Assembly (NCBI GenBank): GCA_934636245.1
Contig: CAKUAI010000003.1
Coordinates: 120,305 to 184,304, forward strand
Reading direction: 5' to 3'
Length of the DNA: 64,000 nucleotides
From: an uncultured Coriobacteriales bacterium
Lineage (GTDB): Bacteria; Actinomycetota; Coriobacteriia; Coriobacteriales; UMGS124
In this document: in pieces, positions 1 through 64,000 of the stretch
How positions within the stretch are numbered: position 1 is the first letter of the stretch
How the letters are laid out: each line of letters opens with the position of its first letter
Position numbers and translations under genes: made by a program
Notes under the pieces: generated by a model
The model's input: the letters and a program-made list of their open reading frames with translations, nothing else
Database searches by the model: none
Told to the model about the DNA's origin: nothing

Positions 1-302
1 CTCGCGGACGACACGTTTGTCGCAGGCGTTGAAGTCAAATAGCCAAGAATCACGAGGCTCACAATCAAGTCGGTATCTTCGCGGAATCCGTCGCTGCTCG
101 ACACGGGGTTTCCCATGCGGGCGAGACTCCTGCTGCCTGATAGCCCAGCTGAAGAGGGTTCTTCTGCAGATACCAGGCAAATATAGGTGAACCATAGCCG
201 GGCGCAGCCTTGGCAGCAATCACCAAGGATGATGCGAAGCATCTGGTAAACGAACTGAGTGAATGCAGCAAATGTAACCGACCGAACAGAAAGGGCATTG
301 CA

Positions 303-1616
303 ATGGAAAAGGTAATTTCTAGAAGGGAAGCGGTAAAAGGGGCAGCGTTGATGCTGCTATGCGGCATGTCGGCGACGAGCACCGCAATGGCCGCAACGAC
401 GGTTTCGGGTGGCGGTGGCGGCCGCTACTCTGCGCCTGTTTCCACGGATGACAAAAGCATTCCGAAGACAAACATCGTGACAATTGACTCGTACGATGAG
501 GTTCCTACCAGCCTCATGAACGTCGTGTTACGAAACTATCTTCAGCTGCTCGACCTTCCGTTCAGCAAGACGGGCTTCGACGCGAGCTCGCCCGATGACG
601 CGAGCTCGACGGATAAGCCGCTTTTCGAGTTGGCGAACGGCAAACTGGCCGGACAGAAGACCGACAAAGTCGCAGTGAGATATGACGCCGTTGAGACCGG
701 CGAAGAGAAGGCGTCGAAGCTATATTTCTGTGTGTACGGGGCGCTGAATGACCATTGCGAGGGCAAAACCCAGGAGGTCATCGATGCAATTGCGGCGTCT
801 CTTGGGCTCGACTCGCTGGAATACACAACCGAACAGTCCGAGGATATCAACTGCTCCATTTTGATCAAGGGCGCCGAGCTTGTTCTCGACATTACGAACA
901 ACCTCGGCCTGGTCAGCGTTGTGGTCAGGCGTTCGGAAGCGCATTCTAAAGCCGTGGGTGATGTCAGCACTGCTGGGCTCGGCAAGCTCGCCGATTGGGT
1001 CTGGAGCATTGACGCGGGTCTCTACACTGGCGAAAGCTACAACAATATGATTGCCCTGGTCAGCGAGGGCGGTGCGGCCTGGTCGGTGCTGAATGGCGCC
1101 GAGGTGACCGCCGCGGCGGTCTTTGATGCGACGAGCCAGCTCCAAAACGCCGTCGACTCGCTCGTGACGCTCATGTTCCCGTTCACGGCCAGCGACTTCA
1201 TGGTCAATCTCAATGGCGCTTTGGAGAAAGTGAAGGATAAGACCGGCGCTCTTTACGTCGCACTCCCTGGCCAAACGAAAGATGGCGGGGCCTGCATTTT
1301 CGTCTACGACTCCAACCTTAGTCAGCCGACGGTTGCAATAGCATTTCTTGACGGCGATGAGGCGACCGTGCCCAGCGCGGATGTTGGTGGAATCTGGCGG
1401 GTCTTGGTTTTCCAGACGGGTTCGCTTGACGATTTTGCTCCGATCGTGATTGCTTCGATTATGGCCGAAGACCAAACGATCGGACTAAAAACAGCGACTG
1501 ATGTGTATGGCGATACCCTCAATGCCGTGAAAAACGGTGAGGAATACTGGTACAACGGCCGTCGCTTCGGTCTCCAGGCCAGCGACACTGCCGTCTTCAT
1601 CATTTCGGCGAGCTAG
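303..1616 (+). CDS. secreted hypothetical protein with Tat/Sec-type signal peptide
   Basis: In-frame ATG at 303 inside track ORF 210..1616 gives MEKVISRREAVKGAALMLLCGMSATSTAMA (RR, hydrophobic core, AxA). No catalytic motif recognised. Shares a short module (e.g. KLYFCVYGALNDH..VIDAIAASL) with 1998..3149 and 3476..4324. Confidence 0.6.
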   Translation: MEKVISRREAVKGAALMLLCGMSATSTAMAATTVSGGGGGRYSAPVSTDDKSIPKTNIVTIDSYDEVPTSLMNVVLRNYLQLLDLPFSKTGFDASSPDDASSTDKPLFELANGKLAGQKTDKVAVRYDAVETGEEKASKLYFCVYGALNDHCEGKTQEVIDAIAASLGLDSLEYTTEQSEDINCSILIKGAELVLDITNNLGLVSVVVRRSEAHSKAVGDVSTAGLGKLADWVWSIDAGLYTGESYNNMIALVSEGGAAWSVLNGAEVTAAAVFDATSQLQNAVDSLVTLMFPFTASDFMVNLNGALEKVKDKTGALYVALPGQTKDGGACIFVYDSNLSQPTVAIAFLDGDEATVPSADVGGIWRVLVFQTGSLDDFAPIVIASIMAEDQTIGLKTATDVYGDTLNAVKNGEEYWYNGRRFGLQASDTAVFIISAS

Positions 1617-1739
1617 AGATTTTGGGCAGGCGGGGCGCTGCTGGTCAAAGGCAGCGTCCCGCCGTGTTCTGGTGGGCATGCGGAAGTTCAGCTCGGAGGT
1701 CCGCATATCTATTCGATGCCTTCGTTTAGGAGGAGACCT

Positions 1740-1979
1740 ATGACCGAAAACGGCGACAAAGGGCCAGATGAGACGAACGTTCTCATGGCCATTGGGTTGG
1801 CAATCATCGCCATCTTCATGCTCTGGTGTTTCTCATCCTGCGGCGGCCCGCCAAGCTCGTCATACCACTCGAGCAGCAGCTACTCCAGCAGCAAAAAGAG
1901 CAGCTCTGGTTGGGACGCAGCCGTTGAGGAAGCGAGCCACTACCACTACGACTCTGCGGGACACATCTACAGGGATTAA
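1740..1979 (+). CDS. small single-pass membrane protein with Ser-rich tail
   Basis: ATG 1740 in track ORF 1716..1979, with AGGAGG at 1728-1733. One TM helix (VLMAIGLAIIAIFMLWCF) followed by SSSYHSSSSYSSSKKSSS. Confidence 0.5.
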   Translation: MTENGDKGPDETNVLMAIGLAIIAIFMLWCFSSCGGPPSSSYHSSSSYSSSKKSSSGWDAAVEEASHYHYDSAGHIYRD

Positions 1980-1997
1980 AGAAAGAAGGGCATTACG

Positions 1998-3149
1998 ATG
2001 GAATTCCGCATGACAAGAAGAGAGATGCTGGTGGGGCTTGGTCTTGTTGGGACGTCGCTTTGTTTCCCGTATATCGCCCATGGAACCGAGGCTGCCCCTT
2101 CTGATTCGAACGCAGTCAAGACAAAACAAATCGTTTGGAATGAGCTGCAGTTCGACGTTCCTGCCTCTTTCGAATGGAACGAGACCGGGAATTGCAACGG
2201 CATCCAGGTCGAGTGCCCTGTATACAGCGGTTTTGACAACGGCATAGCCCAGGTCTTCTTTGTGAAGAGATGGACCGTGGACGATTTCTCGGAGGACTCA
2301 TGGGCCAACCTCCTTACCTGCGACTTGTCTGCTTGGATTGACTGCGTCGTCACCAGCGATACGATGCTGCTCGGTTTTGACTACTGGGACGCCAAGTCTT
2401 ACAACAACGGTGACGTCAGGATTCTGGCCGTGTTTGGCAAAGACCATGAGCACAGCGACGAGAAGAAAGTGTGCGCCATGGCCACGGATGGCACTTCGGC
2501 CTGGTACATATGCCTTTTTTTCACCGACAACAACGACGACGACGCCACACAACGCGCCGTTGACTTGATACTGGGCAGCGCGACGTTGGCGCAGGGAGAA
2601 GCGGACTCCATCGACAGTGCTCCTCTAATCTCTTACGAGAAAGAGACCCTTGAGACTCAGGGTCTCTCGGTCGACCTCCCTGCGGGGTACCAACAGGATG
2701 AAGGCGGGGAGCACGCTTGGAGCGGCTACGTCAACGGGGTTTACTACCAGGTGACCATCGAGACCTTGGTTTCGAAGGGGTCGGACGATTGGTATGCCGT
2801 CGGCTACATCAAGGATGCCGACGGGCTTGAGTCCATAGCCAAGGAGTGCATTCTCAGCGACCCCGAACAATCCAACGTCGTGGTGTTTGGCAACAAGAGC
2901 TATTCGAATGAACACGTCGACGTGGCCGCGCTCTTCTGTTACATGGACTCTGACCCTGACAACGACCTGGTTATTGCTGCCGTTGTCGGTCGGGAGAGGG
3001 CCTGGCTTGTCGGGGTATGGGTGCAGTGCGAGGGTGATGACGAGATGGCCATCTCCCTTGTTGACCAGATTGCGGCGAGTATGACCGACGAGGCCGAGAC
3101 GAAACGAGGCAAGGCAGCCCTGCTGGAAAAGAGCAAGGCGAGGGGCTAG
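1998..3149 (+). CDS. secreted hypothetical protein (RR signal), internally duplicated domain
   Basis: N-terminus MEFRMTRREMLVGLGLVGTSLCFPYIAHG. Two halves each end in a similar module (AWYICLFFTDNNDDDATQRAVDLILGSATL / AWLVGVWVQCEGDDEMAISLVDQIAASMTD). Confidence 0.6.
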   Translation: MEFRMTRREMLVGLGLVGTSLCFPYIAHGTEAAPSDSNAVKTKQIVWNELQFDVPASFEWNETGNCNGIQVECPVYSGFDNGIAQVFFVKRWTVDDFSEDSWANLLTCDLSAWIDCVVTSDTMLLGFDYWDAKSYNNGDVRILAVFGKDHEHSDEKKVCAMATDGTSAWYICLFFTDNNDDDATQRAVDLILGSATLAQGEADSIDSAPLISYEKETLETQGLSVDLPAGYQQDEGGEHAWSGYVNGVYYQVTIETLVSKGSDDWYAVGYIKDADGLESIAKECILSDPEQSNVVVFGNKSYSNEHVDVAALFCYMDSDPDNDLVIAAVVGRERAWLVGVWVQCEGDDEMAISLVDQIAASMTDEAETKRGKAALLEKSKARG

Positions 3150-3189
3150 TCAATCGTTGGACATTCATATCAAGAGGAGATGATTCACC

Positions 3190-3390
3190 GTGTACACACC
3201 GCCTGGGTTCATTGTCCTGATAATCGCAATTGTCCTGCTGATTGCCTACATCCTGCTCATCAACCTCTTCATCGGGGTTGTCGAGGCCAAGGGCTACGCC
3301 GTCGCGAGCTGGCAGCTGTGGTTCCTCGGCATCGTCTTCACGCCGCTTGTGGTGGCGCTGTACGCTGCGATTCTGCCCGATAGGGGGTAG
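3190..3390 (+). CDS. small two-TM membrane protein
   Basis: GTG start at 3190 with GAGGAG about 10 nt upstream. Two hydrophobic helices (FIVLIIAIVLLIAYILLINLFIG; WFLGIVFTPLVVALYAAIL). Confidence 0.5.
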   Translation: MYTPPGFIVLIIAIVLLIAYILLINLFIGVVEAKGYAVASWQLWFLGIVFTPLVVALYAAILPDRG

Positions 3391-3475
3391 AAGATGTACT
3401 CACCCGCAACTCAAAGCGTCGTTCCCTGTGAGAGAGGCTGGTGACGGCGCTATATCGTAGTGATTGGAGGAGCAT

Positions 3476-4324
3476 ATGAAACGCAGAACGTTTCTTGCAT
3501 CGGCAGCAACTGTGCTCAGCTCGATTGTGTGGTCACCGTGCCTTGCGTTGGCGAAGGCTGACTTCTCTTTCTTGGACGAAATGTCTGAAGAGGAGCTTGA
3601 GGAGTTGCAGGCAGAGGTGCGGAATCGTCTGAGGGGTATGGATAGGGCGAATGAGTTTGGAACTGTCGTCGTCACTGCCGTCACTGAAGGCGAGATTACG
3701 TTCAGGGGGATACCGTGGGGAGCTACAATGAACGAAACGTGTGGACTGCTTGAGGCGGACGGGTTGCGCAGCGGTCAAGCCGTGGGACACGATATATACA
3801 GGCCATCCTTAATTTCTTACAGAAATTGCAGCCATGCCGGAGATAGCGTCGAAGACGGCGGAATTCAAATCGATTACAGCGATGTTCCGGTCGCCGGGTC
3901 TGCGGCGGAGGCGACCCTTTGCTTCAGGTACCCGCTCGATGACGACGGGCGGCTTGATTGCTCGGACGGTAGCGCTCAGTTCTACCTCGCACGCTACGCC
4001 CTGACCTTTGACGACCCGCTCGGAGCGTATAGTGACATAAAGGCAAAGCTCGATGGCGTATACGGTGAATGCTCTGTGTCGTCCGAGGGAGGTTGGGCCG
4101 ATGACAGGGCGAACACCTGGACTGACAAAGACGGCAACTGGGTCAGGCTCTCGCTTTATGAAGGCTATGATGAGTACACCTATTCGGGATATATCCTGCT
4201 GATTTACTGTGCTTCCGGAGCTGAGGATGCTCTCGATGAGATTGAGGGCGCGGCTCGACGGCTGAGGGTGGATGCGGAACGGGGCAAGCGCGAGACAAAT
4301 CAAGGCAATGTCTCTGGCCTGTAA
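3476..4324 (+). CDS. secreted hypothetical protein (RR signal)
   Basis: ATG 3476 (GGAGGAG upstream) gives MKRRTFLASAATVLSSIVWSPCLALA. C-terminal module YILLIYCASGAEDALDEIEGA resembles the modules in 303..1616 and 1998..3149. Confidence 0.6.
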   Translation: MKRRTFLASAATVLSSIVWSPCLALAKADFSFLDEMSEEELEELQAEVRNRLRGMDRANEFGTVVVTAVTEGEITFRGIPWGATMNETCGLLEADGLRSGQAVGHDIYRPSLISYRNCSHAGDSVEDGGIQIDYSDVPVAGSAAEATLCFRYPLDDDGRLDCSDGSAQFYLARYALTFDDPLGAYSDIKAKLDGVYGECSVSSEGGWADDRANTWTDKDGNWVRLSLYEGYDEYTYSGYILLIYCASGAEDALDEIEGAARRLRVDAERGKRETNQGNVSGL

Positions 4325-4363
4325 TTAAAACAAGCAAAAGATGCCAGAACGGCGTTGGCTATC

Positions 4364-4389
4364 AAGACCCGCTTCATGCGGGTCTTTTC
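4364..4389 (+). terminator. intrinsic terminator after the secreted-protein cluster
   Basis: AAGACCCGC-ttcat-GCGGGTCTT followed by a T-run, 40 nt after the stop at 4324. Confidence 0.7.
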
Positions 4390-4408
4390 ATATAAGCAAG
4401 TAAAGTTA

Positions 4409-4597
4409 GTCGTGCACGCTGGTATCGGAATGCGAGATGGCTTCGCCACCCGCAAGGCGAGGAACGGCATAAGCCCTGCGAGGCTGAAGTACATCATGGG
4501 GCATGCAGACATCGCGACCACGTACAACATCTACACCCACCTGGGCTTCGAGGATGTGCGTGAGGAGGTGCTGAGGATTGAGAGGGAGGGTCTCTGA
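4409..4597 (+). pseudogene. C-terminal remnant of a tyrosine recombinase / phage-type integrase
   Basis: Track ORF 4355..4597 ends ..GIGMRDGFATRKARNGISPARLKYIMGHADIATTYNIYTHLGFEDV. This matches the conserved box II region (hRHxFAT ... LGH..i.tT..YtH with catalytic Tyr). There is no N-terminal or core domain, and the ORF 5-prime end overlaps the preceding terminator. Confidence 0.7.
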
Positions 4598-4857
4598 GGA
4601 CGGCGTTTCCAGGTTGTCGTTTCAGGGATTTCCTGCTCGCACTCAGTAGCGCTGGTTGCTGAAACACCTGGTAAAGCTTGTGGTAGAAACTGTCTGAAAT
4701 CGGCTTTCTACCACATTTTGTACCAAAAATTCCCGCCTTGACGTCCATTTTGCCATCGATGTGGTGTTGTTCACGTTGGTTGACCGCATTCTCAAGCATC
4801 CCCACATATGCTATTCTACCTGCTTGAACATCGACCTTCAGCAAAGGAGCCCGCCTT

Positions 4858-5328
4858 ATGCAAACGCCCATCCGAATCCTTTTCGTCTGCAAGGGCAACA
4901 TCTGTAGGTCGCCCATGTGTGAGTTCGTGATGCGGGATTTGGCCATGAGGGCGGGGAGGGCCAACGAGTTCCGCATCGCTTCGGCGGCCACCACGAGCGA
5001 GGAAATCGGCAACTCGGTGCATCCTGGCACCAAGCGCATGCTTGCGGCGCACGACATTGCTTGCGTGGGCAAGACGGCCCGCCAAGTCAAGCGCGACGAG
5101 TACAAGAGCTGGGATCTTGTCGTTGCAATGGACGATGAGAACGTTTGCGACCTCATGCGCGTCTTTCGCAACGACCCCGAGCACAAGGTGCACAAGCTCA
5201 TGGAATACGTTGAGGGAGGCGACCTCACCACCGCCCGCGCCGTCGCCGACCCCTGGTATACCGGCGACTTCGAGACGACCTGGAATGACGTCCTCGCCGG
5301 TTGTCAGGGGATTCTCGCCGCAATGTAG
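4858..5328 (+). CDS. low-molecular-weight protein-tyrosine phosphatase (LMW-PTP)
   Basis: P-loop CX5R(S) motif ILFVCKGNICRSPM near the N-terminus, and a DP general-acid motif (ADPWYTG) near the C-terminus. 156 aa. Confidence 0.85.
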   Translation: MQTPIRILFVCKGNICRSPMCEFVMRDLAMRAGRANEFRIASAATTSEEIGNSVHPGTKRMLAAHDIACVGKTARQVKRDEYKSWDLVVAMDDENVCDLMRVFRNDPEHKVHKLMEYVEGGDLTTARAVADPWYTGDFETTWNDVLAGCQGILAAM

Positions 5329-5350
5329 GGGTTGGCAGCCGAGCTGCCCC

Positions 5351-5494
5351 GAAAAAGGCCGTATGTTTGCGTTTTAATTTGACCGGGTAAGGTAGCCGAC
5401 CATATGCGCCTAACGTTTTGCCTGGTAGATTGACTGCTGCTTCAGCGGGCTACTCTGCTTGCTGGATTAAAACGCAAACATGCACGTTTTTTGC
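5351..5494. mobile_element. MITE-like repeat, family 1, copy 1
   Basis: Terminal inverted repeats GAAAAAGGCCGTATGTTTGCGTTTTAAT ... ATTAAAACGCAAACATGCACGTTTTTTGC, with central CCTGGTAGAT. The same architecture occurs at 10402, 14615 and 19149. Confidence 0.75.
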
Positions 5495-5893
5495 GATGCA
5501 GGCAGTCATATGGCGCGCATGATTGGCCTACTGCCACAGTGGGCGCTCCGACTGCGTGTCTGTTGAGTAATCGCTTGTAATAATCAAGCGATTCTATCTG
5601 CTTAATTACTTAACGATGTACAAGGCGGGTATACATGGCACCTGCTGCGACGACGAGGCGCTCGCCATCCTCGTGAGCGGCCTGCACGCTGCGCAAACGA
5701 GGAGATTGGACTATCTTGCCGAAAGGCTGAGGAGCCGTGTGTGCACCGTCACGGACGTAATGGCCGTGCTGAAACATCGAGCCTAGAGCAGGAGCGACTG
5801 CAAAGAAAGCGGGGCCGAGCCCCCGGAAAGATCCTCGGGCTCGGTCCCGCACTGGTTTAGCGTGAGGTGGCGCGCTCGTGCATTGGCTGTTCG

Positions 5894-7642
5894 TTACGCC
5901 CCAGCGACGACGTTCTTGCCAGCGACGTAGCCGTAGAACAGGCCCATGGAGCGGGCGATGCCGGCCACGGCGATGGGGTACTGCACGGTGAAGCGGCTGC
6001 CCTGGATGTTGCCGGCGACGTAGAGGCCGGGGATGATCTTGCGGTCGCGGTCGTAGACGTGGCACTCCTCGTCGCTTTCAAGGCCGCCCACGCATGCCAG
6101 CGATGCGGCCGGGCTGAAGGTCGACGCATAGAACGGGCCGGTCTCGATGGGGAAGAGGCGCTTGGAGCTTTTGCCGAAGTCCTCGTCATAGCCACCTGCG
6201 CACAGCTCGTTGTAACGCTCGACTGCCTTGGCTGCGGCTTCGGCGTCGATGTCGAGCTGGGCAAAAAGCTCCTCGAGCGTGTCACCCTTGACGAGGGTTC
6301 CCTGCTCGACGCCGTCCTCGACGGCCTTGGGATAGATGATGGCCTCGGGCTCAATCATCGACTCGGTGATGCTCGCCTGATCATCGTCGACGTAGTAGCT
6401 CTTGGAGCCATGCGCAGGGGGCATGAAGGGAATTGCGGCAGGCCAGTTGGCGTCGAAAATCATGTAGCCTGTCATGTCGCGCTGGATCTCGAGCTGGTTT
6501 TCAAGCTGCTGGCCGGGAACCTCCTCGTTCATAAAGCGGTTGCCGTCCTTGTTGAGCAGCAGGAACGGCGTGCAACCCAGGGGACCCGAACCCATGTGGT
6601 GAATCATGAGGGCGTGGCGCAGCTGGATCATCGCGCCGGCCCAGTCGCCCATGACCAGGCCCTCGCCCTGTGCCACAGGGTCACCGTTGGGGTCGCGGAA
6701 CATGCCCATGCGCATGTTGCCGTTGTAAATCTGCTCGGGCAGGAAGAACTTGACGAACTGGTCGTTGGCAACGTAGTCGCCACAGGCCAGCACGACGCCC
6801 TTCGAGGCGGTCGCCTTGATGTACTTGCCGGTGTTGTAATTGTAGGCGTACACGCCGGTGACGCGGCCCGAATCGTCTTTGATGAGCTGCTCGACGCGCG
6901 TCTCGTAGTAACCCTTGCCACCGTTCTCCTCGGCGTATTCGAGCGCCATGGCGTCAAGCTCGCGGCCGCAGATGGCAGCGGAAGTGGGGTAGGTGGGGTA
7001 GGCCTCCTGCGTGTAGTCGTACTCCTCGGGCTGAGGCCAGCACAGAGGGGTCACGTAGTGGTCCTGGTCGCCGTTGGGCGGGAAGTCGTACATGTCCTTG
7101 CAGATGTAAATGTCGGGAGCGATTTTGAAGTACCAGTCGAACACGTCGCCTACCTCGTCGAACCAGCGCGTGTAGATGGAACGCTTCGCGAAGTAGCCGC
7201 CCTCGTCCATCTCGTGGTTGACAACCTCGTCGCGGTCGAGAATGCCGTAGTTGCCCCAAACCTTGTTAGCTTCGGAATTGATGATGGCGAACTGACGACC
7301 CGGCGCCGTGTTGCCCGTCGTCTTCTCGAACCAGACGACCTCGGCACCCTCTTCAACGGCGGCGCGGATTGCAGTGCAGCCGGCGATGCCGCAGCCCACA
7401 ACGATGACCTCGGTGTCTACCTCTTCCTCGACCATGTCGTCGGTAATTGCAGGCGGTTCGGCGGCCCAGGGATAGTCGGGGCGGGTGCCGTTGGGTGCCG
7501 CAGGGGCGCTGTCCTGGCCATCGCCTGCGGGAGGCTCGCCTGCGGGTGCCTCTTCGGCCAGGGCAACCGAGGCGGCGGCGATGCTTGCGCCAGCGGCGCC
7601 TGCTGCGGCGATAAACGTACGGCGGTTGAGCGCTGTGTTCAT
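5894..7642 (-). CDS. Tat-exported FAD-dependent oxidoreductase, fumarate reductase/flavocytochrome c flavoprotein family (substrate unknown)
   Basis: ATG 7642 (aa 79 of track ORF 5894..7876) gives MNTALNRRTFIAAAGAAGASIAAASVALA. Dinucleotide fold VIVVGCGIAGCTAIRAAVEEGAEVVWFEK. C-terminal IPGLYVAGN motif. Confidence 0.85.
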   Translation of the reverse strand: MNTALNRRTFIAAAGAAGASIAAASVALAEEAPAGEPPAGDGQDSAPAAPNGTRPDYPWAAEPPAITDDMVEEEVDTEVIVVGCGIAGCTAIRAAVEEGAEVVWFEKTTGNTAPGRQFAIINSEANKVWGNYGILDRDEVVNHEMDEGGYFAKRSIYTRWFDEVGDVFDWYFKIAPDIYICKDMYDFPPNGDQDHYVTPLCWPQPEEYDYTQEAYPTYPTSAAICGRELDAMALEYAEENGGKGYYETRVEQLIKDDSGRVTGVYAYNYNTGKYIKATASKGVVLACGDYVANDQFVKFFLPEQIYNGNMRMGMFRDPNGDPVAQGEGLVMGDWAGAMIQLRHALMIHHMGSGPLGCTPFLLLNKDGNRFMNEEVPGQQLENQLEIQRDMTGYMIFDANWPAAIPFMPPAHGSKSYYVDDDQASITESMIEPEAIIYPKAVEDGVEQGTLVKGDTLEELFAQLDIDAEAAAKAVERYNELCAGGYDEDFGKSSKRLFPIETGPFYASTFSPAASLACVGGLESDEECHVYDRDRKIIPGLYVAGNIQGSRFTVQYPIAVAGIARSMGLFYGYVAGKNVVAGA

Positions 7643-7863
7643 AACGATCCCCAATCTCTTTATGAATACCTGCTGCGTCGTGCAATGGGCAAACCGAAAT
7701 GCCTCTCGCACGCCTTGAAGCATAGAAAGCCCTGGCAGCTGAAACGGGTGAAAGTCGCATTGCGCGATGCTAGCGATGCGGCCGGGCGCGCGCCTTGGGG
7801 TCACCCGCAAGTTAGTATTGACGGTGCGTGAGCTGGAACAATCCATAGGATACTGACGACGCC

Positions 7864-7902
7864 GAATAACATACATTTCAACTCATCAAATGTATGTTAT
7901 TC
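7864..7902. promoter_or_regulatory. perfect 15-bp inverted repeat (candidate operator) in the divergent promoter region
   Basis: GAATAACATACATTT (7864-7878), 9-nt spacer, then AAATGTATGTTATTC (7888-7902). A third half-site GAAATGTATGTTG lies at 7938-7950. It sits in an AT-rich patch between the divergent reductase genes starting at 7642 (-) and 8288 (+). Confidence 0.55.
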
Positions 7903-8287
7903 GACAAAACCCCAGTTGACGAAAATCAAAATCTTCCGAAATGTATGTTGTTTTGCGCGCGGCCATCTAACCCTCCGTCCTGCGGGTTTCTTTCGCGCCC
8001 CAACCACCCCTGCCCGCGTCACGTGATTTCACGAAATCGGCGGTTTGAAAACAAGTTGAAAGTCATTCGCACATTTCGGGTGTGGCACCGGTCGGGCGGT
8101 AAGCGTTCTATATGCCCTGCGCGCCGATGCGCTGGCAGATGCATGCCTTGGCGCGAGGCGCGCACGCAAGGTTGGAGCCAGGCATGGCTCCATTCCCTGT
8201 GGACAGACGGGCGGGATAAAAACCTGCTCCCAAAGAGATTGGCAAGCGAGCCGCATGGCCCGCTTGACCGCGAAAGGAGTCTCACAC

Positions 8288-10150
8288 ATGTCCAAGATGA
8301 CGCGCAGGTTGTTTGTTGGGGCCGCTGCCGCAAGCGGTGTTGCGGCGATTTCGGCTTCTATTGCCCTGGCCGACGAAGCGAAGAAGGACGAGGCGGCGCA
8401 GGCCGACGCCCCCGCCGAGGACGCGGGCGAAGAAGACAAGAAGCCGGCTGGCCCCGGCGGCATGAGCGACCCTATCGACAGCGCCCGCGAGCTTTACAAG
8501 GGCTGGCTCGGCGAGGCCCCTCAGATTTCCGATGACGACATCGTCGAGACCTACGACGCTGATGTCGTCATTCTCGGTGGCGGCCATGCCGGCACGCAGT
8601 GCGCCAAGGAGGCCGCGAAGGCCGGCGCCAAGGTCGCGGTTCTCGACCAGCAGGCTCAGGACATGTTCATGTTCTACGGCGAGGACATCGGAACCTTCAA
8701 CTCGCAGTACGTGCAGGACATGGGCTACGGCCCCTACGACGAGCAGGACGTTCTGGCACAGTGGGAGCGCACCTGCGGCTACCGTGCCAACCCCGAGCTC
8801 GTGCTCACCTACATCCGTAACTCCGGCGCCATGATCGACGACGCCATTGCCATCTGCCAGGAGAAGGACCCCTCCATCCTGACGAACATGAACGTGCAGC
8901 AGCCCGACGTCACCTATTGGGTCGACAAGTCCCAGCCGTGCGACATGGGCAACTTCAAGACCTACGTGGGTACGTTCTGCATGCGCTCCGAGATCCTCGA
9001 CGAGGTCGCCGAGGGCGTGGGCGCCTACTCCACCATCGGCAAGCTCGAGGATTGCTGCCGCGAGGTGGCCGAGGCCAACGGTGCCACCTGGTATTACGAG
9101 ACGTCCGCCGTGTGTCTCGTGAAGGACGGCGACAAGGTCGTGGGTGCCATCGCCACCAACGCCGACGGTCAGTACGTGCGCTTCAACGCCGCCAAGGCCG
9201 TCGTCATCGCCACGGGCGCCTTCCAGAACTGTCAGCCCATGATGGCCGAGTTCTACAGCGAGGCCAAGGAGCTGCAGGCCAAGAACGGCATCGCCGCCTA
9301 CACGTCCACCGACATTCCCGAGTCCGGACGCGACACCGGCATCGGCCATCGCATGGGCTGCTGGGCAGGCGGCCGCATGGAGGCCGGCCCCATGGCATCG
9401 CTTGCCAACGTGTCGGCACCCGGCCCCTTCGGCTTTGCTCCCACGCTCATCCTCAACCGCGACGGCAAGCGCTTCATGAACGAGGCTGACTTCAACGCAA
9501 TGGGTAATATGATCAACCGCCAGCCCAAGGGCATCTACTGCAACCTGTTCGACGCCAACTACCGTGACATCATCGCGCGCGGCGGCACGAACCACGGCGG
9601 CGTCGACTTCGGCCAGGCAACCTACGTGGAGCAGTGGACCGAGGACATGACGCATGTCGCAGGCGCCGGCGCCGAGGGCTACGTGGTGCGCCACGGCTGC
9701 CTTACCGAGCGCGCCGACATGGGCAAGACTCCCGTGTACGGTGCCCAGACCCTGGAGGAGCTGGCCGGCTACCTGGGCTACGAGGGCGAGGCCGTCGACA
9801 ACTTCGTGGCGAGCGTCGAGCGCTACAACGAGCTGTGCGAGGCCGGCAAGGATGACGACTTCGGCAAGAAGGCCGACTTCATGCTGCCCATTGCCACACC
9901 TCCCTTCTACGGCTCGGTCGCCGATTCCTCCACGCAGGCTGGCACTGCCGTGTCGCTGGGCGGTCTGGTGACCGACACCACCTTCAACGTTCTGGGCGAC
10001 GACGACTGCGGCATTGAGGGCCTCTACGCCATCGGCAACTGCTGCGGCGGTCGCTACGCCCTCACCTACCCGGGCATTCTTGCGGGCAACTCGATCGGAA
10101 TGGCGATGACCAACGGCTATGTCTGCGGCCAGGTAGTCGCTGCGCTGTAG
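8288..10150 (+). CDS. Tat-exported FAD-dependent oxidoreductase, fumarate reductase flavoprotein family (substrate unknown)
   Basis: ATG 8288 with AAGGAG at 8274-8279. Signal peptide MSKMTRRLFVGAAAASGVAAISASIALA. FAD motif VVILGGGHAGTQCAKEAAKAGAKVAVLDQ. C-terminal IEGLYAIGNCCGG. Confidence 0.85.
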   Translation: MSKMTRRLFVGAAAASGVAAISASIALADEAKKDEAAQADAPAEDAGEEDKKPAGPGGMSDPIDSARELYKGWLGEAPQISDDDIVETYDADVVILGGGHAGTQCAKEAAKAGAKVAVLDQQAQDMFMFYGEDIGTFNSQYVQDMGYGPYDEQDVLAQWERTCGYRANPELVLTYIRNSGAMIDDAIAICQEKDPSILTNMNVQQPDVTYWVDKSQPCDMGNFKTYVGTFCMRSEILDEVAEGVGAYSTIGKLEDCCREVAEANGATWYYETSAVCLVKDGDKVVGAIATNADGQYVRFNAAKAVVIATGAFQNCQPMMAEFYSEAKELQAKNGIAAYTSTDIPESGRDTGIGHRMGCWAGGRMEAGPMASLANVSAPGPFGFAPTLILNRDGKRFMNEADFNAMGNMINRQPKGIYCNLFDANYRDIIARGGTNHGGVDFGQATYVEQWTEDMTHVAGAGAEGYVVRHGCLTERADMGKTPVYGAQTLEELAGYLGYEGEAVDNFVASVERYNELCEAGKDDDFGKKADFMLPIATPPFYGSVADSSTQAGTAVSLGGLVTDTTFNVLGDDDCGIEGLYAIGNCCGGRYALTYPGILAGNSIGMAMTNGYVCGQVVAAL

Positions 10151-10262
10151 GGTGCGCTAGCCTGATGCGCCCCGTTCCACAGACGCTCATGTACTCTAGT
10201 ACACATCGCACCTGTGCGCTTTGCGCATCAGAACCCGTGCTTCTGAGGGGATGTGGAACCTG
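10151..10262. repeat. single REP-like unit related to the 39150-39690 tandem array
   Basis: ..GCTCATGTACTCTAGTACACATCGCACCTGTGCGCTTTGCGCATCAGAACCCGTGCTTCTGAGGGGATGTGGAACC shares the CTCATGTACTCCAGTA..GCGC..TTGCGCATCAGAACCCGC..GAACC pattern of the array units. Confidence 0.6.
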
Positions 10263-10401
10263 GCTTCTTGAGTGATTGGTCGACCCCGCTCGAGCACTGC
10301 GAGGAGCGTGCTTGGGCGGGGTCGATTTGCGTTTGGGGAGCATCGAGGGCGTTGGGGCTATTCGCGCGACGATGCGGACGGCTCAATGGGCGGGCCAGCT
10401 C

Positions 10402-10546
10402 GAAAAAAGCTGCGAGTTTGCGTTTTAATCTGGCCGGGTGAGGTAGCCGACGGCCTGTGCTTGGCGTTTTGCCTAGTAGATAGGTTGCTGTTTTGGCGGG
10501 CCACTCAGCTTGATGAATCAAAACGCAAACATGCACGATTTTTTGC
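10402..10546. mobile_element. MITE-like repeat, family 1, copy 2
   Basis: GAAAAAAGCTGCGAGTTTGCGTTTTAAT ... ATCAAAACGCAAACATGCACGATTTTTTGC, with central CCTAGTAGAT. Confidence 0.75.
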
Positions 10547-10947
10547 CAGCCTCGATTGTCCGCGAGCCCGCGAGGCGCTTTCTTCTACACCCCGCGGGTC
10601 CCGACATGTGTTGCCTGCACTGCGTTTCATCCTCGCTGGCCTGGTGCTGTCCTCTGGTGCGTCTAACTGATACAAAAGATGGGTGCAATGTGTTATCTGG
10701 CTGATGGATGGCATGGGGCACTATGTCTCACTCGCTTGTTTTCGTTGGGCGTGGAGCCTGCTGCTTGTGGTGTACTCACATACCTCATTGCCTTGTAATT
10801 GCGTTGATCGTGCAGGTTGCCGGGCGTGCTTTGCGCGATACAGGATGACATTCGATGGACGAAGCAAAGAGGGCCACCATGCGCGACGCGGTCATCTTTG
10901 CTTGGCGCAGGTCGGGTTATACACATGATGTCGCGCGTCGCCTCGTG

Positions 10948-13900
10948 CTACGTCTCCTTTTCCTTGTTAACTTTCAAGTCTTCCATCATCTGGTGCGCAG
11001 CTTCGGGGCTTATGAGGCGAAGGGAGCAATCGTCGGGTTTGGGGAACGCGAGAAGGGGCAGGCTTCCGTACCAGATGGTCTGCTGGTCGAAAATGGCATA
11101 GCAGCTTGGGCCGGAATGTCCAAGTTCGACGCGGCAGCCACAGTTCGAAAGCCTGTTGAGCGCGTCTGCGGCAACGGTTGCCTTTTGAACGAGGCAGGTG
11201 GCGGTTATTCCTCGCTGCGTTGCATCCAGCAGGGATGATTCCAACCGCGTTACCAGGGTTGCGCTGACAAAGGGCGCGGCGATGATGATGCTGCGCCTCG
11301 CTTCGCGGATGTCGTGCACAAACGTTGCCAGGAATCTCTCTGCTGTTATAAATGCGCTGGTACCAGCATTGGTGGAATTCGATTCTGCGGTGGGTCCGGC
11401 AGTATCACCTGGCTTTTGCCAATCGCTTCCAATCGGCTCGTACCCGAGTCTCACGTATGTCTTGAGGCGCTTTTTGTACATCCGCTCAAGCATGGGAACG
11501 TTCAGGTCGACATAGTCGTACACGCGCACGTCGGTTTTGCCCTCCGAAGTGCGATGAAGGCGACCCGACTGTTGGGTGACGTTGCCGCTCCAGGAGATGG
11601 GCGTGGAGAGGAAGAGTGCGTCGAGGTTGGGCATGTCGAAGCCTTCTCCCAGGTAGCTTTCAGTGGCAACGAGGGAAAGCGACTGTTTCGTTGATGCCTG
11701 CAGCGCCTCAGCAATAGCCTCGCGGCGCTGGCGCGGGGTCCCTTCGCCCACGAGCAGCCGCACTTCGGCTCCGCCTTCCTCAATCAATCGCGCCAGTTCG
11801 CGTGCGTGCTTCTTGCGTTTGCTCACCACGAGGGGCGTCCTGCCTTCGTGTAGTGCGTCAAGCACGTCTTGGGCAATAAAGCGGGTGCGGTCGGCGTGAT
11901 CGCACGCGGCGTCGAGTACTTGCGCAAAAGATGCGTCCTCGGTTAGATTGGGGAAGTGCATGGCTACATAGCGCGTGACGAGGTGGCGAGCGAATCCCTG
12001 CTCGGCCGCCTGGGCCCGCACGTCGATGCTGTGGCGTACAGGCCCGCAGAGCATGGTAACTATGGGGTCGAGTCCGTCGGCGCGTTTGGGTGTGGCGCTC
12101 AATCCGTATACCCGTTGCGCCCGCACCGCCTTGAGCACGCGCTCAAGCTGCGGTGCCGCGGCGTGGTGGCATTCGTCGCAGATTACAAGGCCGTAGTTCT
12201 GAACGAGGTCTTTTACCTGGCGCTCTCCGGGTATGTCTGATTTTTCAAACAGGGATTGGAACGTTGCGACATCGACAAGGCCACTCGGTGCTGTTTTGCC
12301 TGCCCCTATCGCGCCGACGAGGGGTCGTTTCTTTTTACTCAGGTTGCCTTTCGGGGTGAGCTGCGGCGGCCGCGTGTCCTGAATCTCTAGAAACTCGCCG
12401 AGTTGTTCGACCCACTGTTCCAACAAGGGCGTTCTGGGCACGAGGACAAGGGTCGGAAGCCCCAATCGTGCAATCAAGCTTGCCGCAACGACCGTCTTGC
12501 CAAATCCCGTGGGGGCGCAGAGGATCCCGGTGTCATATTCCAGCAGCGCCTGAGCTGCATCTTCTTGGGCCGGCCGCAGCCTTCCGGCAAACTCTGCCTT
12601 AATGCGCCCTTCGGAAAACCGTTCGTCGAGAATCGTATATGCTGCGCCAGATTCCTCAAAAAGAAGAAGGAGATTCTCCTTGCAGCCACGCGGCAAGGTG
12701 ATGCAATCGCTGCGGTCCTCGGACAGATCGATGACGCGCGGCTTTCTCCAAACAGACTGGTGCATGGCCTGCGCGCGATAAAACTCGGGATTGGCGAAAG
12801 CGGCAAGCCGGCGAATGCGGTTGCATGCGGCGGCCGAAAGGCCTTCCAGGGGGACATAGACCATGTCGGATTCCGTGAGCACGGTAAGGGCCGGGAAGTC
12901 TTGCGGTGTGAGAGGATGCTTGGGTCGGCGCATGAACGAGCGCGCTCTCCCAGATTGCTGCGCCGGGGATGTTGTGTCTGCTGAGGGGGCGGAGAACCCG
13001 GCACACTCCTTATCTAGCTGCGTATATGCGAACGTCCCCAAGAGACCACCCGTGCGTTTTCTACATATAGCGACGGAGGTTTCGGCCTGCTTCTCCGTGA
13101 CCTTTCGGATGCGAGAAAGAAATTCCCATTGATCGGGATAGGGGTTGAAGGCGTCGTCGACAAAGACCGAGTTGCCCTCGCGCTGCGCCCGGCCTTGGAA
13201 TGGAAGGGAGATAAGGTTGCCAAAGCCACCTTCTACCAGCGTGTCTTGGGTGGGAAAGAGCCGGTCGTACGCATCGAGGCGCATGGTTTTGGATAGGCTG
13301 CACGCTAAGGTTATGAGCGCACAGCCCAAGTTGCGAGCGAGCTTTGCTGTGACCGGCTCCTCAAAAAACAACCATGCATGGCCGCCGTTGCCGGACCGCG
13401 ACCGCTCCACGGCGATATCGAGGTCGAGTTGGCGTCCGGCATCGCGATATGCGGCCACGTTTTGCTGCCAACCGGTATCGTCGAAGTCGGCGACAAGAAC
13501 GGAGGTCTCACAGTTTTCATCGGTCACATAGAGCCCCACGACATCGCGCAGGCGGTCATCGGCTCCCCTGAAATGGGCGATCAGCACCTGGTCGGTGAGG
13601 GGCTTGAGGTCGCGATTGGGGCAATGGGCGCACAGACCGGAGCTTTTGCGCTTTGTCGGGTTGGCCTTGGGGCAAACGTTTGCTTTCCATTCATTTGAAC
13701 AGGCGGGCACATAGGCGATGCCGCCGTCTTTGCGCTGGTAGCCGTGGGCATAGACGTTGTCGCGCCCGTGAAAGAGAGACTGGAACAGGCGCAGCTTGTC
13801 TGCGGTGGAACTCGCCGTAGTGACGATGCCTTCGGACTCGGCCCATTCCGAAAGGTCGGCAGCTCCCTGCAACCATTCGTTTTGAGTGGCGTAAAGCACG

Positions 13901-14040
13901 GTTTTCTCGGATGTATCGGGGGCAGACTGCTGACATGCTTCGCAGATTACAATGGGTTCGCCGTGCCCAACATGTGAGATGCACCGGCTGAGCGCGAGGC
14001 GTCGTCCGTTGATGAGTGCGTGCTTCGGGAGGCTGGGCAT
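10948..14040 (-). CDS. PrimPol (archaeo-eukaryotic primase)-like domain fused to an SF2 DEAD/DEAH helicase and a C-terminal PLD-like domain
   Basis: ATG 14040 (AAGGAG 9 nt upstream) inside track ORF 10948..14085. AEP motifs: VLVADFDD, SGNGGHAWLFF, GFGNLISLPFQG. Helicase motifs: Walker A CAPTGFGKT, motif II DECHH, motif VI QQSGRLHR. The C-terminus (IIIAAPFVS ... GHSGPSCYAIFDQQTIWYGS) looks PLD-like with a degenerate HxK. From memory, RefSeq names similar proteins 'TOTE conflict system archaeo-eukaryotic primase domain-containing protein'; this is unverified. Confidence 0.8.
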   Translation of the reverse strand: MPSLPKHALINGRRLALSRCISHVGHGEPIVICEACQQSAPDTSEKTVLYATQNEWLQGAADLSEWAESEGIVTTASSTADKLRLFQSLFHGRDNVYAHGYQRKDGGIAYVPACSNEWKANVCPKANPTKRKSSGLCAHCPNRDLKPLTDQVLIAHFRGADDRLRDVVGLYVTDENCETSVLVADFDDTGWQQNVAAYRDAGRQLDLDIAVERSRSGNGGHAWLFFEEPVTAKLARNLGCALITLACSLSKTMRLDAYDRLFPTQDTLVEGGFGNLISLPFQGRAQREGNSVFVDDAFNPYPDQWEFLSRIRKVTEKQAETSVAICRKRTGGLLGTFAYTQLDKECAGFSAPSADTTSPAQQSGRARSFMRRPKHPLTPQDFPALTVLTESDMVYVPLEGLSAAACNRIRRLAAFANPEFYRAQAMHQSVWRKPRVIDLSEDRSDCITLPRGCKENLLLLFEESGAAYTILDERFSEGRIKAEFAGRLRPAQEDAAQALLEYDTGILCAPTGFGKTVVAASLIARLGLPTLVLVPRTPLLEQWVEQLGEFLEIQDTRPPQLTPKGNLSKKKRPLVGAIGAGKTAPSGLVDVATFQSLFEKSDIPGERQVKDLVQNYGLVICDECHHAAAPQLERVLKAVRAQRVYGLSATPKRADGLDPIVTMLCGPVRHSIDVRAQAAEQGFARHLVTRYVAMHFPNLTEDASFAQVLDAACDHADRTRFIAQDVLDALHEGRTPLVVSKRKKHARELARLIEEGGAEVRLLVGEGTPRQRREAIAEALQASTKQSLSLVATESYLGEGFDMPNLDALFLSTPISWSGNVTQQSGRLHRTSEGKTDVRVYDYVDLNVPMLERMYKKRLKTYVRLGYEPIGSDWQKPGDTAGPTAESNSTNAGTSAFITAERFLATFVHDIREARRSIIIAAPFVSATLVTRLESSLLDATQRGITATCLVQKATVAADALNRLSNCGCRVELGHSGPSCYAIFDQQTIWYGSLPLLAFPKPDDCSLRLISPEAAHQMMEDLKVNKEKET

Positions 14041-14180
14041 GGCTGCTCGTCTCCTTCCCCAGGGGGTATGGCCGTTGTTGTGCAATTGTAGCAGGCGGCC
14101 GGGGCGATTAAAGTAGAGAGACGGCTTGCTCTTGGTGAATTACCCGCAAAGCAGTGTCGCACAGTGGCATTCGGCAATAC

Positions 14181-14249
14181 AAAGGGGCGGGTGCATTGCG
14201 TCATTTGACTGGTAGACGACTTGGGATGACACGTTGTACCCGTCCCTTT
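14181..14249. repeat. imperfect long hairpin element (box family), copy beta
   Basis: AAAGGGGCGGGTGCATTGCGTCAT - TTGACTGGTAGACGACTTGGG - ATGACACGTTGTACCCGTCCCTTT. About 19 of 24 arm positions are complementary. Confidence 0.65.
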
Positions 14250-14254
14250 CGTTA

Positions 14255-14329
14255 TTGTTGGCGGGCGACTCGATTGGAATGGCAGTGATCAATGGTTGCG
14301 TCTGCGGCTGGGTAGTCGCCGCGCTGTAG
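14255..14329 (+). pseudogene. orphan 3-prime relic (24 codons + stop) of a flavoprotein reductase gene
   Basis: Translates LLAGDSIGMAVINGCVCGWVVAAL*, compared with the end of 8288..10150, ILAGNSIGMAMTNGYVCGQVVAAL*. There is no upstream coding continuation. Confidence 0.8.
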
Positions 14330-14614
14330 CTTGCGAGGGCTTCGGCCTACTTTTCGTTCCGAGAGGCTTGCGTGCTCCGGCATGCATCGCTTTTGGACGC
14401 CTTGCAGGTCAGGGCCTGTGTTTTAGATAGCCGCGGGACGCCGTTTCCCGTGCAATCAATCGTTCCCGTTCAGGCGCACACGCGGCGCTTGGACGGGGGT
14501 GATCTGCGTTTGGGGCTGTTGGAATGACGCAAGGGGACGGGTGCAATGTGCCGTTTCTCGGGTCAGATGATGGTTTTGGAGCAACGTCGAGGAGCGGCGA
14601 TTGAACGGGGCCTC

Positions 14615-14757
14615 CAAAAATGCCGCATGTTTGCGTTTTAATCTGGCCGAATGGAGTAGCCAGCTATCCGCGCTTATCGTTTTGCCTGGTAGCCGGGTTG
14701 CCCCTTCTGCTGCCTACTCCGCTTGCTAAATTAAAACGCAAACATGCGCGATTTTTC
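14615..14757. mobile_element. MITE-like repeat, family 1, copy 3
   Basis: CAAAAATGCCGCATGTTTGCGTTTTAAT ... AATTAAAACGCAAACATGCGCGATTTTTC, with central CCTGGTAGCC. Confidence 0.75.
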
Positions 14758-14948
14758 TGTCACCCGACCAGCCGTGCTACAGGCGACCTGCCTGCAGGGC
14801 CCTCTTATGCGTTGGGGAAGTGCTCGCATGAGCTGTTTTCGGTAACGTAGGGAAGGAACGCCTTTTGGCCCAAGCCACCCTCTTTATATACTCTCCAGGT
14901 TACTGAGTCGTATCATTGCATCGACTGTTGTGATGACGGGGGAGTGGT

Positions 14949-16430
14949 ATGGGCACTGAAACGATCGGCAATCTTCAAGATGAACCGCGCAAGAATGCTT
15001 TCAAGTCTCCAGAAGTGCTTGCTGCCGTACTTTGTATTGCCTTGCAGCAAATGGGTACCGCATTGCTTACCTCGACATATGCTCAGAGCGCCGGTGCTGT
15101 TTTTGCATGGGAGGCTCCGATATCGTTCGGCTTCTCCGTTGTGCTCATTGCGATGCTGTACGTTCTCGTGTCTCGCTATCCCGGCAAAATTGCCGACAAG
15201 GCGTGGACGTTGGTCGGTGTGTTCGTCAACATACTGGGTGTATTTCTCATGGCGTTGTCATTGCGCACGGGTAGTATCGCCCTTGTCGTCGCGGGCGGTT
15301 GCCTGCGCGGGGCGGGCGGAGTGTGGACCATGTATATGGTTGGCCTGCTGCTTGTCGATATCGCTCGCACATACAGCGTCGCTGCCGTGCTTGGTGTTCT
15401 GGCGGCGGGCTGGGTTTTGGCCCTCCCAATTGAGGCGGCTGTTGCGAGCTTTACTTTAATGGGCAAGCTTGCCGTCGTTGCCTTCGTTCCCGCAATACTT
15501 GCAGTGCTGGCGTTCCCTGGATTTCATCGCGCAACTTTGCCCGCGCGTACTGCCGAGGCAAGCGCGAGCATGCGCGTGACTGAGCCTAAGTCGTTCATTC
15601 CCTTGAGCAGCACTGTTTTCGTAATGCTTGCGCTACTCAAGACTGCATTCTGTTTTGCGTCTGATTTTACGCGTGCCGAGGCGGATGTGCGTTTGCCTGT
15701 CCTCATTGCGTTTGTGATTTGCGTTTCCGCAGTGACTGCGTTGCTTTCAGTGAGAGCCCGCCACGGCCGGCCGGTTCTGGGACTGCTCTACAGGATTACG
15801 CTTATCTGCGTGTTGACCGGATTTCTGCTTTATATTCCACTGGCTTTGGGGCCCTCGTCCATATCAACTTGGGGAGGCATTGCGCTGGGCATGGGAGGAG
15901 ATCTGGCGCGAATCTTGTCCTATGTGCTGCTGGTCGAAATCGCAAAACGCAACCCTATTGACGCTCCGGGCGTTTGCCTCGTTGTGACGGGGGCCAACAC
16001 GCTCGGCGGTCTCATAGGAACTTTGTTTTCAAGCCTTGCAGCATCACTTTTGAATTCCCCTCTCTCTTATCAGTTGCTGCTCATTCTACTTGTTCTGGTT
16101 GTCATTGTTATAAACCTTGCCATGCCCAATGCGCTCGCGTTCGACGAGACGGTCAATGAGGTCGATTGCCCAAGCGAGGCTTCTGGCGCGGGTCTTATCG
16201 CGTCCTTTGAGGAATCCGTTTCGAAGTTGGCCGATAGTTTTGCCTTGACTCCGCGCGAGGCTGAGGCCATGGCCTTGCTTGCCCGGGGCCATGGAGCCCA
16301 ATCTATTCAGGAGCACATGGGGATATCGCATAACACGGTGAAGATGCACATTCGCAATGTGTATGCCAAGCTTGGTGTGCACTCGCGCCAGGAGCTCATT
16401 GACTTGGTCGAGGGCAACACGACGGCCTGA
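14949..16430 (+). CDS. LuxR-family transcriptional regulator with a polytopic N-terminal membrane domain
   Basis: About 10-12 hydrophobic helices followed by a C-terminal GerE/LuxR HTH: LTPREAEAMALLARGHGAQSIQEHMGISHNTVKMHIRNVYAKLGVHSRQELIDLV. Confidence 0.85.
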   Translation: MGTETIGNLQDEPRKNAFKSPEVLAAVLCIALQQMGTALLTSTYAQSAGAVFAWEAPISFGFSVVLIAMLYVLVSRYPGKIADKAWTLVGVFVNILGVFLMALSLRTGSIALVVAGGCLRGAGGVWTMYMVGLLLVDIARTYSVAAVLGVLAAGWVLALPIEAAVASFTLMGKLAVVAFVPAILAVLAFPGFHRATLPARTAEASASMRVTEPKSFIPLSSTVFVMLALLKTAFCFASDFTRAEADVRLPVLIAFVICVSAVTALLSVRARHGRPVLGLLYRITLICVLTGFLLYIPLALGPSSISTWGGIALGMGGDLARILSYVLLVEIAKRNPIDAPGVCLVVTGANTLGGLIGTLFSSLAASLLNSPLSYQLLLILLVLVVIVINLAMPNALAFDETVNEVDCPSEASGAGLIASFEESVSKLADSFALTPREAEAMALLARGHGAQSIQEHMGISHNTVKMHIRNVYAKLGVHSRQELIDLVEGNTTA

Positions 16431-16698
16431 TATGCGCTTTTTGGCATACACCCCTGGCGGGTGTTGCGGTCTTGAGGCCGGTGATGTTCTACGATGCTGA
16501 CTGGAAAGCATGGCCACATACCGATTGCCTTGCTCTTAAACATAGTTATTTACCAGGCAGTTTAATAAATACATCCCTCCTGGGTGTGTTGAAGTCCCTG
16601 TAGCGGAATAGTGTTCGAGATGTTAGGCGCAGAAAAGGGCGCCTGTCAGACGGCCATCTGGGGCTCTCTGGCAAAACTTCCGTGAAAGGGATGCTGAT

Positions 16699-18690
16699 AT
16701 GTCCGGAAATGTTTCTCGCCGTTCGTTTGTAGCCGCTGCGGCTGGTACTGCGGCGCTCGTCGCCTCCGGTTCGGCTGTTGCCCTGGCTGACGATTTGGCT
16801 GGAGTCGCCGATGGTACGTACACCGCCACACGTTCTGGTATTGGCGATGTTACCGTGACGCTTGTCATCGGCGACGGTGCCATCACGGATGCCCAGGTTG
16901 ATGTTTCCGGTGAGACGAGCTTTATCGGCGCACAGTTCGGTGACCTTTATGCCTCCTCTATTCTTGATGCTCAAGGGGCGGAGTTTGACACTACGACGGG
17001 TGCCACGATTACGTGTGATGCCGTGAAGCGCGCTGTGGTTGATTGCATTGCGCAGGCAAAGGGCGAACAGGCCCCCGTGTCTTCGGTGGTCGACGACGCT
17101 ACGGATACCGACTGGTTGGGTAGCGAGCCCGCGATTGACGAAGCAGGCGTTACCGAGACGTGGGACACCGACATTCTTATTGTGGGCGCGGGCAACGGTG
17201 GCCTCACTGCTGCGGCCTACGCCGCAAAGAACGGCCTTAATTTCCGTTGCATCGAGAAGTATTCAAGCCCTCAGGACGTACGCGGTTGGTACGGTGTCGT
17301 AGATTCCGCCGATGCCGCGGCTGCCGGCGCTGTGCCCATGGACCACAAGAAGCTCCTGTCTGAGATCAGCCGCTATGCAAGCGGCAAGTGCAACCAGCGA
17401 GTTGTGAAGATGTGGATGGACGAGTCCGCCGATATGCAGGCGTTTGTATCGAGCATTCTGACGGCCGATCCGTATAAGGCTTCCGTTGCTGTCACGACGG
17501 GAGAGGAGGCCTCTTGGCCTGCAGAGTGCGCTCAGGAAAATACCGACTACATGTTCCCTGAGATGGAGCACTTCTGGAACGCCTCCGATCCGTCGCAGCG
17601 TGTCCCGCGTTTGGGGATTTTTGCCGAGGTGTGCGAGGAGGCTGGCACGCCTGTGGACTTTAACACCGCCATGGTCAAGCTGGAGAAGGACGCCGATGGC
17701 CGCGTAACTGGCGTCATCGCTCAGAATCAGGAAGACTATCACCTCATTCGCATCAATGCGGCCAAGGGTGTGCTGCTCGCTTGTGGCGGTTATGCGGGCA
17801 ATCCTCGCATGATGCTTCAGCTTGACCCGCTTGGTGCGGCCGTCACTACTGCCGCCAGCTATAGCCCGCGTACGCACGGCGATGGAATCCGCGCAGCTGT
17901 TTGGGCCGGCGCTGATATCGACCAGGAAGGCGCGCCCATGCTGTTTGACCGCGGCATTGTTGAGCCTGGGGTAAACGGTGGTTATATCGAGAACGCCAAG
18001 GCCTTCGGCGGGCGCGAGTTCCCCGGTACCGTGAAGCAGTTCAACCCTGGTTCGCAGCCTTTCCTTAAGGTGAACCGCGACGGTGAGCGCTTCATGAACG
18101 AGAGCCAGCCCTACAATGACGCTTCGTTTGCCGCTTATAACCAGCCCGGCCATGTGTACTGCATGGTGTTCGACGGTAATGCCCAGGCGGATGTCGAGCG
18201 CTTCCATACCATCGGCTGCTCGGCTGGTACCCGCAACATGGGAATCGAGAATATTATGAGTCAGCAGCTGGAGAGCGGCCTGGTAAAGCAGGCCGACACG
18301 CTGGAGGAGCTGGCTGACGCGTTGGGCTTTGTGGACGAGGCCAAGGAGGCCTTCCTGGCCACGTGCGATCGCTACAACGCCCTGTATGACGCCCAGGAAG
18401 ACGAGGACTTCGGCAAGGCGTCTGTGCGCCTGTCCGAGCTGCGTACTGCTCCGTTCTATGGGTGCTGGCTCGGCGCTTCGTTGCTTACGACTATCCAGGG
18501 CGTGAAGATTAACGAAAAGGCCCAGGCCATGGATAAGGACGCTCAGCCCATCGAAGGCCTGTATGTTTGCGGCGATAACTCCGGCAGCTTCTTCGCCAAC
18601 AACTACCCCTGCCTGATGCCCGGTATTGCGTGCGGCCGTACGATGACCGAAGCAATCAAGGCCGTGAAGCAGATGGGCGGCTTGGAGTAA
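16699..18690 (+). CDS. Tat-exported flavin reductase: N-terminal FMN_bind (flavinylation) domain + FAD-dependent fumarate-reductase-like domain
   Basis: Signal peptide MSGNVSRRSFVAAAAGTAALVASGSAVALA. FMN_bind-like segment with the covalent-FMN motif D-T-T-T-G-A-T (nt 16987-17007). FAD motif ILIVGAGNGGLTAAAYAAKNG. C-terminal IEGLYVCGD. Confidence 0.85.
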   Translation: MSGNVSRRSFVAAAAGTAALVASGSAVALADDLAGVADGTYTATRSGIGDVTVTLVIGDGAITDAQVDVSGETSFIGAQFGDLYASSILDAQGAEFDTTTGATITCDAVKRAVVDCIAQAKGEQAPVSSVVDDATDTDWLGSEPAIDEAGVTETWDTDILIVGAGNGGLTAAAYAAKNGLNFRCIEKYSSPQDVRGWYGVVDSADAAAAGAVPMDHKKLLSEISRYASGKCNQRVVKMWMDESADMQAFVSSILTADPYKASVAVTTGEEASWPAECAQENTDYMFPEMEHFWNASDPSQRVPRLGIFAEVCEEAGTPVDFNTAMVKLEKDADGRVTGVIAQNQEDYHLIRINAAKGVLLACGGYAGNPRMMLQLDPLGAAVTTAASYSPRTHGDGIRAAVWAGADIDQEGAPMLFDRGIVEPGVNGGYIENAKAFGGREFPGTVKQFNPGSQPFLKVNRDGERFMNESQPYNDASFAAYNQPGHVYCMVFDGNAQADVERFHTIGCSAGTRNMGIENIMSQQLESGLVKQADTLEELADALGFVDEAKEAFLATCDRYNALYDAQEDEDFGKASVRLSELRTAPFYGCWLGASLLTTIQGVKINEKAQAMDKDAQPIEGLYVCGDNSGSFFANNYPCLMPGIACGRTMTEAIKAVKQMGGLE

Positions 18691-18772
18691 AAAGCAGCTT
18701 GCGTCGCGGCCTTGTCGCACCTGTTTTTGAATAACGTCAAGCCGTGCACGCATATTTGTTTTAGATTGCTAG

Positions 18773-18808
18773 GCGCCCCGGTGGATTGAATCCCATCGGG
18801 GCGTTTTT
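18773..18808 (+). terminator. intrinsic terminator
   Basis: CGCCCCG - loop - CGGGGCG followed by TTTTT (18804-18808), about 85 nt after the stop at 18690. Confidence 0.7.
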
Positions 18809-18837
18809 AGCTAACAAGCTAAGTTTACGAGACAAAG

Positions 18838-18900
18838 AGACGGGTGCACTGTGTCATTTGACTGGTAGAGGCCCTGGTATGACATGCTGTACCCGGCCTT
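18838..18900. repeat. imperfect long hairpin element (box family), copy gamma
   Basis: GACGGGTGCACTGTGTCAT - TTGACTGGTAGAGGCCCTGGT - ATGACATGCTGTACCCGGCC. Same loop start (TTGACTGGTAGA) as the 14181 copy. Confidence 0.65.
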
Positions 18901-18907
18901 CTCGTCA

Positions 18908-18982
18908 TTGCTGGCCGGCAACTCGATCGGTATGGCCATGACCAACGGTTATGTCTGCGGCCGGGTAGTCACCGCGGTGTAG
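18908..18982 (+). pseudogene. orphan 3-prime relic (24 codons + stop) of a flavoprotein reductase gene
   Basis: Translates LLAGNSIGMAMTNGYVCGRVVTAV*. It begins at the same codon as the 14255 relic. It is followed by a 49-nt stretch (19001-19049) identical to 10268-10316. Confidence 0.8.
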
Positions 18983-19076
18983 GTTGCGCTGGCCTCGCCT
19001 TTGAGTGATTGGTCGACCCCGCTCGAGCACTGCGAGGAGCGTGCTTGGGTAGGGTCGATCTGCGTTTGGGACTGTT

Positions 19077-19113
19077 GGAATGACGCAAAGGGACGGGTGC
19101 AATGCGTCATTCC
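19077..19113. repeat. perfect 11-bp stem hairpin containing the 24-nt box
   Basis: GGAATGACGCA - aagggacgggtgcaa - TGCGTCATTCC. A degenerate copy is at 14521-14557. Confidence 0.7.
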
Positions 19114-19148
19114 GCAGTGATGTGGGAGGCTGGCGGTTGGGCCAGCCC

Positions 19149-19292
19149 AAATAAGACGCGAGTTTGCGTTTTAATCTGACCGGGTGAGGTAGCGGGTTGC
19201 CTGTGCTCGGCGTTTTGCCTGGTAGATAGGTTGCTGTTTTGGCGAGCTACTCGGCTTGCTGAATTAAAACGCAAACATGCATGATTTTTTAC
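19149..19292. mobile_element. MITE-like repeat, family 1, copy 4
   Basis: AAATAAGACGCGAGTTTGCGTTTTAAT ... AATTAAAACGCAAACATGCATGATTTTTTAC, with central CCTGGTAGAT. Confidence 0.75.
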
Positions 19293-19464
19293 CGGCTCCC
19301 GGTTGGTTGCGGGGCCGTTGGACCTCGAGCTGCTTGTTCCTCGTGTCCGGCGCGCCCGGTCATGCTTCGCCTCCATTACGTTTCGTCCCCACTGGCCGGC
19401 GCCGCCTTCCTGCGCGTCTATAATGCCTCCTGGCAAGACCCTGATCTGGGAGAGAGGACGCACA

Positions 19465-20091
19465 ATGAAGGTTCTGCTTGTAAACGGAAGCCCGCGGGAG
19501 AACGGCAACACCTCGGTGGCGTTGGCGGAAGTGGCCCGTGCGCTTGAAGCCAACGGCATCGAGTCGCAGGTGTTTTGGCTCGGCACCAAGCCCATCAACG
19601 ACTGTATCGCCTGCGGTAAGTGCTCTGAGCTGGGCGGATGTTGTGTCATCGGCAACGACGTGGTGAACGAGTTCATCGAGGCCGCCCGCACTGCCGACGG
19701 CTTTGTGTTCGGCACGCCCGTGTACTACGCACACCCCACGGGCCGCATTCTCTCGGCGCTTGACCGCGCGTTCTACGCAGGCGGCAGCGCCTTTGCCCAC
19801 AAGCCCGCGGCTTGCGTGGCCGTTGCCCGCCGCGGTGGCACCACTGCCTCGTTTGACGTGCTCAATAAGTACTTCACCATCAAAGAGATGCCTGTGGTTT
19901 CCTCCACGTACTGGAACAATGTGCACGGTTGCACGCCCGGCGAGGCTGCCCGGGACGAGGAGGGCCTGCGTACGATGCGCAACCTTGCCTCCAACATGGC
20001 GTGGCTCCTGCGCTGCATCGAGGCCGGTCGCGCCGCGGGCATCGAGACGCCGCAGGCCGAGAGCGGCCCGTCGACGAACTTCATTCGATAG
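19465..20091 (+). CDS. iron-sulfur flavoprotein (Isf) / NADPH-dependent FMN reductase family, cytoplasmic
   Basis: ATG 19465 in track ORF 19303..20091 gives MKVLLVNGSPRENGNTS (flavodoxin-like FMN-reductase N-terminus). Compact Cys cluster DCIACGKCSELGGC (CX2CX2CX5C). No signal peptide. Confidence 0.8.
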   Translation: MKVLLVNGSPRENGNTSVALAEVARALEANGIESQVFWLGTKPINDCIACGKCSELGGCCVIGNDVVNEFIEAARTADGFVFGTPVYYAHPTGRILSALDRAFYAGGSAFAHKPAACVAVARRGGTTASFDVLNKYFTIKEMPVVSSTYWNNVHGCTPGEAARDEEGLRTMRNLASNMAWLLRCIEAGRAAGIETPQAESGPSTNFIR

Positions 20092-20275
20092 TCTAAAGGC
20101 CTTACCAACCTTGCGGGCCCCGGCCGGCAGGTACTTGCAGCTTGCAGGTCGGGGCTCATGCTTCCGCGACGTCCTCAGCGCCTCCCCTCTGCTTCTTTTG
20201 TCCTTGTTGGACTGATGCGCCTGCCAGGCGCTATCATGGGCTGCTTGACAATTATGAGGCAAGGCAACGGAGGGC

Positions 20276-21736
20276 ATGCAGGTGGACGGGCAAAGCGAAA
20301 ACGAGTCGATGGCGGGCGAGATGGCGCGTCCGGCTCCCATGATGTTCCACCCCGAGCTCTCCACGTCTCGCCGTTGGGCCGTGCTCGTCAGCTTCGTGTG
20401 GGCCTCGGCCATCTCCATCATGAGCCAGCTCACGATGACCACCTGCCTGCCGTCGATCCTGACCGACTTCGGGGTGTCCACCGAGCACGGCCAGTGGCTC
20501 ACCACCTTGTACATGCTGTCGCTGGGCATCATGGTGCCGTGCAGCGGATTCTTTACCACCCGCTTCCAGAGCAGACATATTTTCCTTGGTGCCAACCTGG
20601 TGTTTCTTGTCGGTCTGCTCGGTGCGTTCGCGCCGAACTTCCAGGCCCTCGTGGCTGTGCGCTTTGTGCAGGGGTTGGCGGCGGGCCTTTTCATCCCGCT
20701 CATGCAAATCGTCGCCTTCAGGCTCTTTCCGCCGGAGCGCCGTGGTTTCGCCATGGGCGTGGTGGCGATTGCCCTGGCGGCGGGCCCCACGATGGGTCCG
20801 CTCGTGGCCGGCATCTGCACCGACCTGTGGGGCTGGCGCGCGGTCTTTTTGGGTGTGGGCCTGCTCACGCTGAGCTCCATCGCGTCGTACCCGGTGATGC
20901 GCGTGCTGTCCGACCCCACGCAGCACTGTCCCTTCGACGTGCCGTCGCTGGCGATGCTCGCCGTGAGCTTCGTGGGGCTGCTTCTGGGCGTGTCGAACCT
21001 GGGGGTGTTTTCCAGCGACGCGGCGCAGGGCCTCGTGGAGTCGGGCCTGCCTCTCGTGGTGGGCGTGGCGGCCCTCGCGGTTTTCGTCCGTCGTCAAAAC
21101 AGGCTTGCCCAGCCCCTGCTCAACCTCGCGCCCTTCCGCGACCGCCGCTTCGTCATGGGTTCGGCCGCCGTCATGCTCGTCTTTGGCGTGCTTATCAACA
21201 CCGAAGTCTTCATGAGCGTCTACATCCAGTCTGACCAGGGCTTTTCGCCCACGGTGGCGGCGCTTACGCTGCTGCCGGGCTCGGTCATATCGGCAAGCCT
21301 GTGCCCCTTCACGGGCCGCGTGCTCGACAAGCACGGCCCTCTGGGTCTGGCAGTCGTGGGTTTTACGGTGCTCGTTGTCGCAGGCACGCTGGCCTCGTTC
21401 GTTGAGGTCTCCTCGCCCCTGGGCTACTCGGTGCTCGCCTTTTCCCTGCGCAGCTTCGGCAACGGCTTCGTGCTGCAGAACATGCAGACGTGGGCGTGCA
21501 ACGTCCTGCCTGAGCATCTCATGACACACGGCACGGCCATCACCAACACCATGCGCCAGATGGGTGGCGCCCTCATCAACGCCTCGCTCTTTTCGCTCAT
21601 GGGAGCCGCGACGCCCGCGCTTGGGCAGATGGGCGGCATCAAGTTGGCGTTTGCGGTGTCGACGGTCGCCGTCGCGCTCATGGGCGCGTGGCTAATCGCA
21701 AGCCTGGCGCGGGAGAAGAGGGGAGCAGCGCGATGA
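20276..21736 (+). CDS. MFS transporter (14-TMS drug:H+ antiporter-like)
   Basis: Many hydrophobic helices, with an MFS-like N-terminal region (WLTTLYMLSLGIMVPCSGFFTTRFQSRHIF). The start codon is uncertain among several N-terminal Met. Confidence 0.75.
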   Translation: MQVDGQSENESMAGEMARPAPMMFHPELSTSRRWAVLVSFVWASAISIMSQLTMTTCLPSILTDFGVSTEHGQWLTTLYMLSLGIMVPCSGFFTTRFQSRHIFLGANLVFLVGLLGAFAPNFQALVAVRFVQGLAAGLFIPLMQIVAFRLFPPERRGFAMGVVAIALAAGPTMGPLVAGICTDLWGWRAVFLGVGLLTLSSIASYPVMRVLSDPTQHCPFDVPSLAMLAVSFVGLLLGVSNLGVFSSDAAQGLVESGLPLVVGVAALAVFVRRQNRLAQPLLNLAPFRDRRFVMGSAAVMLVFGVLINTEVFMSVYIQSDQGFSPTVAALTLLPGSVISASLCPFTGRVLDKHGPLGLAVVGFTVLVVAGTLASFVEVSSPLGYSVLAFSLRSFGNGFVLQNMQTWACNVLPEHLMTHGTAITNTMRQMGGALINASLFSLMGAATPALGQMGGIKLAFAVSTVAVALMGAWLIASLAREKRGAAR

Positions 21737-22164
21737 ACATCGCCGTGAGTGCCTGCCTTCTGGGCACGCCCTGCCGCTACGACGGCGGCTCCAAGCCTTG
21801 CGATGCCGTGCTCGCCCTGGGAGAGCGTCACACCCTCGTGCCCATCTGCCCCGAGGTCATGGGAGGGCTTCCCACTCCGCGCCTGCCCAGCGAGATCGTC
21901 TGCGCCGAGCCCTGTTGCGTGCGTAACGCCGAGGGTGCCGACAACACGGAGGCCTTCGTGCGTGGGGCCGAGCTCGCCCTTGCCTGCGCGCAAGAACGCG
22001 CCTGCGAGCTGGCCATCCTCAAGGCCAAGAGCCCCAGCTGCGGCATCGGCCGCGTCTACGACGGTACCTTCACCGGCACGCTCACTTCCGGCGACGGTGT
22101 TGCGGCCGCCCTCTTCAAGCAGGCCGGCATCCCTACGACCGATGAGAACCACCTCCCCGAATGA
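21733..22164 (+). CDS. DUF523 family protein
   Basis: ATG 21733 overlaps the MFS stop (ATGA). N-terminus MNIAVSACLLGTPCRYDGGSK...LVPICPEVMGGLPTPR, with KAKSPSCG, is typical of DUF523. Confidence 0.7.
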   Translation: MNIAVSACLLGTPCRYDGGSKPCDAVLALGERHTLVPICPEVMGGLPTPRLPSEIVCAEPCCVRNAEGADNTEAFVRGAELALACAQERACELAILKAKSPSCGIGRVYDGTFTGTLTSGDGVAAALFKQAGIPTTDENHLPE

Positions 22165-22208
22165 CACAAGGGGACGGCCGTGTCGCGTCATCCCGACACT
22201 CCGCGCGC

Positions 22209-23684
22209 CTACCCCACTTCCTTCTCGCACAGAAGGTCGATGAGTTCCTGCTGGGAGTGGACGCCCATCTTGGCGTAGACGTTCTTCACGTGGTACTTCA
22301 CCGTGTTGTAGCTGATGCCGAGCTCCTCTTGGATGCGCGTGGCGGTGTTGCCGTGGGCGAGCAGCGTCATGACGTCGGCCTCGCGTGCCGTGAGGGCGTA
22401 GCGCGCCACCGCCTGCTCGCAGCGGGAGGCGAGGCTGTCGACATACTGCACCTCCACCTGTGGGGCCGCCACGTCGGGTGCGATGCCCTCGATCGCCGCG
22501 TCGAACACAAACGAGCGCCGCGTGAGCAGCGTATAGAGCACAAGGCCGGCCAATACGGCGATTACCAGGGCGTTCTGCAGCAGTTTGTCCCCGGCGAGCA
22601 GGGGAGCAAGGAAGCTGTTGGGAACAAGCCAGAGCGTCACGCCGACCGTGATGCCCGCGTAGCTTATGGCGTTGCCCCAGCAGATGGTGGGGATCGCCTC
22701 GGCGGTGTTGCGCTGCGCCGCAGCCGACAAGGCAAGCCAAATAAGCAGCTGCAGGCACATGTAGCCCATCATGAGCAGGGTGCTCGCGAGCTGTCCCGTG
22801 CGGGCGTCCCCCGTCAGCACGAACATGAACCCGACGGCCACGCTGAAAAAGGCCGCGACGAAGAGCGAGTCGACCTTCGTGGCGGCCTTCGCCTTCCAGG
22901 CGTAGAGGGCGACCGCCCCCGACGAGGCAAGGGAGGCGATGCTCACCGTCAGGGGTCCGGCGTAGTTCTCGCAGCGCAGGGCAAAGCCGTAGGCAACGCT
23001 GAAGACGAAGATGTACACATAGAACGCATGCGACAGGGGCAGGACCGCCTCGGGCTGGGCGACCTGCTGGCTTGACGTGGGCTCGACCAGGGGGAGGCGC
23101 TCGAAAAAGCCCTGGGTAAGGGGCCGGCAGAGCACGACGACCGCGACGCTTGAGACGGCCGCGATGAGGTTCACCAGTCCATAGGGCGCCCATTCGTTTA
23201 TGGCAAACGCCAACACGATGCCCGCCAGGCCCGATAGCGCCATGGAGAGGCAGGCTTGCCGGCGCGGCAGGCGCGCGAGGGACAACAGCCACAAGACGAT
23301 GCCCCACAGGTCGATGGGCGCCACCGCCACGACGCCGGCGACAATTGCAGGGGCGCTGCCAAGCACGACGCCAACGGCGCACAGGGCGTATCCCGCGACA
23401 CTCAGCCCGATGGTGCAGACGGTAAGCATGCGGGGCCGGATGAGTGCGGGCCGTTTGCGCGCGATTACGAGACAGGCGATGGCCAGGGCGATGCTGACCG
23501 CAGTGGAGAGGTCGCGTGACCAGTTGAAGATGCCGTCGTAGGCAAGGTAGAGCGTGCCGTTGAACACGAGCGTCATCATCATGGAGAGCGCGCTGGCAAT
23601 GAAAAGCCGCATGTATTCGGCCCTTGTGAGACCGTCTTCGTTGCGCGATGCCTGCGTTTCGCTCATGTCGCCCTGACCCTCCAT
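22209..23684 (-). CDS. LuxR-family transcriptional regulator with a polytopic N-terminal membrane domain
   Basis: C-terminal HTH LTAREADVMTLLAHGNTATRIQEELGISYNTVKYHVKNVYAKMGVHSQQELIDLL. The long track ORF (to 24110) runs into the divergent gene. The likely start is ATG 23684 (MEGQGDMSETQ); 23666 or 23702 are also possible. Confidence 0.8.
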   Translation of the reverse strand: MEGQGDMSETQASRNEDGLTRAEYMRLFIASALSMMMTLVFNGTLYLAYDGIFNWSRDLSTAVSIALAIACLVIARKRPALIRPRMLTVCTIGLSVAGYALCAVGVVLGSAPAIVAGVVAVAPIDLWGIVLWLLSLARLPRRQACLSMALSGLAGIVLAFAINEWAPYGLVNLIAAVSSVAVVVLCRPLTQGFFERLPLVEPTSSQQVAQPEAVLPLSHAFYVYIFVFSVAYGFALRCENYAGPLTVSIASLASSGAVALYAWKAKAATKVDSLFVAAFFSVAVGFMFVLTGDARTGQLASTLLMMGYMCLQLLIWLALSAAAQRNTAEAIPTICWGNAISYAGITVGVTLWLVPNSFLAPLLAGDKLLQNALVIAVLAGLVLYTLLTRRSFVFDAAIEGIAPDVAAPQVEVQYVDSLASRCEQAVARYALTAREADVMTLLAHGNTATRIQEELGISYNTVKYHVKNVYAKMGVHSQQELIDLLCEKEVG

Positions 23685-23883
23685 GGTCACCCCCAATTTC
23701 ATCGCGAGAAAATATACCACGTCTAGCAGGCGTTTGTCTGAACCCACTCGCAGCGGGTAGGGCGTTTTGCGGGCCGGGTGGGTAGAGTTCGGGTTGTTCG
23801 CGGCAAGGGAGGCGCACACAGAGACCACCTGCCGCCATACATTTCGCTTGTCACAATCAAGCACATGAGAAAGGATTCCAACC

Positions 23884-25950
23884 ATGGATCGTCGTTCTTT
23901 TGTCACTGGTTCCGCCCTGGGTCTGGCGGGCATCGCCGCCTCGGGCGCCATCGCCGGCGTCGCCCTGGCCGAAGAGGCCGCGGCCACCGAGGCCCCCGTC
24001 GCCACCGCCACGGCGGCCGAGGGCGCCCTCGCCGGCGCCGGCGTCTCCATCCCCGACGCCGCCCCCGCTTGGCTTGGCGCCGAGCCCGAGGTGGACGCCG
24101 CCGACATCACCGCGACCTACGACTGCGACATCCTCGTCGTCGGCGCGGGCTGCGCCGGTTCTGCCGCTGCCGCCACTGCCGCCGAGCTGGGCCTCAACTG
24201 CATCACGGTCGAGCGCGCCTCCTGCGTGCCCGAGACCCGCGAGTACCTCTGCGGCGTCAACACCAAGTACACTGCCGGCGAGGAGCCCGTCGACACCGGC
24301 AAACTCCTCAACGAGATCAGCCGCTACTCCTCCGGCAAGGCCGACCGCGACCTCATCAAGATGTTCATCGACAACTCCGCTGAGACCGTCGAGTGGGTGG
24401 GCAGCTACCTGGAGGCCGCCGGCAAGGAGTGCGTCATCGACGTGCCGAGCGACCACGCCACGGGTGGCACCGACTACTACCTGCCCGTCGTGCAGCACGA
24501 CTGGGAGCCTTCCTACACCCACCCCATGCGCAACGACCTCTTTATGGAAAAGGCCGCCGAGGAGGGCAACGCGGTTCTCTACAACTGCAAGCTCGTCAAG
24601 CTCATCCATGATGAGGAGGGTGTGAAAGGCGGCATCTGCGATTACGAGGGCAACCTTATTCAGATCAACGCTGCGCACACCGTCATCGCCACGGGTGGCT
24701 ATGGCGCCAACCCCGAGATGATGATGGCCCTGCAGCCTGACACCGTGCACTGCACCACCGCTTGCAGCTACCATGGCCTCGACGACGGTTCGGGCATCAA
24801 GGCTGGTATCTGGGCCGGTGGCTCCAAGCAGCCCGACGCCACGCCCATGATCTTCGATCGCGGCGCTGTGGTGCCCGGCCAGAATGCCGGCTATGAGCTG
24901 TGCGACGACGGCGCCTACCGCTTCCCTGGCAAGAATTACCAGCTCAATATCGGTAGTCAGCCCTTCCTTAAGGTCAACCGCGACGGCAAGCGCTTCGCCA
25001 ACGAGTCCACGCCCTATGACAACATGCTCTTTGCCACGCGCCGTCAGCCCGGCGGCGTGTTCTGCCAGGTGTTCGACGGCAACTGCGACCCGGACATTGT
25101 GCGCTTCTCGATGATCGGTTGCGCGAGCTACACCACCGCCATGGTGCGCGACGCCGGCTTCACCGCCGAGGAGTTCATCTCCATGGACGGCGGCGACGGC
25201 CTGTTCGTGAAGGCCGACACGCTTGAGGAGCTTGCCGACAAGCTGGGCTTCGAGGGCGACGCCAAGGACACCTTCCTGGCAACCTGCGAGCGCTACAACG
25301 AGCTGTTCGACGCCCAGAAGGACGACGACTACGGCAAGGAGGACTACCGCCTTTCCGAGCTGCGCACCCCGCCCTTCTACGGCTGCTGGTACGGCGCCTC
25401 GCTGCTCGGCACGCTCGACGGCCTCAACATCAACGCCAAGATGCAGGTGCTCGACGCCGACTACAACGTGGTGCCCGGCCTCTATGCCGCCGGCGACGCC
25501 TCGGGCAGCTTCTTCTACACCAACTACCCTGAGTACATCCCCGGCCTGGCCGCCTGCCGCTCGGTCACCGAGGGCCGTCAGTGCGTCAAGATGATCGCCG
25601 AGGACGCGGGCCTTGCTGCAGGTGCCGAGAAGACCCAGGTAGAGGCTCCTGTGGCAACTCCCGCTGTGGCCGACTGCGCCGACGGCGCCTACACGGGCAG
25701 CGCCGAGGGCATCGGTGGCACCCTCAACGTGACGATTGAGATCTCTGGCGGCAAGCTCACGGTGACCGAGATTGGCCCCAACTACGAGACTCCTCGCTAC
25801 CCGGGCTACGGCGCCATCGAGAACGGTACCTTCGCCGAGCAAATCGAGGCTGCTCAGTCCGACCAGATCGACGGCGTCACCATGGCGACCATCACCACCG
25901 GCGCCATCAAGCGTGCCCTGCGCGACGCCCTCTTGCAGGCTGCGAAGTAA
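23884..25950 (+). CDS. Tat-exported flavin reductase: FAD-dependent fumarate-reductase-like domain + C-terminal FMN_bind domain
   Basis: Signal peptide MDRRSFVTGSALGLAGIAASGAIAGVALA. FAD motif ILVVGAGCAGSAAAATAAELG. The C-terminal ~90 aa (DGAYTGSAEGIGGTLNVTIEISGGKLTV...) carry the flavinylation-like motif D-G-V-T-M-A-T (nt 25870-25890). Confidence 0.85.
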   Translation: MDRRSFVTGSALGLAGIAASGAIAGVALAEEAAATEAPVATATAAEGALAGAGVSIPDAAPAWLGAEPEVDAADITATYDCDILVVGAGCAGSAAAATAAELGLNCITVERASCVPETREYLCGVNTKYTAGEEPVDTGKLLNEISRYSSGKADRDLIKMFIDNSAETVEWVGSYLEAAGKECVIDVPSDHATGGTDYYLPVVQHDWEPSYTHPMRNDLFMEKAAEEGNAVLYNCKLVKLIHDEEGVKGGICDYEGNLIQINAAHTVIATGGYGANPEMMMALQPDTVHCTTACSYHGLDDGSGIKAGIWAGGSKQPDATPMIFDRGAVVPGQNAGYELCDDGAYRFPGKNYQLNIGSQPFLKVNRDGKRFANESTPYDNMLFATRRQPGGVFCQVFDGNCDPDIVRFSMIGCASYTTAMVRDAGFTAEEFISMDGGDGLFVKADTLEELADKLGFEGDAKDTFLATCERYNELFDAQKDDDYGKEDYRLSELRTPPFYGCWYGASLLGTLDGLNINAKMQVLDADYNVVPGLYAAGDASGSFFYTNYPEYIPGLAACRSVTEGRQCVKMIAEDAGLAAGAEKTQVEAPVATPAVADCADGAYTGSAEGIGGTLNVTIEISGGKLTVTEIGPNYETPRYPGYGAIENGTFAEQIEAAQSDQIDGVTMATITTGAIKRALRDALLQAAK

Positions 25951-26010
25951 CACGAAGGGGCGGGTGCGGTGTGCCATTCGCACGCCGCTACCTGCTAGAT
26001 AGCTAAACAC

Positions 26011-26045
26011 GCGCCCGGGGCCAGCCTCATGCCGGCCCCGGGCGC
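26011..26045. terminator. GC-rich hairpin between convergent genes
   Basis: GCGCCCGGGGCC - agcctcatgcc - GGCCCCGGGCGC, a 12-bp perfect stem. It lies between the stop at 25950 (+) and the stop at 26094 (-). Confidence 0.6.
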
Positions 26046-26093
26046 ACTTGTTTGCCGTATGTGCTGGCACGCCGCCTGCCGCGCCGCTCCGAG

Positions 26094-26558
26094 CTAGCTG
26101 ATGCGGAAGTTGCCTTCGAGCGGGTCGAAGCCGAACCAGTGGAAGCCGTCGATGTCGTAGGACGTGCACACCACGGGGAAGTCGACGCCCTTGTCGGTGT
26201 ACCAGAAATGCTTGATGTTCACCGAGTAGGTGTTGCGCGACGTGGGCACGCATTGACCTGACCAGTAAATGAGGTGGTCATTGTAGGTGACGATGAAGCC
26301 CTGCACATACTCCCAAGCGTTTGCGCTGGTAAGAGCAGTGGAACGGTCGGTGAAGTAGAGGTTGCGCAGCGTGCGGCTGCCGCCATCGACGCACGGCACG
26401 CTCACTGCGGTGTTCCAGAACCAGCCGTAGGGGATGTCGCCCTCCTTGGTGGGCGCGGTGGGCCAAGCGGCGAGTGCCTCGCTTGCTCCCATGGCGACGC
26501 TTGCTGCAAGAGCCGCCCCTGCCGTTGCCGTAATAAACGAGCGCCTGCTGAGTTCCAT
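26094..26558 (-). CDS. small Tat-exported hypothetical protein
   Basis: MELSRRSFITATAGAALAASVAMGASEALA signal peptide. The Trp/Tyr-rich mature part has no recognised motif. Confidence 0.6.
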   Translation of the reverse strand: MELSRRSFITATAGAALAASVAMGASEALAAWPTAPTKEGDIPYGWFWNTAVSVPCVDGGSRTLRNLYFTDRSTALTSANAWEYVQGFIVTYNDHLIYWSGQCVPTSRNTYSVNIKHFWYTDKGVDFPVVCTSYDIDGFHWFGFDPLEGNFRIS

Positions 26559-26772
26559 AACGCACTCCCATCTTCGTAGGGGCGCAGGGCCATGGTGCGC
26601 CTTGCTCTGTCAGCCTTACTGTACCATCTTTGGCCTGGTTGCGCACCTGCCAGCCCTACGGGGCTTGTACGCCTTCCTTCTCAAAAAATTTTTCCGCCCC
26701 GTGAAACATCTCAGCCCTCGCACGCGTATATATCAGTGAAGGGCGCCCTTCGAGAGTGCGACAGCGTGTCAC

Positions 26773-27312
26773 TTGAGTCCGATGTCGCGCGGCTACACTG
26801 TACGTCCCCTGCGTGAAAGGACCGCATCCGTGCAAGACAAAGAGCAGTTCATCAAGGTGGTGAACATGCACAAAGGCAGTGTGTTTCGCCTGGCATATGG
26901 CTACCTGCGCAACCGCGCCGACGCCGAAGACGTGGTGCAGGAAGTGTTTCTCAAGCTGCATCGTTTCGGCGGCAGCTTTGAGAGCGACGAGCACGTGAAG
27001 CGCTGGCTGCTGCGGGTGACCGTCAACGAATGCACGTCGGTGTACAGGGCGCTTCGCCTGCGGCCGGAGAACATCGATGATTACATCGATACGCTCGAGA
27101 TGCCCGAGAAGGAGCGCGACGGCGAGCTCGTGCGCCAGCTCATGGCCCTGCCCACGCGCTACCGCACGGTCCTCTACCTGTACTACTTCGAAGGTTACTC
27201 GACTCACGAGGTCGCAGACCTGCTAGGGGTGCCCGACGCCACGGTGCGCACGCGACTGGCGCGGGGACGTGCAAAGCTCAAGGACGTATTGGACGAAGGG
27301 GGCACGCGATGA
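26773..27312 (+). CDS. ECF-type RNA polymerase sigma-70 factor
   Basis: Region 2 (DAEDVVQEVFLKLHRF) and region 4 HTH (YRTVLYLYYFEGYSTHEVADLLGVPDATVRTRLARGRAKL). The start codon is uncertain. Confidence 0.85.
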   Translation: MSPMSRGYTVRPLRERTASVQDKEQFIKVVNMHKGSVFRLAYGYLRNRADAEDVVQEVFLKLHRFGGSFESDEHVKRWLLRVTVNECTSVYRALRLRPENIDDYIDTLEMPEKERDGELVRQLMALPTRYRTVLYLYYFEGYSTHEVADLLGVPDATVRTRLARGRAKLKDVLDEGGTR

Positions 27313-28535
27313 CCCATACACAGCACACCTCGTCGGAAATGACGCCCGAAGACCTCGATCGCGCGCGGTTCAAGCGGGCACTTTCGAGCATGGACGCCTC
27401 TGACGAGACGATTGAGAGGATCATGCGCATGGCTGAGAAAGAAGATAGGTTGCAGGCGCAACAGGAGCAGACGTTTTCCCAGGTAACAGGCTCGGGCTCG
27501 CACAGCAAGAAGGTGCCCCGCGCCCCGCGTGGCAGGCTTCGCGTGCGCACGGCGGTTGCAATCGCGGCCGCCACGGCGCTCGTCGCGTCGGCAGCGTATG
27601 CCGCGGTGAACGTCGATTTCGCTCAGCTCGCGTTCGGGCCAAAGGGCAACGCCGACGTCGAGGCGCACACGGTGGTGGAACAGGATTGCATCAACCCGGT
27701 GACCGGCGAGCCCAAGAGCTGGGTCGCCCCGTCGCGTACCTGGGCGGATGTGGACGAACAGACTGCCGAGCGCCTGCTCGACGGCTATGTGTTCGACGCG
27801 GGGCTCACGGCCGAGTTGCACGGTTATACGCTCACCGTGGGCCAGTGCGTGATGGACGAGAACGGCAACGGCATCGCGGCCATCACGATCGAGAACCCCG
27901 ACGGCGTCGATATTGCCGACGCTGGGTATGGCGAGGTGTACCTCTCGAACGACGCCCCGGTTTTCGAGCTCGTGCAGTCTCCCGACGGCGAGTCGCCCTG
28001 GGACGTTCGCATTGTGCGCGACGTCGAGGCCAGCACGGATACCAAGCTTGTGGGCGCCGCCTACTTCGGCCCGTTCAGGGGAACCATCGGCGAGGGCCTC
28101 GTCTGGTCGCTGGAAAACCGTGAAGACGGCGGTCAGTCCTCGGTGCAGGCCAGCAACGCTGCAGGTGAGTCCACCTATCTGCCTGCCGCAACCGTGCCTG
28201 CGAAGGAGTTCAAGGACGAAGACGGCGCGACGGTGGAGCTTTCTCCCATCGGTATGGTGCAGCATCCCGCCAGGGCCGACCAACACATACGGGAAGTGGT
28301 GATTCGCTTTACGGACGGCACCGAGTACACGGTGGACCGTTGGGGAGTGGATGACCCGGTTGTCAACAGCGTGCTGTCCTACGGATATGGCTGGGAGAAC
28401 GAGGACGACGGCGCCCGCGTGTTCAACCGCCTCGTCGACGTCGATGCGGTGGAGTCTATCGTGCTGCGTGGCGTCATTCGGGCCGATGACCCCAACGACG
28501 AGCAGGAATTCGAAACGGTGCTGAGCGCCTCGTAG
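27309..28535 (+). CDS. putative anti-sigma factor (single TM, large extracytoplasmic domain)
   Basis: Start overlaps the sigma-factor stop (ATGA). One TM segment (RTAVAIAAATALVASAAYAAV) at about aa 80. The remainder is an acidic extracytoplasmic domain of unknown fold. The call rests on position and topology only. Confidence 0.55.
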   Translation: MTHTQHTSSEMTPEDLDRARFKRALSSMDASDETIERIMRMAEKEDRLQAQQEQTFSQVTGSGSHSKKVPRAPRGRLRVRTAVAIAAATALVASAAYAAVNVDFAQLAFGPKGNADVEAHTVVEQDCINPVTGEPKSWVAPSRTWADVDEQTAERLLDGYVFDAGLTAELHGYTLTVGQCVMDENGNGIAAITIENPDGVDIADAGYGEVYLSNDAPVFELVQSPDGESPWDVRIVRDVEASTDTKLVGAAYFGPFRGTIGEGLVWSLENREDGGQSSVQASNAAGESTYLPAATVPAKEFKDEDGATVELSPIGMVQHPARADQHIREVVIRFTDGTEYTVDRWGVDDPVVNSVLSYGYGWENEDDGARVFNRLVDVDAVESIVLRGVIRADDPNDEQEFETVLSAS

Positions 28536-28744
28536 TGGCTGGTATAGGTGGACTTGTCTTGCAGGGTCACATGGCTGTTATTTCAAACCGTCTGGTTTGC
28601 TGCGCTTGTATCCGCTGACAGATATCCTGATTCGTGACTACGCAGCCGCCAGCTCGATTCTTTGGGGCGGCCCGGCGTGAACGACTTGAATTGTTGCGTT
28701 TTGCATTATCGGCCTAGGCAGCAGACTTGTAGCGCAATCGAAAA

Positions 28745-28782
28745 GCGCCCGCCTTCCTCGCGCAATCGAGGAAGGCGGGCGC
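28745..28782. terminator. hairpin between convergent genes
   Basis: GCGCCCGCCTTCCTCG - cgcaat - CGAGGAAGGCGGGCGC, a 16-bp perfect stem, preceded by AAAA and followed by ACTTGTTTG. Confidence 0.65.
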
Positions 28783-28858
28783 ACTTGTTTGCGCCGGTAG
28801 TTTTGCTCATCTGCGTTAGAGCTTGCTGATGCCGCAACGCCCTGTGCACGATATATCT

Positions 28859-30040
28859 CTACTGCAAGGTCACGAAAAGCCTCGTGACGAAGCCGGCCTC
28901 GTTGCAGCGCCAGCGCCAGCTGAAATACGTTCCCCAGAACTGCCCTGCGGCATCGAGCTGGTAGAACGTGTTGTCGAGCGTCTCGCCGTCAATATAGAAG
29001 TCGAGCATGTCGATGACGCAGCCAGGATAGGTGTACACCGCTTGAATCGCGGCGTCGGCCAGCGTGCAGGTCTCGGGGGAAAGACGCACGTACCCCGGGC
29101 GGCCCAAATCGACGGGCGAGTCGTGCCGGGGCGTCCATCCCCAGTGGTCGCGTGCCAGCGTCTGCTCCGACACCATGAAGTAGAACCGCTGGGCGCCGAT
29201 GTCCTCGTCCATGTCGTCCCAGGTGACGTCGGAGTAGTACCAGGTACCGCCGATGCACGTCATGTTCCAGGTGTGCAACATCTCCTGGCTGTCAACGACC
29301 TCGCAGGGGATGCCGAGCCGCTCCATGACGAGCGCGAAGGCCGACGAGTAGCCCGTGCAGACTGCCTTGCCAAAGGCGAGGGCGCCCAGCGGCGTGCGCG
29401 ACATGGTGTCGAGGATGTAGGGCTCAACCACGTCGTGGTCGTAGGCAACGTTGTTCTGCAGCCAGTCGTACACGTACAGCGCCTTGTCATATTCGCTGGC
29501 AGCGGGGTCAATCTGCGCGACAAGCGAGGTGATGGCGGCGTCGAGGTCGGCCTGGTAGGTCGCAAGCGCCGCGTTGTCGATGCGGTAGCTCACCTGGAAG
29601 GAGACGGTCTCTTCTCCGCGCGTCGAGTAGTCGATGGTCAGATAGTGGGCTGCCCAAGGTGCCGTGTGCAGGTATTCGAGGGCAGCCTCGAAGTCCTCGG
29701 TGCTGATATGGCTTGCCGAGATGTCCACCAGATCGAGGCTGCAAGCGATGAGCGTCTCATACAGCGCCTGCAGCGCGGCCAAAAAGCCTTCGGAGTATTG
29801 GGCGCGGTCGGCGTCGGTGATGCCTGGTACGCTAGGCGCAGCCGGGGTATCGGCCCCGCAAGACGAGGCAGGCATCGAGACCTGCGCACTGTCCTGGGCC
29901 CCCTGCGCCTCAAGTGCATCCCCGAAGACCGAGCGCGCGGCCCAGGCGGGGGAGGCCCTGCCCATCAAGCACGTGCCGGCAGCGAAAGTAAGCCCGACGA
30001 CAAGGTCGCGGCGGGAGACGGTGCGTTCGACGTGCTTCAT
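28859..30040 (-). CDS. secreted transglutaminase-like (Cys-His-Asp papain-fold) protein
   Basis: RR signal MKHVERTVSRRDLVVGLTFAAGTCLMG. Transglutaminase-core pattern GKAVCTGYSSAF ... MLHTWNMTCIGGTWYYSDVTWDD. Confidence 0.7.
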   Translation of the reverse strand: MKHVERTVSRRDLVVGLTFAAGTCLMGRASPAWAARSVFGDALEAQGAQDSAQVSMPASSCGADTPAAPSVPGITDADRAQYSEGFLAALQALYETLIACSLDLVDISASHISTEDFEAALEYLHTAPWAAHYLTIDYSTRGEETVSFQVSYRIDNAALATYQADLDAAITSLVAQIDPAASEYDKALYVYDWLQNNVAYDHDVVEPYILDTMSRTPLGALAFGKAVCTGYSSAFALVMERLGIPCEVVDSQEMLHTWNMTCIGGTWYYSDVTWDDMDEDIGAQRFYFMVSEQTLARDHWGWTPRHDSPVDLGRPGYVRLSPETCTLADAAIQAVYTYPGCVIDMLDFYIDGETLDNTFYQLDAAGQFWGTYFSWRWRCNEAGFVTRLFVTLQ

Positions 30041-30049
30041 GGGCCCTCC

Positions 30050-30772
30050 TTATGCGAAGTGCTTGCCCTCGCGCTTGTCGGCCGTCTGATCGGAATCGGC
30101 CTCGCTCGTGGCGGCAGCCTTCTTCCTGCGCTTTGCCTGCCAGCCCTTCACGACGCCGATGGCAGCGGGAATGGCCGAGATGGCGATGATGAGCACGAGC
30201 ACGAGCTCAAAGTGCTCCTGCACAAAGGGCACGCCGCCGAAGAAGTAGCCCAGCAGGGTGAAGACAGACGACCAGGTGATGCCGCCCAGGATGTTCCAGA
30301 TGACGAAGTGGTGCCACTTCATGCCGCCCATGCCCGAGAGGAACGGCACGAACGTGCGGATGAAGGGGAAGAAACGGCCGAGGAACACGGCGAGCGGGCC
30401 CCACTTGTCGATGAGGGCTTGAGACTTCTCGATGCGCTCGGGGGTCATCGACTTGACCTTGCCCGAGGCGATGATGCGCTGGCCGAAGAAGTGGCCGATG
30501 GCGAAGTTGCACTGGTCGCCCAGGATGGCTGCGCACCACACGGTGAGCAGCAGCGGGAAGAGCGACAGTCCGCCGCCGTCAGCTGCAAAGCAGCCGGCTG
30601 CGAACAGCAGCGAGTCGCCTGGCAGGAACGGGAACACGACCACGCCGGTCTCGATGAAGATGATGAGGAACAGCGGCGCGTACACCCACACGGCGCCCAG
30701 GCCGGTAATCCAACCGGCGATGGCGGTGCGCGGGTCCTGGATGAGTTCGATCAGGTATTGGATGGGGTTCAT
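30050..30772 (-). CDS. DedA/SNARE-associated family membrane protein
   Basis: Characteristic VFPFLPGDSLLFAAG motif and GRFFPFIRTF segment. Multiple TM helices. Confidence 0.8.
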   Translation of the reverse strand: MNPIQYLIELIQDPRTAIAGWITGLGAVWVYAPLFLIIFIETGVVVFPFLPGDSLLFAAGCFAADGGGLSLFPLLLTVWCAAILGDQCNFAIGHFFGQRIIASGKVKSMTPERIEKSQALIDKWGPLAVFLGRFFPFIRTFVPFLSGMGGMKWHHFVIWNILGGITWSSVFTLLGYFFGGVPFVQEHFELVLVLIIAISAIPAAIGVVKGWQAKRRKKAAATSEADSDQTADKREGKHFA

Positions 30773-31086
30773 GCGGGGGAGCGATCCTTCCGTGAGGCGG
30801 GCAACGTGCGTGCAAAAACGATCCGGCTGCAGCCTTGGTCCTGCCGACGCCGCGGCAAAGCCTCAAACGCATCCGAACTGGGGTCAAACAAAGCCTGCTG
30901 CAGTATACCCGCCCTTTACGCGCTGCCCCCGCCTCCCGCCAATCCTTGACATGGTTTTTGCTTGTGGCAGATGAGGACTGCACATACAAGGAGGTCGCCC
31001 CGGCAGGTCATGCGACGGCGCCGCATTGGCGCAGACGAGGGGCGAGTGTAGAATGGTGCCACCGGTCTTTCCGAGGAGGGGGCTCG

Positions 31087-32157
31087 ATGGACGAGAAACA
31101 GCTGGGGGCGTTTCAGGCCGCATATGAGACGGGGAGCATGGCAAAGGCGGCGGAGGAAGTCATCATCACGCCGCAGGGGCTTTCCCGCCTGATTGCCTCG
31201 CTTGAGGCGGAGCTGGGCGGGCGGCTTTTTACGCGGACGAGCCAGGGCGTCGTTCCCACCGACCTTGGGCGCAAGGCGTATCCCAGGACCATGAAAATAC
31301 TCGCGCTCATGCGGGAGATGCGCGTCGACGCCGATGATGGGCGAGAGGTCGTCTCCGTGGCGTCCACAAGCGGTGGTCTCACGTATTTCGGCAGCGCTTT
31401 GTTTGACGACTTCGAAAAGGAATGCCCGGACGTCGTTGTGCGCGTGGAGGAGGGCAACGACGAGCATATCGCGCGGATCGTCGCCGCCGGCTTGGCCGAT
31501 TGCGGGATTCTTTCGGGGTCGCCCGACCTTACGCGGTTCGACTCCACTCTTTTGGCGCGGCATCCTCATGCGCTTATCGCTCGGCCCGATGACCCGCTTG
31601 CCCTTCTCGCCGCTTCCCGGGAAGACGGCTGCGTTACGCTCGAGGACCTTCAGGGGCGCACCGTTGGCATTATGGGCGAGGGATTCAGCCCTTACAACTA
31701 CATTCGGGAGCGCATGCTGCGCGACTGCGTTGCGCCTGCCGCGCTCATCGGCTTTGCGGAAATGCATACGGGTATTGTTCGCGTTCGTTCAGAGGGGCTG
31801 TGCGTCATCACGACCGATTTCGTCGTGCCTCCCGGCACAGATGAGAGCCTGACAATTCTGCCGTTTCGCGACAAGCAGTTTACCTGGGATGAGTACGTCG
31901 TTGTCCCACGCGGCGTCAAGCCTTTTGAGGGCGTCGTCAAACTGCGCGATTTTCTCCCCCGCTGGTATCAGCAGCATGAGCGGGCCCTGTTCCCCTGGCG
32001 CAGCCCCGACGGCGCATGGCCGACGCCGCGCCCGTTGGGTTTCTTTCTGTGCTGGTGCGCTAGAGCCTTTTACGCAGCGGGCTCCATGTCCTTGATCTTG
32101 GCGCCGACGAGCAGGCCGAACGTGACGCAGGCGGAGATGGCGGAGCCGACGAGGTAG
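31087..32157 (+). CDS. LysR-family transcriptional regulator
   Basis: ATG 31087 (aa 85 of track ORF 30835..32157) gives MDEKQLGAFQAAYETGSMAKAAEEVIITPQGLSRLIASLEAELGGRLFTRT (LysR wHTH). The C-terminal ~55 aa run 88 nt into the convergent gene and may be a non-conserved extension. Confidence 0.8.
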   Translation: MDEKQLGAFQAAYETGSMAKAAEEVIITPQGLSRLIASLEAELGGRLFTRTSQGVVPTDLGRKAYPRTMKILALMREMRVDADDGREVVSVASTSGGLTYFGSALFDDFEKECPDVVVRVEEGNDEHIARIVAAGLADCGILSGSPDLTRFDSTLLARHPHALIARPDDPLALLAASREDGCVTLEDLQGRTVGIMGEGFSPYNYIRERMLRDCVAPAALIGFAEMHTGIVRVRSEGLCVITTDFVVPPGTDESLTILPFRDKQFTWDEYVVVPRGVKPFEGVVKLRDFLPRWYQQHERALFPWRSPDGAWPTPRPLGFFLCWCARAFYAAGSMSLILAPTSRPNVTQAEMAEPTR

Positions 32158-33620
32158 TGATTGCCCTCGATGGAGCGCAGCATCATCTCGCCCAGCACGA
32201 AGAGCCTGCCGCCGCCCACGGGGCGCTTGTACTGGTCGACAGCCTGGAAGTCGTCATCGCAGATAAAGCCGATGGTGGGGGCGTACAGGATGCAGGGACG
32301 GTTTGCCCATGCGTAGTACGGGGGCTTGTCCAGGGGGAAGGGGTCGCTCGTGCCGGCGCCGTTCAGATACTGCCTGTGGAAAAGTGTGTCCTCGCCGTTG
32401 GCCATGTCCTCGTTGTACTTGGCGAGCGTCTCGGCAAGCTTGGGGGCGTTGATCTTCTCGGCCAGCTCCTCAATTGTTTCGCCGCTGATAAGGTACTCGA
32501 GCTTGCTCTCGGTCAGGCCGAGCGGGTTGCCCTGCGCCATGGCGGCGTCGTAAATGTTCTGGTCGATGACGGTGTAGGCGAAATACGTGCCGGTGTCGGG
32601 GTTGATGCCCTGCTTGATGAGGTCGCGCGAGCGGCTGTTGGTCCAGTACTGGCCGTCGTCGGTGAAGCGCTCACCGTCCTTGTTGACCAGAATCGCGCCG
32701 AACTGGCAAAGCTCGCAGTAGTTGAGCGTGCCAGAGGGCTCGTAGCCTTCCACGAAATAGAGGTTCGAGCGGCCCCACATTGCGGCACCGAGCTGCATCG
32801 CGGCGAGGAAGCCGTCGCCATAAGCGCCCAGGCCGGTCACCTTGTCGACTTTGCTTGCGCCGGGGAGCATCTCCTCCATCATGGTGTCGTTGCGCATGAA
32901 GGCGCCCGTGGCAAGGACGGTGGCCTTTTTGCCGCGAATGGCAATCGTGTTTCCGTCCGGATCGGTGGCGTAGGCACCCAGAACCGTGCCGTCGCCATCG
33001 GCGATAAGCTCGGTGAAGGGGGTCTCGAACTTGATCTCGACGCCCTCTTCCACGCAGTGCTCCTCGAGCAGCGCGCAGAGCTGGCGCGGGTCGGTGACGT
33101 AGGTGCGGTTGGTGCTGTGGCCAGACGAGTTGATGACGGGACCGAACTCAAGACCCCAGTCGCGAAGCAGGTTGTAGGCGTCGGTGCAGTTCTCGGTAAA
33201 GGTGTGCACGAGGTTCTCGTTGCGTAGGGTGTCGGCGCTGGGGTAGTCGCCGTCGGCGCCGCCCCAGGCAAGCATGTCCTCGGCCATAGCCTCGGGAGAG
33301 TCCTCGATGCCCGCCTCCTCCTGTCGGTCGGTGCAGCAGGCGGAATAGTTACCCATGCAGTAGCACGTGGAGGACGTGAAGACGTTGTCTTCGCGCTCGA
33401 GAACAATGACGCTCTGGCCGTCGGCGGCTGCGGCGTACGCGGCGCTCAGGCCGGCAGAGCCAGCTCCGAGAACAAGTAGGTCGCACTCGAAGTCCTATGC
33501 TTCGGGAACCTTGCCGTTGGCGGCTGCCGGCTCATCGGCGAGGGCCATACCAGTGGCAAGGGTGGTGCATGCGGCCGTTCCGGCGCCAGCGATGAAATTA
33601 CGACGGGTCATATCGTGCAT
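32070..33620 (-). pseudogene. Tat-signal FAD-dependent reductase interrupted by an in-frame TAG
   Basis: Minus-strand reading from ATG 33620 (GAAGGGGA RBS) gives MHDMTRRNFIAGAGTAACTTLATGMALADEPAAANGKVPEA-TAG-DFECDLLVLGAGSAGLSAAYAAAADGQSVIVLER... This is in frame with track ORF 32070..33356. The stop codon occupies 33495-33497. Confidence 0.75.
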
Positions 33621-33757
33621 GATAAATCCCCTTCTTTTGGCGGGGCCCCCTTGGCCCTGCTCGCAATTGGTACATTACGGTTTCGCCGAGAAGCTGGGAA
33701 TAAACGGCTGAGACAGGGGGTCTCAACCCATAGTGGTGCCACGCTTGTTGACGGTCG

Positions 33758-34651
33758 TCAGCACATGCGGTGGTTATGCGACTTTGACCAGGAAAGCGCG
33801 AGCTCACGATAGGCCAGGGCGGCGGGAGTCAAGGTCCGAGCCTTGGACGTGACGAGATAGATTTCCCAGAAGAAGTCGTCTTCCTCGAAGGGGATGACAA
33901 CGGTGCTCGCCCAAGGGGTCCTCTCCTGCCAGTAGTCGGCGCCGATCCACACGGCGTTGTTGTCGTTGACGAGCGGCATCGCGCTGTACGTCTCTATCAC
34001 GCCTCTGATGCGGCTCCTGTCGACATCGGCTTTTACGAGCCTGTCGCATACGCCTTGAAAGTCCACGTAGTCGCGGCCAAGAAGCGTGACGGTTTGATTT
34101 GCAAGGTCGGCGAGGCGAACGCTCTCGCGTTTTGCAAGCGGGTTTGCCTCGTGAACGACGAGTATGTGCTTGAACGACATGAAATGCTCGACGGTATACG
34201 CTTCGTCGTCTATCGGTCCGCCGATGAAGCCTATCTCGGCTTCTCCGGAGCCAAGCATCTCAAGCGCCACTCGGTCGGTGACGTCGTCCATGATGAGTTT
34301 GACGTAGGGGTTTTCGCACTTGAAGGTGTACGTGAACTCATCGTCGAGGTACACGAGTGTTCCTGTGGTGGCGGCAATTCGTATCTCGGCGTTGGTTTGG
34401 CTGTTTGCGTCGCTTGAGACCTGTTCGAGGGCCTGCAGGAACTCCGCGGCCTTGGGATAGAGCGCCTGCGCATGGCTTGTGGGGACCGTCCCATGGGGCG
34501 ATCGGATGAAAAGCACGGCGCCCAACTCTTCCTCCATGCGCCTGATTGCCTTGGACAGGCCTTGAGGCGTCATGTAGAGCCTCGACGCCGCCTTGGTGAT
34601 GCTCCCGCAGTCAATGACCTTGACAAACGCCTCAACGCTGCTGATGTCCAT
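33758..34651 (-). CDS. LysR-family transcriptional regulator
   Basis: MDISSVEAFVKVIDCGSITKAASRLYMTPQGLSKAIRRMEEELGAVLFIRS wHTH plus a typical substrate-binding length (297 aa). Confidence 0.85.
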   Translation of the reverse strand: MDISSVEAFVKVIDCGSITKAASRLYMTPQGLSKAIRRMEEELGAVLFIRSPHGTVPTSHAQALYPKAAEFLQALEQVSSDANSQTNAEIRIAATTGTLVYLDDEFTYTFKCENPYVKLIMDDVTDRVALEMLGSGEAEIGFIGGPIDDEAYTVEHFMSFKHILVVHEANPLAKRESVRLADLANQTVTLLGRDYVDFQGVCDRLVKADVDRSRIRGVIETYSAMPLVNDNNAVWIGADYWQERTPWASTVVIPFEEDDFFWEIYLVTSKARTLTPAALAYRELALSWSKSHNHRMC

Positions 34652-34815
34652 GCTGCCGCCTTTGTCCGAAATTAACGACCAATGACATTATGGGAGATGC
34701 CGCTGCGTTTGGCTCTCAGAAACCTTGCGGCTTGCATAAGAGAGCCGCCCTCCTGCCTCGATGAGGCGAGAGGGCGGCCGTATGCTGCAGTGTTTTGGGG
34801 GATGTCTTGCCTTAC

Positions 34816-35685
34816 TTAGCCCTGCATGGTGAATTCGCTGGCGCGAACAAGCTGCTCATGAGCGGGCAGGTCGGCGTAGATGTTGCGGCCGAACTCGTAG
34901 GCAGCCTCGAGACCGCCGGTGTCCTCGATGTGCTTGAAGCTGCCCTGACGGTGCATCTCGGCGTTGGCACCCCAGCTGTTCTCGCCACAGCCGCCCACGA
35001 ACAGGTGGCCGCGATCGTGCAGGCCGATGTAGTTGCAAATGGCGGTGTGGTACCACTCGCGCACCCAGTTGTAGGTGTACCAGCCCGTGTCGGCGGAGGA
35101 GATGAGCAGCGCGACGTCGAGGTTGCGGTACATCTCATGCCAGTCGTGCGGCAGGTCGTAGATGTTGGAACCGTCGCTGACGCGGTAGAAGAGACGCTCG
35201 ATGGCGTTCTTGAGCATGCCGGTGACCATCCAGTAACGCATGGGCGTTGCGAAGACGATCATGTCGTAGTTCCAGTAAGCGTCGACAATCTGCTGCATGT
35301 CGTCGTCCCAGATGCAGGTGCGGTCCTCGCTCTGGCGGCAGTGGCCGCAGCCGATGCACGGCTTGAGGTCCATCTGGCCCAGCAGGAACGTCGTGACCTC
35401 GTGGCCCATCTCCTGGGCGCCACGGGCGAACTCATAGGCCATCTTGGCGGTGTTGCCCTCGGTGACGTCCTGACCCGAACCCACGAGGATGGCAATCTTC
35501 TTGGGCTCCTGAGCGGGCAGGTCCTCGGCGGCCACGTAGTCGGGGATGTACGGGTCGTCCTCGGAGGAGGCGGTGTCGGCCTTGGCCTGCTTGGTGCTAG
35601 TGGTAAATCCCAGAGCGCTCAGTGCGGCAGCGCCAGCGGCCATGGTCTGGGCAAAGCCTCGACGGCTCATTTCCATCTCAATCAT
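34816..35685 (-). CDS. Tat-exported iron-sulfur flavoprotein (Isf)/flavodoxin-like FMN reductase family protein
   Basis: ATG 35685 gives MIEMEMSRRGFAQTMAAGAAALSALGFTTS (RR signal). Flavodoxin-like KKIAILVGSG..GNTAKMA. Cys cluster PCIGCGHCRQSEDRTC (CX2CX2CX7C). Confidence 0.75.
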   Translation of the reverse strand: MIEMEMSRRGFAQTMAAGAAALSALGFTTSTKQAKADTASSEDDPYIPDYVAAEDLPAQEPKKIAILVGSGQDVTEGNTAKMAYEFARGAQEMGHEVTTFLLGQMDLKPCIGCGHCRQSEDRTCIWDDDMQQIVDAYWNYDMIVFATPMRYWMVTGMLKNAIERLFYRVSDGSNIYDLPHDWHEMYRNLDVALLISSADTGWYTYNWVREWYHTAICNYIGLHDRGHLFVGGCGENSWGANAEMHRQGSFKHIEDTGGLEAAYEFGRNIYADLPAHEQLVRASEFTMQG

Positions 35686-35914
35686 TTGATTTCCCTCACC
35701 CTTGGAATCCTTTATTCGCAGCTGCTTGACATGTAGTCTAGGGTGTGGAATGGGCAAACGGAATAAATGAGATCTTGCCCGGGGGCAACGAAATGTTGAG
35801 GGCAGTCACGCCTTCGAGCCTGTTCTGTCCAATTGGCTCGACGTCATGCACGGGCGACGGGCGGTGGGCAAAAATCAAAGCTCCTTCTAGTCACTGCCAG
35901 CGATTTTCGCGAGG

Positions 35915-36139
35915 TCATGCACCTCGCTTCTGTGCGACGACGTCTATTCCAAGCATTTGGGCGAGGCGAAGTGCCCGGCCCATCTCTACGGTGGGCTTGC
36001 CGCGCTCGACGTCGGAGACGAAATTGATTCCCACGCCGCACCATTCTGCCAGGTCGGTTTGTGTGAGGCCCTGCTCTTTTCGGGCCTGTCTAATAAGCGC
36101 GCCGAAGTCAGACACGTTTGCGACGGTTGTCATGGGCAT
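35915..36139 (-). CDS. XRE-family helix-turn-helix protein (HipB/antitoxin-like)
   Basis: ATG 36139 with GGAGG upstream. ALIRQARKEQGLTQTDLAEWCGVGINFVSDVERGKPTVEMGRALRLAQMLGI is a canonical HTH_XRE. No toxin partner is evident. Confidence 0.75.
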   Translation of the reverse strand: MPMTTVANVSDFGALIRQARKEQGLTQTDLAEWCGVGINFVSDVERGKPTVEMGRALRLAQMLGIDVVAQKRGA

Positions 36140-36324
36140 GCCTCCGGAATTGCGATTCACGCGAACGAATGAAATTCTACCAGACTCGCTGTGATTCACT
36201 CGTACGAGTGAAAATATCTTTCTAAAAGATTAATTCGCCCGTTCGCATGAAGTTTGTCTTGAGCGAAACCGGGTGGGAGGAGGGCCGTTTCTGAATGGGG
36301 CGCGCTTTGTCTTGGTGCGCGTCC

Positions 36325-37248
36325 CTACTCCGCCACTGCTTGTGCCAGCGACCAGAACGCTTTCGTCGCGCGGCGCATGTCGGCACCGCTGCCGCGTGGA
36401 CCTGCGGGTTTGCGCACGACGTAGGTCCCGAACCACTCGCCGCCTTCCACTGCCAGGCGCAGGGCCACGAAGCCGCGCGGGGTCTCGGCCACCGAGGGCG
36501 GAAAGCCGAAGCACGAGGCGTTGTACTCGTAGAGCAGGTGGCCCAAGAGGGCGGCGTCGGTCACGGTGGCGCAGATGTTGGGATGGACGTCCTCATCGGC
36601 GCAGCGCTGCATGACGAAGCGATGCACGTGGTTGTGTTGGCCGGCGGTTACAAGCCGCAGGTGGTTGAGGTCGCACAGCTCAAGATACGGCCTGCCCGCC
36701 AGGGGATGGTCGGCGGGGATGTAGAGCCATACGCCCACGCGCCGCACGCATGTGAAGTCGAGCGAGCCCAGAAGCGCCGGGTGCGAGCCGACGATGCCGA
36801 CGTCTGCATTGCCGCGCTCCACCGCCTCGAGCACGGTGTCGGTGCTCATCTCCTCGATGTAGAGGGCAACCTGCGGGTGCATGGCGGCATAGCGCTCGAA
36901 GAGGCCTTTCGGCACGGCTTTGCGCCCGCCGGTAACGAGGGCGATGTTGAGGGGCTCGCGCAGCTCGCCGTGTGCGTCGGGCGCGCCTCCGGGGTGGCGC
37001 AGGGTGCGCTCGCAGAGCTGGTCGAACGCGGCCACGACCCTGCGGCCCCCGCTCACGAGCTCCTCGCCGCGGTCGGTGGGCACGTACCCTGCGTCGATGC
37101 GCTCGAACAGGCGCGCCCCCGCCTCGGCCTCCAGGCTGCGTACCGTCTTGGCCACAGCCTGGCGGGACACGTGCAGCCGCTCGGCCGCCTTTGTGAGCGT
37201 GCCGCAGTCGTTGAGCGCGATGATGTAGCGCAGGTCTCGGATGTCCAT
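36325..37248 (-). CDS. LysR-family transcriptional regulator
   Basis: ATG 37248 gives MDIRDLRYIIALNDCGTLTKAAERLHVSRQAVAKTVRSLEAEAGARLFER. Divergent from the reductase gene at 37410. Confidence 0.85.
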   Translation of the reverse strand: MDIRDLRYIIALNDCGTLTKAAERLHVSRQAVAKTVRSLEAEAGARLFERIDAGYVPTDRGEELVSGGRRVVAAFDQLCERTLRHPGGAPDAHGELREPLNIALVTGGRKAVPKGLFERYAAMHPQVALYIEEMSTDTVLEAVERGNADVGIVGSHPALLGSLDFTCVRRVGVWLYIPADHPLAGRPYLELCDLNHLRLVTAGQHNHVHRFVMQRCADEDVHPNICATVTDAALLGHLLYEYNASCFGFPPSVAETPRGFVALRLAVEGGEWFGTYVVRKPAGPRGSGADMRRATKAFWSLAQAVAE

Positions 37249-37409
37249 GCGGGTCCTCGTTGCCTCGGTGAAACGTACGTAACTAAAGGTTACCCGAGAC
37301 GTAATCTCAAGTGGCGCTTTACGCATTGCATCCGTCTAAACTCCCCACTCGAAAGGCGGCGCAAAGGGGCGCCGTCGCACGGGGATTTCCAGAAATGGAG
37401 ACGATTCAC

Positions 37410-39149
37410 ATGCAGAAGAACATGAGCCGCAAGAGCTTCCTCGCAGGTGCCGGCACGGTTGCCGCAGCTGCAGTTGCTGGCAGTGCCGCCGTCGCGCTCG
37501 CCGACGACGCCAAGCCCGCCACTCAGGCCGCCGAGGGCAACATCATCACGCGCGAGACGCTCGAGCAGGGCACCTGGTCGTTCATGGTTGCTCCCGAGCC
37601 CGTCGCCGAGGACCAGATCGCCGAGACCAAGACGCACGAGATCGTCGTTGTGGGTTCCGGTGCCGCCGGCCTGTGCTGCGCGGTGTCGGCCGCTGAGCAG
37701 GGTGCCGACGTCATCGTGTTCTCCGCTGGCACCAAGCCGCTTTCGCGCGGCGGCTCCTTCCAGGCTATCGGCTCCAAGTACCAGGCCGAGCACGGCGTCG
37801 AGGACGACCCCGAGAAGCGCCGCGTCCAGACCCAGATCGACCTCATCGCCGGCGCCCGCATGATGGATTCCCGCAAGTGGATGCGCTGGGAGAACAATTC
37901 CGCCGAGTCCATGGACTGGATGATCGACAAGATGGCCGCCCGCGGCATCGAGTGTTCGCTCGCCATGCCCTACGCTGACGTCGACGGCGTGCTCGACACC
38001 CCGGCCGGCGAGCACAACTTCTGGACGGCCGACGCCCCCATGGGCGTTTTCCAGGGCGCCCCGCTCGTGGCCAAGGCCTGGGCCGACATCTTCACCGAGG
38101 ACTACGGCGGAGAGATCGACTACTCCACCGTCGCCCAGTACCTCATCCGCGAGGACGACAATACCGGTCGCGTGAGCGCGGTCATCGCCCAGGACGCCGA
38201 CGGCAACTACATCAAGTACGAGGCCACCAAGGCCGTCGTTCTCGCCACGGGCGACTTCTCCAAGGACTTCGACATGATGGCCCACTTTGCCCCCTACGCT
38301 TGGGAGCACTTCAAGGACGTCCTCACGCCCGAGGTGGACTACGACGCCGAGATGGTCTACACCGGCCTTATGCCTGGTACGGGCCAGAAGATGGGTCTGT
38401 GGATCGGCGCCGGCTGGCAGAAGACGTTCCCGAACCCCTCTGCCATCAACGGCGCCGTGTCGGGCCCCACGCACTGCGTGGTCGACTCCTTCTGGGGCAT
38501 CAACCTGGCCAAGGACGGCCGCCGCTTCCACAACGAGAACACCAACTTCGCCTTCGGCGCCTACACGCGCATGAACCTCAAGGGCGGCACCGCCTACGCC
38601 ATCTGGGACTCCCAGTACGCCTACACGCAGGATTCCTGGGACGGCCTGGGCGCCACCATCGACAACGTGAACGGCGAGATGTTCATGCCCAAGACCCCCG
38701 AACAGCTCATCGCCAGCTGGGATGCCAACGTCGAGTCGGGCAGCTACTTCAAGGCCGACACGCTTGAGGAGCTCATCGACCAGATGGAGGGCCTCGACAA
38801 GGAGAACGCCCTGGAGTCCATCGCCAACTACAACACCTACGCCAAGAACGGTCTTGACGAGGAGTTCCACGTGAACCCCGAGCTGCTGCACCCCATCGAG
38901 ACCGGCCCGTTCTACGGCTGCATCACGCCTGGCTCTACGTTCCTGTGCGTCATGGGCGGCCTGCGCTGCGATGAGCACTGCCAGGTGATGGACACCGCCG
39001 ACGAGCCCATCGAGGGCCTCTACGAGGTCGGCACCATGATCGGCGACTTCTACGGCGGCGCCTATAACTTTGCCTTCCAGGGCCAGAACCTGGGCGCATG
39101 CTGTACTACCTTCCCCTACCTCGTCGGTCGCGACCTCGCCGCCCTTTAA
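37410..39149 (+). CDS. Tat-exported FAD-dependent oxidoreductase, fumarate reductase flavoprotein family (substrate unknown)
   Basis: ATG 37410 gives MQKNMSRKSFLAGAGTVAAAAVAGSAAVALA. FAD motif IVVVGSGAAGLCCAVSAAEQGADVIVF. C-terminal IEGLYEVGT. Confidence 0.85.
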   Translation: MQKNMSRKSFLAGAGTVAAAAVAGSAAVALADDAKPATQAAEGNIITRETLEQGTWSFMVAPEPVAEDQIAETKTHEIVVVGSGAAGLCCAVSAAEQGADVIVFSAGTKPLSRGGSFQAIGSKYQAEHGVEDDPEKRRVQTQIDLIAGARMMDSRKWMRWENNSAESMDWMIDKMAARGIECSLAMPYADVDGVLDTPAGEHNFWTADAPMGVFQGAPLVAKAWADIFTEDYGGEIDYSTVAQYLIREDDNTGRVSAVIAQDADGNYIKYEATKAVVLATGDFSKDFDMMAHFAPYAWEHFKDVLTPEVDYDAEMVYTGLMPGTGQKMGLWIGAGWQKTFPNPSAINGAVSGPTHCVVDSFWGINLAKDGRRFHNENTNFAFGAYTRMNLKGGTAYAIWDSQYAYTQDSWDGLGATIDNVNGEMFMPKTPEQLIASWDANVESGSYFKADTLEELIDQMEGLDKENALESIANYNTYAKNGLDEEFHVNPELLHPIETGPFYGCITPGSTFLCVMGGLRCDEHCQVMDTADEPIEGLYEVGTMIGDFYGGAYNFAFQGQNLGACCTTFPYLVGRDLAAL

Positions 39150-39690
39150 AGTGTTGCGGAACCTCGTCCGCCGCGTTTCCAGAGGCTAGAGTACTCCAGT
39201 ACACGTCGCCTCCCGGCGCCTTGCGGACGAGAACCCGCTTTTGGGAGGGCAGAACCTCAGGCGCTGCGTTCTGCAAAGGCTCATGTACTCCAGTAGGCCA
39301 AAGGCCCGCACCGCGCACATCAACTCCGCGCGCTTTGCGCCTGAGAACCTGCTTTTAAGAGGGCGAAACCTCACGTGCGGCGTTGCGCAGGGTCTCACGT
39401 ACGTCCAGTACGCATCGACCCTGCGCGCCTTGCGCATCAGAACCCGCTTTTTGGAGCTGCAGAACCTCAGGCGCTGCGTTCTGCAAAGGCTCATGTACTC
39501 CAGTAGGCCAAGGGCGCGCATCTCGCACATCGACTCCGTGAGCCTTGTGGACGAGAACCCGCCTTTGGAAGGGCGGAACCTCACGCGCGGCGTTGCGCAG
39601 GGTCTCACGTACGTCCAGTACGCATCGGCCCTGCGCACGTTGCGCGTGAGAACTTGTTTTTGAGAGGGCGGAGCATCGTCTGTGATATTC
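39150..39690. repeat. tandem REP-like array: about 2.5 copies of a 210-bp unit built from two related ~95/115-bp subunits
   Basis: The landmark GTACTCCAGTA / GTACGTCCAGTA recurs at 39191, 39285, 39399, 39495 and 39609 (210-nt period). Subunits contain hairpins, e.g. GCGCAGGGTC-22 nt-GACCCTGCGC and GCAGAAC-12 nt-GTTCTGC. Confidence 0.8.
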
Positions 39691-39692
39691 AA

Positions 39693-39726
39693 GGGCGCTG
39701 GCATATTGATGTCAGCGCCCTTTTTT
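39693..39726 (+). terminator. intrinsic terminator after the tandem array
   Basis: GGGCGCTG - gcatattgatgt - CAGCGCCC followed by TTTTTT. Confidence 0.75.
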
Positions 39727-39781
39727 GTGCGAGTTGCGCGTATCAGTGTTCGTTATGATTGGCGGATGCTTCGACAATGAC

Positions 39782-39933
39782 GAAAATCGCCAAAAGTCTG
39801 CGTTATAACTCTGATGCTCCGGTAGCTCCAAAACACGCGGGTCATCTACCTGGGGTGATAGAGACACTCAATATGGAAAGCACGGGCCCGCAGCTCCTGG
39901 GTCATATTATTACGCAGACTTTTGGTCTTTTTG
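39782..39933. mobile_element. MITE-like repeat, family 2, copy A
   Basis: TIRs GAAAATCGCCAAAAGTCTGCGTTATAA ... TTATTACGCAGACTTTTGGTCTTTTTG. The TIR consensus resembles family 1 (GAAAA..GCC....GT[CT]TGCGTT[AT]TAA). Confidence 0.7.
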
Positions 39934-39988
39934 ATTGTCGCGCTCGGCAACGCATGACTAATGAGGCGATATCGACGTTGCTGTGGCG

Positions 39989-41173
39989 TCATTTTTTCCG
40001 GTTGCCTGCAAGCTGATGGATGTGAGACCAGCTACTCATGACTTCTCTGTGCAGTTCATCTGCTCGCCGTGCCTGTGTGTCGGTTTTCTTTCGGGGCTGG
40101 GTGCCCAGAAGCCGTGCGATCGTTTTCGTGAGTGCAGCGAATCTTTGTGCATCACGTAGCTGGGCAAATGTGATGGGAAGCACATTGATTCCCATGTAGC
40201 TGAGCGCAGTACAGCGGTCGGAGTCAGACAAGAAGCTGCGCTCTTCCTGATGGATAACAGCGCTTTGGCACTCAAGGTCGAGGCTGCCATCTTCCCAAAA
40301 GAGATCGCACATGCAAAACTGACGTTGAGCGAGAAGCCTGCCTTCTCGCGACAGTGTGACCTTGCGATTGAATGTAAAGTCGTCAAACCCTTCGCCGCCC
40401 AGGCGGCGGGGGAAGCCGAGCAGAATGCCAGCCCGGACTTCGAAGGGTGAGGCTGCGCCTTCCCGCATGAGTGAGGCGGCCTGCTGCAGGCGAAGCCTGC
40501 CACGTCTTGCGTCGGACATTTCCGCGAAGCGCAATATCGCGTAAGGTGTGGCGAGCGGAGGACGGGACCACAGGTTGGTAAGGCGACCCTTGCCATCCAC
40601 AAGAGGCTCCCATCCTGCGATCTTTGGAATCCCGCGTCTCTCGAGAATCCGTTGGAGGCATTCCCTGATAAGAGATGGGGGATTGTACACAGCAAAGGAG
40701 CCACAGAGTTCATCGCCCATCATGATCAGCTGAGCCAGGCTTGCATGGGCGGCGAATTGCTGCAGGATGAGCTCGGGAGTCGCCACCCAAATGTCGTCTA
40801 TGAGATGCACACGACCGCCCGACGGGATATCACCCGTCCAAAGGTGTGACCTTAGAAGCGACGATGCATGAAACTGAACGCGTGCATGTACAAGAATGTC
40901 AATGGACGCCGTGTGGTTGGCGGCAAGAGACGGAATAGCCCAGTGCAAGTCTCGACTTGTTGCGCCAGAGCGCCGAGTCCTTGTGTTTGGGTTTAAGAAC
41001 AGCGTGCATAGAGGAAGTTCAGCGAATGCCCTTGCTCGGAAGACCTGAAGCATGTCGGGGCTTATGATGTCTGACAGCAATGGATCATCGCCTGCTCCCG
41101 CTAGGAGCAGGTGGACAATCGGCGGGATTCGCCAGTAATTAAATGCCGTAACACCGCAAATAGTAGTCTCCAT
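39989..41173 (-). CDS. hypothetical protein with a C-terminal DUF559/Vsr-like endonuclease-fold region
   Basis: The C-terminal pattern ASPFEVRAGILLG...F..NRKV.......R..CMCDLFWEDGSLDLECQSAVIHQEE....D..RCTALSYMGINVLPITFAQL resembles DUF559 proteins (SP.E..l...l......Q......yr.D......lEvDG..H......D..R...L...G..v.R.t). The N-terminal part is unassigned. Visibly lower GC. Confidence 0.5.
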   Translation of the reverse strand: METTICGVTAFNYWRIPPIVHLLLAGAGDDPLLSDIISPDMLQVFRARAFAELPLCTLFLNPNTRTRRSGATSRDLHWAIPSLAANHTASIDILVHARVQFHASSLLRSHLWTGDIPSGGRVHLIDDIWVATPELILQQFAAHASLAQLIMMGDELCGSFAVYNPPSLIRECLQRILERRGIPKIAGWEPLVDGKGRLTNLWSRPPLATPYAILRFAEMSDARRGRLRLQQAASLMREGAASPFEVRAGILLGFPRRLGGEGFDDFTFNRKVTLSREGRLLAQRQFCMCDLFWEDGSLDLECQSAVIHQEERSFLSDSDRCTALSYMGINVLPITFAQLRDAQRFAALTKTIARLLGTQPRKKTDTQARRADELHREVMSSWSHIHQLAGNRKK

Positions 41174-41380
41174 GCGCTTACCCTACCATGCCCAGACAAC
41201 GGCATGGAGGGGCAGATTCACATTGGGGTCATTATTGCAAGACCTCCTTATTTTGTGACAAAAATACCTGGTAGATGTGACGTTTGTCACAAAAAGTCAC
41301 AGGATTTGAAGCAGGCAATCGACCTCAGGAGATACTCGGTTTTTTGAGGCAACGTTGCTGCGCTTCAAGGTGCTCACTGC

Positions 41381-41532
41381 GAAAAAAGCCAAAAGTATGC
41401 GTTATAAATTCCGCCACATTGGCAGAAGGAAGAACGGACTTTTTCGCCACTGTATCTACCTCGTGTAATGTTTGGGCGAGAATGGGCATGCAGAGCAGCT
41501 TGAAATTATAACGCAGACTTTTGGCAGTTTTG
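41381..41532. mobile_element. MITE-like repeat, family 2, copy B
   Basis: TIRs GAAAAAAGCCAAAAGTATGCGTTATAA ... ATTATAACGCAGACTTTTGGCAGTTTTGG. The interior differs from copy A. Confidence 0.7.
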
Positions 41533-41629
41533 GTTGCAGGGTAGCGCGGGATGTGGAAAAGGCCGGGCGAAAAGTCCGTCCGAATGGTCGTTCGCATTTG
41601 GATGGGCGTTTTTTGCTCACAGCCAACTT

Positions 41630-41896
41630 TTAGGGGCAGCAGCCGCGCCGATTATCTGCGCTGCGAGAGCCCCGCAGGGTCAGGTCCCGCTTCTGATGAT
41701 GTCGCATCATTGCTTGCAATTGGATATTGTTGGAGAGCGATGAATCGAAAAGTCCATCGAAGGCCTCTATGCTATCGGTACATGCTCGGGTCGCTATTAC
41801 TCGGGCAACTATCCCGTTTACCTGGTGGGCAATTGCCTGGGTCGCAATATGACCTTTGGCTACCAGGTCATTAAGGAGATTGCCGGCGAGGCGTAA
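41630..41896 (+). pseudogene. 3-prime relic of a flavoprotein reductase gene (in-frame TGA, 5-prime part missing)
   Basis: 41744..41896 translates IEKSIEGLYAIGTCSGRYYSGNYPVYLVGNCLGRNMTFGYQVIKEIAGEA*, compared with IEGLYAIGNCCGGRYALTYPGILAGNSIGMAMTNGYVCGQVVAAL* at 8288..10150. Upstream, ..SHHCLQLDIVGER-TGA resembles ..CDEHCQVMDTADEP of 37410..39149. It begins right after MITE copy B. Confidence 0.7.
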
Positions 41897-41932
41897 GGCT
41901 GTCGTTGTGCAATTGCATGATTGAGGCTAGCC

Positions 41933-41976
41933 AACGCGCGCCCCAGGTGCATGCCGTGCCTGGGGCGCGCGTTTTC
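41933..41976 (+). terminator. intrinsic terminator belonging to the relic gene
   Basis: AACGCGCGCCCCAGG - 11 nt - CCTGGGGCGCGCGTT followed by TTCG. Confidence 0.65.
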
Positions 41977-42112
41977 GCGTTCTATGCTGCGCTTTGTCCG
42001 GGCTGCCGCTCTCTGTTGCCCGTGCGCGTCGCATTGGTTGAGCACTTTGATTCCGGGACGGCAGGGCGAGCGCCTGAAACGTCCGTCCGCTCATGCCCTC
42101 GCGCCCGGGCGA

Positions 42113-43069
42113 TTACCCTCGAAAATATCGTTCGGCATACTCCAGGGACTTGTCTATGAATTCCTGCAGCTTATCTATATCGTTATACATTCCATGGTTG
42201 GAGTTGGGGAATTCGATATAGTCGTACGGTACATTGTGAAGGTCATAAGCATCCATCAGGTAATACTTCTGACTCACTGGGACGCAATGGTCGATTCGGC
42301 CGTATGCAATCAAAGAGGGGACCGAGTCGTCCGTCACGATTCCTGCTGGAGAGATCCGCTGGATGTCCAGCGTATAGTCGTCCAGCTCCTTTCCGGTCAT
42401 CATCTTGCAGAAGTCGCCTTCCGACGTAAGTCCGTCTACCTTCATGAGCAGGGACCACTCGGAGGGTTCAAAACAAGTGGGCGCAGCTACTTGGAAGACG
42501 AACCTGACCGGAATCGCAGAGTTCTCATTGTATGCCAAGTTCATGGCCAAGGTTCCACCTGCAGACACGCCGAATGGAGCCATGCCTGCGATGTGGTAGC
42601 CAAGTTCCTCCGCCTGTTGTTGGATCGCTTGAACGGCACTCTCAATCTCTTCGTTCATTTGATAGATGGATGCATCCTTGCCGTGCGTCTGCAAGGTGTA
42701 ATCTACAGAAGCGGTGATATATCCTTGCGAGGCGTAGTATCTGCACCACGTCTCACCGTCATCTTTTGAGCCGGAATTGAAGCTTCCGCCGTGAATATAG
42801 AGAATCAAGTATTGATTCTGGCTCTTGTCCAGTCCGGAGGGAACGTAGAGGTCGTACTGATTCCCATTTGCGTTTTCGTATGTCTGGTTTCTGAACACTT
42901 CTCCGCTCGAATCCTGTCCGAGCGATTTTACAAACCGTTCCGGCGCACTTCCCAGTAGAGAGATTCTTATCAGTGCGCTGGCAAGAAAGACGAGAATGAA
43001 TAATCCGACGTAGGCGATTGCTTTTGCTTTGTTGCTCATATGATGTTGTCCAACAGAAGTTTTCCGCAT
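42113..43069 (-). CDS. membrane-anchored alpha/beta hydrolase (esterase/lipase-like)
   Basis: N-terminal TM helix. HGG-type oxyanion motif LILYIHGGSFNSG. Nucleophile elbow GVSAGG (GxSxG). Late HCVP/NSNHGM His. AT-richer than the flanks. Confidence 0.8.
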   Translation of the reverse strand: MRKTSVGQHHMSNKAKAIAYVGLFILVFLASALIRISLLGSAPERFVKSLGQDSSGEVFRNQTYENANGNQYDLYVPSGLDKSQNQYLILYIHGGSFNSGSKDDGETWCRYYASQGYITASVDYTLQTHGKDASIYQMNEEIESAVQAIQQQAEELGYHIAGMAPFGVSAGGTLAMNLAYNENSAIPVRFVFQVAAPTCFEPSEWSLLMKVDGLTSEGDFCKMMTGKELDDYTLDIQRISPAGIVTDDSVPSLIAYGRIDHCVPVSQKYYLMDAYDLHNVPYDYIEFPNSNHGMYNDIDKLQEFIDKSLEYAERYFRG

Positions 43070-43206
43070 ATTGCCCCCGACACGATGGCTGTGGCAACGA
43101 CAATTGCCACCACGAGAAGGTTCTTCATTCGCACAATGCTCTCCCGATTGACGCGTTGTTTGTTTGATCCTTTTGGGATTTGCAACATTGCTTCCGCGCA
43201 GGGTCG

Positions 43207-44151
43207 CTATTTCATGTAGGTATCCAGATAGTCCACAACGGTATCCAGATACTCCATATAGACCGCATTGTCGTTTTGGAGGCCATGACCGGAATGTTCA
43301 GCCACGAAATACTGGTAGTCCACCCCGTTTTCTTCTAGTGCGGCGACCAGCGGTTTAGACGCGGCAAACGGCTGCATCTTATCGAGTGCGCCGTAGCACA
43401 ACACGGAGGGCACGGTGTCCTTCGTAACCCAGCGGTCTGCGGAAATCGGCTTGACCGATTCTAGATAGGCACCGGATGTAATGTCTTCCGGGGTAATTGT
43501 CTGACCGGATATCACGCTAAACAGCCCTGCGGCGGCCTCTGGGTTTTGGTCGAGTCCGAAGATACCCCAATCCTCCACGTGAAAACTGCCCGGGCCGACT
43601 GCTTCAAACATCATTTTGACTGGAACAGGCGAGGTAGCGGCATCTCGGTATGCATAAATCAACGCAAGACATCCCCCTGCGCTACCGCCGGAAATTGCCA
43701 TCCGGTCAATGTTGTAACCGAGCTTTTCGGCTCGTGCAACCACATGCGGCATGGCTTCTTTGATTTCTTCGGATTGGCTGTACACGCTGGCTTCAGGGTT
43801 TTCTGCCGAAAACAGCGTGTAATTTATTCCTGCCGCCACATAGCCTTTGCTGCATAGCCATTCAAGCATCTTGGCGTCGTCAGACTTGTCTCCGAGGGTA
43901 AACCCACCAGCATGGAGATAGACCACGAGACCGTAGTTCTCCTGGCTGCTATCTGCGGGAACATATAAATCGAACTTGTTGGCGGTACCGTCCCCATAGG
44001 GCAAGTCAGTATACGCAATGCCGACGGTTTCATCCCAATTAGTCTCGTACTTGCCCTGGGCCGGGTCGCCGGTTAACTTGAGAAGGGCAAAGATGATGAA
44101 AGCCGCAAGAAATGCAGCTGTATAGAGCAGCCCCCATTTCGGTATCCTCAC
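43207..44151 (-). CDS. membrane-anchored alpha/beta hydrolase, paralog of 42113..43069
   Basis: LVVYLHAGGFTLG, ISGGSAGG (GxSxG) and AEHSGHGL. Same architecture as its neighbour. Confidence 0.8.
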   Translation of the reverse strand: MRIPKWGLLYTAAFLAAFIIFALLKLTGDPAQGKYETNWDETVGIAYTDLPYGDGTANKFDLYVPADSSQENYGLVVYLHAGGFTLGDKSDDAKMLEWLCSKGYVAAGINYTLFSAENPEASVYSQSEEIKEAMPHVVARAEKLGYNIDRMAISGGSAGGCLALIYAYRDAATSPVPVKMMFEAVGPGSFHVEDWGIFGLDQNPEAAAGLFSVISGQTITPEDITSGAYLESVKPISADRWVTKDTVPSVLCYGALDKMQPFAASKPLVAALEENGVDYQYFVAEHSGHGLQNDNAVYMEYLDTVVDYLDTYMK

Positions 44152-44351
44152 AGGAAGTTCCCCCCGAACAAAGTGCCGCCCAGCAGCTGGTTAAGGGTGG
44201 CGCGAACAGCCAGACGCCCTAGAATTGCCCCTAGCAGAATTGAGACCGATAGAATAAGAAGCCGCTTTTTAACCAAAGTGATACCGCCAATTTTTAATAC
44301 GTCCAGAGTGCAGTTCGTCTTGATTTTTCGATGGGACGAATGTATCGTCAA
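44148..44351 (-). CDS. possible small membrane protein
   Basis: 67-aa ORF whose stop overlaps the start of 43207..44151 by 4 nt. One hydrophobic helix (LLILSVSILLGAILG). No other support. Confidence 0.35.
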   Translation of the reverse strand: MTIHSSHRKIKTNCTLDVLKIGGITLVKKRLLILSVSILLGAILGRLAVRATLNQLLGGTLFGGNFL

Positions 44352-44400
44352 CTCAGCGTCGAGTCAATTGTATCGGCATAAATGAGACAAAGAAGGGCGT

Positions 44401-44940
44401 TTGTATCATCCCATGAAGAGCATGAACAATCGGGAGAAGAACACCTATGTTCGACAGCACATCCTGTCTGCGTTGTTGGAATTGATGAATACGCAGAGCT
44501 TTGCATCCATTAGCATTCAGGGGCTGGTGAATGCCGCGGGGGTCGGAAGGGCTTCCTTTTATCGAAACTTTGCAAGTAAAGAAGATGTGCTGCGGCAAGA
44601 ATCGGTTCGATTGACTGCCGTATGGAAAGCACAGTTTGACGCAGCTCATCCTGATGGTACGCCGGGACAAGACTCATTGTGGCTCGTCAGCCTACTTGAC
44701 TTTTACAAGAGCCATGCTGAGTTTTACCTCGCGCTGTATCACGCGGGGCTCTCTGAAATCGTATTGGAAACGATTCTCGGTTACTTTGACCGATCGCCTG
44801 AGATTCCCAATGTGCTGGCCTATCTGAATTCTGCCATCGGGTATATGCTGTATGGCTGGATACACGAGTGGATGCGTCGCGGAATGCAAGAAACCGGAAC
44901 GGAGCTCGTCTGCATAATCGAGGAATCGCAGAAAAAGTGA
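44401..44940 (+). CDS. TetR/AcrR-family transcriptional regulator
   Basis: N-terminal HTH ILSALLELMNTQSFASISIQGLVNAAGVGRASFYRNFASKEDVL. Divergent from the hydrolase genes. Confidence 0.85.
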   Translation: MYHPMKSMNNREKNTYVRQHILSALLELMNTQSFASISIQGLVNAAGVGRASFYRNFASKEDVLRQESVRLTAVWKAQFDAAHPDGTPGQDSLWLVSLLDFYKSHAEFYLALYHAGLSEIVLETILGYFDRSPEIPNVLAYLNSAIGYMLYGWIHEWMRRGMQETGTELVCIIEESQKK

Positions 44941-45003
44941 GGCCAAGCGATGTGAGGCGTCCTAAAGAAGAGGCTGCGTGAGGCTGACGTTAGTAGAGAA
45001 ACT

Positions 45004-45040
45004 AAAAGAGCCGCCAGTCCTTGAGACTAGCGGCTCTTAT
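45004..45040. terminator. hairpin between the TetR gene and the tRNA
   Basis: AAAAGAGCCGC - 15 nt - GCGGCTCTTAT. A/T runs on both sides make it potentially bidirectional. Confidence 0.6.
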
Positions 45041-45049
45041 CATTTCAAG

Positions 45050-45126
45050 TGGTGCGGCGTACAGGATTCGAACCTGTGACGTTCTGATTCGTAGTCAGAC
45101 CCTCTATCCAGCTGAGGTAACGCCGC
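45050..45126 (-). tRNA. tRNA-Arg(ACG): tRNA-Arg (anticodon ACG), CCA encoded
   Basis: The reverse complement GCGGCGTTACCTCAGCTGGATAGAGGGTCTGACTACGAATCAGAACGTCACAGGTTCGAATCCTGTACGCCGCACCA folds by hand into a cloverleaf. It has a 7-bp acceptor stem, a D arm CCTC/GAGG, an anticodon stem TCTGA/TCAGA with loop CTACGAA, and a T arm ACAGG-TTCGAATC-CCTGT. Confidence 0.95.
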
Positions 45127-45484
45127 ATTGCAAGGAAGTAGTATGCCCTAGTTTGAGGCTGCTGTCAACAGGCATGAGATACTCTTCATAATTCAAACGA
45201 ATTCGAGAGATGACCGTGCTCTCTAGGGTCAAGGTGTCGGTCGGCATCTTGACGCATTCATTCCATCCAGCCGCGTCCCGATTATCCCGGCGAACATCGA
45301 CGAGTCCGTTGGACCTGGCGCACAGAAGTTCTTCGGCCGCTTACCGTGCGAATGTGACATTCAGGGCGCGTGGGGCTGCGGCCCGGTGGTTCCGGTAAAC
45401 ATGGGCTCCTTGTGCCAATGCGGTCCACCATGGCTCCCACGTTCAGCTATATCTTCGGCTGACCTGCCCGTCTGCCCCTGAAGG

Positions 45485-46399
45485 TCATCGTGCTTGTCTT
45501 GTTGATTTAAGCGCATCGAACACGGCGCGCACATGAGGGTTCGGCTCTCGACGCCGACGGACGACGCATAGGTCAAACGTGTCCTGGGTGTCGCTGAGTG
45601 GCCGGGATACGATATTTGGCCCCATGGTGGCATACCCAGGGAAATACACCCCGAATACAACCTGATCAGAAGATAATGGTGTGCAAATAGCGTGCTCATC
45701 GCAATAGAGGTGCGGCTCGCTGATGTCATGCTTGCGACAGATGCGTGCTACATATTCGTGATACCCAGCACGTCCTATCAGGGGATATGTCAGAAGTGTT
45801 TGCCCTCGGATGTTGTCAAATGTAATGTGCGGAAGCGATGCGAGCGGATGGCCTCGATAACAGGAGACGCCAAACGGCAAGTTCATCAGGTGCTCGACAC
45901 GCAGGCGTCGGTCATTGCGTAAAAATGCCCCATATGAAAAGGCGAGCAGTATATCGGCCTGGTCTTCAAAAAGAAGATCGATACTGTCTCTCAGCCCAAC
46001 GTCGCGAATGGGCACGGTAAGGGGGGTCCCATTTTCAATCACGGCATCCCGTGCATCGGCAACGAGACGAGAGAGGTCACTGTTGAGCAAGGGTCCTGCT
46101 ACTCGCACCGTTGCATTGGCCTCACGCGTCAATCCTGCGTTTTGCGCTGATCGCACGGAAGCAAGCGCTGTCTCATAAGATTCGACAACATCTCGCAGTC
46201 CATCTACGAACAGCTCGCCCTCTATGGTCAAATCGACGCTCGCGGTATCGCGGTCAAAAATGCGGAAACCAACCTCCCGCTCGGCGGCTGCCACATGTTT
46301 GCTCAGCGTTGGTTGGGTGACAAAAAGCTCTTCAGCTGCATCGCTGAAACTGAGCCTGTCAGCAACGGCTATCAACTCACGGCAAGAGCGAATATCCAC
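45485..46399 (-). CDS. LysR-family transcriptional regulator
   Basis: MDIRSCRELIAVADRLSFSDAAEELFVTQPTLSKHVAAAEREVGFRIFDR. Divergent from the reductase gene at 46608. Confidence 0.85.
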   Translation of the reverse strand: MDIRSCRELIAVADRLSFSDAAEELFVTQPTLSKHVAAAEREVGFRIFDRDTASVDLTIEGELFVDGLRDVVESYETALASVRSAQNAGLTREANATVRVAGPLLNSDLSRLVADARDAVIENGTPLTVPIRDVGLRDSIDLLFEDQADILLAFSYGAFLRNDRRLRVEHLMNLPFGVSCYRGHPLASLPHITFDNIRGQTLLTYPLIGRAGYHEYVARICRKHDISEPHLYCDEHAICTPLSSDQVVFGVYFPGYATMGPNIVSRPLSDTQDTFDLCVVRRRREPNPHVRAVFDALKSTRQAR

Positions 46400-46607
46400 G
46401 TCAACTCCCGTCTAACCATGTCAAGCAGCAGTTATTCCATTTTGTACTCAACATAGTGCCAAAACGGACCTTCCTGATACTTTCACCTGAGCCCATAGTA
46501 GTCCATGAAGACGGCATCGAAAAGGGAGGTGCCGCCTGATTCAGCTGGAGCCGGTTTTCGGTAAGCGGGTGGGGGATGAGGATCGGCACGTCGAAAGGGG
46601 AGCTAGC

Positions 46608-48293
46608 ATGACTGCAAACGTTATGTCACGCAGGGGTTTCGCCGGAGCCGTGGGTGCGGCTGGTATAGGCATGGCAGCGACGGGCTTTGTCAATGCCGCC
46701 ACAGCTCGCGCTGATGAGGCTTCTGTCTTGATTGGAAACCTTCCCGCAGAATGGGATGCTGAAGCCGATGTTGTTGTCATCGGCATGGGTGGAGCTGGCT
46801 TGTCTGCTGCCATTGCAGCAAAGCTCGCTGGAGCAGAATCGGTCATTACACTTGAAGCGGCCCCTGAAGAAGAGGCCGGCGGCACGACTCGTGTTTCGGG
46901 CGACATGTTGATGATTCCGGATGACGTGGATGGTGCGGTTGCTTATCAGACGGCCTTGAATGGCCCTTACGCCGTCGACCCTGATTGCATGAGGGCATGG
47001 GCAGAAGGTGTGACGGCCAACTATGACTGGCTCACGCAGGATCTTGGTTTTACGTTGGGCGATGCGGCGGCCGGTCGTCCCGAGTTTCCCGGCACTGTCG
47101 GTGGTGAGCACATCAAGACCTACTATGTCGACGGCATCTGTGGCATGAGCTCGCTGTGGATTCCCCTCATGGACAAGGCAAATGAGCTGGGCGTTGAGGC
47201 GCTGTATAACGCTCGCGCTGTCAGGCTTATTCACAACTATGAGACGAAGGAAGTCTACGGAGTTCTGACTGAGGACGGTCGAGCCATCAAGGCACGCAAG
47301 GGTGTGGTAATGGCATGCGGCGGTTTTGCTGGCAATCCTGAGATGATGCAGGATTATATGGCGTCCATGGGCTGCCCCAACACGTTCTTCCTTGGTTCTC
47401 CGTACAATGTGGGCGATGGTGTGAAGATGGCCCAACAGATCGGCGCCGATCTTTGGCACATGAATAGCTATGCGGGTGCTAGCACCTGCGTTCGAGCTAT
47501 GAGTGCTGATTCCATCATCTGCGACATTCCCTATCCCACCGGGCATGACTATATTTTTGTCAACGGTGAGGGAAAGCGTTTCATGTACGAGGAAAAGCGT
47601 TCCATTGTCCGCCATGGTAAGCAAAAGGACAAGGGAATCTGGCCTCTGCTTACCGTGCCTTCTCCTTCCTGGATGATTCTGGGAGGCAACAAGAGCGGCA
47701 CTATTGATATTCTGGGTATGGTCACCTATATGGATTGGCCTGTCATCATGGGCAAGGGGCTCAAGACGAATCAAGAGCTCATCGATGCCGGCATTATGTT
47801 CAAGGCCGACACAATCGAAGAGCTTGCCGAAAAAATTGGTTTCCCGCCCGAGACGCTTGCCGAGACCGTTGCGACATACAACCAGTATTGCGCTGACGGT
47901 GCCGATCCTGAATTTGGTCGTGGCGAAGAGGTCTATACCAGTAACCTGTTTAATGCCGTTGAAGGCAAGGACCAAATTTCCAATGCAGGCGAAGGCGAGG
48001 GAGGCGGCGAGGAGGAGCTTGCCATCATGGCGTTTGACCTTGAGCCGCTTGAGGGCCCGTTCTATGGCATCGAAATCGCCTTGGGTATTCTGAACAGCCA
48101 GGGCGGCGCCCGCCGCAATGGCCTGTGCGAGGTGCTTGATACGGATGGTCAGCCCATCCCGCGTCTCTACTCTGCTGGAGAGTTCGGCAGTATTTACGCT
48201 TATATGTACAATGGCGGCGGCAATATTTCCGAAGCCGTGGCAACTGGTCGCGTTGCCGGCCAACAGGCGGCCGGTCTTGACAGCTGGGAATAA
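46608..48293 (+). CDS. Tat-exported FAD-dependent oxidoreductase, fumarate reductase flavoprotein family (substrate unknown)
   Basis: ATG 46608 gives MTANVMSRRGFAGAVGAAGIGMAATGFVNAATARA. FAD motif VVVIGMGGAGLSAAIAAKLAGA. C-terminal IPRLYSAGE. Confidence 0.85.
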   Translation: MTANVMSRRGFAGAVGAAGIGMAATGFVNAATARADEASVLIGNLPAEWDAEADVVVIGMGGAGLSAAIAAKLAGAESVITLEAAPEEEAGGTTRVSGDMLMIPDDVDGAVAYQTALNGPYAVDPDCMRAWAEGVTANYDWLTQDLGFTLGDAAAGRPEFPGTVGGEHIKTYYVDGICGMSSLWIPLMDKANELGVEALYNARAVRLIHNYETKEVYGVLTEDGRAIKARKGVVMACGGFAGNPEMMQDYMASMGCPNTFFLGSPYNVGDGVKMAQQIGADLWHMNSYAGASTCVRAMSADSIICDIPYPTGHDYIFVNGEGKRFMYEEKRSIVRHGKQKDKGIWPLLTVPSPSWMILGGNKSGTIDILGMVTYMDWPVIMGKGLKTNQELIDAGIMFKADTIEELAEKIGFPPETLAETVATYNQYCADGADPEFGRGEEVYTSNLFNAVEGKDQISNAGEGEGGGEEELAIMAFDLEPLEGPFYGIEIALGILNSQGGARRNGLCEVLDTDGQPIPRLYSAGEFGSIYAYMYNGGGNISEAVATGRVAGQQAAGLDSWE

Positions 48294-48445
48294 TGTTCGC
48301 ACGGTAATTTCTGCATGAATTGCCCCTGCGCCTGCCGTATGGGAATCGGACGCAGGGGCACGTGTCTGTAGGGTCCATTGCGAACAACTGCCTGTGAGCG
48401 GGTTCTCGATGCTGCCTTGGTGTTTGATAGTGACTTGCGGTTCCA

Positions 48446-48494
48446 TGAAAATCCCCCAGTAGCGTATCCAGCAAGAAGCGTGCTACTGGGGGAT
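48446..48494 (-). terminator. hairpin downstream of 48525..49232
   Basis: ATCCCCCAGTAGC - 18 nt - GCTACTGGGGGAT, a 13-bp perfect stem, followed by a short T-run on the minus strand. Confidence 0.5.
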
Positions 48495-48524
48495 GCTTTA
48501 TCACTGATCTTTTGAGTGTGTATC

Positions 48525-49232
48525 TTAATCGCGCCAGCGCACGTGGTCTTCCTGGTAGTTGCCGCTGGCGAAGTTGTGGTCGCGGGTGCGCTTGGGGTAG
48601 CGGCGGTACAGCTCCTCAAGCTCGCTGCCAACGCCGGCGTCGCTCGTTACCTTGGACACGAAGATGTCGCGGTTCTGGAAGTTGTAGTCGGCCACGGCGC
48701 GAACGATTCGGCCGTCTTCGGCGTACTCGGCCATGAGGACGTGGTGGACGTAGCCGTCGGGGTCGTACTCGATGGTGGCACCGAGGCTGCCGGGCTCACC
48801 GGGCTTGTCGGTGGTCTCAAGGCGCAGGTGGACGGGCGCCACGGCGGGTGCCCCCTCTTCCTCGCTGGAAATGAGCTCAACGCGCGTGAAGCCGTAGCCC
48901 TTGGGGCCAACGCCCATGTAGAGCGCGCCAATCTCGCCGAACTCATAGCCCGAAAGCTCGCGCGCCTCGCTGAGCAGCATGTTCACGTACTCGGTTGCTT
49001 CAACGAGCTCGTGGGCAAGGGGGTTCTCCATGTCTGGCTCGCCCTCGGCAAAGGGGAAGGCGTAGACCGTCTTGAAGCCGCCCTTCTTGCGGCGCGACGT
49101 CACCACGGGCAGCATTCCTTTGACGCCGAAGGGGAAGTTCGCGTCGTTCTCCACCCGCGTGTCGATGTAGCGCTCAGCGCTCAGCTCGCTGCGCTCGGTG
49201 CCATATGAGTCGTTTGCGCCAATGAATTCCAA
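48525..49232 (-). CDS. hypothetical cytoplasmic protein
   Basis: 235-aa ORF with coherent composition, no signal peptide and no recognised motif. Confidence 0.55.
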   Translation of the reverse strand: MEFIGANDSYGTERSELSAERYIDTRVENDANFPFGVKGMLPVVTSRRKKGGFKTVYAFPFAEGEPDMENPLAHELVEATEYVNMLLSEARELSGYEFGEIGALYMGVGPKGYGFTRVELISSEEEGAPAVAPVHLRLETTDKPGEPGSLGATIEYDPDGYVHHVLMAEYAEDGRIVRAVADYNFQNRDIFVSKVTSDAGVGSELEELYRRYPKRTRDHNFASGNYQEDHVRWRD

Positions 49233-49351
49233 GGTTGCTCCTCAGTGGATGGGTCGTTTGGAGCCAGTATAGCGCAGGGCCGCGCGCATGCGGCTTGCAA
49301 GCGCGCGGCCCCATCGGGTCAACCAAAGAGGATGCTGGATGCGCGAGGCGT

Positions 49352-50302
49352 CTAGACCGTCTCGCAACCTTCGATTTCGCCCCTGTTCATCTCGGCCAGA
49401 AGCTCGCGCATCTCGTCGGGCGAGAACGTGTACTTCTTGGAACAGAAGTTGCAGGCAAGCTCGACGGGCTCGCCTTCGTCGATGAGCTTCGCAAGCTCGT
49501 CTTTGCCCAGCGAGATGAGGACGCGCTGAGTGCGCTCGCGGCTGCAGTTGCAGGCAAACGAGCAGGGGGTCGCCTCGAGCGGCTCAAAGTCGAGGCCCTT
49601 GAGAACGAGCTCCAGAATGTCGGCGGGAGCCAGGCCGTCCTCGAGCATCTTGGTGACGGAATGCACCTCGCCCAGGTTTGCCTCGAGCTTTGTGAGCGCC
49701 TCCTCGGAGCAGTCGGGCATGGCCTGCACGATGAAGCCGCCCGACTGGCGCACGGAGAGGTCGGTGTCCACGAGCACACCCACGCCCACCGAGGTCGGAA
49801 TCTGCTCGCTCTGCACGTAGTAGGCGCTGATGTCGTCGCCGATCTCGCCCGAGAACAGGTCGAGCTGGCTGCAATAAGGCTCGCCCCAGGTGGTGTCCTG
49901 GATGACGGTGAGGGTGCCTTGGCCCACAGCGGCCGACACGTCGAGCTTGCCCTGGCCGTTGAGGGGAATCCACACGTCGGGGTTGCCGGCGAAGCCTTTC
50001 ACGTGGCCCTGCGAGTCGGCGGTCACGGTGAGGCTGGCGAGCGGGCCGTCGCCCTTGATGACGAGGCTGAGCAGCTCGCCGGGGTCCTTGAGCATCGAGC
50101 CCATCATTGCGCCCGCCGTGAGAAGCCTACCGAGTGCCGCCGTGGCGACGGGGCTCGTCTGGTGCGCGTCGCGTGCGAACTGCACGGTGCGCTTCGTCGT
50201 GGTGGCAAACGCGCGAATCTCTCCGCCGCAGGCCGTGCCGCGCACCACGTAATCGGTGTCGCCCAATGCGGCGATTTGTGCGTCCAGTTCTTCCCTGGTC
50301 AT
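49352..50302 (-). CDS. hslO: Hsp33-family redox-regulated chaperone
   Basis: Typical Hsp33 body (..SPVATAALGRLLTAGAMMGSMLK..) and a C-terminal zinc centre, CxC ... CxxC (FACNCSRER ... LACNFCSKKYTF). Confidence 0.85.
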   Translation of the reverse strand: MTREELDAQIAALGDTDYVVRGTACGGEIRAFATTTKRTVQFARDAHQTSPVATAALGRLLTAGAMMGSMLKDPGELLSLVIKGDGPLASLTVTADSQGHVKGFAGNPDVWIPLNGQGKLDVSAAVGQGTLTVIQDTTWGEPYCSQLDLFSGEIGDDISAYYVQSEQIPTSVGVGVLVDTDLSVRQSGGFIVQAMPDCSEEALTKLEANLGEVHSVTKMLEDGLAPADILELVLKGLDFEPLEATPCSFACNCSRERTQRVLISLGKDELAKLIDEGEPVELACNFCSKKYTFSPDEMRELLAEMNRGEIEGCETV

Positions 50303-50437
50303 CTGTGCTCCTATCTGCCTGCCTGGCGTGTGGGCGGGGCCCAGCCAAGCGCGTATCGTCTTCGCGCGTCGCGCTATCGAGCGCGCGCCTTCAAGTCATC
50401 CGCGCATTATACAGGCGTTTGTTTGAAGCACGTGTGG

Positions 50438-51955
50438 TTATCGGGTCGATTGAACGCGGGTTTCAAGCAATGCGATGAGCTCCTCGCGGCTATGTGTATC
50501 GGTTTTGGCGTAGATGTTGCGTAGGTGCGTGCGAAGTGTACTTTCAGTTATGCACGCAGTATCGCAAATGAAAGTATTACTGTTTCCTTGGAGTACGAGC
50601 AACGAAATCTCTCGCTCGCGTTCAGAGAGTCCTAGGCCACCGCAAACATAGGTCATTTCTTCAAGCGTGATTGCGCTCAAGTCCATCGAGGATGCCTTAC
50701 TGGGCGTTTCATATCCACCGCGTTCTTGGGCTTCTTCCATTTCAAGGCGTTTGACCACCTCGCCATCTTCGAGAAGGAATACCGATACGAGTACGGTGAC
50801 AGCGATGATGGCGGCGGCTGTCCCTACGAGGGACAGGCCAGATAGGTTGAGTTGAGAGCAGAGAATTTCGCTGGTGGTACTGCAGGTAGTGAGGGCAATT
50901 TGGCCGACGGCGAACACGAATGCGCCGCCCCTTGGGTCGTGCTCGCCTATACGTGCCCAGAGCGTCCAGGTAAAAACGCGGAAAAACGCCCAGGCGCCGC
51001 CAATGGCCAAGGCCTCATAGTGTTGACTGCCTGGCTCTAGTACCAAGGTAAGGAGCAGACAGCCAATGACGAATGGGGTAATGAGGCGGTAAAGCCGGGA
51101 GAAACTGCCAATTTTACCTTGTGTGACCTGGGCGATTGCCAAGATAACAAGGCAAACACAGATGCCTGCGACAAGTGTATAAAACTCAGTGGAGACGGTC
51201 GTTTTTGTCTCTGAGAGATGGTTGGTGGCGATAAAGACTGCGCCGAGGGCACCCGTGGCGATGAAGGGCTTGAGGCTAGGGAGCGCATGGGTGGAGGAGC
51301 CGTCCCTTGAACCGTGGCTTGATTCCTCAGTGCCCCAGCCTTTTAAAGCCTCAGTTCTCAGGGCCAACAGAGTGACTCCTGATAGCAAGGGGAGTATGGG
51401 TCTAAAAACCAAGGCCGCCCCAGGAGAGAGGCATGCCTCTATCAAGCAGATACCGAACGAAATGCCGTAGCCGCCCGCAGTACAGCCAAGCATGTGAGAG
51501 GCGCCACAGGAGCTTAGGAGTTCTCCCCACAGCACGACAAGCCCCGCGCTCGTAGCGAACAGAATTCTTCCGATGGCAACGCCAACAAAGTGCGCCTCGT
51601 CGCCGATCCACCCACAAAGATAAAGCAGCACGGTTCCAAGGGCTGGTCCCATACAGGCGATAGAAATGAGCCAGCGGCGCTCAATAAGCATGCCAGGTTT
51701 CCGGTGCGTGCTCACAGCGAAAACAAGCAGCAGGAATAAGAGAAGGGTAGTGGCGGCATAGCCCCATATGCCGAGTGTCTCACGCACGCCGGACAGAGGG
51801 GCGGGGAAAAGAGTGGGCGAAATATCAATAGTTTGCCAACCGAGGTAGCAGCCGATGCCAACGGACATAAGCATGCGAGCGGCCGGACTGAAATCGGTTT
51901 TTCCACGCGCCCTGTGCGGGGAATTGTTCTCGATGTCCCGCGCCTCTTCTGCCAT
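50438..51955 (-). CDS. LuxR-family transcriptional regulator with a polytopic N-terminal membrane domain
   Basis: About 10-12 TM helices followed by the HTH LSEREREISLLVLQGNSNTFICDTACITESTLRTHLRNIYAKTDTHSREELIALL. Divergent from the reductase gene at 52213. Confidence 0.85.
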   Translation of the reverse strand: MAEEARDIENNSPHRARGKTDFSPAARMLMSVGIGCYLGWQTIDISPTLFPAPLSGVRETLGIWGYAATTLLLFLLLVFAVSTHRKPGMLIERRWLISIACMGPALGTVLLYLCGWIGDEAHFVGVAIGRILFATSAGLVVLWGELLSSCGASHMLGCTAGGYGISFGICLIEACLSPGAALVFRPILPLLSGVTLLALRTEALKGWGTEESSHGSRDGSSTHALPSLKPFIATGALGAVFIATNHLSETKTTVSTEFYTLVAGICVCLVILAIAQVTQGKIGSFSRLYRLITPFVIGCLLLTLVLEPGSQHYEALAIGGAWAFFRVFTWTLWARIGEHDPRGGAFVFAVGQIALTTCSTTSEILCSQLNLSGLSLVGTAAAIIAVTVLVSVFLLEDGEVVKRLEMEEAQERGGYETPSKASSMDLSAITLEEMTYVCGGLGLSEREREISLLVLQGNSNTFICDTACITESTLRTHLRNIYAKTDTHSREELIALLETRVQSTR

Positions 51956-52212
51956 TACGGTGACTCCCTAGCGTGCATCGTGAATAAAATCGACAAATAT
52001 CCAGCTCATAGACCGTGCGAGAAAAGCAATACCTCACAGTCTACCTCACGTGGGGACATACGGTACCTTTCATTTTCACGCAGGTTCATCGGCTTGACGT
52101 ATGGATTGATGGCTCGGCGCGGACGATGCTTTGAATTGTCCGACCGACGCATTCGCGCCTGTCGTTTTTTTGGCCTGGGCTGGTGTGCCCATCAATATAA
52201 GGAGGCTCTACT

Positions 52213-53652
52213 ATGAATGACAGCACTTTGAACCGTCGCTCTTTTGTTGCCCTGTCGTGCGCTGCTGCTGGTATGGTTGCGGCTGCTGGTACCGGTACTG
52301 CCAAGGCTGATGACGTTAAGGCCCAGGCTGTTGCTTTGGGCAATGCCGACGTCAACTTTGCCGAAGAAGTCGAAGTCCTCATTGTTGGTGCTGGCCTCTC
52401 TGGCATGATGGCTGCCTGGGAGATTGCCTCTGCGGGGCATCAGGTTCTCATTGCTGAGCAGAATGGCTTCCTTGGTGGCGACGCCATTTACTCTGCCGCT
52501 TGCATGATGTGCACTACTGCGGAGCTTACCAAGGAGGAGCGCCCTGAGAAGTACATGGATGAAGAAACCATCCGCACGCTTTTTGCTCCCTACTACGATT
52601 CCGAGCTTGCCCTTGACAAACTTGTTCAAAATCAGATGTGGGCAGGCAAGTGGATTGACCTGCTGCATTATGAATGGGGCTACGAGTTCCAGCCCCGCAT
52701 GGAGTGCCCCTATCTCCAGGCGTACTTCCCGAAGGATGGTATCTGCACTATGTATACCGCCTTTGACCTCATGGATCAGAAGATTCAAGAGGCCGGTGCG
52801 ACGTATGAGTACGACATTGAGATGACCACCCTTATCGTCGACGCCGAGGGTACTGTGTGTGGCGCACGCTTCCTGCAGAAGGACGGCACCTACAAGGACA
52901 TCAAGGCGGGCACTGTCGTTATTGCAACGGGCGGTTATGTCTCCAACCAGGAGTGGATGACCCAGTACGCGCCCGACTACGCCGATCTGGGCAACATCGT
53001 CTCCGGCCGCACTGGCGAGGGCATCAAGGCGGGTCTGGCAGCCGGTGGCACTCTGTTCGGCATGGGGCCCGTGGGCAACCTCAATCCTAAGTACGAGGCT
53101 GGCCACATGCTGGGCGTTCACTACCCCATCCTGGGCATTCTTCCCAATGGCAAGCGTTTTTACTGCGAGACTGCTGTTCACAACGCGGCCACCGGTGCCA
53201 TCGCCGCCGGCTATCACGAGTGGTATACCATTTTTGATGACGTCGCGATGAATGGTGTTGATCAGGAGCTCCTCAAGCATGCGGGAGATGCGGTTCAGAC
53301 CGCCGCTTCCTTTGAGGAGCTGGCTGAAATGACGGGTATTCATCCCGATTACCTGCAGGCTACCTTCGATGAATGGGCTTCGATTTGCAACGGTGAAGCA
53401 GAGGACCCCTTTGGTCGCACGCTTTTCCTGCAGGAGCTGCAGCCGCCGTTCTACTTCATCCGTAACGTTCCCGTGCGCTACAAGTCCCTTGGCGGCCTGA
53501 ACGTCGACCTGGAATACCATGTGCTCGATGCCGACGAGAACCCCATTCCCAACCTTTATGCCTGCGGCTGCGCTGCTGGCACTGAAGATATCTGCCCCGC
53601 TGCCGCTTCCGGCATGATTGTGGGCACGACGGTGGTTAACGATCTGGCATAA
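52213..53652 (+). CDS. Tat-exported FAD-dependent oxidoreductase, fumarate reductase flavoprotein family (substrate unknown)
   Basis: AAGGAGG RBS. Signal peptide MNDSTLNRRSFVALSCAAAGMVAAAGTGTAKA. FAD motif VLIVGAGLSGMMAAWEIASAGHQVLIAEQ. C-terminal IPNLYACG. Confidence 0.85.
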   Translation: MNDSTLNRRSFVALSCAAAGMVAAAGTGTAKADDVKAQAVALGNADVNFAEEVEVLIVGAGLSGMMAAWEIASAGHQVLIAEQNGFLGGDAIYSAACMMCTTAELTKEERPEKYMDEETIRTLFAPYYDSELALDKLVQNQMWAGKWIDLLHYEWGYEFQPRMECPYLQAYFPKDGICTMYTAFDLMDQKIQEAGATYEYDIEMTTLIVDAEGTVCGARFLQKDGTYKDIKAGTVVIATGGYVSNQEWMTQYAPDYADLGNIVSGRTGEGIKAGLAAGGTLFGMGPVGNLNPKYEAGHMLGVHYPILGILPNGKRFYCETAVHNAATGAIAAGYHEWYTIFDDVAMNGVDQELLKHAGDAVQTAASFEELAEMTGIHPDYLQATFDEWASICNGEAEDPFGRTLFLQELQPPFYFIRNVPVRYKSLGGLNVDLEYHVLDADENPIPNLYACGCAAGTEDICPAAASGMIVGTTVVNDLA

Positions 53653-53661
53653 GAAATGAAA

Positions 53662-53712
53662 AGCGCCCCCGCCTGGCTCACGTGTGTGGACCAAGCGGGG
53701 GCGCTGGTTTTA
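53662..53712 (+). terminator. intrinsic terminator
   Basis: AGCGCCCCCGC - 22 nt - GCGGGGGCGCT followed by GGTTTTAT. Confidence 0.65.
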
Positions 53713-53982
53713 TCGTGCGTGGATGGTGACGTGTGCAGGTTCGGGGCTTCTGCGGCCATCCGCCGTCACAGAGCGCACCAGTAGCTCGTAGTCGCCAACC
53801 TCAGTGGGTGTGAACGTGTAGCTCCAGCGTACGGCAACACTGACCTGAGAGTTGGAGGTGTCGAAGAACGCCCACTTCTCGCCGCCATCAAGGGAGAATT
53901 CGACTCCAATGATATGCGCGTCAAAATCATCGGCGTACCCGTCTACCTCCGGGGACTGTGTTTTCATCTCTGATGTCCGCAT
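53710..53982 (-). CDS. stand-alone Ig-like domain homologous to the C-terminus of the cytochrome-Mo fusion protein (possible gene remnant)
   Basis: VDGYADDFDAHIIGVEFSLDGGEKWAFFDTSNSQVSVAVRWSYTFTPTEVGDYELLVRSVTADGRRSPEPAHVTIHAR aligns by eye with FQGFADAYEVPVTAVEISMDKGATWTTYELGDTDVSRWINWKFEFTPEKAGGYLLMVRGVAADGSVSTDPSQVFFNVR of 62475..63938. Confidence 0.5.
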   Translation of the reverse strand: MRTSEMKTQSPEVDGYADDFDAHIIGVEFSLDGGEKWAFFDTSNSQVSVAVRWSYTFTPTEVGDYELLVRSVTADGRRSPEPAHVTIHAR

Positions 53983-54123
53983 TGTAGCACGAGCGGTTAT
54001 CGCAGGCGCACCGCGTGACCTCGAGAGGGGGGCGATGCGGGTTGAGTTGGATTAAAAAGCTCGGGATCTCGGATGCGCGCGACTTCCATTTCGGTGTACA
54101 GCACGAAGAAGATGTCCTTCTCA

Positions 54124-55377
54124 TCAGGCAACCTGATGGCGTTTGAACGTCCTTATCGCGAGAGCAATGCCCGCCGCGAAAAGCAGGAGGTAGAAAGCGG
54201 CGAGGAACACGGGCAGCTCGACCACGACAGGGCCTATGGCATACGAGACCATGTCGAAGAGGTTGAAGGGGTTCAGTGCGTCGTAGGGGAACAGGTAGAT
54301 GATGTGGTTCGCGATGCTGCTCGTCATCGTCGGCACGAAGACCGGAATCAAGATGAGAGCAACGCCGATTGCGAGGATTCCCATGGGGCTGTCTATCTTG
54401 GCCGATAGCGCGAGCACTATCCCAAGGAGGGCGAGGGTTGCGAGATACCCGACGAGGCAGCATGTGAGGGCAGCGGCTGACAGGCTTATGTCGTAGGTGC
54501 ATGTGATGCTGTAGATCTGGATGGGTAGACCTGCGCCGTCGGCTCCGTAGAAGACGAGCGTTATTGCCAGGAAGACGAGTGTGAAGACCCAGTATATTGC
54601 GCTTGCCGCGATTACAGAGGCCGCCGCCTTCGCGCGCCCGAGCCTTGATTTGCCGAACTTGGTGGACAGCAGGATGGCGTCGGTTTTGGCCTGGTACTCC
54701 CCGTTGAACACCGATGCGCACGTTATCACGACTGCGAGCATCGCGAATATGAGGAACTGGGCGAGGTTGAGGAAGTTCTCCCATCCTCCTGCGTATCCGT
54801 ACTCGATGGGCGTGTGCACGGCTTGCGCCTTCTCGTTCCAGAACGCCCTCTCCTCGTCGTTGTACGAAAGGACATCGTTCGCGTCGAGCTTGGAGGCTAT
54901 CTTCGAGCGGACTTGCCCGTAGAGGTCGACGGTGCCAGTCGTGTCGATAGTGGCTGCCACGGACACGGGCATCTGGTAGCCTTGCATCCAAGGGCCTGTC
55001 AGCAGCGCCATGAGGGCGCCGTTCTTCGCCCTGAACTCCCAGTACTCGCCCGCCTTCTCCCCGTAGGGCTTCCTGTCCATCCTGTACTCTGACCTGACCT
55101 CGCTGTCCGGACCGATGAACTCCTTGAACTCGCGGAGCGCCTCGGTGGCCTCCTCGTCGGTGATGGGGCCTGCGAGCGCTTCCGCGTTTGCCTTTATCGC
55201 GGTGATGGCGGCAGTGCCCTCGAATTCGGTGCCCATCTCCTTGGGGTTGAGGGCGTACTGGGACGTTATGTTGAAGAAGGCCATGACCGCGACCAACGCC
55301 AGGACGGCTGCTATGGAGACCTGCGAGACGCGCCTTGAGAGCACCTTCTTGAGCTCGTATCTGATGAGGCTACCCAC
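54124..55377 (-). CDS. ABC-2 type transporter permease
   Basis: One N-terminal TM helix, a large extracytoplasmic loop, then a C-terminal cluster of 5 TM helices. Its start overlaps the ATPase stop by 8 nt. Confidence 0.7.
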   Translation of the reverse strand: MGSLIRYELKKVLSRRVSQVSIAAVLALVAVMAFFNITSQYALNPKEMGTEFEGTAAITAIKANAEALAGPITDEEATEALREFKEFIGPDSEVRSEYRMDRKPYGEKAGEYWEFRAKNGALMALLTGPWMQGYQMPVSVAATIDTTGTVDLYGQVRSKIASKLDANDVLSYNDEERAFWNEKAQAVHTPIEYGYAGGWENFLNLAQFLIFAMLAVVITCASVFNGEYQAKTDAILLSTKFGKSRLGRAKAAASVIAASAIYWVFTLVFLAITLVFYGADGAGLPIQIYSITCTYDISLSAAALTCCLVGYLATLALLGIVLALSAKIDSPMGILAIGVALILIPVFVPTMTSSIANHIIYLFPYDALNPFNLFDMVSYAIGPVVVELPVFLAAFYLLLFAAGIALAIRTFKRHQVA

Positions 55378-56323
55378 GGTGCACTCCTTTCCTGTTTTCG
55401 ATTGCGTCCTGTCCCACTTCCGCTTTCGTCCGCGAAACCGGCAGGCCCCCGGACTGCTCCTGGAAGAGGTAAAGGTAGACGTCCTCCAGCGTCGGCTCCA
55501 CGGCGCGCGCGCTCGGATGCGGACGCTGCTGCGCCACCACGCGAACGATGGCAGAGCCGTCCTGGGCGTAGCGGATGTTGCCCACCGTGAGCGATGCCGA
55601 CATGGCGTCTGCCTCCCTCGGGGCGACAGCGCACTCCCAGACGCATCCCCTGATGCCCCCTGTGATCTCGTCGACCGTGCCCGTCGTGATGATGCCGCCA
55701 GCGCGCATCACGAGGATCTTGTCGGCGATGTACTCCACGTCCGAGACGATGTGCGTGGAGAGGATGACGATCTTGTCTTGGGCGAGAGAGGATATGAGGT
55801 TGCGGAAGCGGACGCGCTCCTTGGGGTCGAGCCCTGCGGTGGGCTCGTCGAGCACGAGGACAGACGGGTCGTTGAGCACCGCCTGGGCGATGCCGAGCCG
55901 CTGCTTCATGCCGCCGGAGAAGGTCTTGACCTTCCGTTTTGCGGCCTCTGCGAGGCCGACAACGCCCAGGAGTTCGCGTGTACGCACTTTTGCCTGCTGC
56001 GCGGTGAGCCCCTTGAGCGATGCCAGGTACATCATGAAGTCGCACGCCGTGAAATCCGGGTAGTAGCCGAAGTCCTGGGGCAGGTACCCGAGGCGCGCCC
56101 GATAGCCGTCGCCAAGCTGGTCTATGGGGATGCCCCCGAATAACACGCTTCCCGATGTTGGCCTCATGACGTCGCATATCATGCGCATGAGCGTGGTCTT
56201 GCCTGCGCCGTTGGCCCCGAGTAGGCCGTAGACGCCGGGCGTGAAGCTGAAGCTCACGCGATCGACAGCGATATGGCTGCCGAACTGCTTGGTGAGCCTG
56301 TCAAGCCTGAGTTCCATGTTCAC
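55370..56323 (-). CDS. ABC transporter ATP-binding protein
   Basis: Walker A GANGAGKTT, signature FSGGMKQRL, Walker B VLVLDEPTAGLD. Confidence 0.9.
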   Translation of the reverse strand: MNMELRLDRLTKQFGSHIAVDRVSFSFTPGVYGLLGANGAGKTTLMRMICDVMRPTSGSVLFGGIPIDQLGDGYRARLGYLPQDFGYYPDFTACDFMMYLASLKGLTAQQAKVRTRELLGVVGLAEAAKRKVKTFSGGMKQRLGIAQAVLNDPSVLVLDEPTAGLDPKERVRFRNLISSLAQDKIVILSTHIVSDVEYIADKILVMRAGGIITTGTVDEITGGIRGCVWECAVAPREADAMSASLTVGNIRYAQDGSAIVRVVAQQRPHPSARAVEPTLEDVYLYLFQEQSGGLPVSRTKAEVGQDAIENRKGVHRG

Positions 56324-56365
56324 TCCTTGTCCTTCGTTCGATGTTGCAGATAAGCAGGAGGAAAG

Positions 56366-57151
56366 CTAGAGCGCCGCCTTTGACAGGCGTGGCGAGAGGC
56401 CGCCTGAGACGCAGCGCATGAGCCTTGACGCCTCCAGGGCGGCGAGCGCCATGGAGGCCATGAGCGCCGCGACCCATACGGCGAGAGACGCGCCCTCGTA
56501 CCAGAGGGGGAACGCCGTGCTCAGCAGCCAGAGCGCCGCGAGTACGGACATCGCAGGAGCGACGCTGGCGACGAGCGAGTTGCCCGGCAGACGACGCGCC
56601 GCATAGAAGCAGGCGGCACACGAGCAGAAGAACGGCGTGCATGCGTACAGCAGTGCGCGAAGCGCGTCGATCCCAGCGAGCGTTGGCACTGCCGCAACGA
56701 CGAGCGTAATCCAAAGCACGTCGGCCAGGCCGAAAAGCAAAAGCCTGCTCGCTAACACTTGCACGCAGCTGAACCGGCACGAGTACTCCATCTCGCAGAC
56801 GCGGGTCTCGAAGCTCTTGAATACCGATGGTGCCGCTATGGCAACCGAGAGGGCCGATGCCGCCATGACGACGATGGGGCTTCCCGAGCGCAGGCCAATC
56901 TCGCCGACGAGAACGAGCATACATGCCAGAAGCGCGATCTGGAGCATCCATGCCCAGGGACGCACGAACCGAGCCTGGCTCGCGACGAACCGCCAGAGCG
57001 GGATGTAATCCGCCTCCCTCGTGCCTCCGCAGGCGCGAGCCGCCTCTGCTTCCACCAGCAGTAAGGTGCGCTTGCGCGCCGAGGCGTCGGGGGATGCCGC
57101 GTCAGCGGCGTAGTAGCTCCTCAGCGCATCCTTTAACTTCGAGTCACCCAT
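56366..57151 (-). CDS. polytopic membrane protein, putative anti-sigma factor
   Basis: Start overlaps the sigma gene stop by 8 nt. A soluble N-terminal ~60 aa is followed by about 6 TM helices. Functional assignment is by position only. Confidence 0.5.
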   Translation of the reverse strand: MGDSKLKDALRSYYAADAASPDASARKRTLLLVEAEAARACGGTREADYIPLWRFVASQARFVRPWAWMLQIALLACMLVLVGEIGLRSGSPIVVMAASALSVAIAAPSVFKSFETRVCEMEYSCRFSCVQVLASRLLLFGLADVLWITLVVAAVPTLAGIDALRALLYACTPFFCSCAACFYAARRLPGNSLVASVAPAMSVLAALWLLSTAFPLWYEGASLAVWVAALMASMALAALEASRLMRCVSGGLSPRLSKAAL

Positions 57152-57680
57152 GGCCTTCTCCCATCAGTTCCTTGAGCCTGCCGAGCGCGTGCCGCTCGAT
57201 TCGATAGAGGGCGAACCTCGACTTCCCCGTCACGGCGGAGATGTCGGACATAGGCAGGTCCTGTCCGTAGCGCAGCTCGATGACCTCGCGCTCCTCTTCC
57301 GTAAGGCGGGCGAGGGCATCCGCCACGATCAGCCGTCCGTCCATGTCTGCATGCCGCGCGTCAGGAATTGCCTGTGCATCGTCCTCGTCCAAGGCGCCAA
57401 CCGGTCTCTGGCCTCGGTAGAAGTCGGCGCAGACGTTGCGCGCGCAGGTGTAGAGATACGCGAGGGGCTTTCCATGCTCGGCGTATAGCGCATCGCTCCG
57501 CACGAGCCGAAGGAACACCTCCTGCGTCACGTCTCGGGCATCCTCTTTCGAGGGGAGCCTTCGCGCGCAGTAGCGGTACACTTCGTCGTAGTGCTCCTCT
57601 GCGAAGCGCCCTACCAAAGAGTCGTTCTCGCGGCCTGGCGCGTCCGCCCTGCCGTTGCTGCCGTATGGAAAGCCTTGCAT
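57144..57680 (-). CDS. ECF-type RNA polymerase sigma-70 factor
   Basis: Region 2 (DARDVTQEVFLRLV) and region 4 (REVIELRYGQDLPMSDISAVTGKSRFALYRIERHALGRLK). Confidence 0.85.
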   Translation of the reverse strand: MQGFPYGSNGRADAPGRENDSLVGRFAEEHYDEVYRYCARRLPSKEDARDVTQEVFLRLVRSDALYAEHGKPLAYLYTCARNVCADFYRGQRPVGALDEDDAQAIPDARHADMDGRLIVADALARLTEEEREVIELRYGQDLPMSDISAVTGKSRFALYRIERHALGRLKELMGEGHG

Positions 57681-57859
57681 TCTTTTCCCTCACCTCCTAT
57701 AGGGCATAACGTGGTTTGGCGCTGGGATGTGCGCGGAATTATGATATTTACGTCCCATGCAATGGAGGAAAACCACAGCCAGCGATGCTCGGTGAGTGGC
57801 GGATATGCGAGGGGGTGGCAGGCGGAAAGGGGCTTATTCGCTTTCCCAAACCGCTCTGG

Positions 57860-58353
57860 TCATTTGAACGAGGCGCGCCAGAGATTGTAATCGTCCTGAG
57901 TCATCTTCCCCGACTTGAGATCCTCCTGTGCGCCCTGCCATGCCTTGATAGCAGCGTCAAGCTTCTGGGCTCCCTTTGTCTTCGGGTCGATGCGCAGAGC
58001 GTCGATAGAATCTGGGGCGATTCCGAACGCTTCCTCAAGCCTGAAGAGATACTCCATGGCGTCACGTGCCGTGTCGGTCGAGTAACCCTCTAGCGCCCTC
58101 TCGCTCACCTTGAGAGCCTTGGCGATCTCTTTGAGCTTCTCTGGAGTCGGAGCTGCTCGGCGGCGTCCCTTCTCGCGTCCTCGCTCTTGACCATGTGCAT
58201 GTAGGCGAGGGCGAGGGCAGTGAAGTCGTGGACGATGGGCGCCCTCTTGGTGAACGACACGAGCACGCGGTCGATTCCCAGCTCTTCGACCGCCATCCTC
58301 GAGATGGAGCCGACGTGGTCGACGCCATCACGTCGACGGCTAAGACTTTGCAA
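57860..58353 (-). pseudogene. probable frameshifted gene (two abutting 82-aa ORFs), function unknown
   Basis: Track ORFs 58105..58353 and 57860..58108 are in different frames. Shifting frame near 58110-58150 gives a continuous reading ..AAPTPEKLKEIAKALKVSERALEGYSTD... Confidence 0.45.
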
Positions 58354-58460
58354 GCATGCAAGCAGAACTTTTATGTGTTATAGTTACAAGATAGTTAGCT
58401 CCGGTACGACCGCTGATTCAAGTCGCCGGGGCTCAATTTTTTTCTAAGGAAAGGTCCCCC

Positions 58461-59189
58461 ATGCCGGACGCTCCGAAGATAGACCGGGCGCACGTCATAT
58501 CGTGGCTTTCTGAACCGCGATATAGCAAATATCTCGAAGTAACACGAGGCGATGACGCCGTCGCTCTCAACCTCTACCTCTGGAACATCGGCCTTGCGCA
58601 GGCCGTCTTGAAAGACGTCTCGTTCTTCGAGGTCGCCCTCAGAAACGCGTACGACAGGGCAATATCCTCCACCTGGAGCGGGTCCGACCACTGGCTGTTC
58701 GACGACGCCTCTCCCGTAAGGCACCCGATCCTCAGGACGAATAAGCGCGGACAGGTCAACGATGCCAACCGACTGAACAGGAATTCGATTGACCACCTGA
58801 GAAGCGGCCTTCGCGAGAACGCGACCGCAGACGACATCGTCTCGAACCTCACGCTGGGTTTCTGGGCCCACATGACGGACCGCAGCCATGAACGCGATTT
58901 GTGGATTCCAATCATCCATAAGGCATGGCCAAAGGGGGCAGACCGAAACGACGTCAATGAATGGATAGCGGGAATCAACAAGATCCGTAATCGTGCCGCC
59001 CACCACGAACACCTCTTCGCACATGCGGGATGCGAATGCGGGACTTTGCGATCGTGCCGAAACGCCGCTTTGCTGTTCGCTCAGCTTGAGCCAATTGCGC
59101 ACAGTTATATTTACGAAGGAAGCATCAATAGATGCTCGGTCGACAACTACCTGGAGGAGCACCCGGCCCCTTGCGACGTTGCGGTCTGA
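58461..59189 (+). CDS. Abi-like protein (Abi_2 / AbiD-AbiF type abortive-infection family)
   Basis: Family hallmarks: N-terminal ..RYSKYL...LYLWNIGLAQAVLKDVSFFEVALRNAY, mid LTLGFWAHM, and C-terminal INKIRNRAAHHEHLF. Confidence 0.75.
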   Translation: MPDAPKIDRAHVISWLSEPRYSKYLEVTRGDDAVALNLYLWNIGLAQAVLKDVSFFEVALRNAYDRAISSTWSGSDHWLFDDASPVRHPILRTNKRGQVNDANRLNRNSIDHLRSGLRENATADDIVSNLTLGFWAHMTDRSHERDLWIPIIHKAWPKGADRNDVNEWIAGINKIRNRAAHHEHLFAHAGCECGTLRSCRNAALLFAQLEPIAHSYIYEGSINRCSVDNYLEEHPAPCDVAV

Positions 59190-59220
59190 GAAAACCCACG
59201 CGCGCAAGCCGGGGCAGATA

Positions 59221-59613
59221 TTTGATACCGATTCGTTTGTTTTTGCTCCGCCCGCCGATTTTGGTTGTGAATGCTGCCCAAATGTGCCCAGTGAATTGCT
59301 CGATGAGATGCCCTCAGGCGACTATGTCGTGTATTACCCCGAATCTATCGTTGGCGCTGACGGATCGAATCGATTCATCCACGACGTGAACCGCCTGCTT
59401 GATTATATTGAGGAGCACAATCTGGAGGTAGCCGGCGATTATTACGGGATTGTACTGGCAGAGAGTGAACTTTTTGGCTATGCAGAGGGAGACATGCTCT
59501 ATAAGATGTGCATCCCGGTGACTAAAAAGCGCATAGGGGAAAGTCAGAGAATCGTTGCCCCGCGGGGCATCCTTGGGCGCATGAGACAACTTGGCAAGAA
59601 GCAGGGGCAGTAG
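59221..59613 (+). pseudogene. startless C-terminal fragment of a GyrI-like (MerR/AraC effector-binding) domain protein
   Basis: ..MPSGDYVVYYPESIVGADGSNRFIHDVNRLLDYIEEHNLEVAGDYYGIVLAESELFGYAEGDMLYKMCIPVTKK resembles the second half of GyrI-like domains. There is no plausible start or HTH domain between the Abi stop (59189) and this reading frame. Confidence 0.4.
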
Positions 59614-59757
59614 CGAGCAGTTTCATATTGCCTGCTCAAATCTCGTTTTATTCCTCTTGGAGCTGGGCCCTTGCCGCTCCCAAACGAAAACGTGCCGACC
59701 AGGTCGCGAGGGACCCGGCCGGCACGGCAGGCAAAGCGTGCGTGAAGCGGCGGGTGG

Positions 59758-61308
59758 CTACGCCCTGGCCAGCTCGTTGAAGCGGAAGTTGCCCAGGGGG
59801 GTCTGATGGAAGCCCACGATGTCGGCGCGCGTGGCGTTGGGCCAAGGCATCGTGAACAGGGGAATCCACACGGCCTGCTCGCGGAAGGTCTGCTGCATCT
59901 GGTGGTACATCTCGACGCGCTTGTCGTCGTCGGTCTCAGCGTTGCAGGCGTCGTTGAGGGCGACCATGTCGTCGGGCTGGCGGAAGTTCGTATCGAAGCC
60001 GGAAGCGCCGTCGAAGTCGAAGATCCACTGCATGAACTCGGAGGGATCCTGGATGTCGTCGGACCAGTAGTCGATGATGGCGTCGAAATCCATGGCGTAC
60101 ATGCGGGTCTTGTACGAGGTGGCCTCGATCTCCTCGATGGAGACGGTCACGCCAATCTTGGCCCACTGCTGCGTGAGAATCATGGCAATCTGCTTGTCGA
60201 CCTCGTTGCCGCTGCGCATGAGGATGGTGATCGGGAAGCCACCGTCCAGGCCGGCCTGGGCGAGCAGCGCCTTGGCGCCCTCGATGTCGGGCTCGACGGG
60301 GTCGAGGGAGTGGTCGCAGTACTTGCTGGTGGGGGCGAAGATGGTGCCGATGGCGGTGCCGTAGCCGAAGAGCGCGACGTCCACGATCTCCTGGGGGTCC
60401 GTGGCCTTGATGAGGGCCTGGCGGGCCTCGTCATGGGCGAGGTACTCGTTCTCGACGTTGAGCGACATGAAGCGGGTGATGGTGGAGGGCAAGGCCGCAA
60501 CGACGCAGTTGGGGTCGCTCTCAATCTGCATGAGGGAGGAGAGGGGCAGGTCAACGGCGATGTCGATGTCGCCGCCCTGCAGCTGGATCTGACGGGAGGC
60601 GTCGTCGGCGACAACGCGGAACTCGATGTCAGCCGTGGCGGGCACGCCGTCCTCGCGGTAGTAGGGGTTGGCAGTCATGGCCAGGTACTCGCCGCGCTTC
60701 CACTCCTTGATCATGTAGGTGCCGGTGCCCAGGGGGCCGTCGACGTAGCGATCCGCGCCGACCGACTCGAAGTAGGCCTTGCTCTGGACGCCCAGGGTAA
60801 AGATGCACAGGTTGGCGAGCGTGCTGGCGGCCTCAGACTTCATGTACACGATGACGGTCGTGTCGTCGGGGCACTCGACATGGTCGAGGTTCTCGACGCA
60901 CATGTGCCAGTTGGAATCCTCGGACTGGATGGCGCGGTCGAACGTGAACTGCCAGTCCTCGGCGGTGACGGGGGAGCCGTCGGAGAAGGTGAGGCCTTCC
61001 TTGACCTTGAAGGTGTAGGTGAGGCCGTCGTCGGAGACGTCGTAGCTCTCGGCCAGGCACAGCTCGATGTCGGAGCCGTCGTCGCTGGTCATGACAAGGC
61101 CCTCAAGGATGAGGTTGAAGATGAAGATGTTGGTGTTGCCGACGCAGGTGACGGGGTCCAGGTTGTCGGAGTCCTGAGCACGGCCGATGACGATCGGCTT
61201 GGACTCGCCGTCGGCGAGCGCGCCGGCCGGTGCCAGGGCAGAAAGGGCGGCCAGTGCAGCGGCGCCCTTGAGGAAGCCCCTGCGGTTCATGGTGAAGTCA
61301 GAGCTCAT
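59758..61308 (-). CDS. ABC-type substrate-binding protein, family 5 (peptide/nickel/opine type), RR signal, no cognate permease nearby
   Basis: ATG 61308 (AAGGTGG upstream) gives MSSDFTMNRRGFLKGAAALAALSALAPAGALA. The body reads like SBP_bac_5 (..VIGRAQDSDNLDPV.., ..YMIKEWKRGEYLAMTANPYY..). Confidence 0.75.
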   Translation of the reverse strand: MSSDFTMNRRGFLKGAAALAALSALAPAGALADGESKPIVIGRAQDSDNLDPVTCVGNTNIFIFNLILEGLVMTSDDGSDIELCLAESYDVSDDGLTYTFKVKEGLTFSDGSPVTAEDWQFTFDRAIQSEDSNWHMCVENLDHVECPDDTTVIVYMKSEAASTLANLCIFTLGVQSKAYFESVGADRYVDGPLGTGTYMIKEWKRGEYLAMTANPYYREDGVPATADIEFRVVADDASRQIQLQGGDIDIAVDLPLSSLMQIESDPNCVVAALPSTITRFMSLNVENEYLAHDEARQALIKATDPQEIVDVALFGYGTAIGTIFAPTSKYCDHSLDPVEPDIEGAKALLAQAGLDGGFPITILMRSGNEVDKQIAMILTQQWAKIGVTVSIEEIEATSYKTRMYAMDFDAIIDYWSDDIQDPSEFMQWIFDFDGASGFDTNFRQPDDMVALNDACNAETDDDKRVEMYHQMQQTFREQAVWIPLFTMPWPNATRADIVGFHQTPLGNFRFNELARA

Positions 61309-61505
61309 GTCTCGTACCACCTTTGGTTGGTCCGGTCACGCCTGTGCCCCTTTGACACGACGTGGCGGCGGAAGGTTGGCCGCATTGTAAGCCACTTCTT
61401 CCAACAAGGCGATAGATATGCATCATTTCGCTTAAAAAGGCTTAAATACTAATTTTTGAGCGTAAATGACGCATACAGGGGCTCATATAGAGTCTACGGC
61501 GGGTA

Positions 61506-61542
61506 ACAAAAACCCGCAGGGAACAAAACTGTTCCCTGCGGG
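61506..61542 (-). terminator. intrinsic terminator after 61586..62392
   Basis: On the minus strand: CCCGCAGGGAAC - 6 nt - GTTCCCTGCGGG followed by TTTTTG. 12-bp perfect stem. Confidence 0.8.
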
Positions 61543-61585
61543 CTTCCTGGGAGGCAATGGTTGCGCCGTGATGGCGCCGTCGCCT

Positions 61586-62392
61586 TTATGCGCCAGCGAG
61601 AATGCCGACGTTGGGACGGTTGACGTACTGGTCCTCGGGTGCGTCCTCGCTGCCGGGGATGGCGGGTGCGACGGCCTCGGCGGTTACCTCGATGGACACG
61701 ACGTTGCGCGTGAAATACTTGGCGGCGGTGCCGTCGAGCCACACCTGGTTGGTGCCGCCCACGGAGGCGCCCAGGTCCTCGCCGTTGATGGCGCTGGCGA
61801 TGATGGCCCTGCGCTGCATGACGTAATCAAGCGGCAGCGACATGGTGTAGCCGTCGGCGGAGGTCAGCGTGACGGTGTTGGCGTTGGCTGCGGGCCTTGC
61901 GCGCTCGATGAGGGCGGCCAGGGACACGCCGCTCACGTCGGCGTTCACCACAGCGCGGCCGCCGGCGGGGTTCGCGGCGCAGGAGCAGCCCATGATCTGA
62001 GACAGCGTGCCGTCATCCTGGGCAATCTCACCGATGGTGGCGTTGTAGGGGTTGGCCACGTCGCCGCACACGGCGATGGACCAGTCGTCGGCCTGGGTCA
62101 CGGCAAGCTCGGTGGAGGCGCCGCACAGCGTGGCGCTGGCCTTCTGGAAGACGTCGGCGATACGGTCGTTGGGCGTAACCGTCGTCTGGTCAAAGGAGAA
62201 CTCGCCCTGAACGTTGGGAACGCGCACGACGCCGCTGGCAAGGGCCTCTCCCTCAACAGCCTGGCTGGAGGCGGGCACGGTCGTCCAGGTGGCAGATGCA
62301 TCGGCAGCCGGGCTGGCGGCAATGGCGAGGCCGGGTACGAGCAGGGCAGCCGCTCCGGCGGCGCTCAGCACTTTTGTCGTTGAGACTTTCAT
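61586..62392 (-). CDS. secreted molybdopterin-dependent oxidoreductase (sulfite-oxidase fold, Oxidored_molyb-type domain)
   Basis: ATG 62392 gives MKVSTTKVLSAAGAAALLVPGLAIAA (Sec signal). Core pattern ..MGCSCAANPAGG.. VSGVSLAALIERA....VTLTSADGYTMSLPLDYV...AIIASAINGEDL......NQVWLDGTAAKYFTRNVVSIEV matches the C...G..L..LL......v...a.DGY.......a.l....NGe.L fold signature. Confidence 0.65.
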   Translation of the reverse strand: MKVSTTKVLSAAGAAALLVPGLAIAASPAADASATWTTVPASSQAVEGEALASGVVRVPNVQGEFSFDQTTVTPNDRIADVFQKASATLCGASTELAVTQADDWSIAVCGDVANPYNATIGEIAQDDGTLSQIMGCSCAANPAGGRAVVNADVSGVSLAALIERARPAANANTVTLTSADGYTMSLPLDYVMQRRAIIASAINGEDLGASVGGTNQVWLDGTAAKYFTRNVVSIEVTAEAVAPAIPGSEDAPEDQYVNRPNVGILAGA

Positions 62393-62474
62393 TTCTAGCT
62401 CCATCCTCGTAGTGCGGGGTAGCTTGGTTTGAGTGTCAATTTGAGTGTCAAGTTCAGGTAGAGCCTTGCGCGGC

Positions 62475-63938
62475 TTACCTCACGTTGAAGAAGACCTGCG
62501 AGGGGTCGGTGCTGACGGAGCCGTCGGCTGCGACGCCGCGAACCATAAGCAGGTAGCCGCCGGCCTTCTCGGGCGTGAACTCAAACTTCCAGTTGATCCA
62601 GCGAGAGACGTCGGTGTCGCCCAGCTCGTAGGTCGTCCACGTGGCGCCCTTGTCCATGGAGATCTCGACGGCGGTCACGGGTACCTCGTAAGCGTCGGCA
62701 AAGCCCTGGAACTCAATGGTCTCGCCCAGCGGGAAGATGGTGCCGTTCTTGACGTAGAAGATGGAGGTGTTCGGCTTGTTGAACATCTCGCCGGTCTTGG
62801 GGTTCGTGAAGCCCTGGAAAATGCGAGGAGCGTTGTCCTCATAGGTGAACTTCAGCTCAACAACGCGCTTGGTGTAGTGGCAGCCACCGGCAGGGGCGGT
62901 CCAAAGCTGGACGGGGTAGCCCTGGAGCATGCCGAGGGGCTCGCCGTTGATCTCGGTCACGAGCATCATGCTGTCGAGGTACTCGTAGACGTACTCCATG
63001 GGCAGCGGGTACACGTCCCAGCCGTCATCGGCAACGGAGTGCATGGCGGTGGCGGCGGGGTCGACGCCGGCATCCTCAAGGATGGTGGCCAGCGGGATGC
63101 CCTTGACGACGACGTTGCACACATAGGCGCCGGCGGGCGGGTTGGTCTGGCAGTCCATCTTGATGGTGCGCTCAACCATCTGGTCCTCGTAGTCGGAGAG
63201 CTTGAAGGTGAACGGGTTGGAGGCCGCGTCGCCGTCGACGGTGATCTCCCAGTTCTCATAAGCCTCGACCGACGTGTCGTTGTCGGGGGTCACGCCGCGG
63301 TGGTCGTTGTTCTCCCAGTAATAGAAGACCTCGTCGGTGTCGGTGATGGTGTCCTGCGTGAAGCTGAACGTGGCGCCCGACAGGTCGGAGACGTTGGAGA
63401 CGCCCATGTAGGCCTCGTTGTACTTCACGAGGTCCCACATCTCGAACTCGCCGGTGGCGGGGCTCACATAGTGACACGAGTCGCAGCTACCGCCCAGGGC
63501 GGCGAACTCCGCGCTCGTGTTGTGGATGGCGTGCATGCTGTCCTGGAAGTACAGCGCCTTGGAGTGGCACATGTAGCAGAACTTGATGGTCGCGTCGACG
63601 TTATAGGGGTTCCACAGCTCGGGGTGCGGCATATCCATTTCCTGGGTTACATCCAGGATGGAGGTGTGGCAGCCGCTTTCGGTGCAGCCGCGCTTGTCGC
63701 CCTTGAGCGAAGTGGTGTTCCACAGGAACGGGTCGCTCGGAATGGTCTGGAGCTGCGTGCCGTCCTCGAGCGTCACAACCTCAGGGGAGTGCTCCGCCAT
63801 TGCGACGGCGGCCTTGTCCTTCTGAGCGACCTCCTCAGCCATGCCCGTGTTCGGTGCCAGGCCGGCGGCCATCATTGTGCCAGCAAGCACGCATGCGGCG
63901 CCGCATGCCAGCAACCTTGTGGCAATCCTTCCCTCCAT
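62475..63938 (-). CDS. fusion protein: N-terminal triheme c-type cytochrome (c3-like) + sulfite-oxidase-fold Mo domain + C-terminal Ig-like domain
   Basis: ATG 63938 gives MEGRIATRLLACGAACVLAGTMMAAG (signal/anchor). Heme sites: CTESGCH (CX4CH), CYMCH and CDSCH. The Mo-domain pattern MDCQTNPPAG...VVVKGIPLATILEDAG......SVADDGWDVYPLPMEYV...MLVTEINGEPL...GYPVQLWTAPAGGCHYTKRVVELKF is followed by a beta-rich Ig-like tail. Confidence 0.7.
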   Translation of the reverse strand: MEGRIATRLLACGAACVLAGTMMAAGLAPNTGMAEEVAQKDKAAVAMAEHSPEVVTLEDGTQLQTIPSDPFLWNTTSLKGDKRGCTESGCHTSILDVTQEMDMPHPELWNPYNVDATIKFCYMCHSKALYFQDSMHAIHNTSAEFAALGGSCDSCHYVSPATGEFEMWDLVKYNEAYMGVSNVSDLSGATFSFTQDTITDTDEVFYYWENNDHRGVTPDNDTSVEAYENWEITVDGDAASNPFTFKLSDYEDQMVERTIKMDCQTNPPAGAYVCNVVVKGIPLATILEDAGVDPAATAMHSVADDGWDVYPLPMEYVYEYLDSMMLVTEINGEPLGMLQGYPVQLWTAPAGGCHYTKRVVELKFTYEDNAPRIFQGFTNPKTGEMFNKPNTSIFYVKNGTIFPLGETIEFQGFADAYEVPVTAVEISMDKGATWTTYELGDTDVSRWINWKFEFTPEKAGGYLLMVRGVAADGSVSTDPSQVFFNVR

Positions 63939-64000
63939 GATGTGTCCCCTTTCTTTGTGGTGCACCGTATGCACGCGGATACACCGCCCTCGGGTCGCGC

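Follow-up and report, generated by a model that had tools for sequence, protein, structure and literature searches.

Six copies of a hairpin-forming repeat at the locus

The window analyzed here, a 64,000-nucleotide stretch from an uncultured Coriobacteriales bacterium, holds six copies of a short repeat; all six were confirmed where the original prediction had placed them, and an nhmmer family model refined their limits to run from an A-run to a T-run. The four family 1 copies lie on the plus strand and are 73–88% identical in pairs (148 nt). Copy a (5352..5492) follows the stop codon of an LMW phosphotyrosine phosphatase gene (4858-5328) at a distance of 23 nt; a flavin reductase gene on the minus strand faces it in convergent orientation. 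Copy b (10403..10543), the right arm of which bears one mismatch (TCAAAACGC), lies 254 nt downstream of a reductase gene (8255-10150). Copy c (14616..14756) occupies the divergent region between a TOTE AEP-helicase gene (minus strand) and a LuxR gene (plus strand), and copy d (19149..19289) sits between a reductase gene (16699-18690) and an FMN_red gene. Family 2 is represented by two copies of a 120-nt length class, both in minus orientation as judged by their central box. Copy a of this family (39783..39932; arms GTCTGCGTTATAA, central box CCCAGGTAGATGAC on the minus strand) is positioned 56 nt past the stop codon of a minus-strand ORF (39989-41173); copy b (41382..41531; central box GAGGTAGATAC on the minus strand) lies upstream of the same ORF and adjoins a reductase 3′-end relic. 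The DUF559-like label first given to this ORF found no support in Pfam, NCBIfam and PDB searches. With up to two mismatches allowed, the window holds 12 occurrences of the arm core GTYTGCGTTWTAA against an expectation of 2.5 ± 1.6 (none of 100 shuffles reached 12), and all of them are arms of the six copies.

Copies c and d are each the terminus of a duplicated module. The left boundaries of these modules are formed by a 75-nt hairpin of another repeat type: the hairpin of the c module (14176..14250, plus strand) carries the same central box in its loop (TTTGACTGGTAGACGACTTGG; fold z = −5.0), as does the second copy, in the d module (18829..18905, plus strand; CTGGTAGAGG in the loop). Within each module lies a flavin reductase relic, at 14258..14342 (plus strand, the last ~85 nt of the gene) in the c module and at 18911-18995 in the d module. 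A short inverted repeat, TTTTGTGACAAA/TTTGTCACAAAA around CCTGGTAGATG (41250..41297, plus strand; fold z = −1.3, not significant), may conceivably be related to the family.

Conserved architecture and a covarying terminal stem

The element opens with A5 and a 3-nt mismatch, continues through an 18-bp stem, an interior and the mirrored stem, and closes with T5; the terminal inverted repeats span 27–32 nt. The stem holds a near-invariant 13-bp box, GTTTGCGTTTTAA. Two interior lengths occur, 89 nt and, for a second class, 98 nt; the interior sequence is highly variable (~45% identity between copies of one genome) but contains, at a fixed offset, a polar, asymmetric central box, CCWGGTAGATGnCTTGC. 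Arm-to-arm spacing is constant at 89 nt for family 1 and 98 nt for family 2; measured from core to core, 169 of 245 copies are 111 nt long, and in nearly all copies the central box falls at offset 54–55 of the core-to-core span. The conservation profile rises in islands at the arms, AGTA, the central box and GGCTA, and GTAG/CTAC tetranucleotides are kept at three fixed positions (AGTAG at p24–28, GGTAGA at p59–64 and CTAC at p84–87). The stem box and central box are nearly unchanged, while the other interior positions vary freely at constant length. The A5/T5 runs are absent from a divergent class, CALELU, and from a 109-nt class.

The suggestion that the two families are related was upheld by their common arm architecture and by the CCWGGTAGAT box at offset 54–55 in both. 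A model built from family 1-type arms only scores the family 2 copies at 46 and 39 bits, and family 1 arms are also found in the family 2 length class (119–121 nt); families 1 and 2 are two arm-variants of one family. The central box revealed a polarity that had been missed at first reading: the two copies of family 2 run opposite to those of family 1, and they are direct rather than inverted repeats of each other, with unrelated interiors. The pair was seen in one context only, across 8 metagenome places, and gives no evidence for the composite element proposed around the intervening ORF, which has low GC3.

Evidence for selection on the arms comes from their pairing. In the terminal stem, 94% of cells are paired, both sides have changed at 9 pairs, and none of 500 shuffles, nor any slid control, reached the observed covariation. 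At stem position −6, GC, CG, AT and TA are all used, and within the stem box, double changes are seen in GTTTGGATTTTAA/TTAAAATCCAAAC, in the family 2 arms, and in GCGCTTTAA/TTAAAGCGC. Compensatory substitutions thus keep the 18-bp terminal stem.

Distribution and genomic location

The arm pattern matched 90 genome stretches. Five uncultured and closely related Coriobacteriaceae species account for ~70 of these, and one Eggerthellaceae MAG and one Senegalimassilia MAG gave further matches; a metagenome scan added 105 loci. In total, ~245 copies were recovered from the five species and from more divergent Eggerthellaceae, and those of the main clade fall into 28 interior clusters. Each of the five species carries 9–18 exact-arm copies; as exact arms are present in 31 of 52 copies of an unbiased subsample, this implies ~25–30 copies per genome. 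Loci were retrieved via exact arms and chosen for containing elements, a bias that overstates arm conservation and tends to hide empty sites. The repeats are an undescribed family of ~141-bp, hairpin-forming, intergenic elements in a small clade of human-gut Coriobacteriia, and their description as multi-copy, non-coding, interspersed sequences with ~27-nt terminal inverted repeats and hairpin potential stands.

Genes face the elements with 107 3′ ends against 53 5′ ends, and at the cluster level 26 of the element-bearing intergenic regions are convergent, 25 co-directional and 8 divergent. Copies are found mainly a short way downstream of genes, at a median of 125 nt from a facing stop codon. 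Within the window, as predicted, each copy adjoins a reductase gene, a relic or an acquired gene; this association does not extend genome-wide, where the neighbors are diverse housekeeping genes.

Inheritance and rearrangement

Orthologous copies were found in up to five species, with both flanks in common, interiors 83–100% identical, and an interior divergence rate close to that of the flanks. Family 1 copy a has orthologues with the same flanks in three further species (L075, L078 and L086), and family 2 copy a is 100% identical across 8 strains. Family 1 copies b, c and d are paralogues rather than independent insertions: a unit spanning a reductase 3′ end through to the element was segmentally duplicated. 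Homology among their modules extends to the T-run and no further. Between species, homology often stops exactly at the A-run or T-run of an element, and element ends coincide with synteny breaks. In L048, a single element has the left flank of copy a on one side and the right flank of copy d on the other. Interiors are exchangeable between copies: copy b of strain L003 has a replaced interior (63% identity) between flanks that are still 98–100% identical, the one such swap among ~139 comparisons in which the flanks were near-identical. Strain SNPs cluster at the left boundary of family 2 copy b.

Transposition and structured-RNA readings

The repeats were originally described as MITE-like, which holds insofar as they are short, non-coding, dispersed sequences with terminal inverted repeats. 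Classical MITEs would be IS deletion derivatives mobilized in trans, the transposase being encoded at another place in the genome and the arms serving as its binding sites; the near-invariant arm box is expected of a protein-binding site, multiple copies are scattered beside unrelated genes, and element ends lie at rearrangement junctions, as near active IS elements. The signatures of movement are missing. The direct-repeat score of element flanks equals that of permuted flank pairs (3.93 vs 3.93), giving no sign of target-site duplications; no empty site appeared in ~1000 flank-pair comparisons; no transposase domain was found in the window ORFs tested, in line with the first reading, and the search for an autonomous partner came up empty both in the window and beside ~85 copies. 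Plasmids, phages and viral contigs yielded no match. Interiors within a genome are far from the near-identity expected of MITEs, the arms co-vary between classes as predicted by base pairing and not by a shared transposase site, and many copies are orthologous across species; copies b, c and d of family 1 are segmental duplicates. We consider a classical MITE unlikely, and current cut-or-copy transposition is not supported by the evidence. A decaying MITE family was likewise a poor fit to conserved arms, a central box at fixed position, and a variable interior of fixed length.

A REPIN-like system, in which a single-copy domesticated RAYT-type HUH (Y1) transposase recognizes the single-stranded hairpin while the repeats persist vertically with the host, would account for several of these features. 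The REPIN literature describes a selected hairpin, an extragenic location and persistence at orthologous sites (PMC3337134, PMC3116915, bioRxiv 10.1101/2022.05.22.493013), all of which fit the present elements. REPINs and the present repeats are both extragenic, two-armed inverted hairpins, vertically transmitted and long-lived, that lack target-site duplications. The GTAG/CTAC tetranucleotides conserved at three fixed positions resemble the GTAG head of REPs. IS200/IS605-type transposition creates no target-site duplications, so that their absence here fits a REPIN-like reading. Nevertheless, neither the window nor the element neighbors showed a RAYT or other Y1 transposase, copies number in the tens rather than hundreds (~ten times fewer), and the arms are AT-rich and non-palindromic rather than short GC-rich palindromes. 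A long (89-nt), variable spacer marked by a polar box sets the elements apart, and their interiors are far more diverse than a REPIN population around a master sequence. RAYTs are reported mainly from Proteobacteria. A REPIN-like system therefore strikes us as decidedly unlikely.

As small structured RNA genes or cis-regulatory RNAs, the elements would use the terminal stem and T-run as a terminator and the central box as a functional loop. The covarying stem, the T-run after it, and the fixed position of a box that recurs in the loops of unrelated hairpins are compatible with this, as is the better folding of the plus strand of window copies a, b and d of family 1, by 11–18 kcal/mol. At the cluster level, however, neither strand is preferred (15/28, p = 0.2), RNAalifold gave no consensus structure for the interior, interior folding z-scores average −0.84, and Rfam contains no matching family. 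No conserved promoter lies upstream, since the flanks are unrelated. Central-box orientation is unrelated to the direction of neighboring genes (12–15 same vs 13–16 opposite in co-directional regions), which argues against a strand-specific cis-RNA role. There is, in our judgment, only a slim chance that these are RNA genes.

Site-specific recombination at attC-like folded hairpins by an unknown recombinase, exchanging interiors and adjacent modules as cassettes, is highly improbable: exact homology breaks at element ends, module ends at the T-run, preferential retention of the left flank (upstream gene; ~38 vs 9 pairs, which are not independent), the interior replaced between identical arms, family 2 direct repeats with different interiors around a low-GC3 ORF (as expected from circle integration at an arm), and clustering (6 in 64 kb vs ~0.6 expected for ~25–30 copies in an assumed ~2.5–3 Mb genome) all point toward it, but no recombinase was found nearby, the arms do not match the attC R/L box consensus, the intervening genes are large, of mixed orientation and with their own regulators, interior exchange was seen only once, and homologous recombination of dispersed repeats equally explains the flank switching, the L048 hybrid and the interior conversion.

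Discussion

The best reading of these elements is that they resemble old, host-retained palindromic repeats of the ERIC, REPIN or Correia kind that mark recombination junctions, and not a recently jumping MITE. ERIC (IRU) sequences of Enterobacteriaceae are 127-bp imperfect palindromes, intergenic near genes, with tens of copies per genome, many at orthologous sites, a hairpin kept by compensatory changes, and no associated transposase. By description rather than by sequence comparison, and in another host phylum, the present repeats share each of these traits at a similar size class. ERIC copies resemble one another from end to end, whereas here only the arms and central box are conserved and interiors of constant length differ by ~55% from locus to locus. 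In Neisseria, Correia elements (CREE/NEMIS) are 100–155 bp long, with ~26-nt inverted ends, an internal protein-binding box, two length classes, transcript hairpins, and links to strain sequence variation and rearrangement; our elements correspond in size, ends, length classes and between-strain variation and rearrangement, with a putative protein-binding box and predicted transcript hairpins. Correia elements also duplicate a TA target, number in the hundreds and are clearly polymorphic for presence or absence, none of which was found here. Integron attC sites likewise are imperfect palindromes with conserved outer boxes, a variable centre and selection on structure, associated with a gene on one side and forming junctions at the element end; the present elements differ in having no intI/attI, no RYYYAAC/GTTRRRY boxes, constant length, a conserved central box, and neighbors that are not promoterless cassettes.

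Taken together, we favor, at about even confidence, a family of old, lineage-restricted, retained and constrained non-coding palindromic repeats, mostly vertically inherited, that probably serve as a hairpin terminator or protein-binding module and as a recombination hotspot; its origin may have been a MITE or a REPIN-like element. Such a family, with its two arm classes and two main lengths, would occupy fixed intergenic positions within one clade of gut Coriobacteriia, every copy being able to fold into a long hairpin as a transcript or as single-stranded or cruciform DNA. The A5/T5-flanked hairpin probably serves as a bidirectional transcription terminator or 3′-end stabilizer. A ~65-bp stem far exceeds the need of a terminator, the separate terminator-like hairpins upstream of family 1 copies b, c and d also count against this role, and the loss of A5/T5 from the CALELU and 109-nt classes indicates that termination is not a universal constraint. 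The hairpin may also present its two conserved boxes to a hypothetical sequence-specific factor. Finally, the common arms would provide substrates for recombination, which may duplicate, delete and reshuffle neighboring accessory modules such as the reductase/LuxR units of this locus.

Architecture and distribution of the hairpin elements

Six copies of a short inverted-repeat element are present in the window, and the original prediction had their positions right. The four family 1 copies, a–d, lie on the forward strand at 5352–5492, 10403–10543, 14616–14756 and 19149–19289, and align over 148 nt with 73–88% identity; the two family 2 copies, a and b, lie on the reverse strand at 39783–39932 and 41382–41531. 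In the window, the arm core GTYTGCGTTWTAA is found 12 times (2.5 expected), and all 12 occurrences are arms of these copies, with an arm-to-arm spacing of 89 nt in family 1 (4/4) and 98 nt in family 2 (2/2). All six form long hairpins (z-scores from −2.8 to −8.2), bearing out the hairpin potential that had been proposed.

With all copies placed in register, a common layout emerges: an A5 run, a 3-nt mismatched patch, an 18-bp stem, the interior, the mirrored stem and a T5 run, together ~141 bp. The inner 13 bp of the stem, GTTTGCGTTTTAA, are nearly invariant. The inverted ends extend over 27–32 nt, 87–90% of arm pairs are complementary, and the core-to-core distance is 111 nt in 169 of 245 copies, with minor classes at 109–110 and 119–123 nt. 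Interiors are unrelated between loci, diverging by ~55% (~45% identity), and have no ORF in common; three islands are kept at fixed positions, namely AGTA(G) near position 24–28, its partner GGCTAC near position 81–87, and a central box, CATTnTnCCWGGTAGATGnCTTGC, from offset 54–55. Because this central box is asymmetric, the element has a polarity, which had previously been missed; within the window, the box is oriented on the forward strand in 4/4 family 1 copies and on the reverse strand in 2/2 family 2 copies.

The proposed kinship of the two families is confirmed, family 2 being a second arm class (GTMTGCGTWATAA / TTAWAACGCAKAC) of one family. Its copies carry the same central box as family 1 and score 39–46 bits with a model built from family 1-type arms only. 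The family 2 arm class is widespread among related genomes, and the family 2 length class is also found with family 1 arms. In more distant variants, the 13-bp box and the length are preserved and the outer arms and central box are altered. The divergent CALELU class possesses perfect 32-nt arms and CCCAGGTCA, and the 109-nt class has the ends CTAC...GTAG; the A5/T5 runs that flank the stem in the main clade are missing in both classes. The 109-nt class, represented by the metagenome loci L112, L116, L121, L126, L131, L142, L152, L154, L156, L177 and L190, occurs in another human-gut organism, with ends CTACGTTTGCGTTTTAA...AAAACGCAAACGTAG, the box CCCAGTTGGCGAG and neither A nor T runs; L156 additionally holds a copy of this class with an internal deletion.

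One genome per species was scanned for TTTGCGTTTTAA-N80–105-AAAACGCAAA, which returned 90 stretches. Approximately 70 of these belong to five closely related uncultured Coriobacteriaceae/Coriobacteriales metagenome-assembled genomes (MAGs), one Eggerthellaceae MAG and one Senegalimassilia MAG; the other ~20 derive from unrelated phyla and look like the chance matches expected for the scan pattern. A metagenome scan contributed 105 further loci. The collection comprises ~245 copies in 28 interior clusters, with ~25–30 copies per genome and neighbours from more than 70 protein clusters. The description as a dispersed inverted-repeat family holds, with many copies in unrelated contexts. Plasmids, phages and viral contigs furnished no credible match; the single viral-contig hit, with a 103-nt gap in an AT-rich context, looks like chance. 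The literature searched mentions neither the sequence nor a repeat family of this kind in this group, and we class the family as a bacterial interspersed palindromic repeat, a known type with an unusual architecture.

Selection on the terminal stem

Among 68 distinct copies, the terminal stem is 94% paired; nine pairs have changed on both sides, and one pair is seen as GC, CG, AT and TA. All five covariation measures exceeded 500 of 500 shuffles as well as every slid-register control. Rare changes within the invariant box are mirrored in the opposite arm (GTTTGGATTTTAA/TTAAAATCCAAAC, GTTTGTG/CACAAAC, GCGCTTTAA/TTAAAGCGC and the family 2 arms). The mirrored and two-sided changes therefore indicate that base pairing of the arms is selected, and the inner 13 bp are, beyond pairing, also constrained in sequence. 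We take the hairpin to be the selected feature.

A complex conserved RNA fold was rejected: RNAalifold found no consensus structure beyond the terminal stem, and an all-pairs covariation scan gave 60–70% pairing in the mirrored register and no consistent helices. Interiors fold only slightly better than shuffles (mean z of −0.84), and the AGTAG/CTACT helix is just 63.5% paired in its fixed register. A folding preference for the box-defined strand, seen in 60 of 84 copies and apparently significant when counted by copy, fell to 15 of 28 when counted by interior cluster (p = 0.2) and was discarded. Searches against Rfam 15 identified one tRNA as the sole match at gathering score in the window, and nothing below E = 1 over 14150–14800.

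Genomic placement and candidate roles

The genes next to the elements are diverse, encoding ThiC, FBP aldolase, antiporters, peptidases, ABC transporters, ECF sigma factors, reductases and LuxR regulators; transposases are not among them. Gene 3′ ends face an element about twice as often as 5′ ends (107 vs 53), with a median of 125 nt between the facing stop codon and the element. Counted by cluster, the intergenic regions are convergent in 26 cases, co-directional in 25 and divergent in eight; in co-directional regions the central box follows and opposes the gene direction with equal frequency. Two paralogous ECF sigma factor genes (L026/L095 and L080/L088) each have an element 100–160 nt upstream of their start, and the window ECF sigma gene (26773–27312) has no adjoining element.

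A putative terminator or 3′-end stabiliser role for the hairpin, which we infer to be the most likely function, is favoured by its location behind genes, by the flanking A5/T5 runs and by its enrichment in convergent regions; simple terminator scans cannot score hairpins as long as these. Termination would not be the sole role, since the invariant stem box together with the polar central box implies a sequence-specific reader, and since the A/T runs are missing from distant classes. Promoter readings did not survive. A sigma-54 promoter was considered because TGGTAGATGACTTGC has the TGG-N9-TTGC spacing, and was rejected because copies of the 109-nt class and some CALELU copies have lost the GG and mini-hairpins do not retain the TTGC of the central box. 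To our knowledge, Actinobacteria are generally without sigma-54. For sigma-70, the key positions of the −10/−35 readings, in box or arms, are not conserved, and a promoter scan of the elements detected no promoter-like site. A small ORF in the arm, ATG TTT GCG TTT TAA, was dismissed because about half of the copies have ACG in place of its ATG, which therefore cannot be a gene start.

Mobility of the elements

In the original prediction the elements were MITE-like. Consistent with this, they are short, non-coding, bounded by terminal inverted repeats and dispersed in many copies; however, a MITE mechanism is unsupported, because target-site duplications were not detected and neither an autonomous partner nor insertion polymorphism was found in loci selected for containing elements. 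Over 79 copies, the mean direct-repeat score of true flank pairs (3.93) equalled that of permuted pairs (3.93); an imperfect 9–10-nt direct repeat, GCCAGCTCG / GCCAGCCTCG, is confined to the b/d lineage and was counted as a single event. No autonomous partner with the same ends was detected in the 64-kb window, in ~1.5 Mb of loci beside copies, or in plasmids, phages and viral contigs. The window had been said to hold no transposase, and indeed none of its tested ORFs, several of which have no match of any kind, possesses a transposase or recombinase domain. There were no empty sites among ~1000 flank-pair matches, from loci chosen for containing elements, and in such loci seven strains of the window species carry the full set of four family 1 copies. 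At many loci, three to five species share orthologous copies, with interiors evolving about as fast as the flanks.

The two family 2 copies, which are repeated in direct orientation and have interiors unrelated to each other, flank a 394-aa low-GC3 ORF (39989–41173, reverse strand). This arrangement had been likened to a composite element around a DUF559-like gene. The label is unsupported, as the ORF has no Pfam, NCBIfam or PDB match; a protein of identical sequence is encoded by at least 23 metagenome contigs, in every case within the same context. We rejected a composite transposon, as one context recurs in eight places and the ORF is devoid of a nuclease or transposase domain. An invertible promoter (inverton) was likewise rejected: no true flipped pair exists among the compared loci, apparent flips were ambiguous orientation calls in the 109-nt class, and the swapped interior of strain L003 does not match the reverse complement of that in the window.

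Shared modules and recombination at the elements

Copies b, c and d share a module that runs from ~85 nt before the end of a flavin reductase gene through a terminator-like hairpin and stops exactly at the T-run; these copies are not independent insertions. In the c and d modules, the reductase gene is reduced to a relic. Reductase 3′-end relics, consisting of the last ~25–100 codons with the rest of the gene missing, lie at 14258–14342, 18911–18995 and 41551–41874, and are evidence of repeated truncation and duplication in the island. The left edges of the c and d modules are occupied by 75-nt hairpins of a second repeat family (AAAGGGRCGGGTGCANTGYGTCAT), at 14176–14250 and 18829–18905. Their loops carry nearly the same central box, TTTGACTGGTAGA(C/G)G, with CTGGTAGA common to these loops and the main element, which suggests that the box is portable from one stem to another. 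Solo arms of the second family are located directly upstream of copies c and d (14526–14555 and 19082–19111) and directly after the reductase at 23884–25950 (25949–25978). Between copies b and c lies a TOTE conflict-system gene (10948–14085, reverse strand), the 1045-aa product of which has an AEP-TOTE primase domain (E = 1.5e-78) together with ResIII, DEAD and Helicase_C domains; relatives of this gene adjoin the b-locus element in other species (L007, L046).

Direct comparison links the elements to recombination. Many species pairs share homology on one side of the element alone, usually on its 5′ side as oriented by the box, and this homology ends exactly at the A-run or T-run. At the MGYG-HGUT-00585 locus, one element links the left flank of copy a with the right flank of copy d, without the 14 kb that separates these copies in the window. 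Across seven strains of the window species, the copies are identical with the exception of copy b in strain L003, whose interior is 63% identical and whose arms and flanks are 96–100% identical. The L003 interior resembles b-locus copies of other species, and the window b interior resembles copy d; gene conversion between copies is the most likely source of this swap. Family 2 copy b has a second such mosaic patch at its left edge (in its own orientation; window ~41530–41560) in five of eight other strain contigs, L203, L204, L205, L207 and L209 (~5700–5770 in L203 locus coordinates). The patch comprises 9–11 SNPs in ~70 nt that extend from the flank through the arm into the beginning of the interior; detailed alignments of two of the strains, L203 and L205, show identity over at least 100 nt on each side. 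This SNP cluster looks like a small imported or converted tract.

Other variation was also observed in the window. A tandem array at 39216–39669, directly after the reductase at 37311–39149, has a period of 210 bp (sub-period ~95–105 bp), 2.2 copies and 84% matches, and a related unit is found at 10161–10247, after the reductase at 8255–10150. The spacing of the genes flanking the array differs by exactly 210 bp between strains (7815 vs 8025 in L203 and L206), so array copy number appears to vary. A 338-bp indel in the FMN_red–MFS gap (window 20092–20275 vs L001 15144–15665) has no connection with the hairpin family; among strains of the same species, L001, L003, L004 and L006 possess the segment, and the window, L002 and L005 lack it. 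At 55370–59189, in the right end of the window, an ABC/AAA_21 (AbiEii-like) ATPase gene near that of an Abi_2 protein may constitute a defence island.

Relation to known repeat systems

By its features, the family looks most like old, host-retained palindromic repeats such as ERIC, Correia elements and REPINs, which are palindromic repeats of other phyla. Shared with REPINs are two inverted arms forming a hairpin under selection. However, REPINs comprise hundreds of near-identical copies around a master sequence, whereas here a genome holds ~25–30 copies, with interiors ~45% identical between loci. The RAYT gene of REPIN systems is usually flanked by the repeats; a RAYT (Y1 HUH transposase) was not seen among element neighbours or window ORFs.

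The elements could alternatively be folded-hairpin recombination sites, at which a recombinase or HUH enzyme would read the 13-bp stem box and a loop-presented CCWGGTAGATG; we regard this as very improbable. A dedicated recombination system of this sort is unlikely, yet it is the reading most worth testing. If true, interiors and adjacent accessory modules (flavin reductase/LuxR units, for instance, or the foreign ORF flanked by family 2 copies) would be exchanged in cassette-like fashion, providing the xenobiotic-reductase islands of gut Coriobacteriia with integron-like or REPIN-like gene shuffling. Integron attC sites have RYYYAAC ... GTTRRRY boxes, a nearby intI/attI, and co-oriented arrays of promoterless cassettes. 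In contrast, the arms GTTTGCGTTTTAA / TTAAAACGCAAAC, read directly, do not match the attC consensus, no integrase domain was found in the tested window ORFs, and the genes between elements are mixed in orientation and have their own regulators. We know of no report of integrons in Actinobacteria.

The elements offer a clean test case for the persistence of palindromic repeats in bacterial genomes, as they combine an invariant stem box with a loop box that is portable and an interior that is free to vary at fixed length; the same features allow their reading factor to be sought. On the practical side, the repeats account for spurious ORFs, can disrupt metagenome assembly and could be used as strain-typing markers. 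Gut Eggerthellaceae possess large, variable sets of flavin reductases with LuxR regulators, the substrates of which are drugs and dietary compounds. The repeat family is concentrated in such a reductase island, with six copies in 64 kb; given this concentration and their position exactly where gene content differs between closely related species, the elements may help to duplicate, lose and reshuffle these islands.

Follow-up and report, generated by a model that had tools for sequence, protein, structure and literature searches.

A putative arsenal of exported flavin reductases with LysR and membrane LuxR regulators in an uncultured Coriobacteriales bacterium

The window analysed here, a 64,000-nucleotide stretch of chromosomal DNA from an uncultured Coriobacteriales bacterium of the human gut, carries seven intact PF00890 flavoprotein genes (R1–R7), an eighth interrupted by a TAG codon (R8) and three 3′ relics (Table 1), all as placed by an initial annotation. 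FAD_binding_2 (PF00890) is detected by Pfam in 8 of 8 copies (E 1e-24 to 4e-39, well over the gathering score), and tblastn finds exactly three C-terminal fragments beyond them (~14237-14317, 18878-18964 and 41693-41893). Pairwise identity between the paralogues is 22–30%, except for R3 and R4 (46–47%). In the eight-copy alignment, the cofactor motifs are all intact and the middle region is highly variable, as had been described, and rich in indels; the N-terminal GxGxxG and C-terminal G-L-Y-x-x-G motifs are likewise conserved, the latter in degenerate form in R8 (GRLFVLG). The host belongs to an uncultured Coriobacteriales lineage of UMGS124/UMGS1780-like metagenome-assembled genomes (MAGs).

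Table 1. Reductase genes, regulators, relics and repeats in the window
Feature	Position	Strand	Description
R1	5894..7642	-	Intact, 582 aa; Tat-type signal and FAD_binding_2 (PF00890, E 8.5e-32)
Operator-like palindrome	7865..7952	.	AATAACATACATTT-N9-AAATGTATGTTATT plus third half-site; R1–R2 intergenic
R2	8288..10150	+	Intact reductase, 620 aa (Pfam)
Repeat module copy A	10079-10550		Last ~70 nt of R2 (from 10079), stop codon and downstream DNA
Repeat module copy B	14179..14763	+	Relic 1, tail and D1 palindromic element
Relic 1	~14216-14329	+	Final ~37 codons of an R2-like gene, inside copy B
LuxR_a	14949..16430	+	12-TM sensor with C-terminal LuxR HTH; GerE E 2.9e-16, residues 433-486
R3	16699..18690	+	663 aa; PF04205 2.5e-9 and PF00890 6.3e-34
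Repeat module copy C	18832..19296	+	Relic 2, tail and D1 element, immediately 3′ of R3
Relic 2	~18869-18982	+	Inside copy C; 69% identity to R2 residues 590-615 (tblastn)
LuxR_b	22209..23684	-	Multi-TM LuxR regulator, divergent from R4; GerE 2.9e-17
R4	23884..25950	+	688 aa (Pfam)
LysR_a	31087..32157	+	356 aa; convergent with R8, overlapping the R8 3′ end (Pfam)
R8	32070..33620	-	Reductase pseudogene; single in-frame TAG (TGG to TAG) at codon 42 (nt 33495-33497)
LysR_b	33758..34651	-	Upstream of R8, same strand (Pfam)
LysR_c	36325..37248	-	Divergent from R5 (Pfam)
R5	37410..39149	+	Intact, 579 aa; Pfam 9.7e-35; RK-variant signal (MQKNMSRKSFLAGAG)
Relic 3	41693..41896	+	~50 C-terminal codons (IEGLYAIG...NYP...); edge of low-GC variable segment
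LysR_d	45485..46399	-	Divergent from R6 (Pfam)
R6	46608..48293	+	Intact, 561 aa; Pfam 4e-39; within low-GC segment
LuxR_c	50438..51955	-	12-TM LuxR regulator, divergent from R7; GerE 1e-9
R7	52213..53652	+	Shortest reductase, 479 aa; Pfam 1.2e-29

Every N terminus carries an S/T-R-R-x-F-like motif together with an uncharged h-region and an AxA site (in R1, MNTALNRRTFIAAAG...ALA followed by EE), and a purine-rich ribosome-binding site lies ahead of the start codon. The twin arginine once ascribed to all copies is present in seven; R5 has S-R-K-S-F, with an RK that other strains (L016 and L054) conserve. Because the Pfam TAT_signal model stays below threshold for R1 and R3 (14–15 bits against a cut-off of 22.7) and gives no match in the other copies, the Tat assignment follows a motif rule that asks for RR, a subsequent run of 13 or more uncharged residues and, after it, AxA.

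A profile built from all eight copies gives E-values of 1e-50 to 1e-67 with flavocytochrome c fumarate reductases, UrdA (E 2.7e-62) and KstD, and the closest relatives of solved structure are reached at E 1e-20 to 1e-28 only. No copy in the alignment has the catalytic residues of UrdA and Frd, namely the two Arg (…RD… and GxNRLG) and the His of HxTMGG, and a UrdA or Frd identity is rejected for each. R1–R6 carry a Tyr at the position after GLYAxG, matching the Tyr-type clades that are biochemically proven cinnamate reductases (Little et al., bioRxiv 10.1101/2022.12.26.521950). In R1–R4, a Pro follows and the Tyr-Pro region aligns with the 3-oxosteroid 1-dehydrogenase 7P18; in R5 and R6, the Tyr is followed by Asn, not Pro, and R7 is devoid of this segment. 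All copies stay below every NCBIfam cut-off, whether equivalog or subfamily, and none matches a characterised family; the top model is VprA (NF053717; 106–159 bits against 600) for R1–R5 and the KstD-type PRK12844 for R6.

The Tyr-Pro motif and the best match of R6 resemble 3-ketosteroid dehydrogenases working in the oxidative direction, and so speak against a respiratory-reductase reading. The enzymes could accordingly be extracytoplasmic KstD-like dehydrogenases or desaturases, of steroids or bile acids for example, that feed the respiratory chain rather than terminate it; KstD models rank among the top NCBIfam matches, and a choloylglycine-hydrolase-family gene lies near close homologues of R3. 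However, the likeness to KstD/AcmB (PDB 4C3X, 7P18) and VprA is one of superfamily and not of orthology, the copies scoring 98–162 bits against cut-offs of 600–789 and 5- to 10-fold under those of the KstD models. KstD-type enzymes are listed without a detected signal peptide or respiratory reductase function, whereas the copies here have export signals. The cinnamate-reductase activity of the Tyr-type clades, as well as the FMN_bind domains described as electron entry points of reductases in the PF00890 superfamily, also argue for reduction, and we consider the dehydrogenase alternative highly unlikely.

R3 and R4 each have an FMN_bind domain above the Pfam cut-off, lying at the N terminus of R3 (nt 16843-17049; flavinylation motif DTTTGAT) and at the C terminus of R4 (nt 25708-25932; variant motif DGVTMAT, with Met where Gly is usual). 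The two domains share 38% identity (tblastn), and both motifs fit the [S/T]GA[S/T]-like ApbE target described in extracytosolic fumarate-reductase-like enzymes. With its FMN_bind domain preceding the FAD domain and its TGAT motif, R3 resembles Shewanella oneidensis UrdA and Listeria FrdA (PDB 6T85-6T88), which are flavinylated FMN_bind and FAD_binding_2 extracytosolic reductases; the missing catalytic residues, the C-terminal domain of R4 and a Tat-like rather than Sec or lipoprotein signal set the present copies apart. The other five intact copies (R1, R2, R5, R6 and R7) have no FMN_bind domain in Pfam searches, and no cytochrome or other donor gene adjoins them in the window. Homologues of R3 in Faecalibacterium (61–62% identity) adjoin a two-component system, indicating an exchange of regulators around an enzyme that is itself conserved; in other genera, the LuxR_a/R3 pair is co-inherited.

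Each reductase had been credited with its own sensor-regulator. The three LuxR-type genes do carry a C-terminal GerE/LuxR HTH and all four LysR-type genes carry HTH_1 and LysR_substrate (Pfam), but no regulator gene adjoins R1 or R2. These two diverge from a common 645-bp intergenic region with a palindrome unique to it, the half-site pattern of which has three matches, all between R1 and R2, against 0.07 expected by chance; it is a candidate regulator-binding site. LysR_c and R5 flank a LysR-type TAAC-N5-GTTA (T-N11-A) box and are 97–98% conserved as a pair in L016. Of the two LysR genes previously assigned to R8, LysR_b stands in an arrangement conserved in a relative's contig. The pairing with LysR_a is doubtful because this gene converges on R8 with an overlap and diverges from VTT/transglutaminase genes, which it probably serves instead; its 323-aa allele in L060 is free of the overlap with R8.

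LuxR_a precedes R3 in the same orientation. LuxR_b has around 11–12 hydrophobic segments and an uncertain start codon (491, 497 or 539 aa are called on other contigs). AF2 models of LuxR_a (pLDDT 84) and LuxR_c (pLDDT 74) each contain 12 TM helices and, in Foldseek searches of the PDB, the top 50 matches of each are all major-facilitator (MFS) transporters at probability 1.0, although the two models have much of their alignment in common. The sensor domains are therefore predicted to adopt the MFS fold. The likeness shows in predicted structures only: Pfam MFS models match none of 42 family members, and hhalign against the window's own MFS protein gives no signal. Our literature search found no earlier MFS-type fold prediction for 10–12-TM LuxR regulators. 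The regulators themselves are better known than the initial annotation held: DadR, HcdR and CadR have been genetically dissected, 50 such regulators have been reported beside flavin enzymes of Eggerthella lenta, and 12-TM LuxRs activate adjoining enzyme genes in a substrate-dependent manner that is abolished by removal of the TM domain (Dong et al. 2022, PMC9734109). The proteins here share with them a PF00196 HTH at the C terminus, preceded by a 12-helix membrane domain of very low sequence conservation at the N terminus, and a location beside the regulated reductase gene, and differ in adjoining flavin reductases instead of molybdopterin catechol dehydroxylases.

Some or all copies could be orthologues of enzymes of known substrate (E. 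lenta CrdA-D, IrdA, SrdA, RrdA, UrdA and Cgr2 or H. filiformis Cir), in which case the stretch would encode no new specificity. R6 has orthologues in Rubneribacter, Raoultibacter, Eggerthella sinensis (65–72% identity in these three) and Gordonibacter, among which a substrate-assigned enzyme might be included. On an Eggerthellaceae-like contig (L068), a 66%-identical orthologue adjoins a LysR 47% identical to LysR_d, a pairing thus kept across genera, and precedes the gene of a lipoprotein that contains six CxxCH motifs and has no homologue in the window. The Tyr-type site common to R1–R6 also favours orthology. Conversely, every copy falls short of the NCBIfam cut-offs, the missing Arg and His residues exclude UrdA and Frd, and identity above 30% within a clade is no guide to substrate (Little et al., 10.1101/2022.12.26.521950). 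Cgr2 is reported to be unique to cgr+ E. lenta, with nearest homologues below 28% identity (Koppel et al. 2018, PMC5953540), and is set apart here by that published description. We think this alternative unlikely. Cgr2, with Cgr1 in E. lenta (PMC5953540), still offers a parallel, as a Tat-predicted, cysteine-rich PF00890 flavoprotein (16 Cys; 8–19 in the mature proteins here) whose active-site residues diverge and whose cluster includes a LuxR-type regulator, although no multihaem cytochrome adjoins the genes in the window.

The gene set changes fast, as cassettes move, regulators are exchanged, point mutations inactivate copies and deletions remove them. Relics 1 and 2 share an identical upstream stop and breakpoint in translation and both reproduce a single truncated R2-like 3′ end (relic 1 is 63% identical to R2 residues 594-617 by tblastn), carried in a 0.5-kb repeat flanking inserted cassettes. 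Copy A of this repeat is assigned from repeat families D1, D7 and D12 plus alignment, copy B carries D6, D7, D14 and D1, and copy C is 87% (D7), 96% (D12) and 88% (D1) identical to copy A. Relic 3 (E 4e-6 to 1e-4 against R2–R5; tblastn) is what remains of another paralogue, since lost. The R8 pseudogene is recent and polymorphic: its TAG lies just 5′ of GxGxxG and occurs on seven other contigs, and an intact 516-aa allele is present in L060. Some closely related MAGs have the R6 and R7 pairs and others do not; the R6 segment is missing from L016, L011 and L009, whereas L011 and L012 retain the LuxR_c/R7 pair, which is deleted in L010.

A nonsense pseudogene plus three relics within 48 kb, relatives without the R6 and R7 pairs, and five copies without an adjoining electron-transfer partner would suit a graveyard of paralogues drifting to loss, most of them unexpressed or non-functional. 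Against this, tens to hundreds of contigs from the metagenomes of different cohorts encode the seven intact proteins without change or at >90% identity (64 contigs for the exact R1 protein), only 5 codons are affected by the 26 nt differences between the alleles of R8 (the TAG and four other amino-acid differences), the cofactor motifs persist and R3 is 61% conserved across phyla. Such decay seems extremely improbable. Seven working genes and one recently broken probably encode exported flavin enzymes that reduce organic molecules for respiration.

With export route, catalytic direction, electron path, the identity of inducer and substrate and the sensing mechanism inferred from the observed family, domains, motifs, gene arrangement and strain variation and from predicted folds, we propose that each intact gene yields an FAD enzyme of the soluble fumarate-reductase/urocanate-reductase/KstD superfamily, which would fold with its flavin in the cytoplasm before Tat export. 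Outside the membrane, it would reduce a C=C bond of a specific organic metabolite with electrons from the membrane electron-transport chain. These may enter R3 and R4 through the covalently flavinylated FMN_bind domain, and the other copies from a donor encoded elsewhere, for which a small multihaem cytochrome c, as found 3′ of the R6 orthologue in another genus, is a candidate. The substrate would turn on expression through the adjoining regulator, a cytoplasmic LysR for R5, R6 and probably R8 or a membrane LuxR for R3, R4 and R7. In the latter, the extracellular metabolite is presumably bound in the central cavity of the 12-helix domain, and the signal would reach the DNA-binding domain, C-terminal and located at the inner membrane face.

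We are fairly confident that the stretch is part of a large arsenal of 'respiratory-like flavin reductases' of the kind described in the Eggerthellaceae E. lenta, Adlercreutzia and Slackia_A (Little et al., bioRxiv 10.1101/2022.12.26.521950), operating by the proposed mechanism. In E. lenta, 62 of 65 flavin reductases are secreted, 64 flavin or molybdopterin reductase genes have transmembrane regulators as direct neighbours, and acceptors induce their own reductases (Little et al., 10.1101/2022.12.26.521950). The regulator–reductase pair noted initially is indeed an established arrangement, in which the inducer is usually the substrate (Little et al.; Dong et al. 2022; Koppel et al.). Both arsenals have PF00890 catalytic domains, N-terminal export signals, adjoining regulators, complex gain and loss and tens of divergent paralogues (<30% identity). 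The present one differs in belonging to an uncultured lineage with no named genus, in having LysR instead of membrane LuxR in half of its pairings and in the two genes without a neighbouring regulator. The reductase-rich layout is real, yet already described for relatives such as E. lenta, and its membrane LuxR regulators have been published too, so the novelty of the finding is modest. What is new is the predicted MFS fold of the sensors, the regulator swap around R3, the R8 allele polymorphism, the repeat-borne R2-like relics and the presence or absence of the R6 and R7 pairs among MAGs.

All eight reductase reading frames (R1-R8; coordinates of these and the other features are collected in the table) match the FAD_binding_2 family (PF00890) in Pfam with E values of 1e-24 to 4e-39 and scores of 86-135 bits, against a gathering cut-off of 20.4, over the whole catalytic domain, in agreement with the gene content given in the initial annotation. 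The losses described for the cluster are likewise present: R8 is interrupted by a single in-frame TAG at codon 42, immediately ahead of GxGxxG, and a tblastn search of the window with the eight proteins returned the genes and exactly three short C-terminal fragments (relics 1-3). GxGxxG and the C-terminal GLYAxG had been described as common to every copy; their glycine columns are invariant in the alignment, with the exception that the C-terminal motif of R8 is degenerate (GRLFVLG). The middle region is divergent as proposed, the alignment there being rich in insertions and deletions. Pairwise identity among the paralogues is 22-30%, except between R3 and R4 (46-47%).

Features of the window, with strand where assigned
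Feature	Position	Strand	Remark
Three consecutive proteins	210-4324	+	468, 383 and 286 aa
R1	5894-7642	-	intact reductase
R2	8288-10150	+	intact reductase
R3	16699-18690	+	intact reductase
R4	23884-25950	+	intact reductase
R5	37410-39149	+	intact reductase
R6	46608-48293	+	intact reductase
R7	52213-53652	+	intact reductase
R8	32070-33620	-	interrupted reductase
LuxR_a	14949-16430	+	membrane LuxR
LuxR_b	22209-23684	-	membrane LuxR
LuxR_c	50438-51955	-	membrane LuxR
LysR_a	31087-32157	+	LysR type
LysR_b	33758-34651	-	LysR type
LysR_c	36325-37248	-	LysR type
LysR_d	45485-46399	-	LysR type
Relics 1, 2	~14.2 kb, ~18.9 kb		3' gene fragments
Relic 3	41693-41896		3' gene fragment
Repeat module	10079-10550, 14179-14763, 18832-19296		three copies
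Palindromic element D1	5365-5483, 10416-10534, 14629-14747, 19162-19280		~115 nt, four copies in the window
Primase-helicase gene	10948-14085	-	1045 aa
Cytoplasmic flavodoxin-like protein	19465-20091		
Tat-signal protein	26094-26558	-	154 aa
Exported flavodoxin-like protein	34816-35685	-	289 aa
Tandem repeats	39239-39658		two of 210 nt
Mechanically called ORF	39241-39663		
Low-GC segment	~39500-48500		fast-evolving 394-aa protein, relic 3, two BD-FAE (feruloyl/acetyl-esterase-type) hydrolases, TetR gene, tRNA-Arg(ACG), LysR_d, R6
Block absent from L010	50445-59658		9.2 kb
Abi_2/AbiD-like gene	58461-59189	+	
Oxidored_molyb pair	61586-63974	-	sulfite-oxidase type
Molybdoenzyme with CxxCH	62475-63974		

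Searched as one profile, the eight copies are about as close to Shewanella flavocytochrome c fumarate reductases as to UrdA and to 3-ketosteroid dehydrogenases (E values of 1e-50 to 1e-67), and the single proteins are remote from all solved structures (best 1.9e-28 for R6 and 6e-21 for R7; none below 1e-25 for R3). Among the named NCBIfam families (VprA, KstD, TcuA, TIGR01813 and PRK07121 subfamilies), no copy reached a cut-off, the best scores being 71-162 bits against cut-offs of 285-1000: of the top models, the vinyl phenol reductase VprA gave 98-159 bits (cut-off 600), the flavocytochrome c model TIGR01813 gave 79-156 bits (cut-off 285) and KstD gave 162 bits for R6 (cut-off 789). That some copies are orthologous to already assigned enzymes is a possibility that we regard as doubtful, R6 being the likeliest case; it would be compatible with the respiratory explanation favoured here.

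For the active-site comparison, the profile of the eight-copy alignment was aligned to 1D4D, 1QO8, 6T85 and 7P18. The fumarate/urocanate set—the histidine of HxTMGG, the proton-donor arginine of ...RD... and the carboxylate-clamp arginine of GxNRLG—is complete in none of the eight copies; R8 retains only SRSRD from it, and R6 has an invariant RH at another place. The missing catalytic residues therefore rule out a fumarate or urocanate reductase (Fcc3/UrdA clade) identity for every copy. After GLYAxG, R1-R4 carry a Tyr-Pro segment, and R5 and R6 carry Tyr followed by Asn. The 'AYPGAGG' segment of KstD/AcmB aligns with this Tyr segment, and the tyrosine of R1-R6 corresponds to that which replaces arginine at alignment position 6 in cinnamate-reductase clades 2-4, in which it is essential by mutagenesis (Little et al., 10.1101/2022.12.26.521950). 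Invariance within clades points to D417-R418, Y429, Y472 and Y636-P637 as candidate catalytic residues of the R3/R4 clade, and to R324, H336, N496, Q498 and Y534 as those of the R6 clade. The substrates of the reductases are not readable from sequence.

An RR signal, proposed for all copies, is present in seven of the eight, R5 having R-K. All eight N termini consist of a short polar stretch, S/T-R-R-x-F (R-K in R5), 20-25 uncharged residues and AxA. When isolated N termini were scanned, the Pfam TAT_signal model scored 14-15 bits for R1 and R3, against a cut-off of 22.7, and did not match the other copies; because these scores are sub-threshold, the putative Tat-type export of the reductases is assigned by the motif rule of RR, an uncharged stretch and AxA. 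PF00890 together with a signal peptide is the working definition that Little et al. (10.1101/2022.12.26.521950) use for a secreted 'respiratory-like' flavin reductase. The window's best TAT_signal score (18 bits) belongs to the clear Tat signal of a 154-aa protein that has no Pfam family, is encoded convergently with R4 and is conserved in all strains. RR-containing signals or lipoprotein-like N termini also occur in three consecutive proteins at the start of the window, for which neither Pfam nor PADLOC gave a match.

An FMN_bind domain (PF04205) is N-terminal in R3 (38.1 bits) and C-terminal in R4 (38.2 bits), and Pfam detects none in the other six copies. The two domains are 38% identical and, therefore, the domain has switched ends between two 46%-identical paralogues. 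In extracytosolic fumarate-reductase-like enzymes, electrons from membrane components arrive through an ApbE-flavinylated motif; DTTTGAT in R3 fits the [S/T]GA[S/T]-like ApbE motif, and DGVTMAT in R4 is a Met variant and less certain. We propose that electrons would enter R3 and R4 through flavinylated FMN_bind domains, and would reach the other copies via carriers other than an FMN_bind domain of their own. An oxidative, KstD-like role, to which the profile match and the aligned Tyr segment draw attention, is spoken against by the export signals and the FMN_bind domains and is very unlikely.

The 64-kb window contains no ApbE gene, and no cytochrome or CxxCH protein adjoins any of its reductases, unlike Cgr2, which is adjoined by the multihaem cytochrome Cgr1 (Koppel et al. 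2018) and has less than 28% identity to its homologues outside E. lenta (PMC5953540). In an Eggerthellaceae-like contig (L068), an R6 orthologue (66% identical) has before it a LysR that shares 47% identity with LysR_d, and after it a 206-aa lipoprotein bearing six CxxCH haem sites, to which tblastn found no homologue in the window; this arrangement is the 'modular flavinylation/cytochrome usage' previously described for the superfamily. CxxCH motifs in the window are confined to a molybdoenzyme, the larger (499 aa, two CxxCH haem-binding motifs) of two adjacent Oxidored_molyb proteins with signal peptides, which have an SBP_bac_5 solute-binding protein with a Tat signal as their neighbour. 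A flavodoxin-like FMN_red/Flavodoxin_2 protein combines a CxxCxxC motif with a Tat-type signal (MSRRGFAQTMAAGAAALSALG). Export is unusual for a family whose members normally draw on cytoplasmic NAD(P)H; the protein could be a further redox protein acting outside the cytoplasm or could carry electrons to the adjacent reductases. The window also encodes a cytoplasmic paralogue.

The regulators lie where the initial annotation placed them, as three proteins with C-terminal LuxR-type HTH domains and four complete LysR-type proteins, all four with HTH_1 and LysR_substrate domains in Pfam. The further proposal that each reductase has its own sensor-regulator holds in part: a LuxR adjoins R3, R4 and R7; LysR_c and LysR_d form classical divergent pairs with R5 and R6, respectively, with a TAAC-N5-GTTA (T-N11-A) box in the LysR_c/R5 spacer; and LysR_b precedes R8 in the same orientation. 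R1 and R2 are without a neighbouring regulator. Within the 645 bp over which these two genes diverge lie a perfect 14-nt inverted repeat and a third half-site (7865-7952), which have no other match in the window and are likely to be the operator of a regulator encoded elsewhere. R8 departs from the divergent LysR layout, with LysR_b in tandem and LysR_a convergent. LysR_a, too, had been assigned to R8; it overlaps that gene, is divergent from VTT/transglutaminase genes and is probably not the regulator of R8. Scanning of the 5-24.5 kb region for promoter and terminator consensus sequences gave no excess over shuffled sequence.

In the three LuxR proteins, the C-terminal HTH (PF00196, GerE; 38-62 bits against a cut-off of 23.5) follows about 8-12 hydrophobic segments by hydropathy (about 11-12 in LuxR_b). 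In HTH position, N-terminal helices and adjacency to reductases (R3, R4 and R7), they are alike to the 10-12-TM LuxR family defined by Dong et al. (PMC9734109), which has 83 members in E. lenta, of which 50 lie close to flavin enzymes; DadR, HcdR and CadR are substrate-dependent activators that require the TM domain (PMC9734109). An AlphaFold2 model of LuxR_a (25 sequences; mean pLDDT 84, pTM 0.75) comprises 6+6 long helices and then a four-helix HTH, and the model of LuxR_c, the most divergent of the three (pLDDT 74), has the same layout, with 12 long helices before the HTH. Foldseek searches of the PDB with these two models returned MFS transporters as all of the best 50 matches each (E values of 1e-5 to 9e-4, probability 1.0, target-normalised TM-score 0.37-0.65, mostly >0.45), the folds matched including VMAT1/2, MCT8, FLVCR, ferroportin, GLUT3, NorA, FucP, MelB and SLC37.

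At the sequence level, MFS homology of the sensor domain is rejected: no Pfam MFS family matched the three LuxRs or 42 relatives, and hhalign of the sensor domain against the window's own MFS_1 protein was negative (probability 0.3%). A profile of the TM domain only matched 693 cluster representatives among 1.84 billion; almost all of the best 150 of these are 450-560 aa long, corresponding to sensor plus HTH and not to transporters, and GerE is present in 39 of 42 sampled relatives. It follows that the sensor domain belongs to no Pfam family and occurs almost only in fusion with a LuxR HTH. Its MFS fold is a reasonable prediction from the models, and a transporter fold for these LuxRs is not mentioned by Dong et al. 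(PMC9734109) and was not found in the other literature searched. From this fold we infer a 'transceptor' mechanism, by which the electron acceptor would enter the central cavity of the 6+6 helix bundle and a rocker-switch movement would be passed on to the fused LuxR DNA-binding domain.

Relatives carry R3 homologues of 81-82% identity at another locus, ahead of HGD-D, CBAH and ABC-F genes. At one such homologue (L103) the preceding gene encodes a 12-TM LuxR 51% identical to LuxR_a, and at another (L101) a 222-aa Trans_reg_C protein; in Faecalibacterium prausnitzii (L064-L067; 187 contigs), a 61%-identical homologue adjoins a histidine kinase and an OmpR-type regulator. Regulators are swapped around R3, the same enzyme occurring with differing sensor types. 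We tentatively suggest a two-part reading, more speculative than the respiratory role itself: that Coriobacteriia LuxR sensors may be MFS-derived or MFS-convergent transceptors, and that the enzyme may be kept while its sensor is exchanged, R3 then marking a widespread gut electron acceptor sensed by three unrelated devices.

Relics 1 and 2 each retain the final ~37 codons of an R2-like gene and have an identical upstream breakpoint (...FDW*); sharing this truncation point, they are therefore duplicates of one truncated gene end and not independent gene deaths. Both sit inside a ~0.5-kb module of R2-like 3' end, tail and 115-nt palindromic element, which intact R2 also bears. The module copies enclose two segments, one with a primase-helicase defence gene of TOTE type and one with the LuxR_a-R3 pair, and the latter looks like a two-gene cassette between duplicated module copies. 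No strain without the TOTE or LuxR_a-R3 cassette was found in the FMNred1 and R3 contexts, every contig of the species having the same order. The defence gene encodes a TOTE-conflict-system archaeo-eukaryotic primase domain (E value of 1.5e-78) fused to a ResIII/DEAD helicase, matches the PrimPol and PbeA-like models of PADLOC and is a candidate single-gene defence system.

The palindromic element has 14-nt termini (GTTTGCGTTTTAAT…ATTAAAACGCAAAC), a conserved central ATCTACCWGG and flanking A/T runs, and occurs at 30 more metagenome loci (L071-L100), on contigs of 55-67% GC and mostly between genes. As a known RNA it was rejected, Rfam yielding only tRNA at gathering score and one chance-level match in a permissive scan; as a structured RNA it was likewise set aside, RNAalifold of 21 copies supporting the terminal stem only, with no covariation beyond. 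A MITE/REP-like element, a bidirectional terminator and a recombination site are the candidates. Directly downstream of R5 are two tandem 210-nt repeats, 85% identical, with sub-units that resemble sequence just past the R2 stop codon (10161-10247); the ORF called mechanically there is probably not a gene.

The stop in R8 arose by TGG->TAG. An intact 516-aa allele is present on a Hadza/Nepal contig (L060), and TAG is found in seven contigs from other samples; the alleles differ by 26 nt and in only five codons. Inactivation of R8 is recent and polymorphic. Relic 3 derives from another lost paralogue. The idea that the whole is mostly a decaying gene cluster, for which the interrupted copy and the relics might be cited, is contradicted by conservation over many samples, and we give it hardly any credence.

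R6 lies in a low-GC segment (49-58% GC, compared with 62-66% in the flanks). Three close MAGs (L016, L011 and L009) are without R6/LysR_d, TetR and the BD-FAE genes and retain a 72%-identical copy of the 394-aa gene; in them, the tRNA stands alone between g48525 and this g39989 homologue. A tRNA-integrated island was considered and rejected: the tRNA-Arg 3' end is not duplicated and no integrase is present, and we therefore describe the R6 region only as a strain-variable low-GC segment. The BD-FAE genes by R6, as putative hydroxycinnamate-releasing esterases, hint at a possible cinnamate-type substrate for this enzyme. The LuxR_c/R7 pair and the next 7 kb are deleted in MAG HRGM_Genome_3264 (L010) and present in the more distant L012; the block missing from L010 comprises LuxR_c, R7, an ABC transporter, an ECF sigma/anti-sigma pair and an Abi_2 gene, so that the SBP_bac_5 gene abuts Hsp33. 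That Abi_2/AbiD-like abortive-infection protein, with weak PADLOC matches, adjoins the ECF sigma/ABC block. Exact copies of window proteins occur in human-gut metagenome contigs from Hadza and other cohorts, the few named records being 'Coriobacteriaceae bacterium' MAGs; the Hsp33 gene is 99% identical in MAGs UMGS124, UMGS1780, HRGM_Genome_3264 and MGYG-HGUT-00585.

Collectively, the best-supported explanation, and in our judgement a probable one, is that these proteins are substrate-induced, Tat-exported, extracytoplasmic ene-reductases serving anaerobic respiration. Little et al. (10.1101/2022.12.26.521950) counted 65 flavin reductases in E. lenta (62 secreted), 47 in Adlercreutzia and 25-34 in Slackia_A, with 64 E. 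lenta flavin/molybdopterin reductase genes directly neighbouring transmembrane regulators; acceptors induce their own reductases, regulator types vary by lineage, and gain and loss are convoluted. The window is a clear example, in another lineage, of the arsenals described for Eggerthellaceae. The general principle, regulator family and evolutionary pattern being already published, the conceptual gain is small and our additions are modest: the predicted MFS sensor fold, the exchange of regulators around an R3 family that spans phyla, and cassette-like movement and recent inactivation, for which the evidence is direct. The practical value is a candidate list, with R3 the best target because it is 61% conserved in Faecalibacterium prausnitzii, and R6, with its conserved LysR partner and its cytochrome partner in other genera, the second. 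The MFS-fold prediction could open a mechanistic question, that of how a transporter-like domain drives transcription. If the respiratory explanation is true, each intact pair would be a handle on a gut metabolite respired by an uncultured, prevalent Coriobacteriales lineage, the regulator reporting the ligand and the enzyme defining the reaction.

Follow-up and report, generated by a model that had tools for sequence, protein, structure and literature searches.

Copied junctions downstream of a flavin reductase gene in a gut Coriobacteriaceae bacterium suggest stepwise growth by recombination

Introduction

In gut Coriobacteriia, among them Eggerthella and its relatives, flavin and molybdenum reductases form very large families, and a reductase often has a LuxR-type sensor as its partner. 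The compounds that these enzymes transform are drugs, dietary compounds and bile acids (PMC5953540, PMC9734109). The way in which this reductase repertoire expands and differs between strains is poorly described, and the locus analysed here offers a concrete case with resolved boundaries. It lies in a 64,000-nt stretch of DNA (the window) from an uncultured gut Coriobacteriaceae bacterium, downstream of the flavin reductase gene R1. Three junctions (J1–J3) there each repeat the last 24 codons of R1 together with a terminator hairpin, a spacer and a MITE-like palindrome of 148 nt, and two gene modules lie between the junctions, a TOTE-type primase-helicase and a LuxR plus FMN_bind reductase pair. 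What process leaves the end of a gene repeated beside unrelated cargo? On balance, our data favour an array built by stepwise, additive, homology-anchored recombination between diverged alleles, and not by gene decay.

Results

The array and its repeats

The array consists of an intact gene, three junctions and two modules:

8288..10150, + strand: R1, an intact flavin reductase gene with an FAD_binding_2 domain and a TAT-type signal (Pfam, translation, exact-protein look-up)
10075..10665, + strand: J1, with the R1 3' end, a 100-nt nested palindrome (10164–10267), the terminator hairpin (spacer A, 10268–10337), spacer B, MITE M1 (10402–10550) and segment x (10551–10665)
10948..14040, − strand: module A, a lone AEP-TOTE primase and SF2 helicase gene (Pfam PF22548, E 1.5e-78, with ResIII/DEAD/Helicase_C; PADLOC PrimPol, E 8.8e-74)
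14179..14777, + strand: J2, with a hairpin (14179–14252), relic 2 (14255–14329), a diverged 100-nt element, a terminator remnant, spacer B and MITE M2 (14616–14763) plus 15 nt
14949..18690, + strand: module B, a LuxR/GerE regulator (14949–16430) and an FMN_bind + FAD_binding_2 reductase (16699–18690) (Pfam, fold)
18832..19420, + strand: J3, with a hairpin (18832–18903), relic 3 (18908–18982), a terminator hairpin (19001–19070), a palindrome with the left-arm motif of the hairpin (19077–19113), MITE M3 (19149–19296) and segment x (19297–19420)

This arrangement recurs in independent assemblies of the same species, L001–L003 and L014–L016 (independent samples), which are 99.4–100% identical across the junctions they span; L001, L002 and L014–L016 cover all three junctions, and the L003 contig stops within J1. 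The three-junction array is not an assembly artefact, and its repeat structure can be read directly. BLAST and alignment find the relic, hairpin, spacer and MITE repeats at the positions that the original prediction gave them, and extend the homology between J1 and J3 beyond the MITE, to 10665 and 19420: segment x of J1 is homologous to the region upstream of FMN_red, the gene into which segment x of J3 runs.

The source family of the relics is the last 24 codons of R1. The R1 3' end (10079–10163) is repeated at 14258–14342 (76%, BLAST E 4e-15) and at 18911–18995 (87%, E 6e-25), with the in-frame relic translations LLAGDSIGMAVINGCVCGWVVAAL and LLAGNSIGMAMTNGYVCGRVVTAV, each followed by a stop. 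The three copies differ at 10–18 of 75 positions and share no invariant stretch longer than 14 nt. In the window the relic frame is open; the stop codon is lost in the related genomes L006, L050 and L122, and non-conservative changes are also present. The relics are not conserved as coding sequence and are probably non-functional passengers. Downstream of the gene tails, the spacer block 10268–10337 matches 19001–19070 with 96% identity, its initial 49 nt being identical. It folds as a −41.7 kcal/mol hairpin followed by a U-rich tail and is probably the R1 terminator. A second spacer block (14487–14555 and 19043–19111) is 86% identical.

The primase-helicase module had been described as visibly AT-richer, and both modules do have a lower G+C content (0.53–0.63) than R1 (0.63–0.67). 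From its domains, module A is a candidate conflict or defence gene; a 73% homologue of its primase occurs in an unrelated context in L121. Module B starts 15 nt past the MITE, not within a gene tail, carries its own terminator (18771–18806) and has orthologues (81–82%) at an unrelated locus in L018 and L019. Neither module contains an integrase detectable with Pfam. Four paralogous reductases lie within the first 26 kb of the window, and the clade is rich in them.

A shared hairpin–relic joint

In J2 and J3, hairpin and relic form a single 166-nt repeat (14179–14344 and 18832–18997, 81% identity). The left arm of the hairpin is an inverted copy of the sequence adjacent to it and is found again in the spacers at 14530 and 19086; in J2 this is a copy inserted into spacer B (14530–14555). 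The two hairpins are 82% identical to each other and 75–76% identical to the single copy of L006, and the left-arm insertion in spacer B is a derived character common to J2 and J3 that L006, L050 and L122 do not have. To judge from these characters, J2 and J3 are sister copies, hairpin included. The proposal that the junction was copied as a unit holds, J2 and J3 being copies of one hairpin–relic joint. Their identical breakpoints had been taken as the sign of a recurrent insertion site and lose that meaning here: they are identical because both descend from the one joint and not from two independent breaks, and the breakpoint of L122 differs.

The extent of the duplicated segment also varies. 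For the whole R0–R1 block it is the MITE alone; for the primase module it runs from relic to MITE, for the LuxR–reductase module from hairpin to MITE plus 15 nt, and at a second locus (L092) it consists of 22 nt, MITE and 123 nt, so that one fixed site does not fit. Within the window, J1 and J3 are 88–89% alike in spacer A and the MITE; J1 and its L006 orthologue are 89% alike in spacer A and 75% in the MITE. The two window junctions thus resemble each other about as closely as J1 resembles its orthologue, or more closely, in line with a mosaic ancestry.

Folded as single-stranded DNA, the two hairpins exceed shuffled sequences only moderately in stability (z −2.3 and −1.9); the L006 copy reaches z −4.4. 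Related sequences were found at two further positions:

10665..10745, + strand: hp', a degenerate fourth hairpin copy (motif scan, sequence, alignment)
25952..25995, + strand: copy of the hairpin left-arm element immediately after the stop of another FMN_bind reductase (23884–25950)

The hp' copy folds no better than shuffles and is missing in L004, L005, L006, L050 and L123. A weaker left-arm copy follows the stop of a 2-thiouracil desulfurase gene (about 22160–22200), and the motif, about 26–45 nt in length, lies at several novel joints and 3' of several modules (RedB, RedC, Red' and the desulfurase). In about 0.97 Mb of DNA from relatives it occurs only at this locus and its orthologues, unlike REP/REPIN palindromes, which are short, abundant genome-wide and form hairpins as doublets.

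Module content varies between related genomes

The variable region lies between two conserved genes, with a fourth MITE-like copy and an integrase remnant at its left:

4355..4594, + strand: remnant of a tyrosine integrase of Tn916 type, a C-terminal piece of 80 aa (Pfam PF00589, E 3.8e-7, profile positions 131–169 of 172)
4858..5328, + strand: conserved LMWPc phosphatase gene that anchors the variable region on the left (Pfam PF01451)
5346..5494, no strand assigned: M0, the MITE-like copy at the left boundary of the whole R0–R1–A–B block (BLAST, 78–80% to the three junction MITEs)
19465..20091, + strand: conserved FMN_red gene, the corresponding anchor on the right (gene call, Pfam)

Related genomes carry zero, one or two of the modules. 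The empty site, LMWPc–MITE–x–FMN_red, is found in L057 and L076, where one MITE joins LMWPc to FMN_red. Module B is missing in L006, L050 and L122, which have two junctions; the L122 primase protein is 98% identical to that of the window. In L123–L125, R1 is missing and relic 2 is kept. In L021, L089 and L127, module B is followed directly by motif, spacer and MITE. L123 and L126 have a J3 shortened by a clean 253-nt loss between the 26-nt motif copies at 18833–18858 and 19086–19111, with one motif copy left. Relatives thus have or lack whole self-contained modules, with boundaries that fall precisely at the junctions, and the interval behaves as the growth zone that the original prediction proposed.

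The ancestry of the locus is mosaic. The L122 relic matches the 3' end of the intact R1 of L050 at 74 of 75 nt, versus 89% for its own R1. It is four codons longer (YPDI-LAGN...), its hairpin left arm and loop are missing, and it is followed by an L007-type 100-nt element instead of the resident type. Over the stretch that runs from the MITE to FMN_red, L122 most resembles L089 and L127 (92%). In L006, the last MITE is 94% identical to the M0 that bounds the R0–R1 block. M0 clusters with MITEs that hold the M0 or the last position in other genomes, among them the one copy each of L057 and L076; the MITE copies do not group by position. A second, unrelated locus has the same repeat–module–repeat (a-U-X-U-b) layout: 288-nt repeats that include the MITE flank a 3.7-kb Peptidase_S41 + reductase module in L092, and L102 is without the module.

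Could the relics be the remains of an in-situ tandem duplication, in which R1 and its downstream DNA were triplicated and two copies then lost their bodies by deletion or foreign insertion? In favour of this scenario are the many paralogous reductases of the clade (the four near the start of the window among them), the plausibility of unequal crossing-over at MITE copies and the open frame that the window relics retain. However, the R1 homology ends abruptly, with no decay gradient; the hairpin joint common to both relics allows at most one truncation; the L122 relic stems from another R1 allele than the resident gene; and in none of the relatives, at 10 species-level and more than 15 metagenomic loci, is a relic position occupied by a full-length gene. 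We regard this scenario as highly improbable, and the earlier argument against simple pseudogenisation stands.

Alternatively, non-autonomous integrative elements may have accreted in tandem at the R1 3' end, with an attP that mimics the gene tail, so that each integration restores R1 and orphans the previous tail, as in islands stacked at tRNA genes. Such elements would account for direct repeats containing a gene 3' end at both sides of each module, and the lower G+C content of the modules fits them, as does the primase-helicase, since genes of this type are common on integrative elements, and a degenerate element of that kind, with an integrase fragment, is present a few kb upstream. The modules themselves, however, have neither integrase nor excisionase, and the relic copies lack a long invariant core of the kind expected of an att site. 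The homology runs 400–500 nt past the R1 stop, through terminator and MITE, which an att mimic does not explain, and module B begins 15 nt after the MITE rather than in the gene tail. L123 has the array without any R1, and L089 and L127 have module B without a relic at its right. These observations make accretion very unlikely.

The absence of a recombinase gene, as originally stated, is correct for 10079–19292 itself; it overlooks the Tn916-type integrase remnant (4355–4594) just upstream of the array. By tblastn across all loci, the integrase is full length (403 aa, PF02920 + PF00589) only in the empty-site genome L076, and no Tn916-type integrase is found at other MITE loci. It is truncated in the window, L006, L050, L116 and L120, yet these differ in module content; later changes therefore did not need the integrase.

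A dispersed palindrome at the module boundaries

The MITE-like element is intergenic, 148 nt long and ends in 27–33-nt terminal inverted repeats. In addition to the junction copies (10402–10550, 14616–14763 and 19149–19296), M0 (5346–5494) lies outside the interval originally considered, giving four family copies in the window; 98 metagenomic stretches contain the element, with 117 distinct copies among the matches listed. As a short non-coding element with terminal inverted repeats and many copies, it qualifies as MITE-like. The flanks of independent copies show no consistent target-site duplication, and no transposase with matching ends was seen in the examined loci. The palindrome stems show paired variation between subfamilies, and two boxes, GTTTGCGTTTTAAT and ATTAAAACGCAAAC, are conserved; read directly, neither matches attC cores. 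Rfam gives no match at E ≤ 1 in 5000–27000. Unlike an attC site, the palindrome has no R''(RYYYAAC)/R'(GTTRRRY) cores, and the duplicated DNA extends beyond it.

A site-specific, cassette-like system would nonetheless give the repeats a direct role: the palindrome and/or the 26–45-nt hairpin motif would be attC- or pdif-like recombination sites, the recombinase would be encoded elsewhere (for example an Xer-type enzyme or the neighbouring Tn916-type integrase), and modules would be excised as circles and re-inserted. The palindrome is present in every duplicated segment (window junctions, R0–R1 block, L092/L102 locus), the motif is found where each module ends on the right and also at three different novel joints, L123 differs from the window by a clean motif-to-motif event, and an intact tyrosine integrase adjoins the empty site. 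At unrelated loci the palindrome often borders conserved versus non-shared DNA, although this one-flank statistic is inflated by multi-copy IS-like flanks. Against such a system, the duplicated segments overrun the palindrome by 22–450 nt, a different amount in each event, and the motif joints have no fixed position: 16 nt are kept in L089 and L127 and 30 nt in L123, and in L021 and L127 module B meets the spacer about 17 nt ahead of the motif. L122 is entirely without the hairpin left arm, the motif is confined to this locus, the genomes with truncated integrase still differ in modules, the integrase is absent from other MITE loci, and the modules have their own regulators and terminators and lie in both orientations. 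We therefore consider a site-specific system unlikely. Its most far-reaching form, in which the palindrome, perhaps with the module-end motif, would be the recognition site of an undescribed module-exchange system in gut Coriobacteriia, a chromosomal attC/pdif analogue that adds and removes reductase–regulator pairs and defence genes, is distinctly unlikely; if true, it would represent a dedicated route for expanding large reductase repertoires and be of much higher interest.

Discussion

Ordinary recombination at repeats fits the module states better than a new cassette machine. In the stepwise additive reading, a junction comprises the last 24–28 R1 codons, the R1 terminator hairpin, a short spacer and the dispersed 148-nt palindromic repeat. 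DNA from a diverged relative would bring its own copy of the junction together with a new module and displace the old gene tail, joining the chromosome via homology within or left of the junction. This might occur by single-crossover (Campbell-type) integration of a circularised fragment, or by homologous anchoring at one end combined with an illegitimate joint at the opposite end. Both routes would add the module and leave the old junction, with its orphaned gene tail, downstream of it. The abrupt joints and mosaic ancestry, of which the end products alone are visible, are consistent with combined one-sided homologous and illegitimate recombination.

From shared and derived characters, the R0–R1 block would have entered first, between two MITE copies. 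The primase-helicase module would then have arrived and created the hairpin–relic joint, and the LuxR–reductase module would have followed, bringing the entire joint along a second time. Subsequent recombination between copies, both homologous and at short repeats, would have deleted, shortened and swapped pieces by lineage, the palindromic repeats serving as portable homology, anchors and fragile breakpoints. The sequences themselves show the repeat structure, the module states, the mosaic ancestry and the clean deletion between repeats, whereas we infer both the molecular route and the direction of each step; the directions rest on parsimony over a few metagenomic contigs, because neither a circular intermediate nor a donor arrangement nor a recombination event was observed. 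In systems where its frequency has been measured, homology-facilitated illegitimate recombination is rare (PMC5361080), which counts against this reading. The regularity of the motif at joints and module 3' ends is not obviously expected from random illegitimate joints, and a recognition site would also fit; the MITE-like repeat within every duplicated segment seen could likewise reflect a site-specific step.

The original prediction knew of no described mechanism for such an expansion. Additive, homology-anchored recombination that leaves orphaned 3' ends is, however, known from the C-terminal displacement ('sequential displacement') arrays of Rhs, CDI and T6SS effector–immunity loci, for which homology-facilitated illegitimate recombination is the proposed origin (Kirchberger et al. 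2017, PMC5361080, citing Jackson et al. 2009). As in the Rhs/T6SS arrays, a row of orphaned 3' ends, with separate downstream DNA behind each, comes after an intact gene; additions lie beside that gene and older tails are shifted downstream, with no dedicated recombinase; and the array is mosaic, exchanged between lineages by homologous recombination. Orphaned 3' ends from other alleles, a feature of displacement arrays, are represented by the two window relics and the L122 relic of L050 type. In contrast to those arrays, the gene here encodes a metabolic flavin reductase whose tail is conserved, and not a polymorphic toxin, the orphan tails span 24–28 codons and have no partner gene, terminator and repeats take the place of an immunity gene downstream, the cargo consists of unrelated genes, and a dispersed palindromic repeat is found in every duplicated junction.

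Orphaned 3' ends are best known from toxin loci. The present case suggests that in metabolic loci, too, they can mark additive recombination of this kind, and relics could therefore be used to flag recent gene gain. At this locus, reductase–regulator pairs and a defence gene appear to be gained and lost as units at repeat-bounded junctions, and empty, intermediate and fuller states still coexist in human gut metagenomes.

Campbell-type integration would produce exactly this a-U-X-U-b pattern. A later exchange between the U copies deletes X again, which is the state of the two-junction genomes. The length of U varies between events because it is set by the shared homology. Unlike a Campbell-type insertion, the locus contains no replicon or vector backbone, the circle being hypothetical, and the 19–40% divergence of the U copies implies that the event is old or that the alleles come from different lineages.

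Resemblance to integrons lies in a tyrosine recombinase gene beside the start of the array, imperfect palindromes of 57–150 nt between modules and content that varies among relatives. Unlike IntI with attI, the integrase is of Tn916 type (PF02920 + PF00589) and truncated in array-bearing genomes. Integron cassettes are mostly promoterless single ORFs in one orientation, whereas module A lies on the minus strand and the multi-gene module B has its own LuxR and terminator.

The pdif (dif) modules of Acinetobacter plasmids are likewise accessory modules without their own recombinase, bounded by short sites and shuffled between replicons (PMC6449649). Insertion sequences target pdif sites (PMC10132070), and an IS-like end targets the MITE here. 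The present setting differs in being chromosomal and in its much longer repeats. No Xer-type 11-6-11 site was recognised at the locus, with no sign of Xer involvement. By eye, the motif and MITE boxes are unlike known dif arms, the XerC and XerD halves of a 28-nt site with a spacer between them. With MITE- and REP-type repeats the palindrome shares its many copies in relatives, its intergenic location and its place at the boundaries of rearrangements; unlike a typical MITE or REP, it recurs at module boundaries along with adjacent unique DNA.

Gene content and junction structure

Positions without a prefix refer to the window; L numbers denote related genomic loci and metagenomic contigs. The genes concerned are arranged as follows.

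5894-7876 (-), reductase R0
8288-10150 (+), R1, TAT-signal flavin reductase
10948-14040 (-), lone AEP-TOTE primase and SF2 helicase gene (module A)
14949-16430, LuxR/GerE regulator (module B, with RedB)
16699-18690, RedB, FMN_bind and FAD_binding_2 reductase
19465-20091 (+), FMN_red, right anchor gene
3' of FMN_red, in order: MFS transporter, 2-thiouracil desulfurase, second LuxR (-), RedC
23884-25950, RedC, second FMN_bind reductase

Repeat finding and self-BLAST of the window recover three homologous junctions (J1, 10075-10665; J2, 14179-14777; J3, 18832-19420), in line with the original prediction of a triplicated junction. The R1 tail at 10079-10163 is repeated at 14258-14342 (76%) and 18911-18995 (87%), and both of these relics, orphan copies of the last 24 codons, are open in frame and retain the terminal stop codon. 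A hairpin-plus-relic block of 166 nt is common to J2 and J3 with 81% identity; spacer blocks and a 148-nt palindrome with terminal inverted repeats of 27-33 nt are common to all three junctions. The 49-nt block of full identity lies within a hairpin (-41.7 kcal/mol, z -6.8) that runs into a U-rich tail. This structure is most simply read as the intrinsic terminator of R1 and would therefore make the J3 copy an orphan terminator. The hairpins preceding the relics in the window fold only moderately better than shuffles (z -2.3 and -1.9), and the L006 copy folds better than these (z -4.4).

Several features were overlooked in the original prediction. A fourth palindrome copy lies at 5346-5494, the homology of J1 and J3 extends to 10665 and 19420, into the FMN_red upstream region, and a degenerate hairpin copy occupies 10665-10745. 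The left arm of the hairpin (~ACAAAGGGACGGGTGCAATGTGTCAT) also occurs in the spacers of J2 and J3 (14530, 19086) and after the stop codons of the desulfurase (~22160) and RedC (25952).

Contigs from independent samples match the window at 99.4-100% across the junctions they span, and five of them (L001, L002, L014-L016) cover all three; assembly error therefore does not account for the three-junction arrangement. An Rfam scan of 5000-27000 (E <= 1) gave no match. The hairpin pattern GGGTGCANTGYGTYATTTGACYGGTAGA had 0 matches in an exact-pattern scan of metagenomes, so the hairpin is not widespread at that stringency, and a REP/REPIN assignment was rejected, since the motif occurs at this locus alone within ~0.97 Mb of related DNA. 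Counts from a promoter/terminator consensus scan, whose loop limit misses the long terminator hairpin, were at shuffle level. The ORF at 19360-20919 (-), considered as a recombinase, has no Pfam match; the true gene there is FMN_red on the plus strand.

The palindrome centre TTTTGCCTGGTAGATAGGT (10460-10485, 14670-14690, 19205-19230) resembles both the hairpin loop CATTTGACTGGTAGA (14203-14216, 18856-18869) and the sequence CATTTGCCTGCTAGATAGGT after the desulfurase stop codon in L122 and L050, a short box being common to them. A nested-palindrome element of ~100 nt sits directly at the R1 stop codon (window 10164-10267; in tandem at L012 11815-12080) and is also listed at window 39381-39446. 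It is variable among the J1 copies of different genomes, and L005 and L120 lack it. L007 (5350-5560) carries a second type of 100-nt element, flanked by a 16-nt duplication of the last R1 codons (GGTCGCYGCGCTGTAG), an arrangement reminiscent of a small insertion that duplicated its target.

Locus states among relatives

Modules are present or absent among relatives with junction-precise boundaries, as expected of the growth zone that had been proposed, and the junction was indeed copied as a unit within this zone of module accumulation. At the empty site of L057 and L076, the left anchor gene LMWPc, a single palindrome, the segment x upstream of FMN_red and FMN_red itself follow one another, and the whole 13.8 kb equivalent to 5495-19148 is missing. 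The two-junction state of L006, L050 and L122 has the order R0-R1-J1-primase-junction-FMN_red and lacks the LuxR-RedB module. Three junctions were seen only in the window's own species. Four loci 93% identical to the window (L123-L126) keep relic 2, the primase and module B; R1 is replaced by motif, spacer and palindrome, and J3 lacks exactly the 253 nt between two 26-nt motif copies. In L021, L089 and L127 (~86% identical), module B runs straight into spacer, motif, palindrome, x and FMN_red, and the palindrome to its left is reduced to the right arm by other DNA.

Outside the clade, module B orthologues (81-82%) adjoin HGD-D/BcrAD genes, a 73% primase homologue is flanked by unrelated genes, and R1 orthologues have different neighbours and no palindrome. 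A full-length reductase was found at a relic position in none of the genomes compared. Decay of a tandem gene array was rejected, as neither a decay gradient nor a full-length intermediate is seen. Empty, intermediate and fuller locus states co-exist in human gut metagenomes, and the setting, a metabolic reductase locus of gut Coriobacteriia, is new.

In L089 (7696-11694; also in L050, L122 and L123), an additional module of LuxR' (-) and reductase (+) separates the desulfurase from the second LuxR and terminates in the left-arm motif and a terminator; it is missing from the window (22189-22204). Within the window's own species, L015 (10628-11041) has ~415 nt of unrelated sequence in place of the FMN_red-MFS intergenic region (window 20092-20167), with flanks 97-100% identical to the window. 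After close relatives, the best homologues of RedB (16699-18690) are 61-64% identical over the full length and some are source-named Faecalibacterium or Clostridiales, which suggests that FMN_bind reductases may be exchanged across phyla. Contigs with 92% R1 orthologues and the 73% primase homologue come from bins that bear the names of unrelated phyla (L008 and L121, both from GCA_963648855.1, titled Alistipes onderdonkii; L012, titled Acutalibacteraceae), probably through binning errors in public records.

Origin of the shared breakpoint

From hairpin through relic and spacer to palindrome, J2 and J3 are mutual copies. The two hairpins share 82% identity, against 75-76% for each with the single copy of L006, and spacer B of both junctions contains an inserted left-arm motif that is missing from L006, L050 and L122. 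The identical breakpoints, previously taken to mark a recurrent insertion site, therefore reflect one hairpin/relic joint that was copied later rather than two breaks at one codon. This joint is not invariant across genomes: in L122, whose primase protein is 98% identical, the relic begins four codons earlier (YPDILAGN...) and the hairpin lacks its left arm and loop. Simple J2 x J3 recombination from the window arrangement was rejected as the source of the two-junction genomes, as these are without the spacer-B insertion. Recent in-situ duplication of J2 as the origin of J3 also appears doubtful, because J3 lacks the 100-nt element of J2 and is nearer to J1 from relic through MITE.

The locus has a mosaic ancestry. 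The relic of L122 agrees with the tail of the intact R1 in L050 at 74/75 positions but is only 89% identical to L122's own R1, and it is followed by a 100-nt element of the L007 type, not the resident type. Up to 14143, L122 matches the window at 94%; rightward the identity is 84-90%, and there L122 is closest to L089 and L127. Position does not determine how the palindrome copies group: L006 M0 (its first copy) matches the last L006 palindrome at 94%, the single copy of L076 matches that last copy at 97%, L050 M1 falls with the L089 copy (94%), and window M1 with window M3 (88%). These patterns call for repeated recombination between diverged locus alleles and among junction copies. The relic stop codon is missing in L006, L050 and L122, and the relics are not maintained as coding sequence.

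Proposed growth of the array

To the structures, presence/absence states and mosaicism seen in these loci we add an order of events and a molecular route that we infer. We lean towards growth of the array by stepwise additive, homology-anchored recombination. Incoming DNA would carry its own junction copy and a new module, leaving the resident junction, with its orphaned R1 tail and terminator, downstream of the added module. Portable homology and fragile sites could come from the dispersed palindrome and from the shorter hairpin motif, and later homologous and short-repeat recombination may trim or swap pieces. An intermediate in which R1, a junction and FMN_red adjoin without the primase module is predicted but was not seen among these loci. 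Strings of orphaned 3' regions at Rhs and T6SS loci have been ascribed to homology-facilitated illegitimate recombination (PMC5361080), and C-terminal or sequential displacement there, which likewise leaves orphaned 3' ends, is the closest described precedent (PMC5361080). A recurrent insertion site without known mechanism is not supported; known recombination processes explain the structure.

The duplicated segment U varies by event. For the R0-R1 block it is the palindrome only (M0 versus the last copy); for the primase module it reaches from the relic to the palindrome (+11-115 nt), and for module B from the hairpin to 15 nt past the palindrome. L092, an unrelated locus, has 288-nt direct repeats (22 nt, palindrome and 123 nt; 84% identical) at 3787-4074 and 7824-8107 that flank a 3.7-kb module of Peptidase_S41 and FAD_binding_2 reductase, which the orthologous L102 site (10074-10369) lacks. 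What is new is that one 148-nt palindromic repeat recurs in duplicated junctions, both in this array and at another reductase locus. An a-U-X-U-b arrangement in which U varies is generated when a circularised fragment integrates by a single crossover, and also when a fragment that is homologous at one end and illegitimate at the other bridges two sister copies; a recombinase acting at a fixed core does not generate it.

The main rival explanation is a dedicated site-specific recombination system acting at the palindrome or motif. Such a system would account for the palindrome within every duplicated segment, for the motif at the end of each module and at three different novel joints, and for the clean motif-to-motif event that distinguishes L123 from the window. 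However, the duplicated DNA overruns the sites by varying amounts, the motif joints differ in position between L089/L127, L123 and L021, L122 lacks the complete hairpin, and the motif is restricted to this one locus in the related DNA. An intact Tn916-type integrase (PF02920 and PF00589) beside the L076 empty site could supply the activity, but it is present at no other palindrome locus, and the window, L006, L050, L116 and L120 differ in modules despite sharing the same truncated integrase C-terminal stub. Neither the palindrome nor the motif is likely, in our view, to be a genuine recombination site; if one were, the significance of the locus would be considerably greater. Homology-anchored growth remains our preferred reading.

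The integrase is full length at L076 1713-2921 (-), split into two ORFs in L057 (2014-3223, +) and reduced to a C-terminal stub of 52-80 aa in all array-bearing genomes seen (window 4355-4594, L006, L050, L116 and L120). An integron was rejected because of the type of integrase, the site cores and the organisation of the cassettes, and integrative-element accretion at the R1 tail because integrases are absent and homology runs far past the gene.

Palindrome flanks

The palindrome has GTTTGCGTTTTAAT ends. A flank-sharing statistic for the MITE loci is suggestive only, as multi-copy IS-like sequences adjoin many copies. At four loci (L089 85-120, L087 ~13545-13580, L074 and L085) the palindrome is either bordered or interrupted by one and the same IS-like terminal sequence, GGACAACTTATGTCAACGGTGGTCTAACAGAGAG, which suggests that some element may target the palindrome; an Abi-like ORF adjoins the IS-like end in L087. 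Distant from the array, 41395-41520 holds a diverged relative of the palindrome (GTATGCGTTATAAAT ... ATTATAACGCAGAC), and a similar variant is found at L084 10269.
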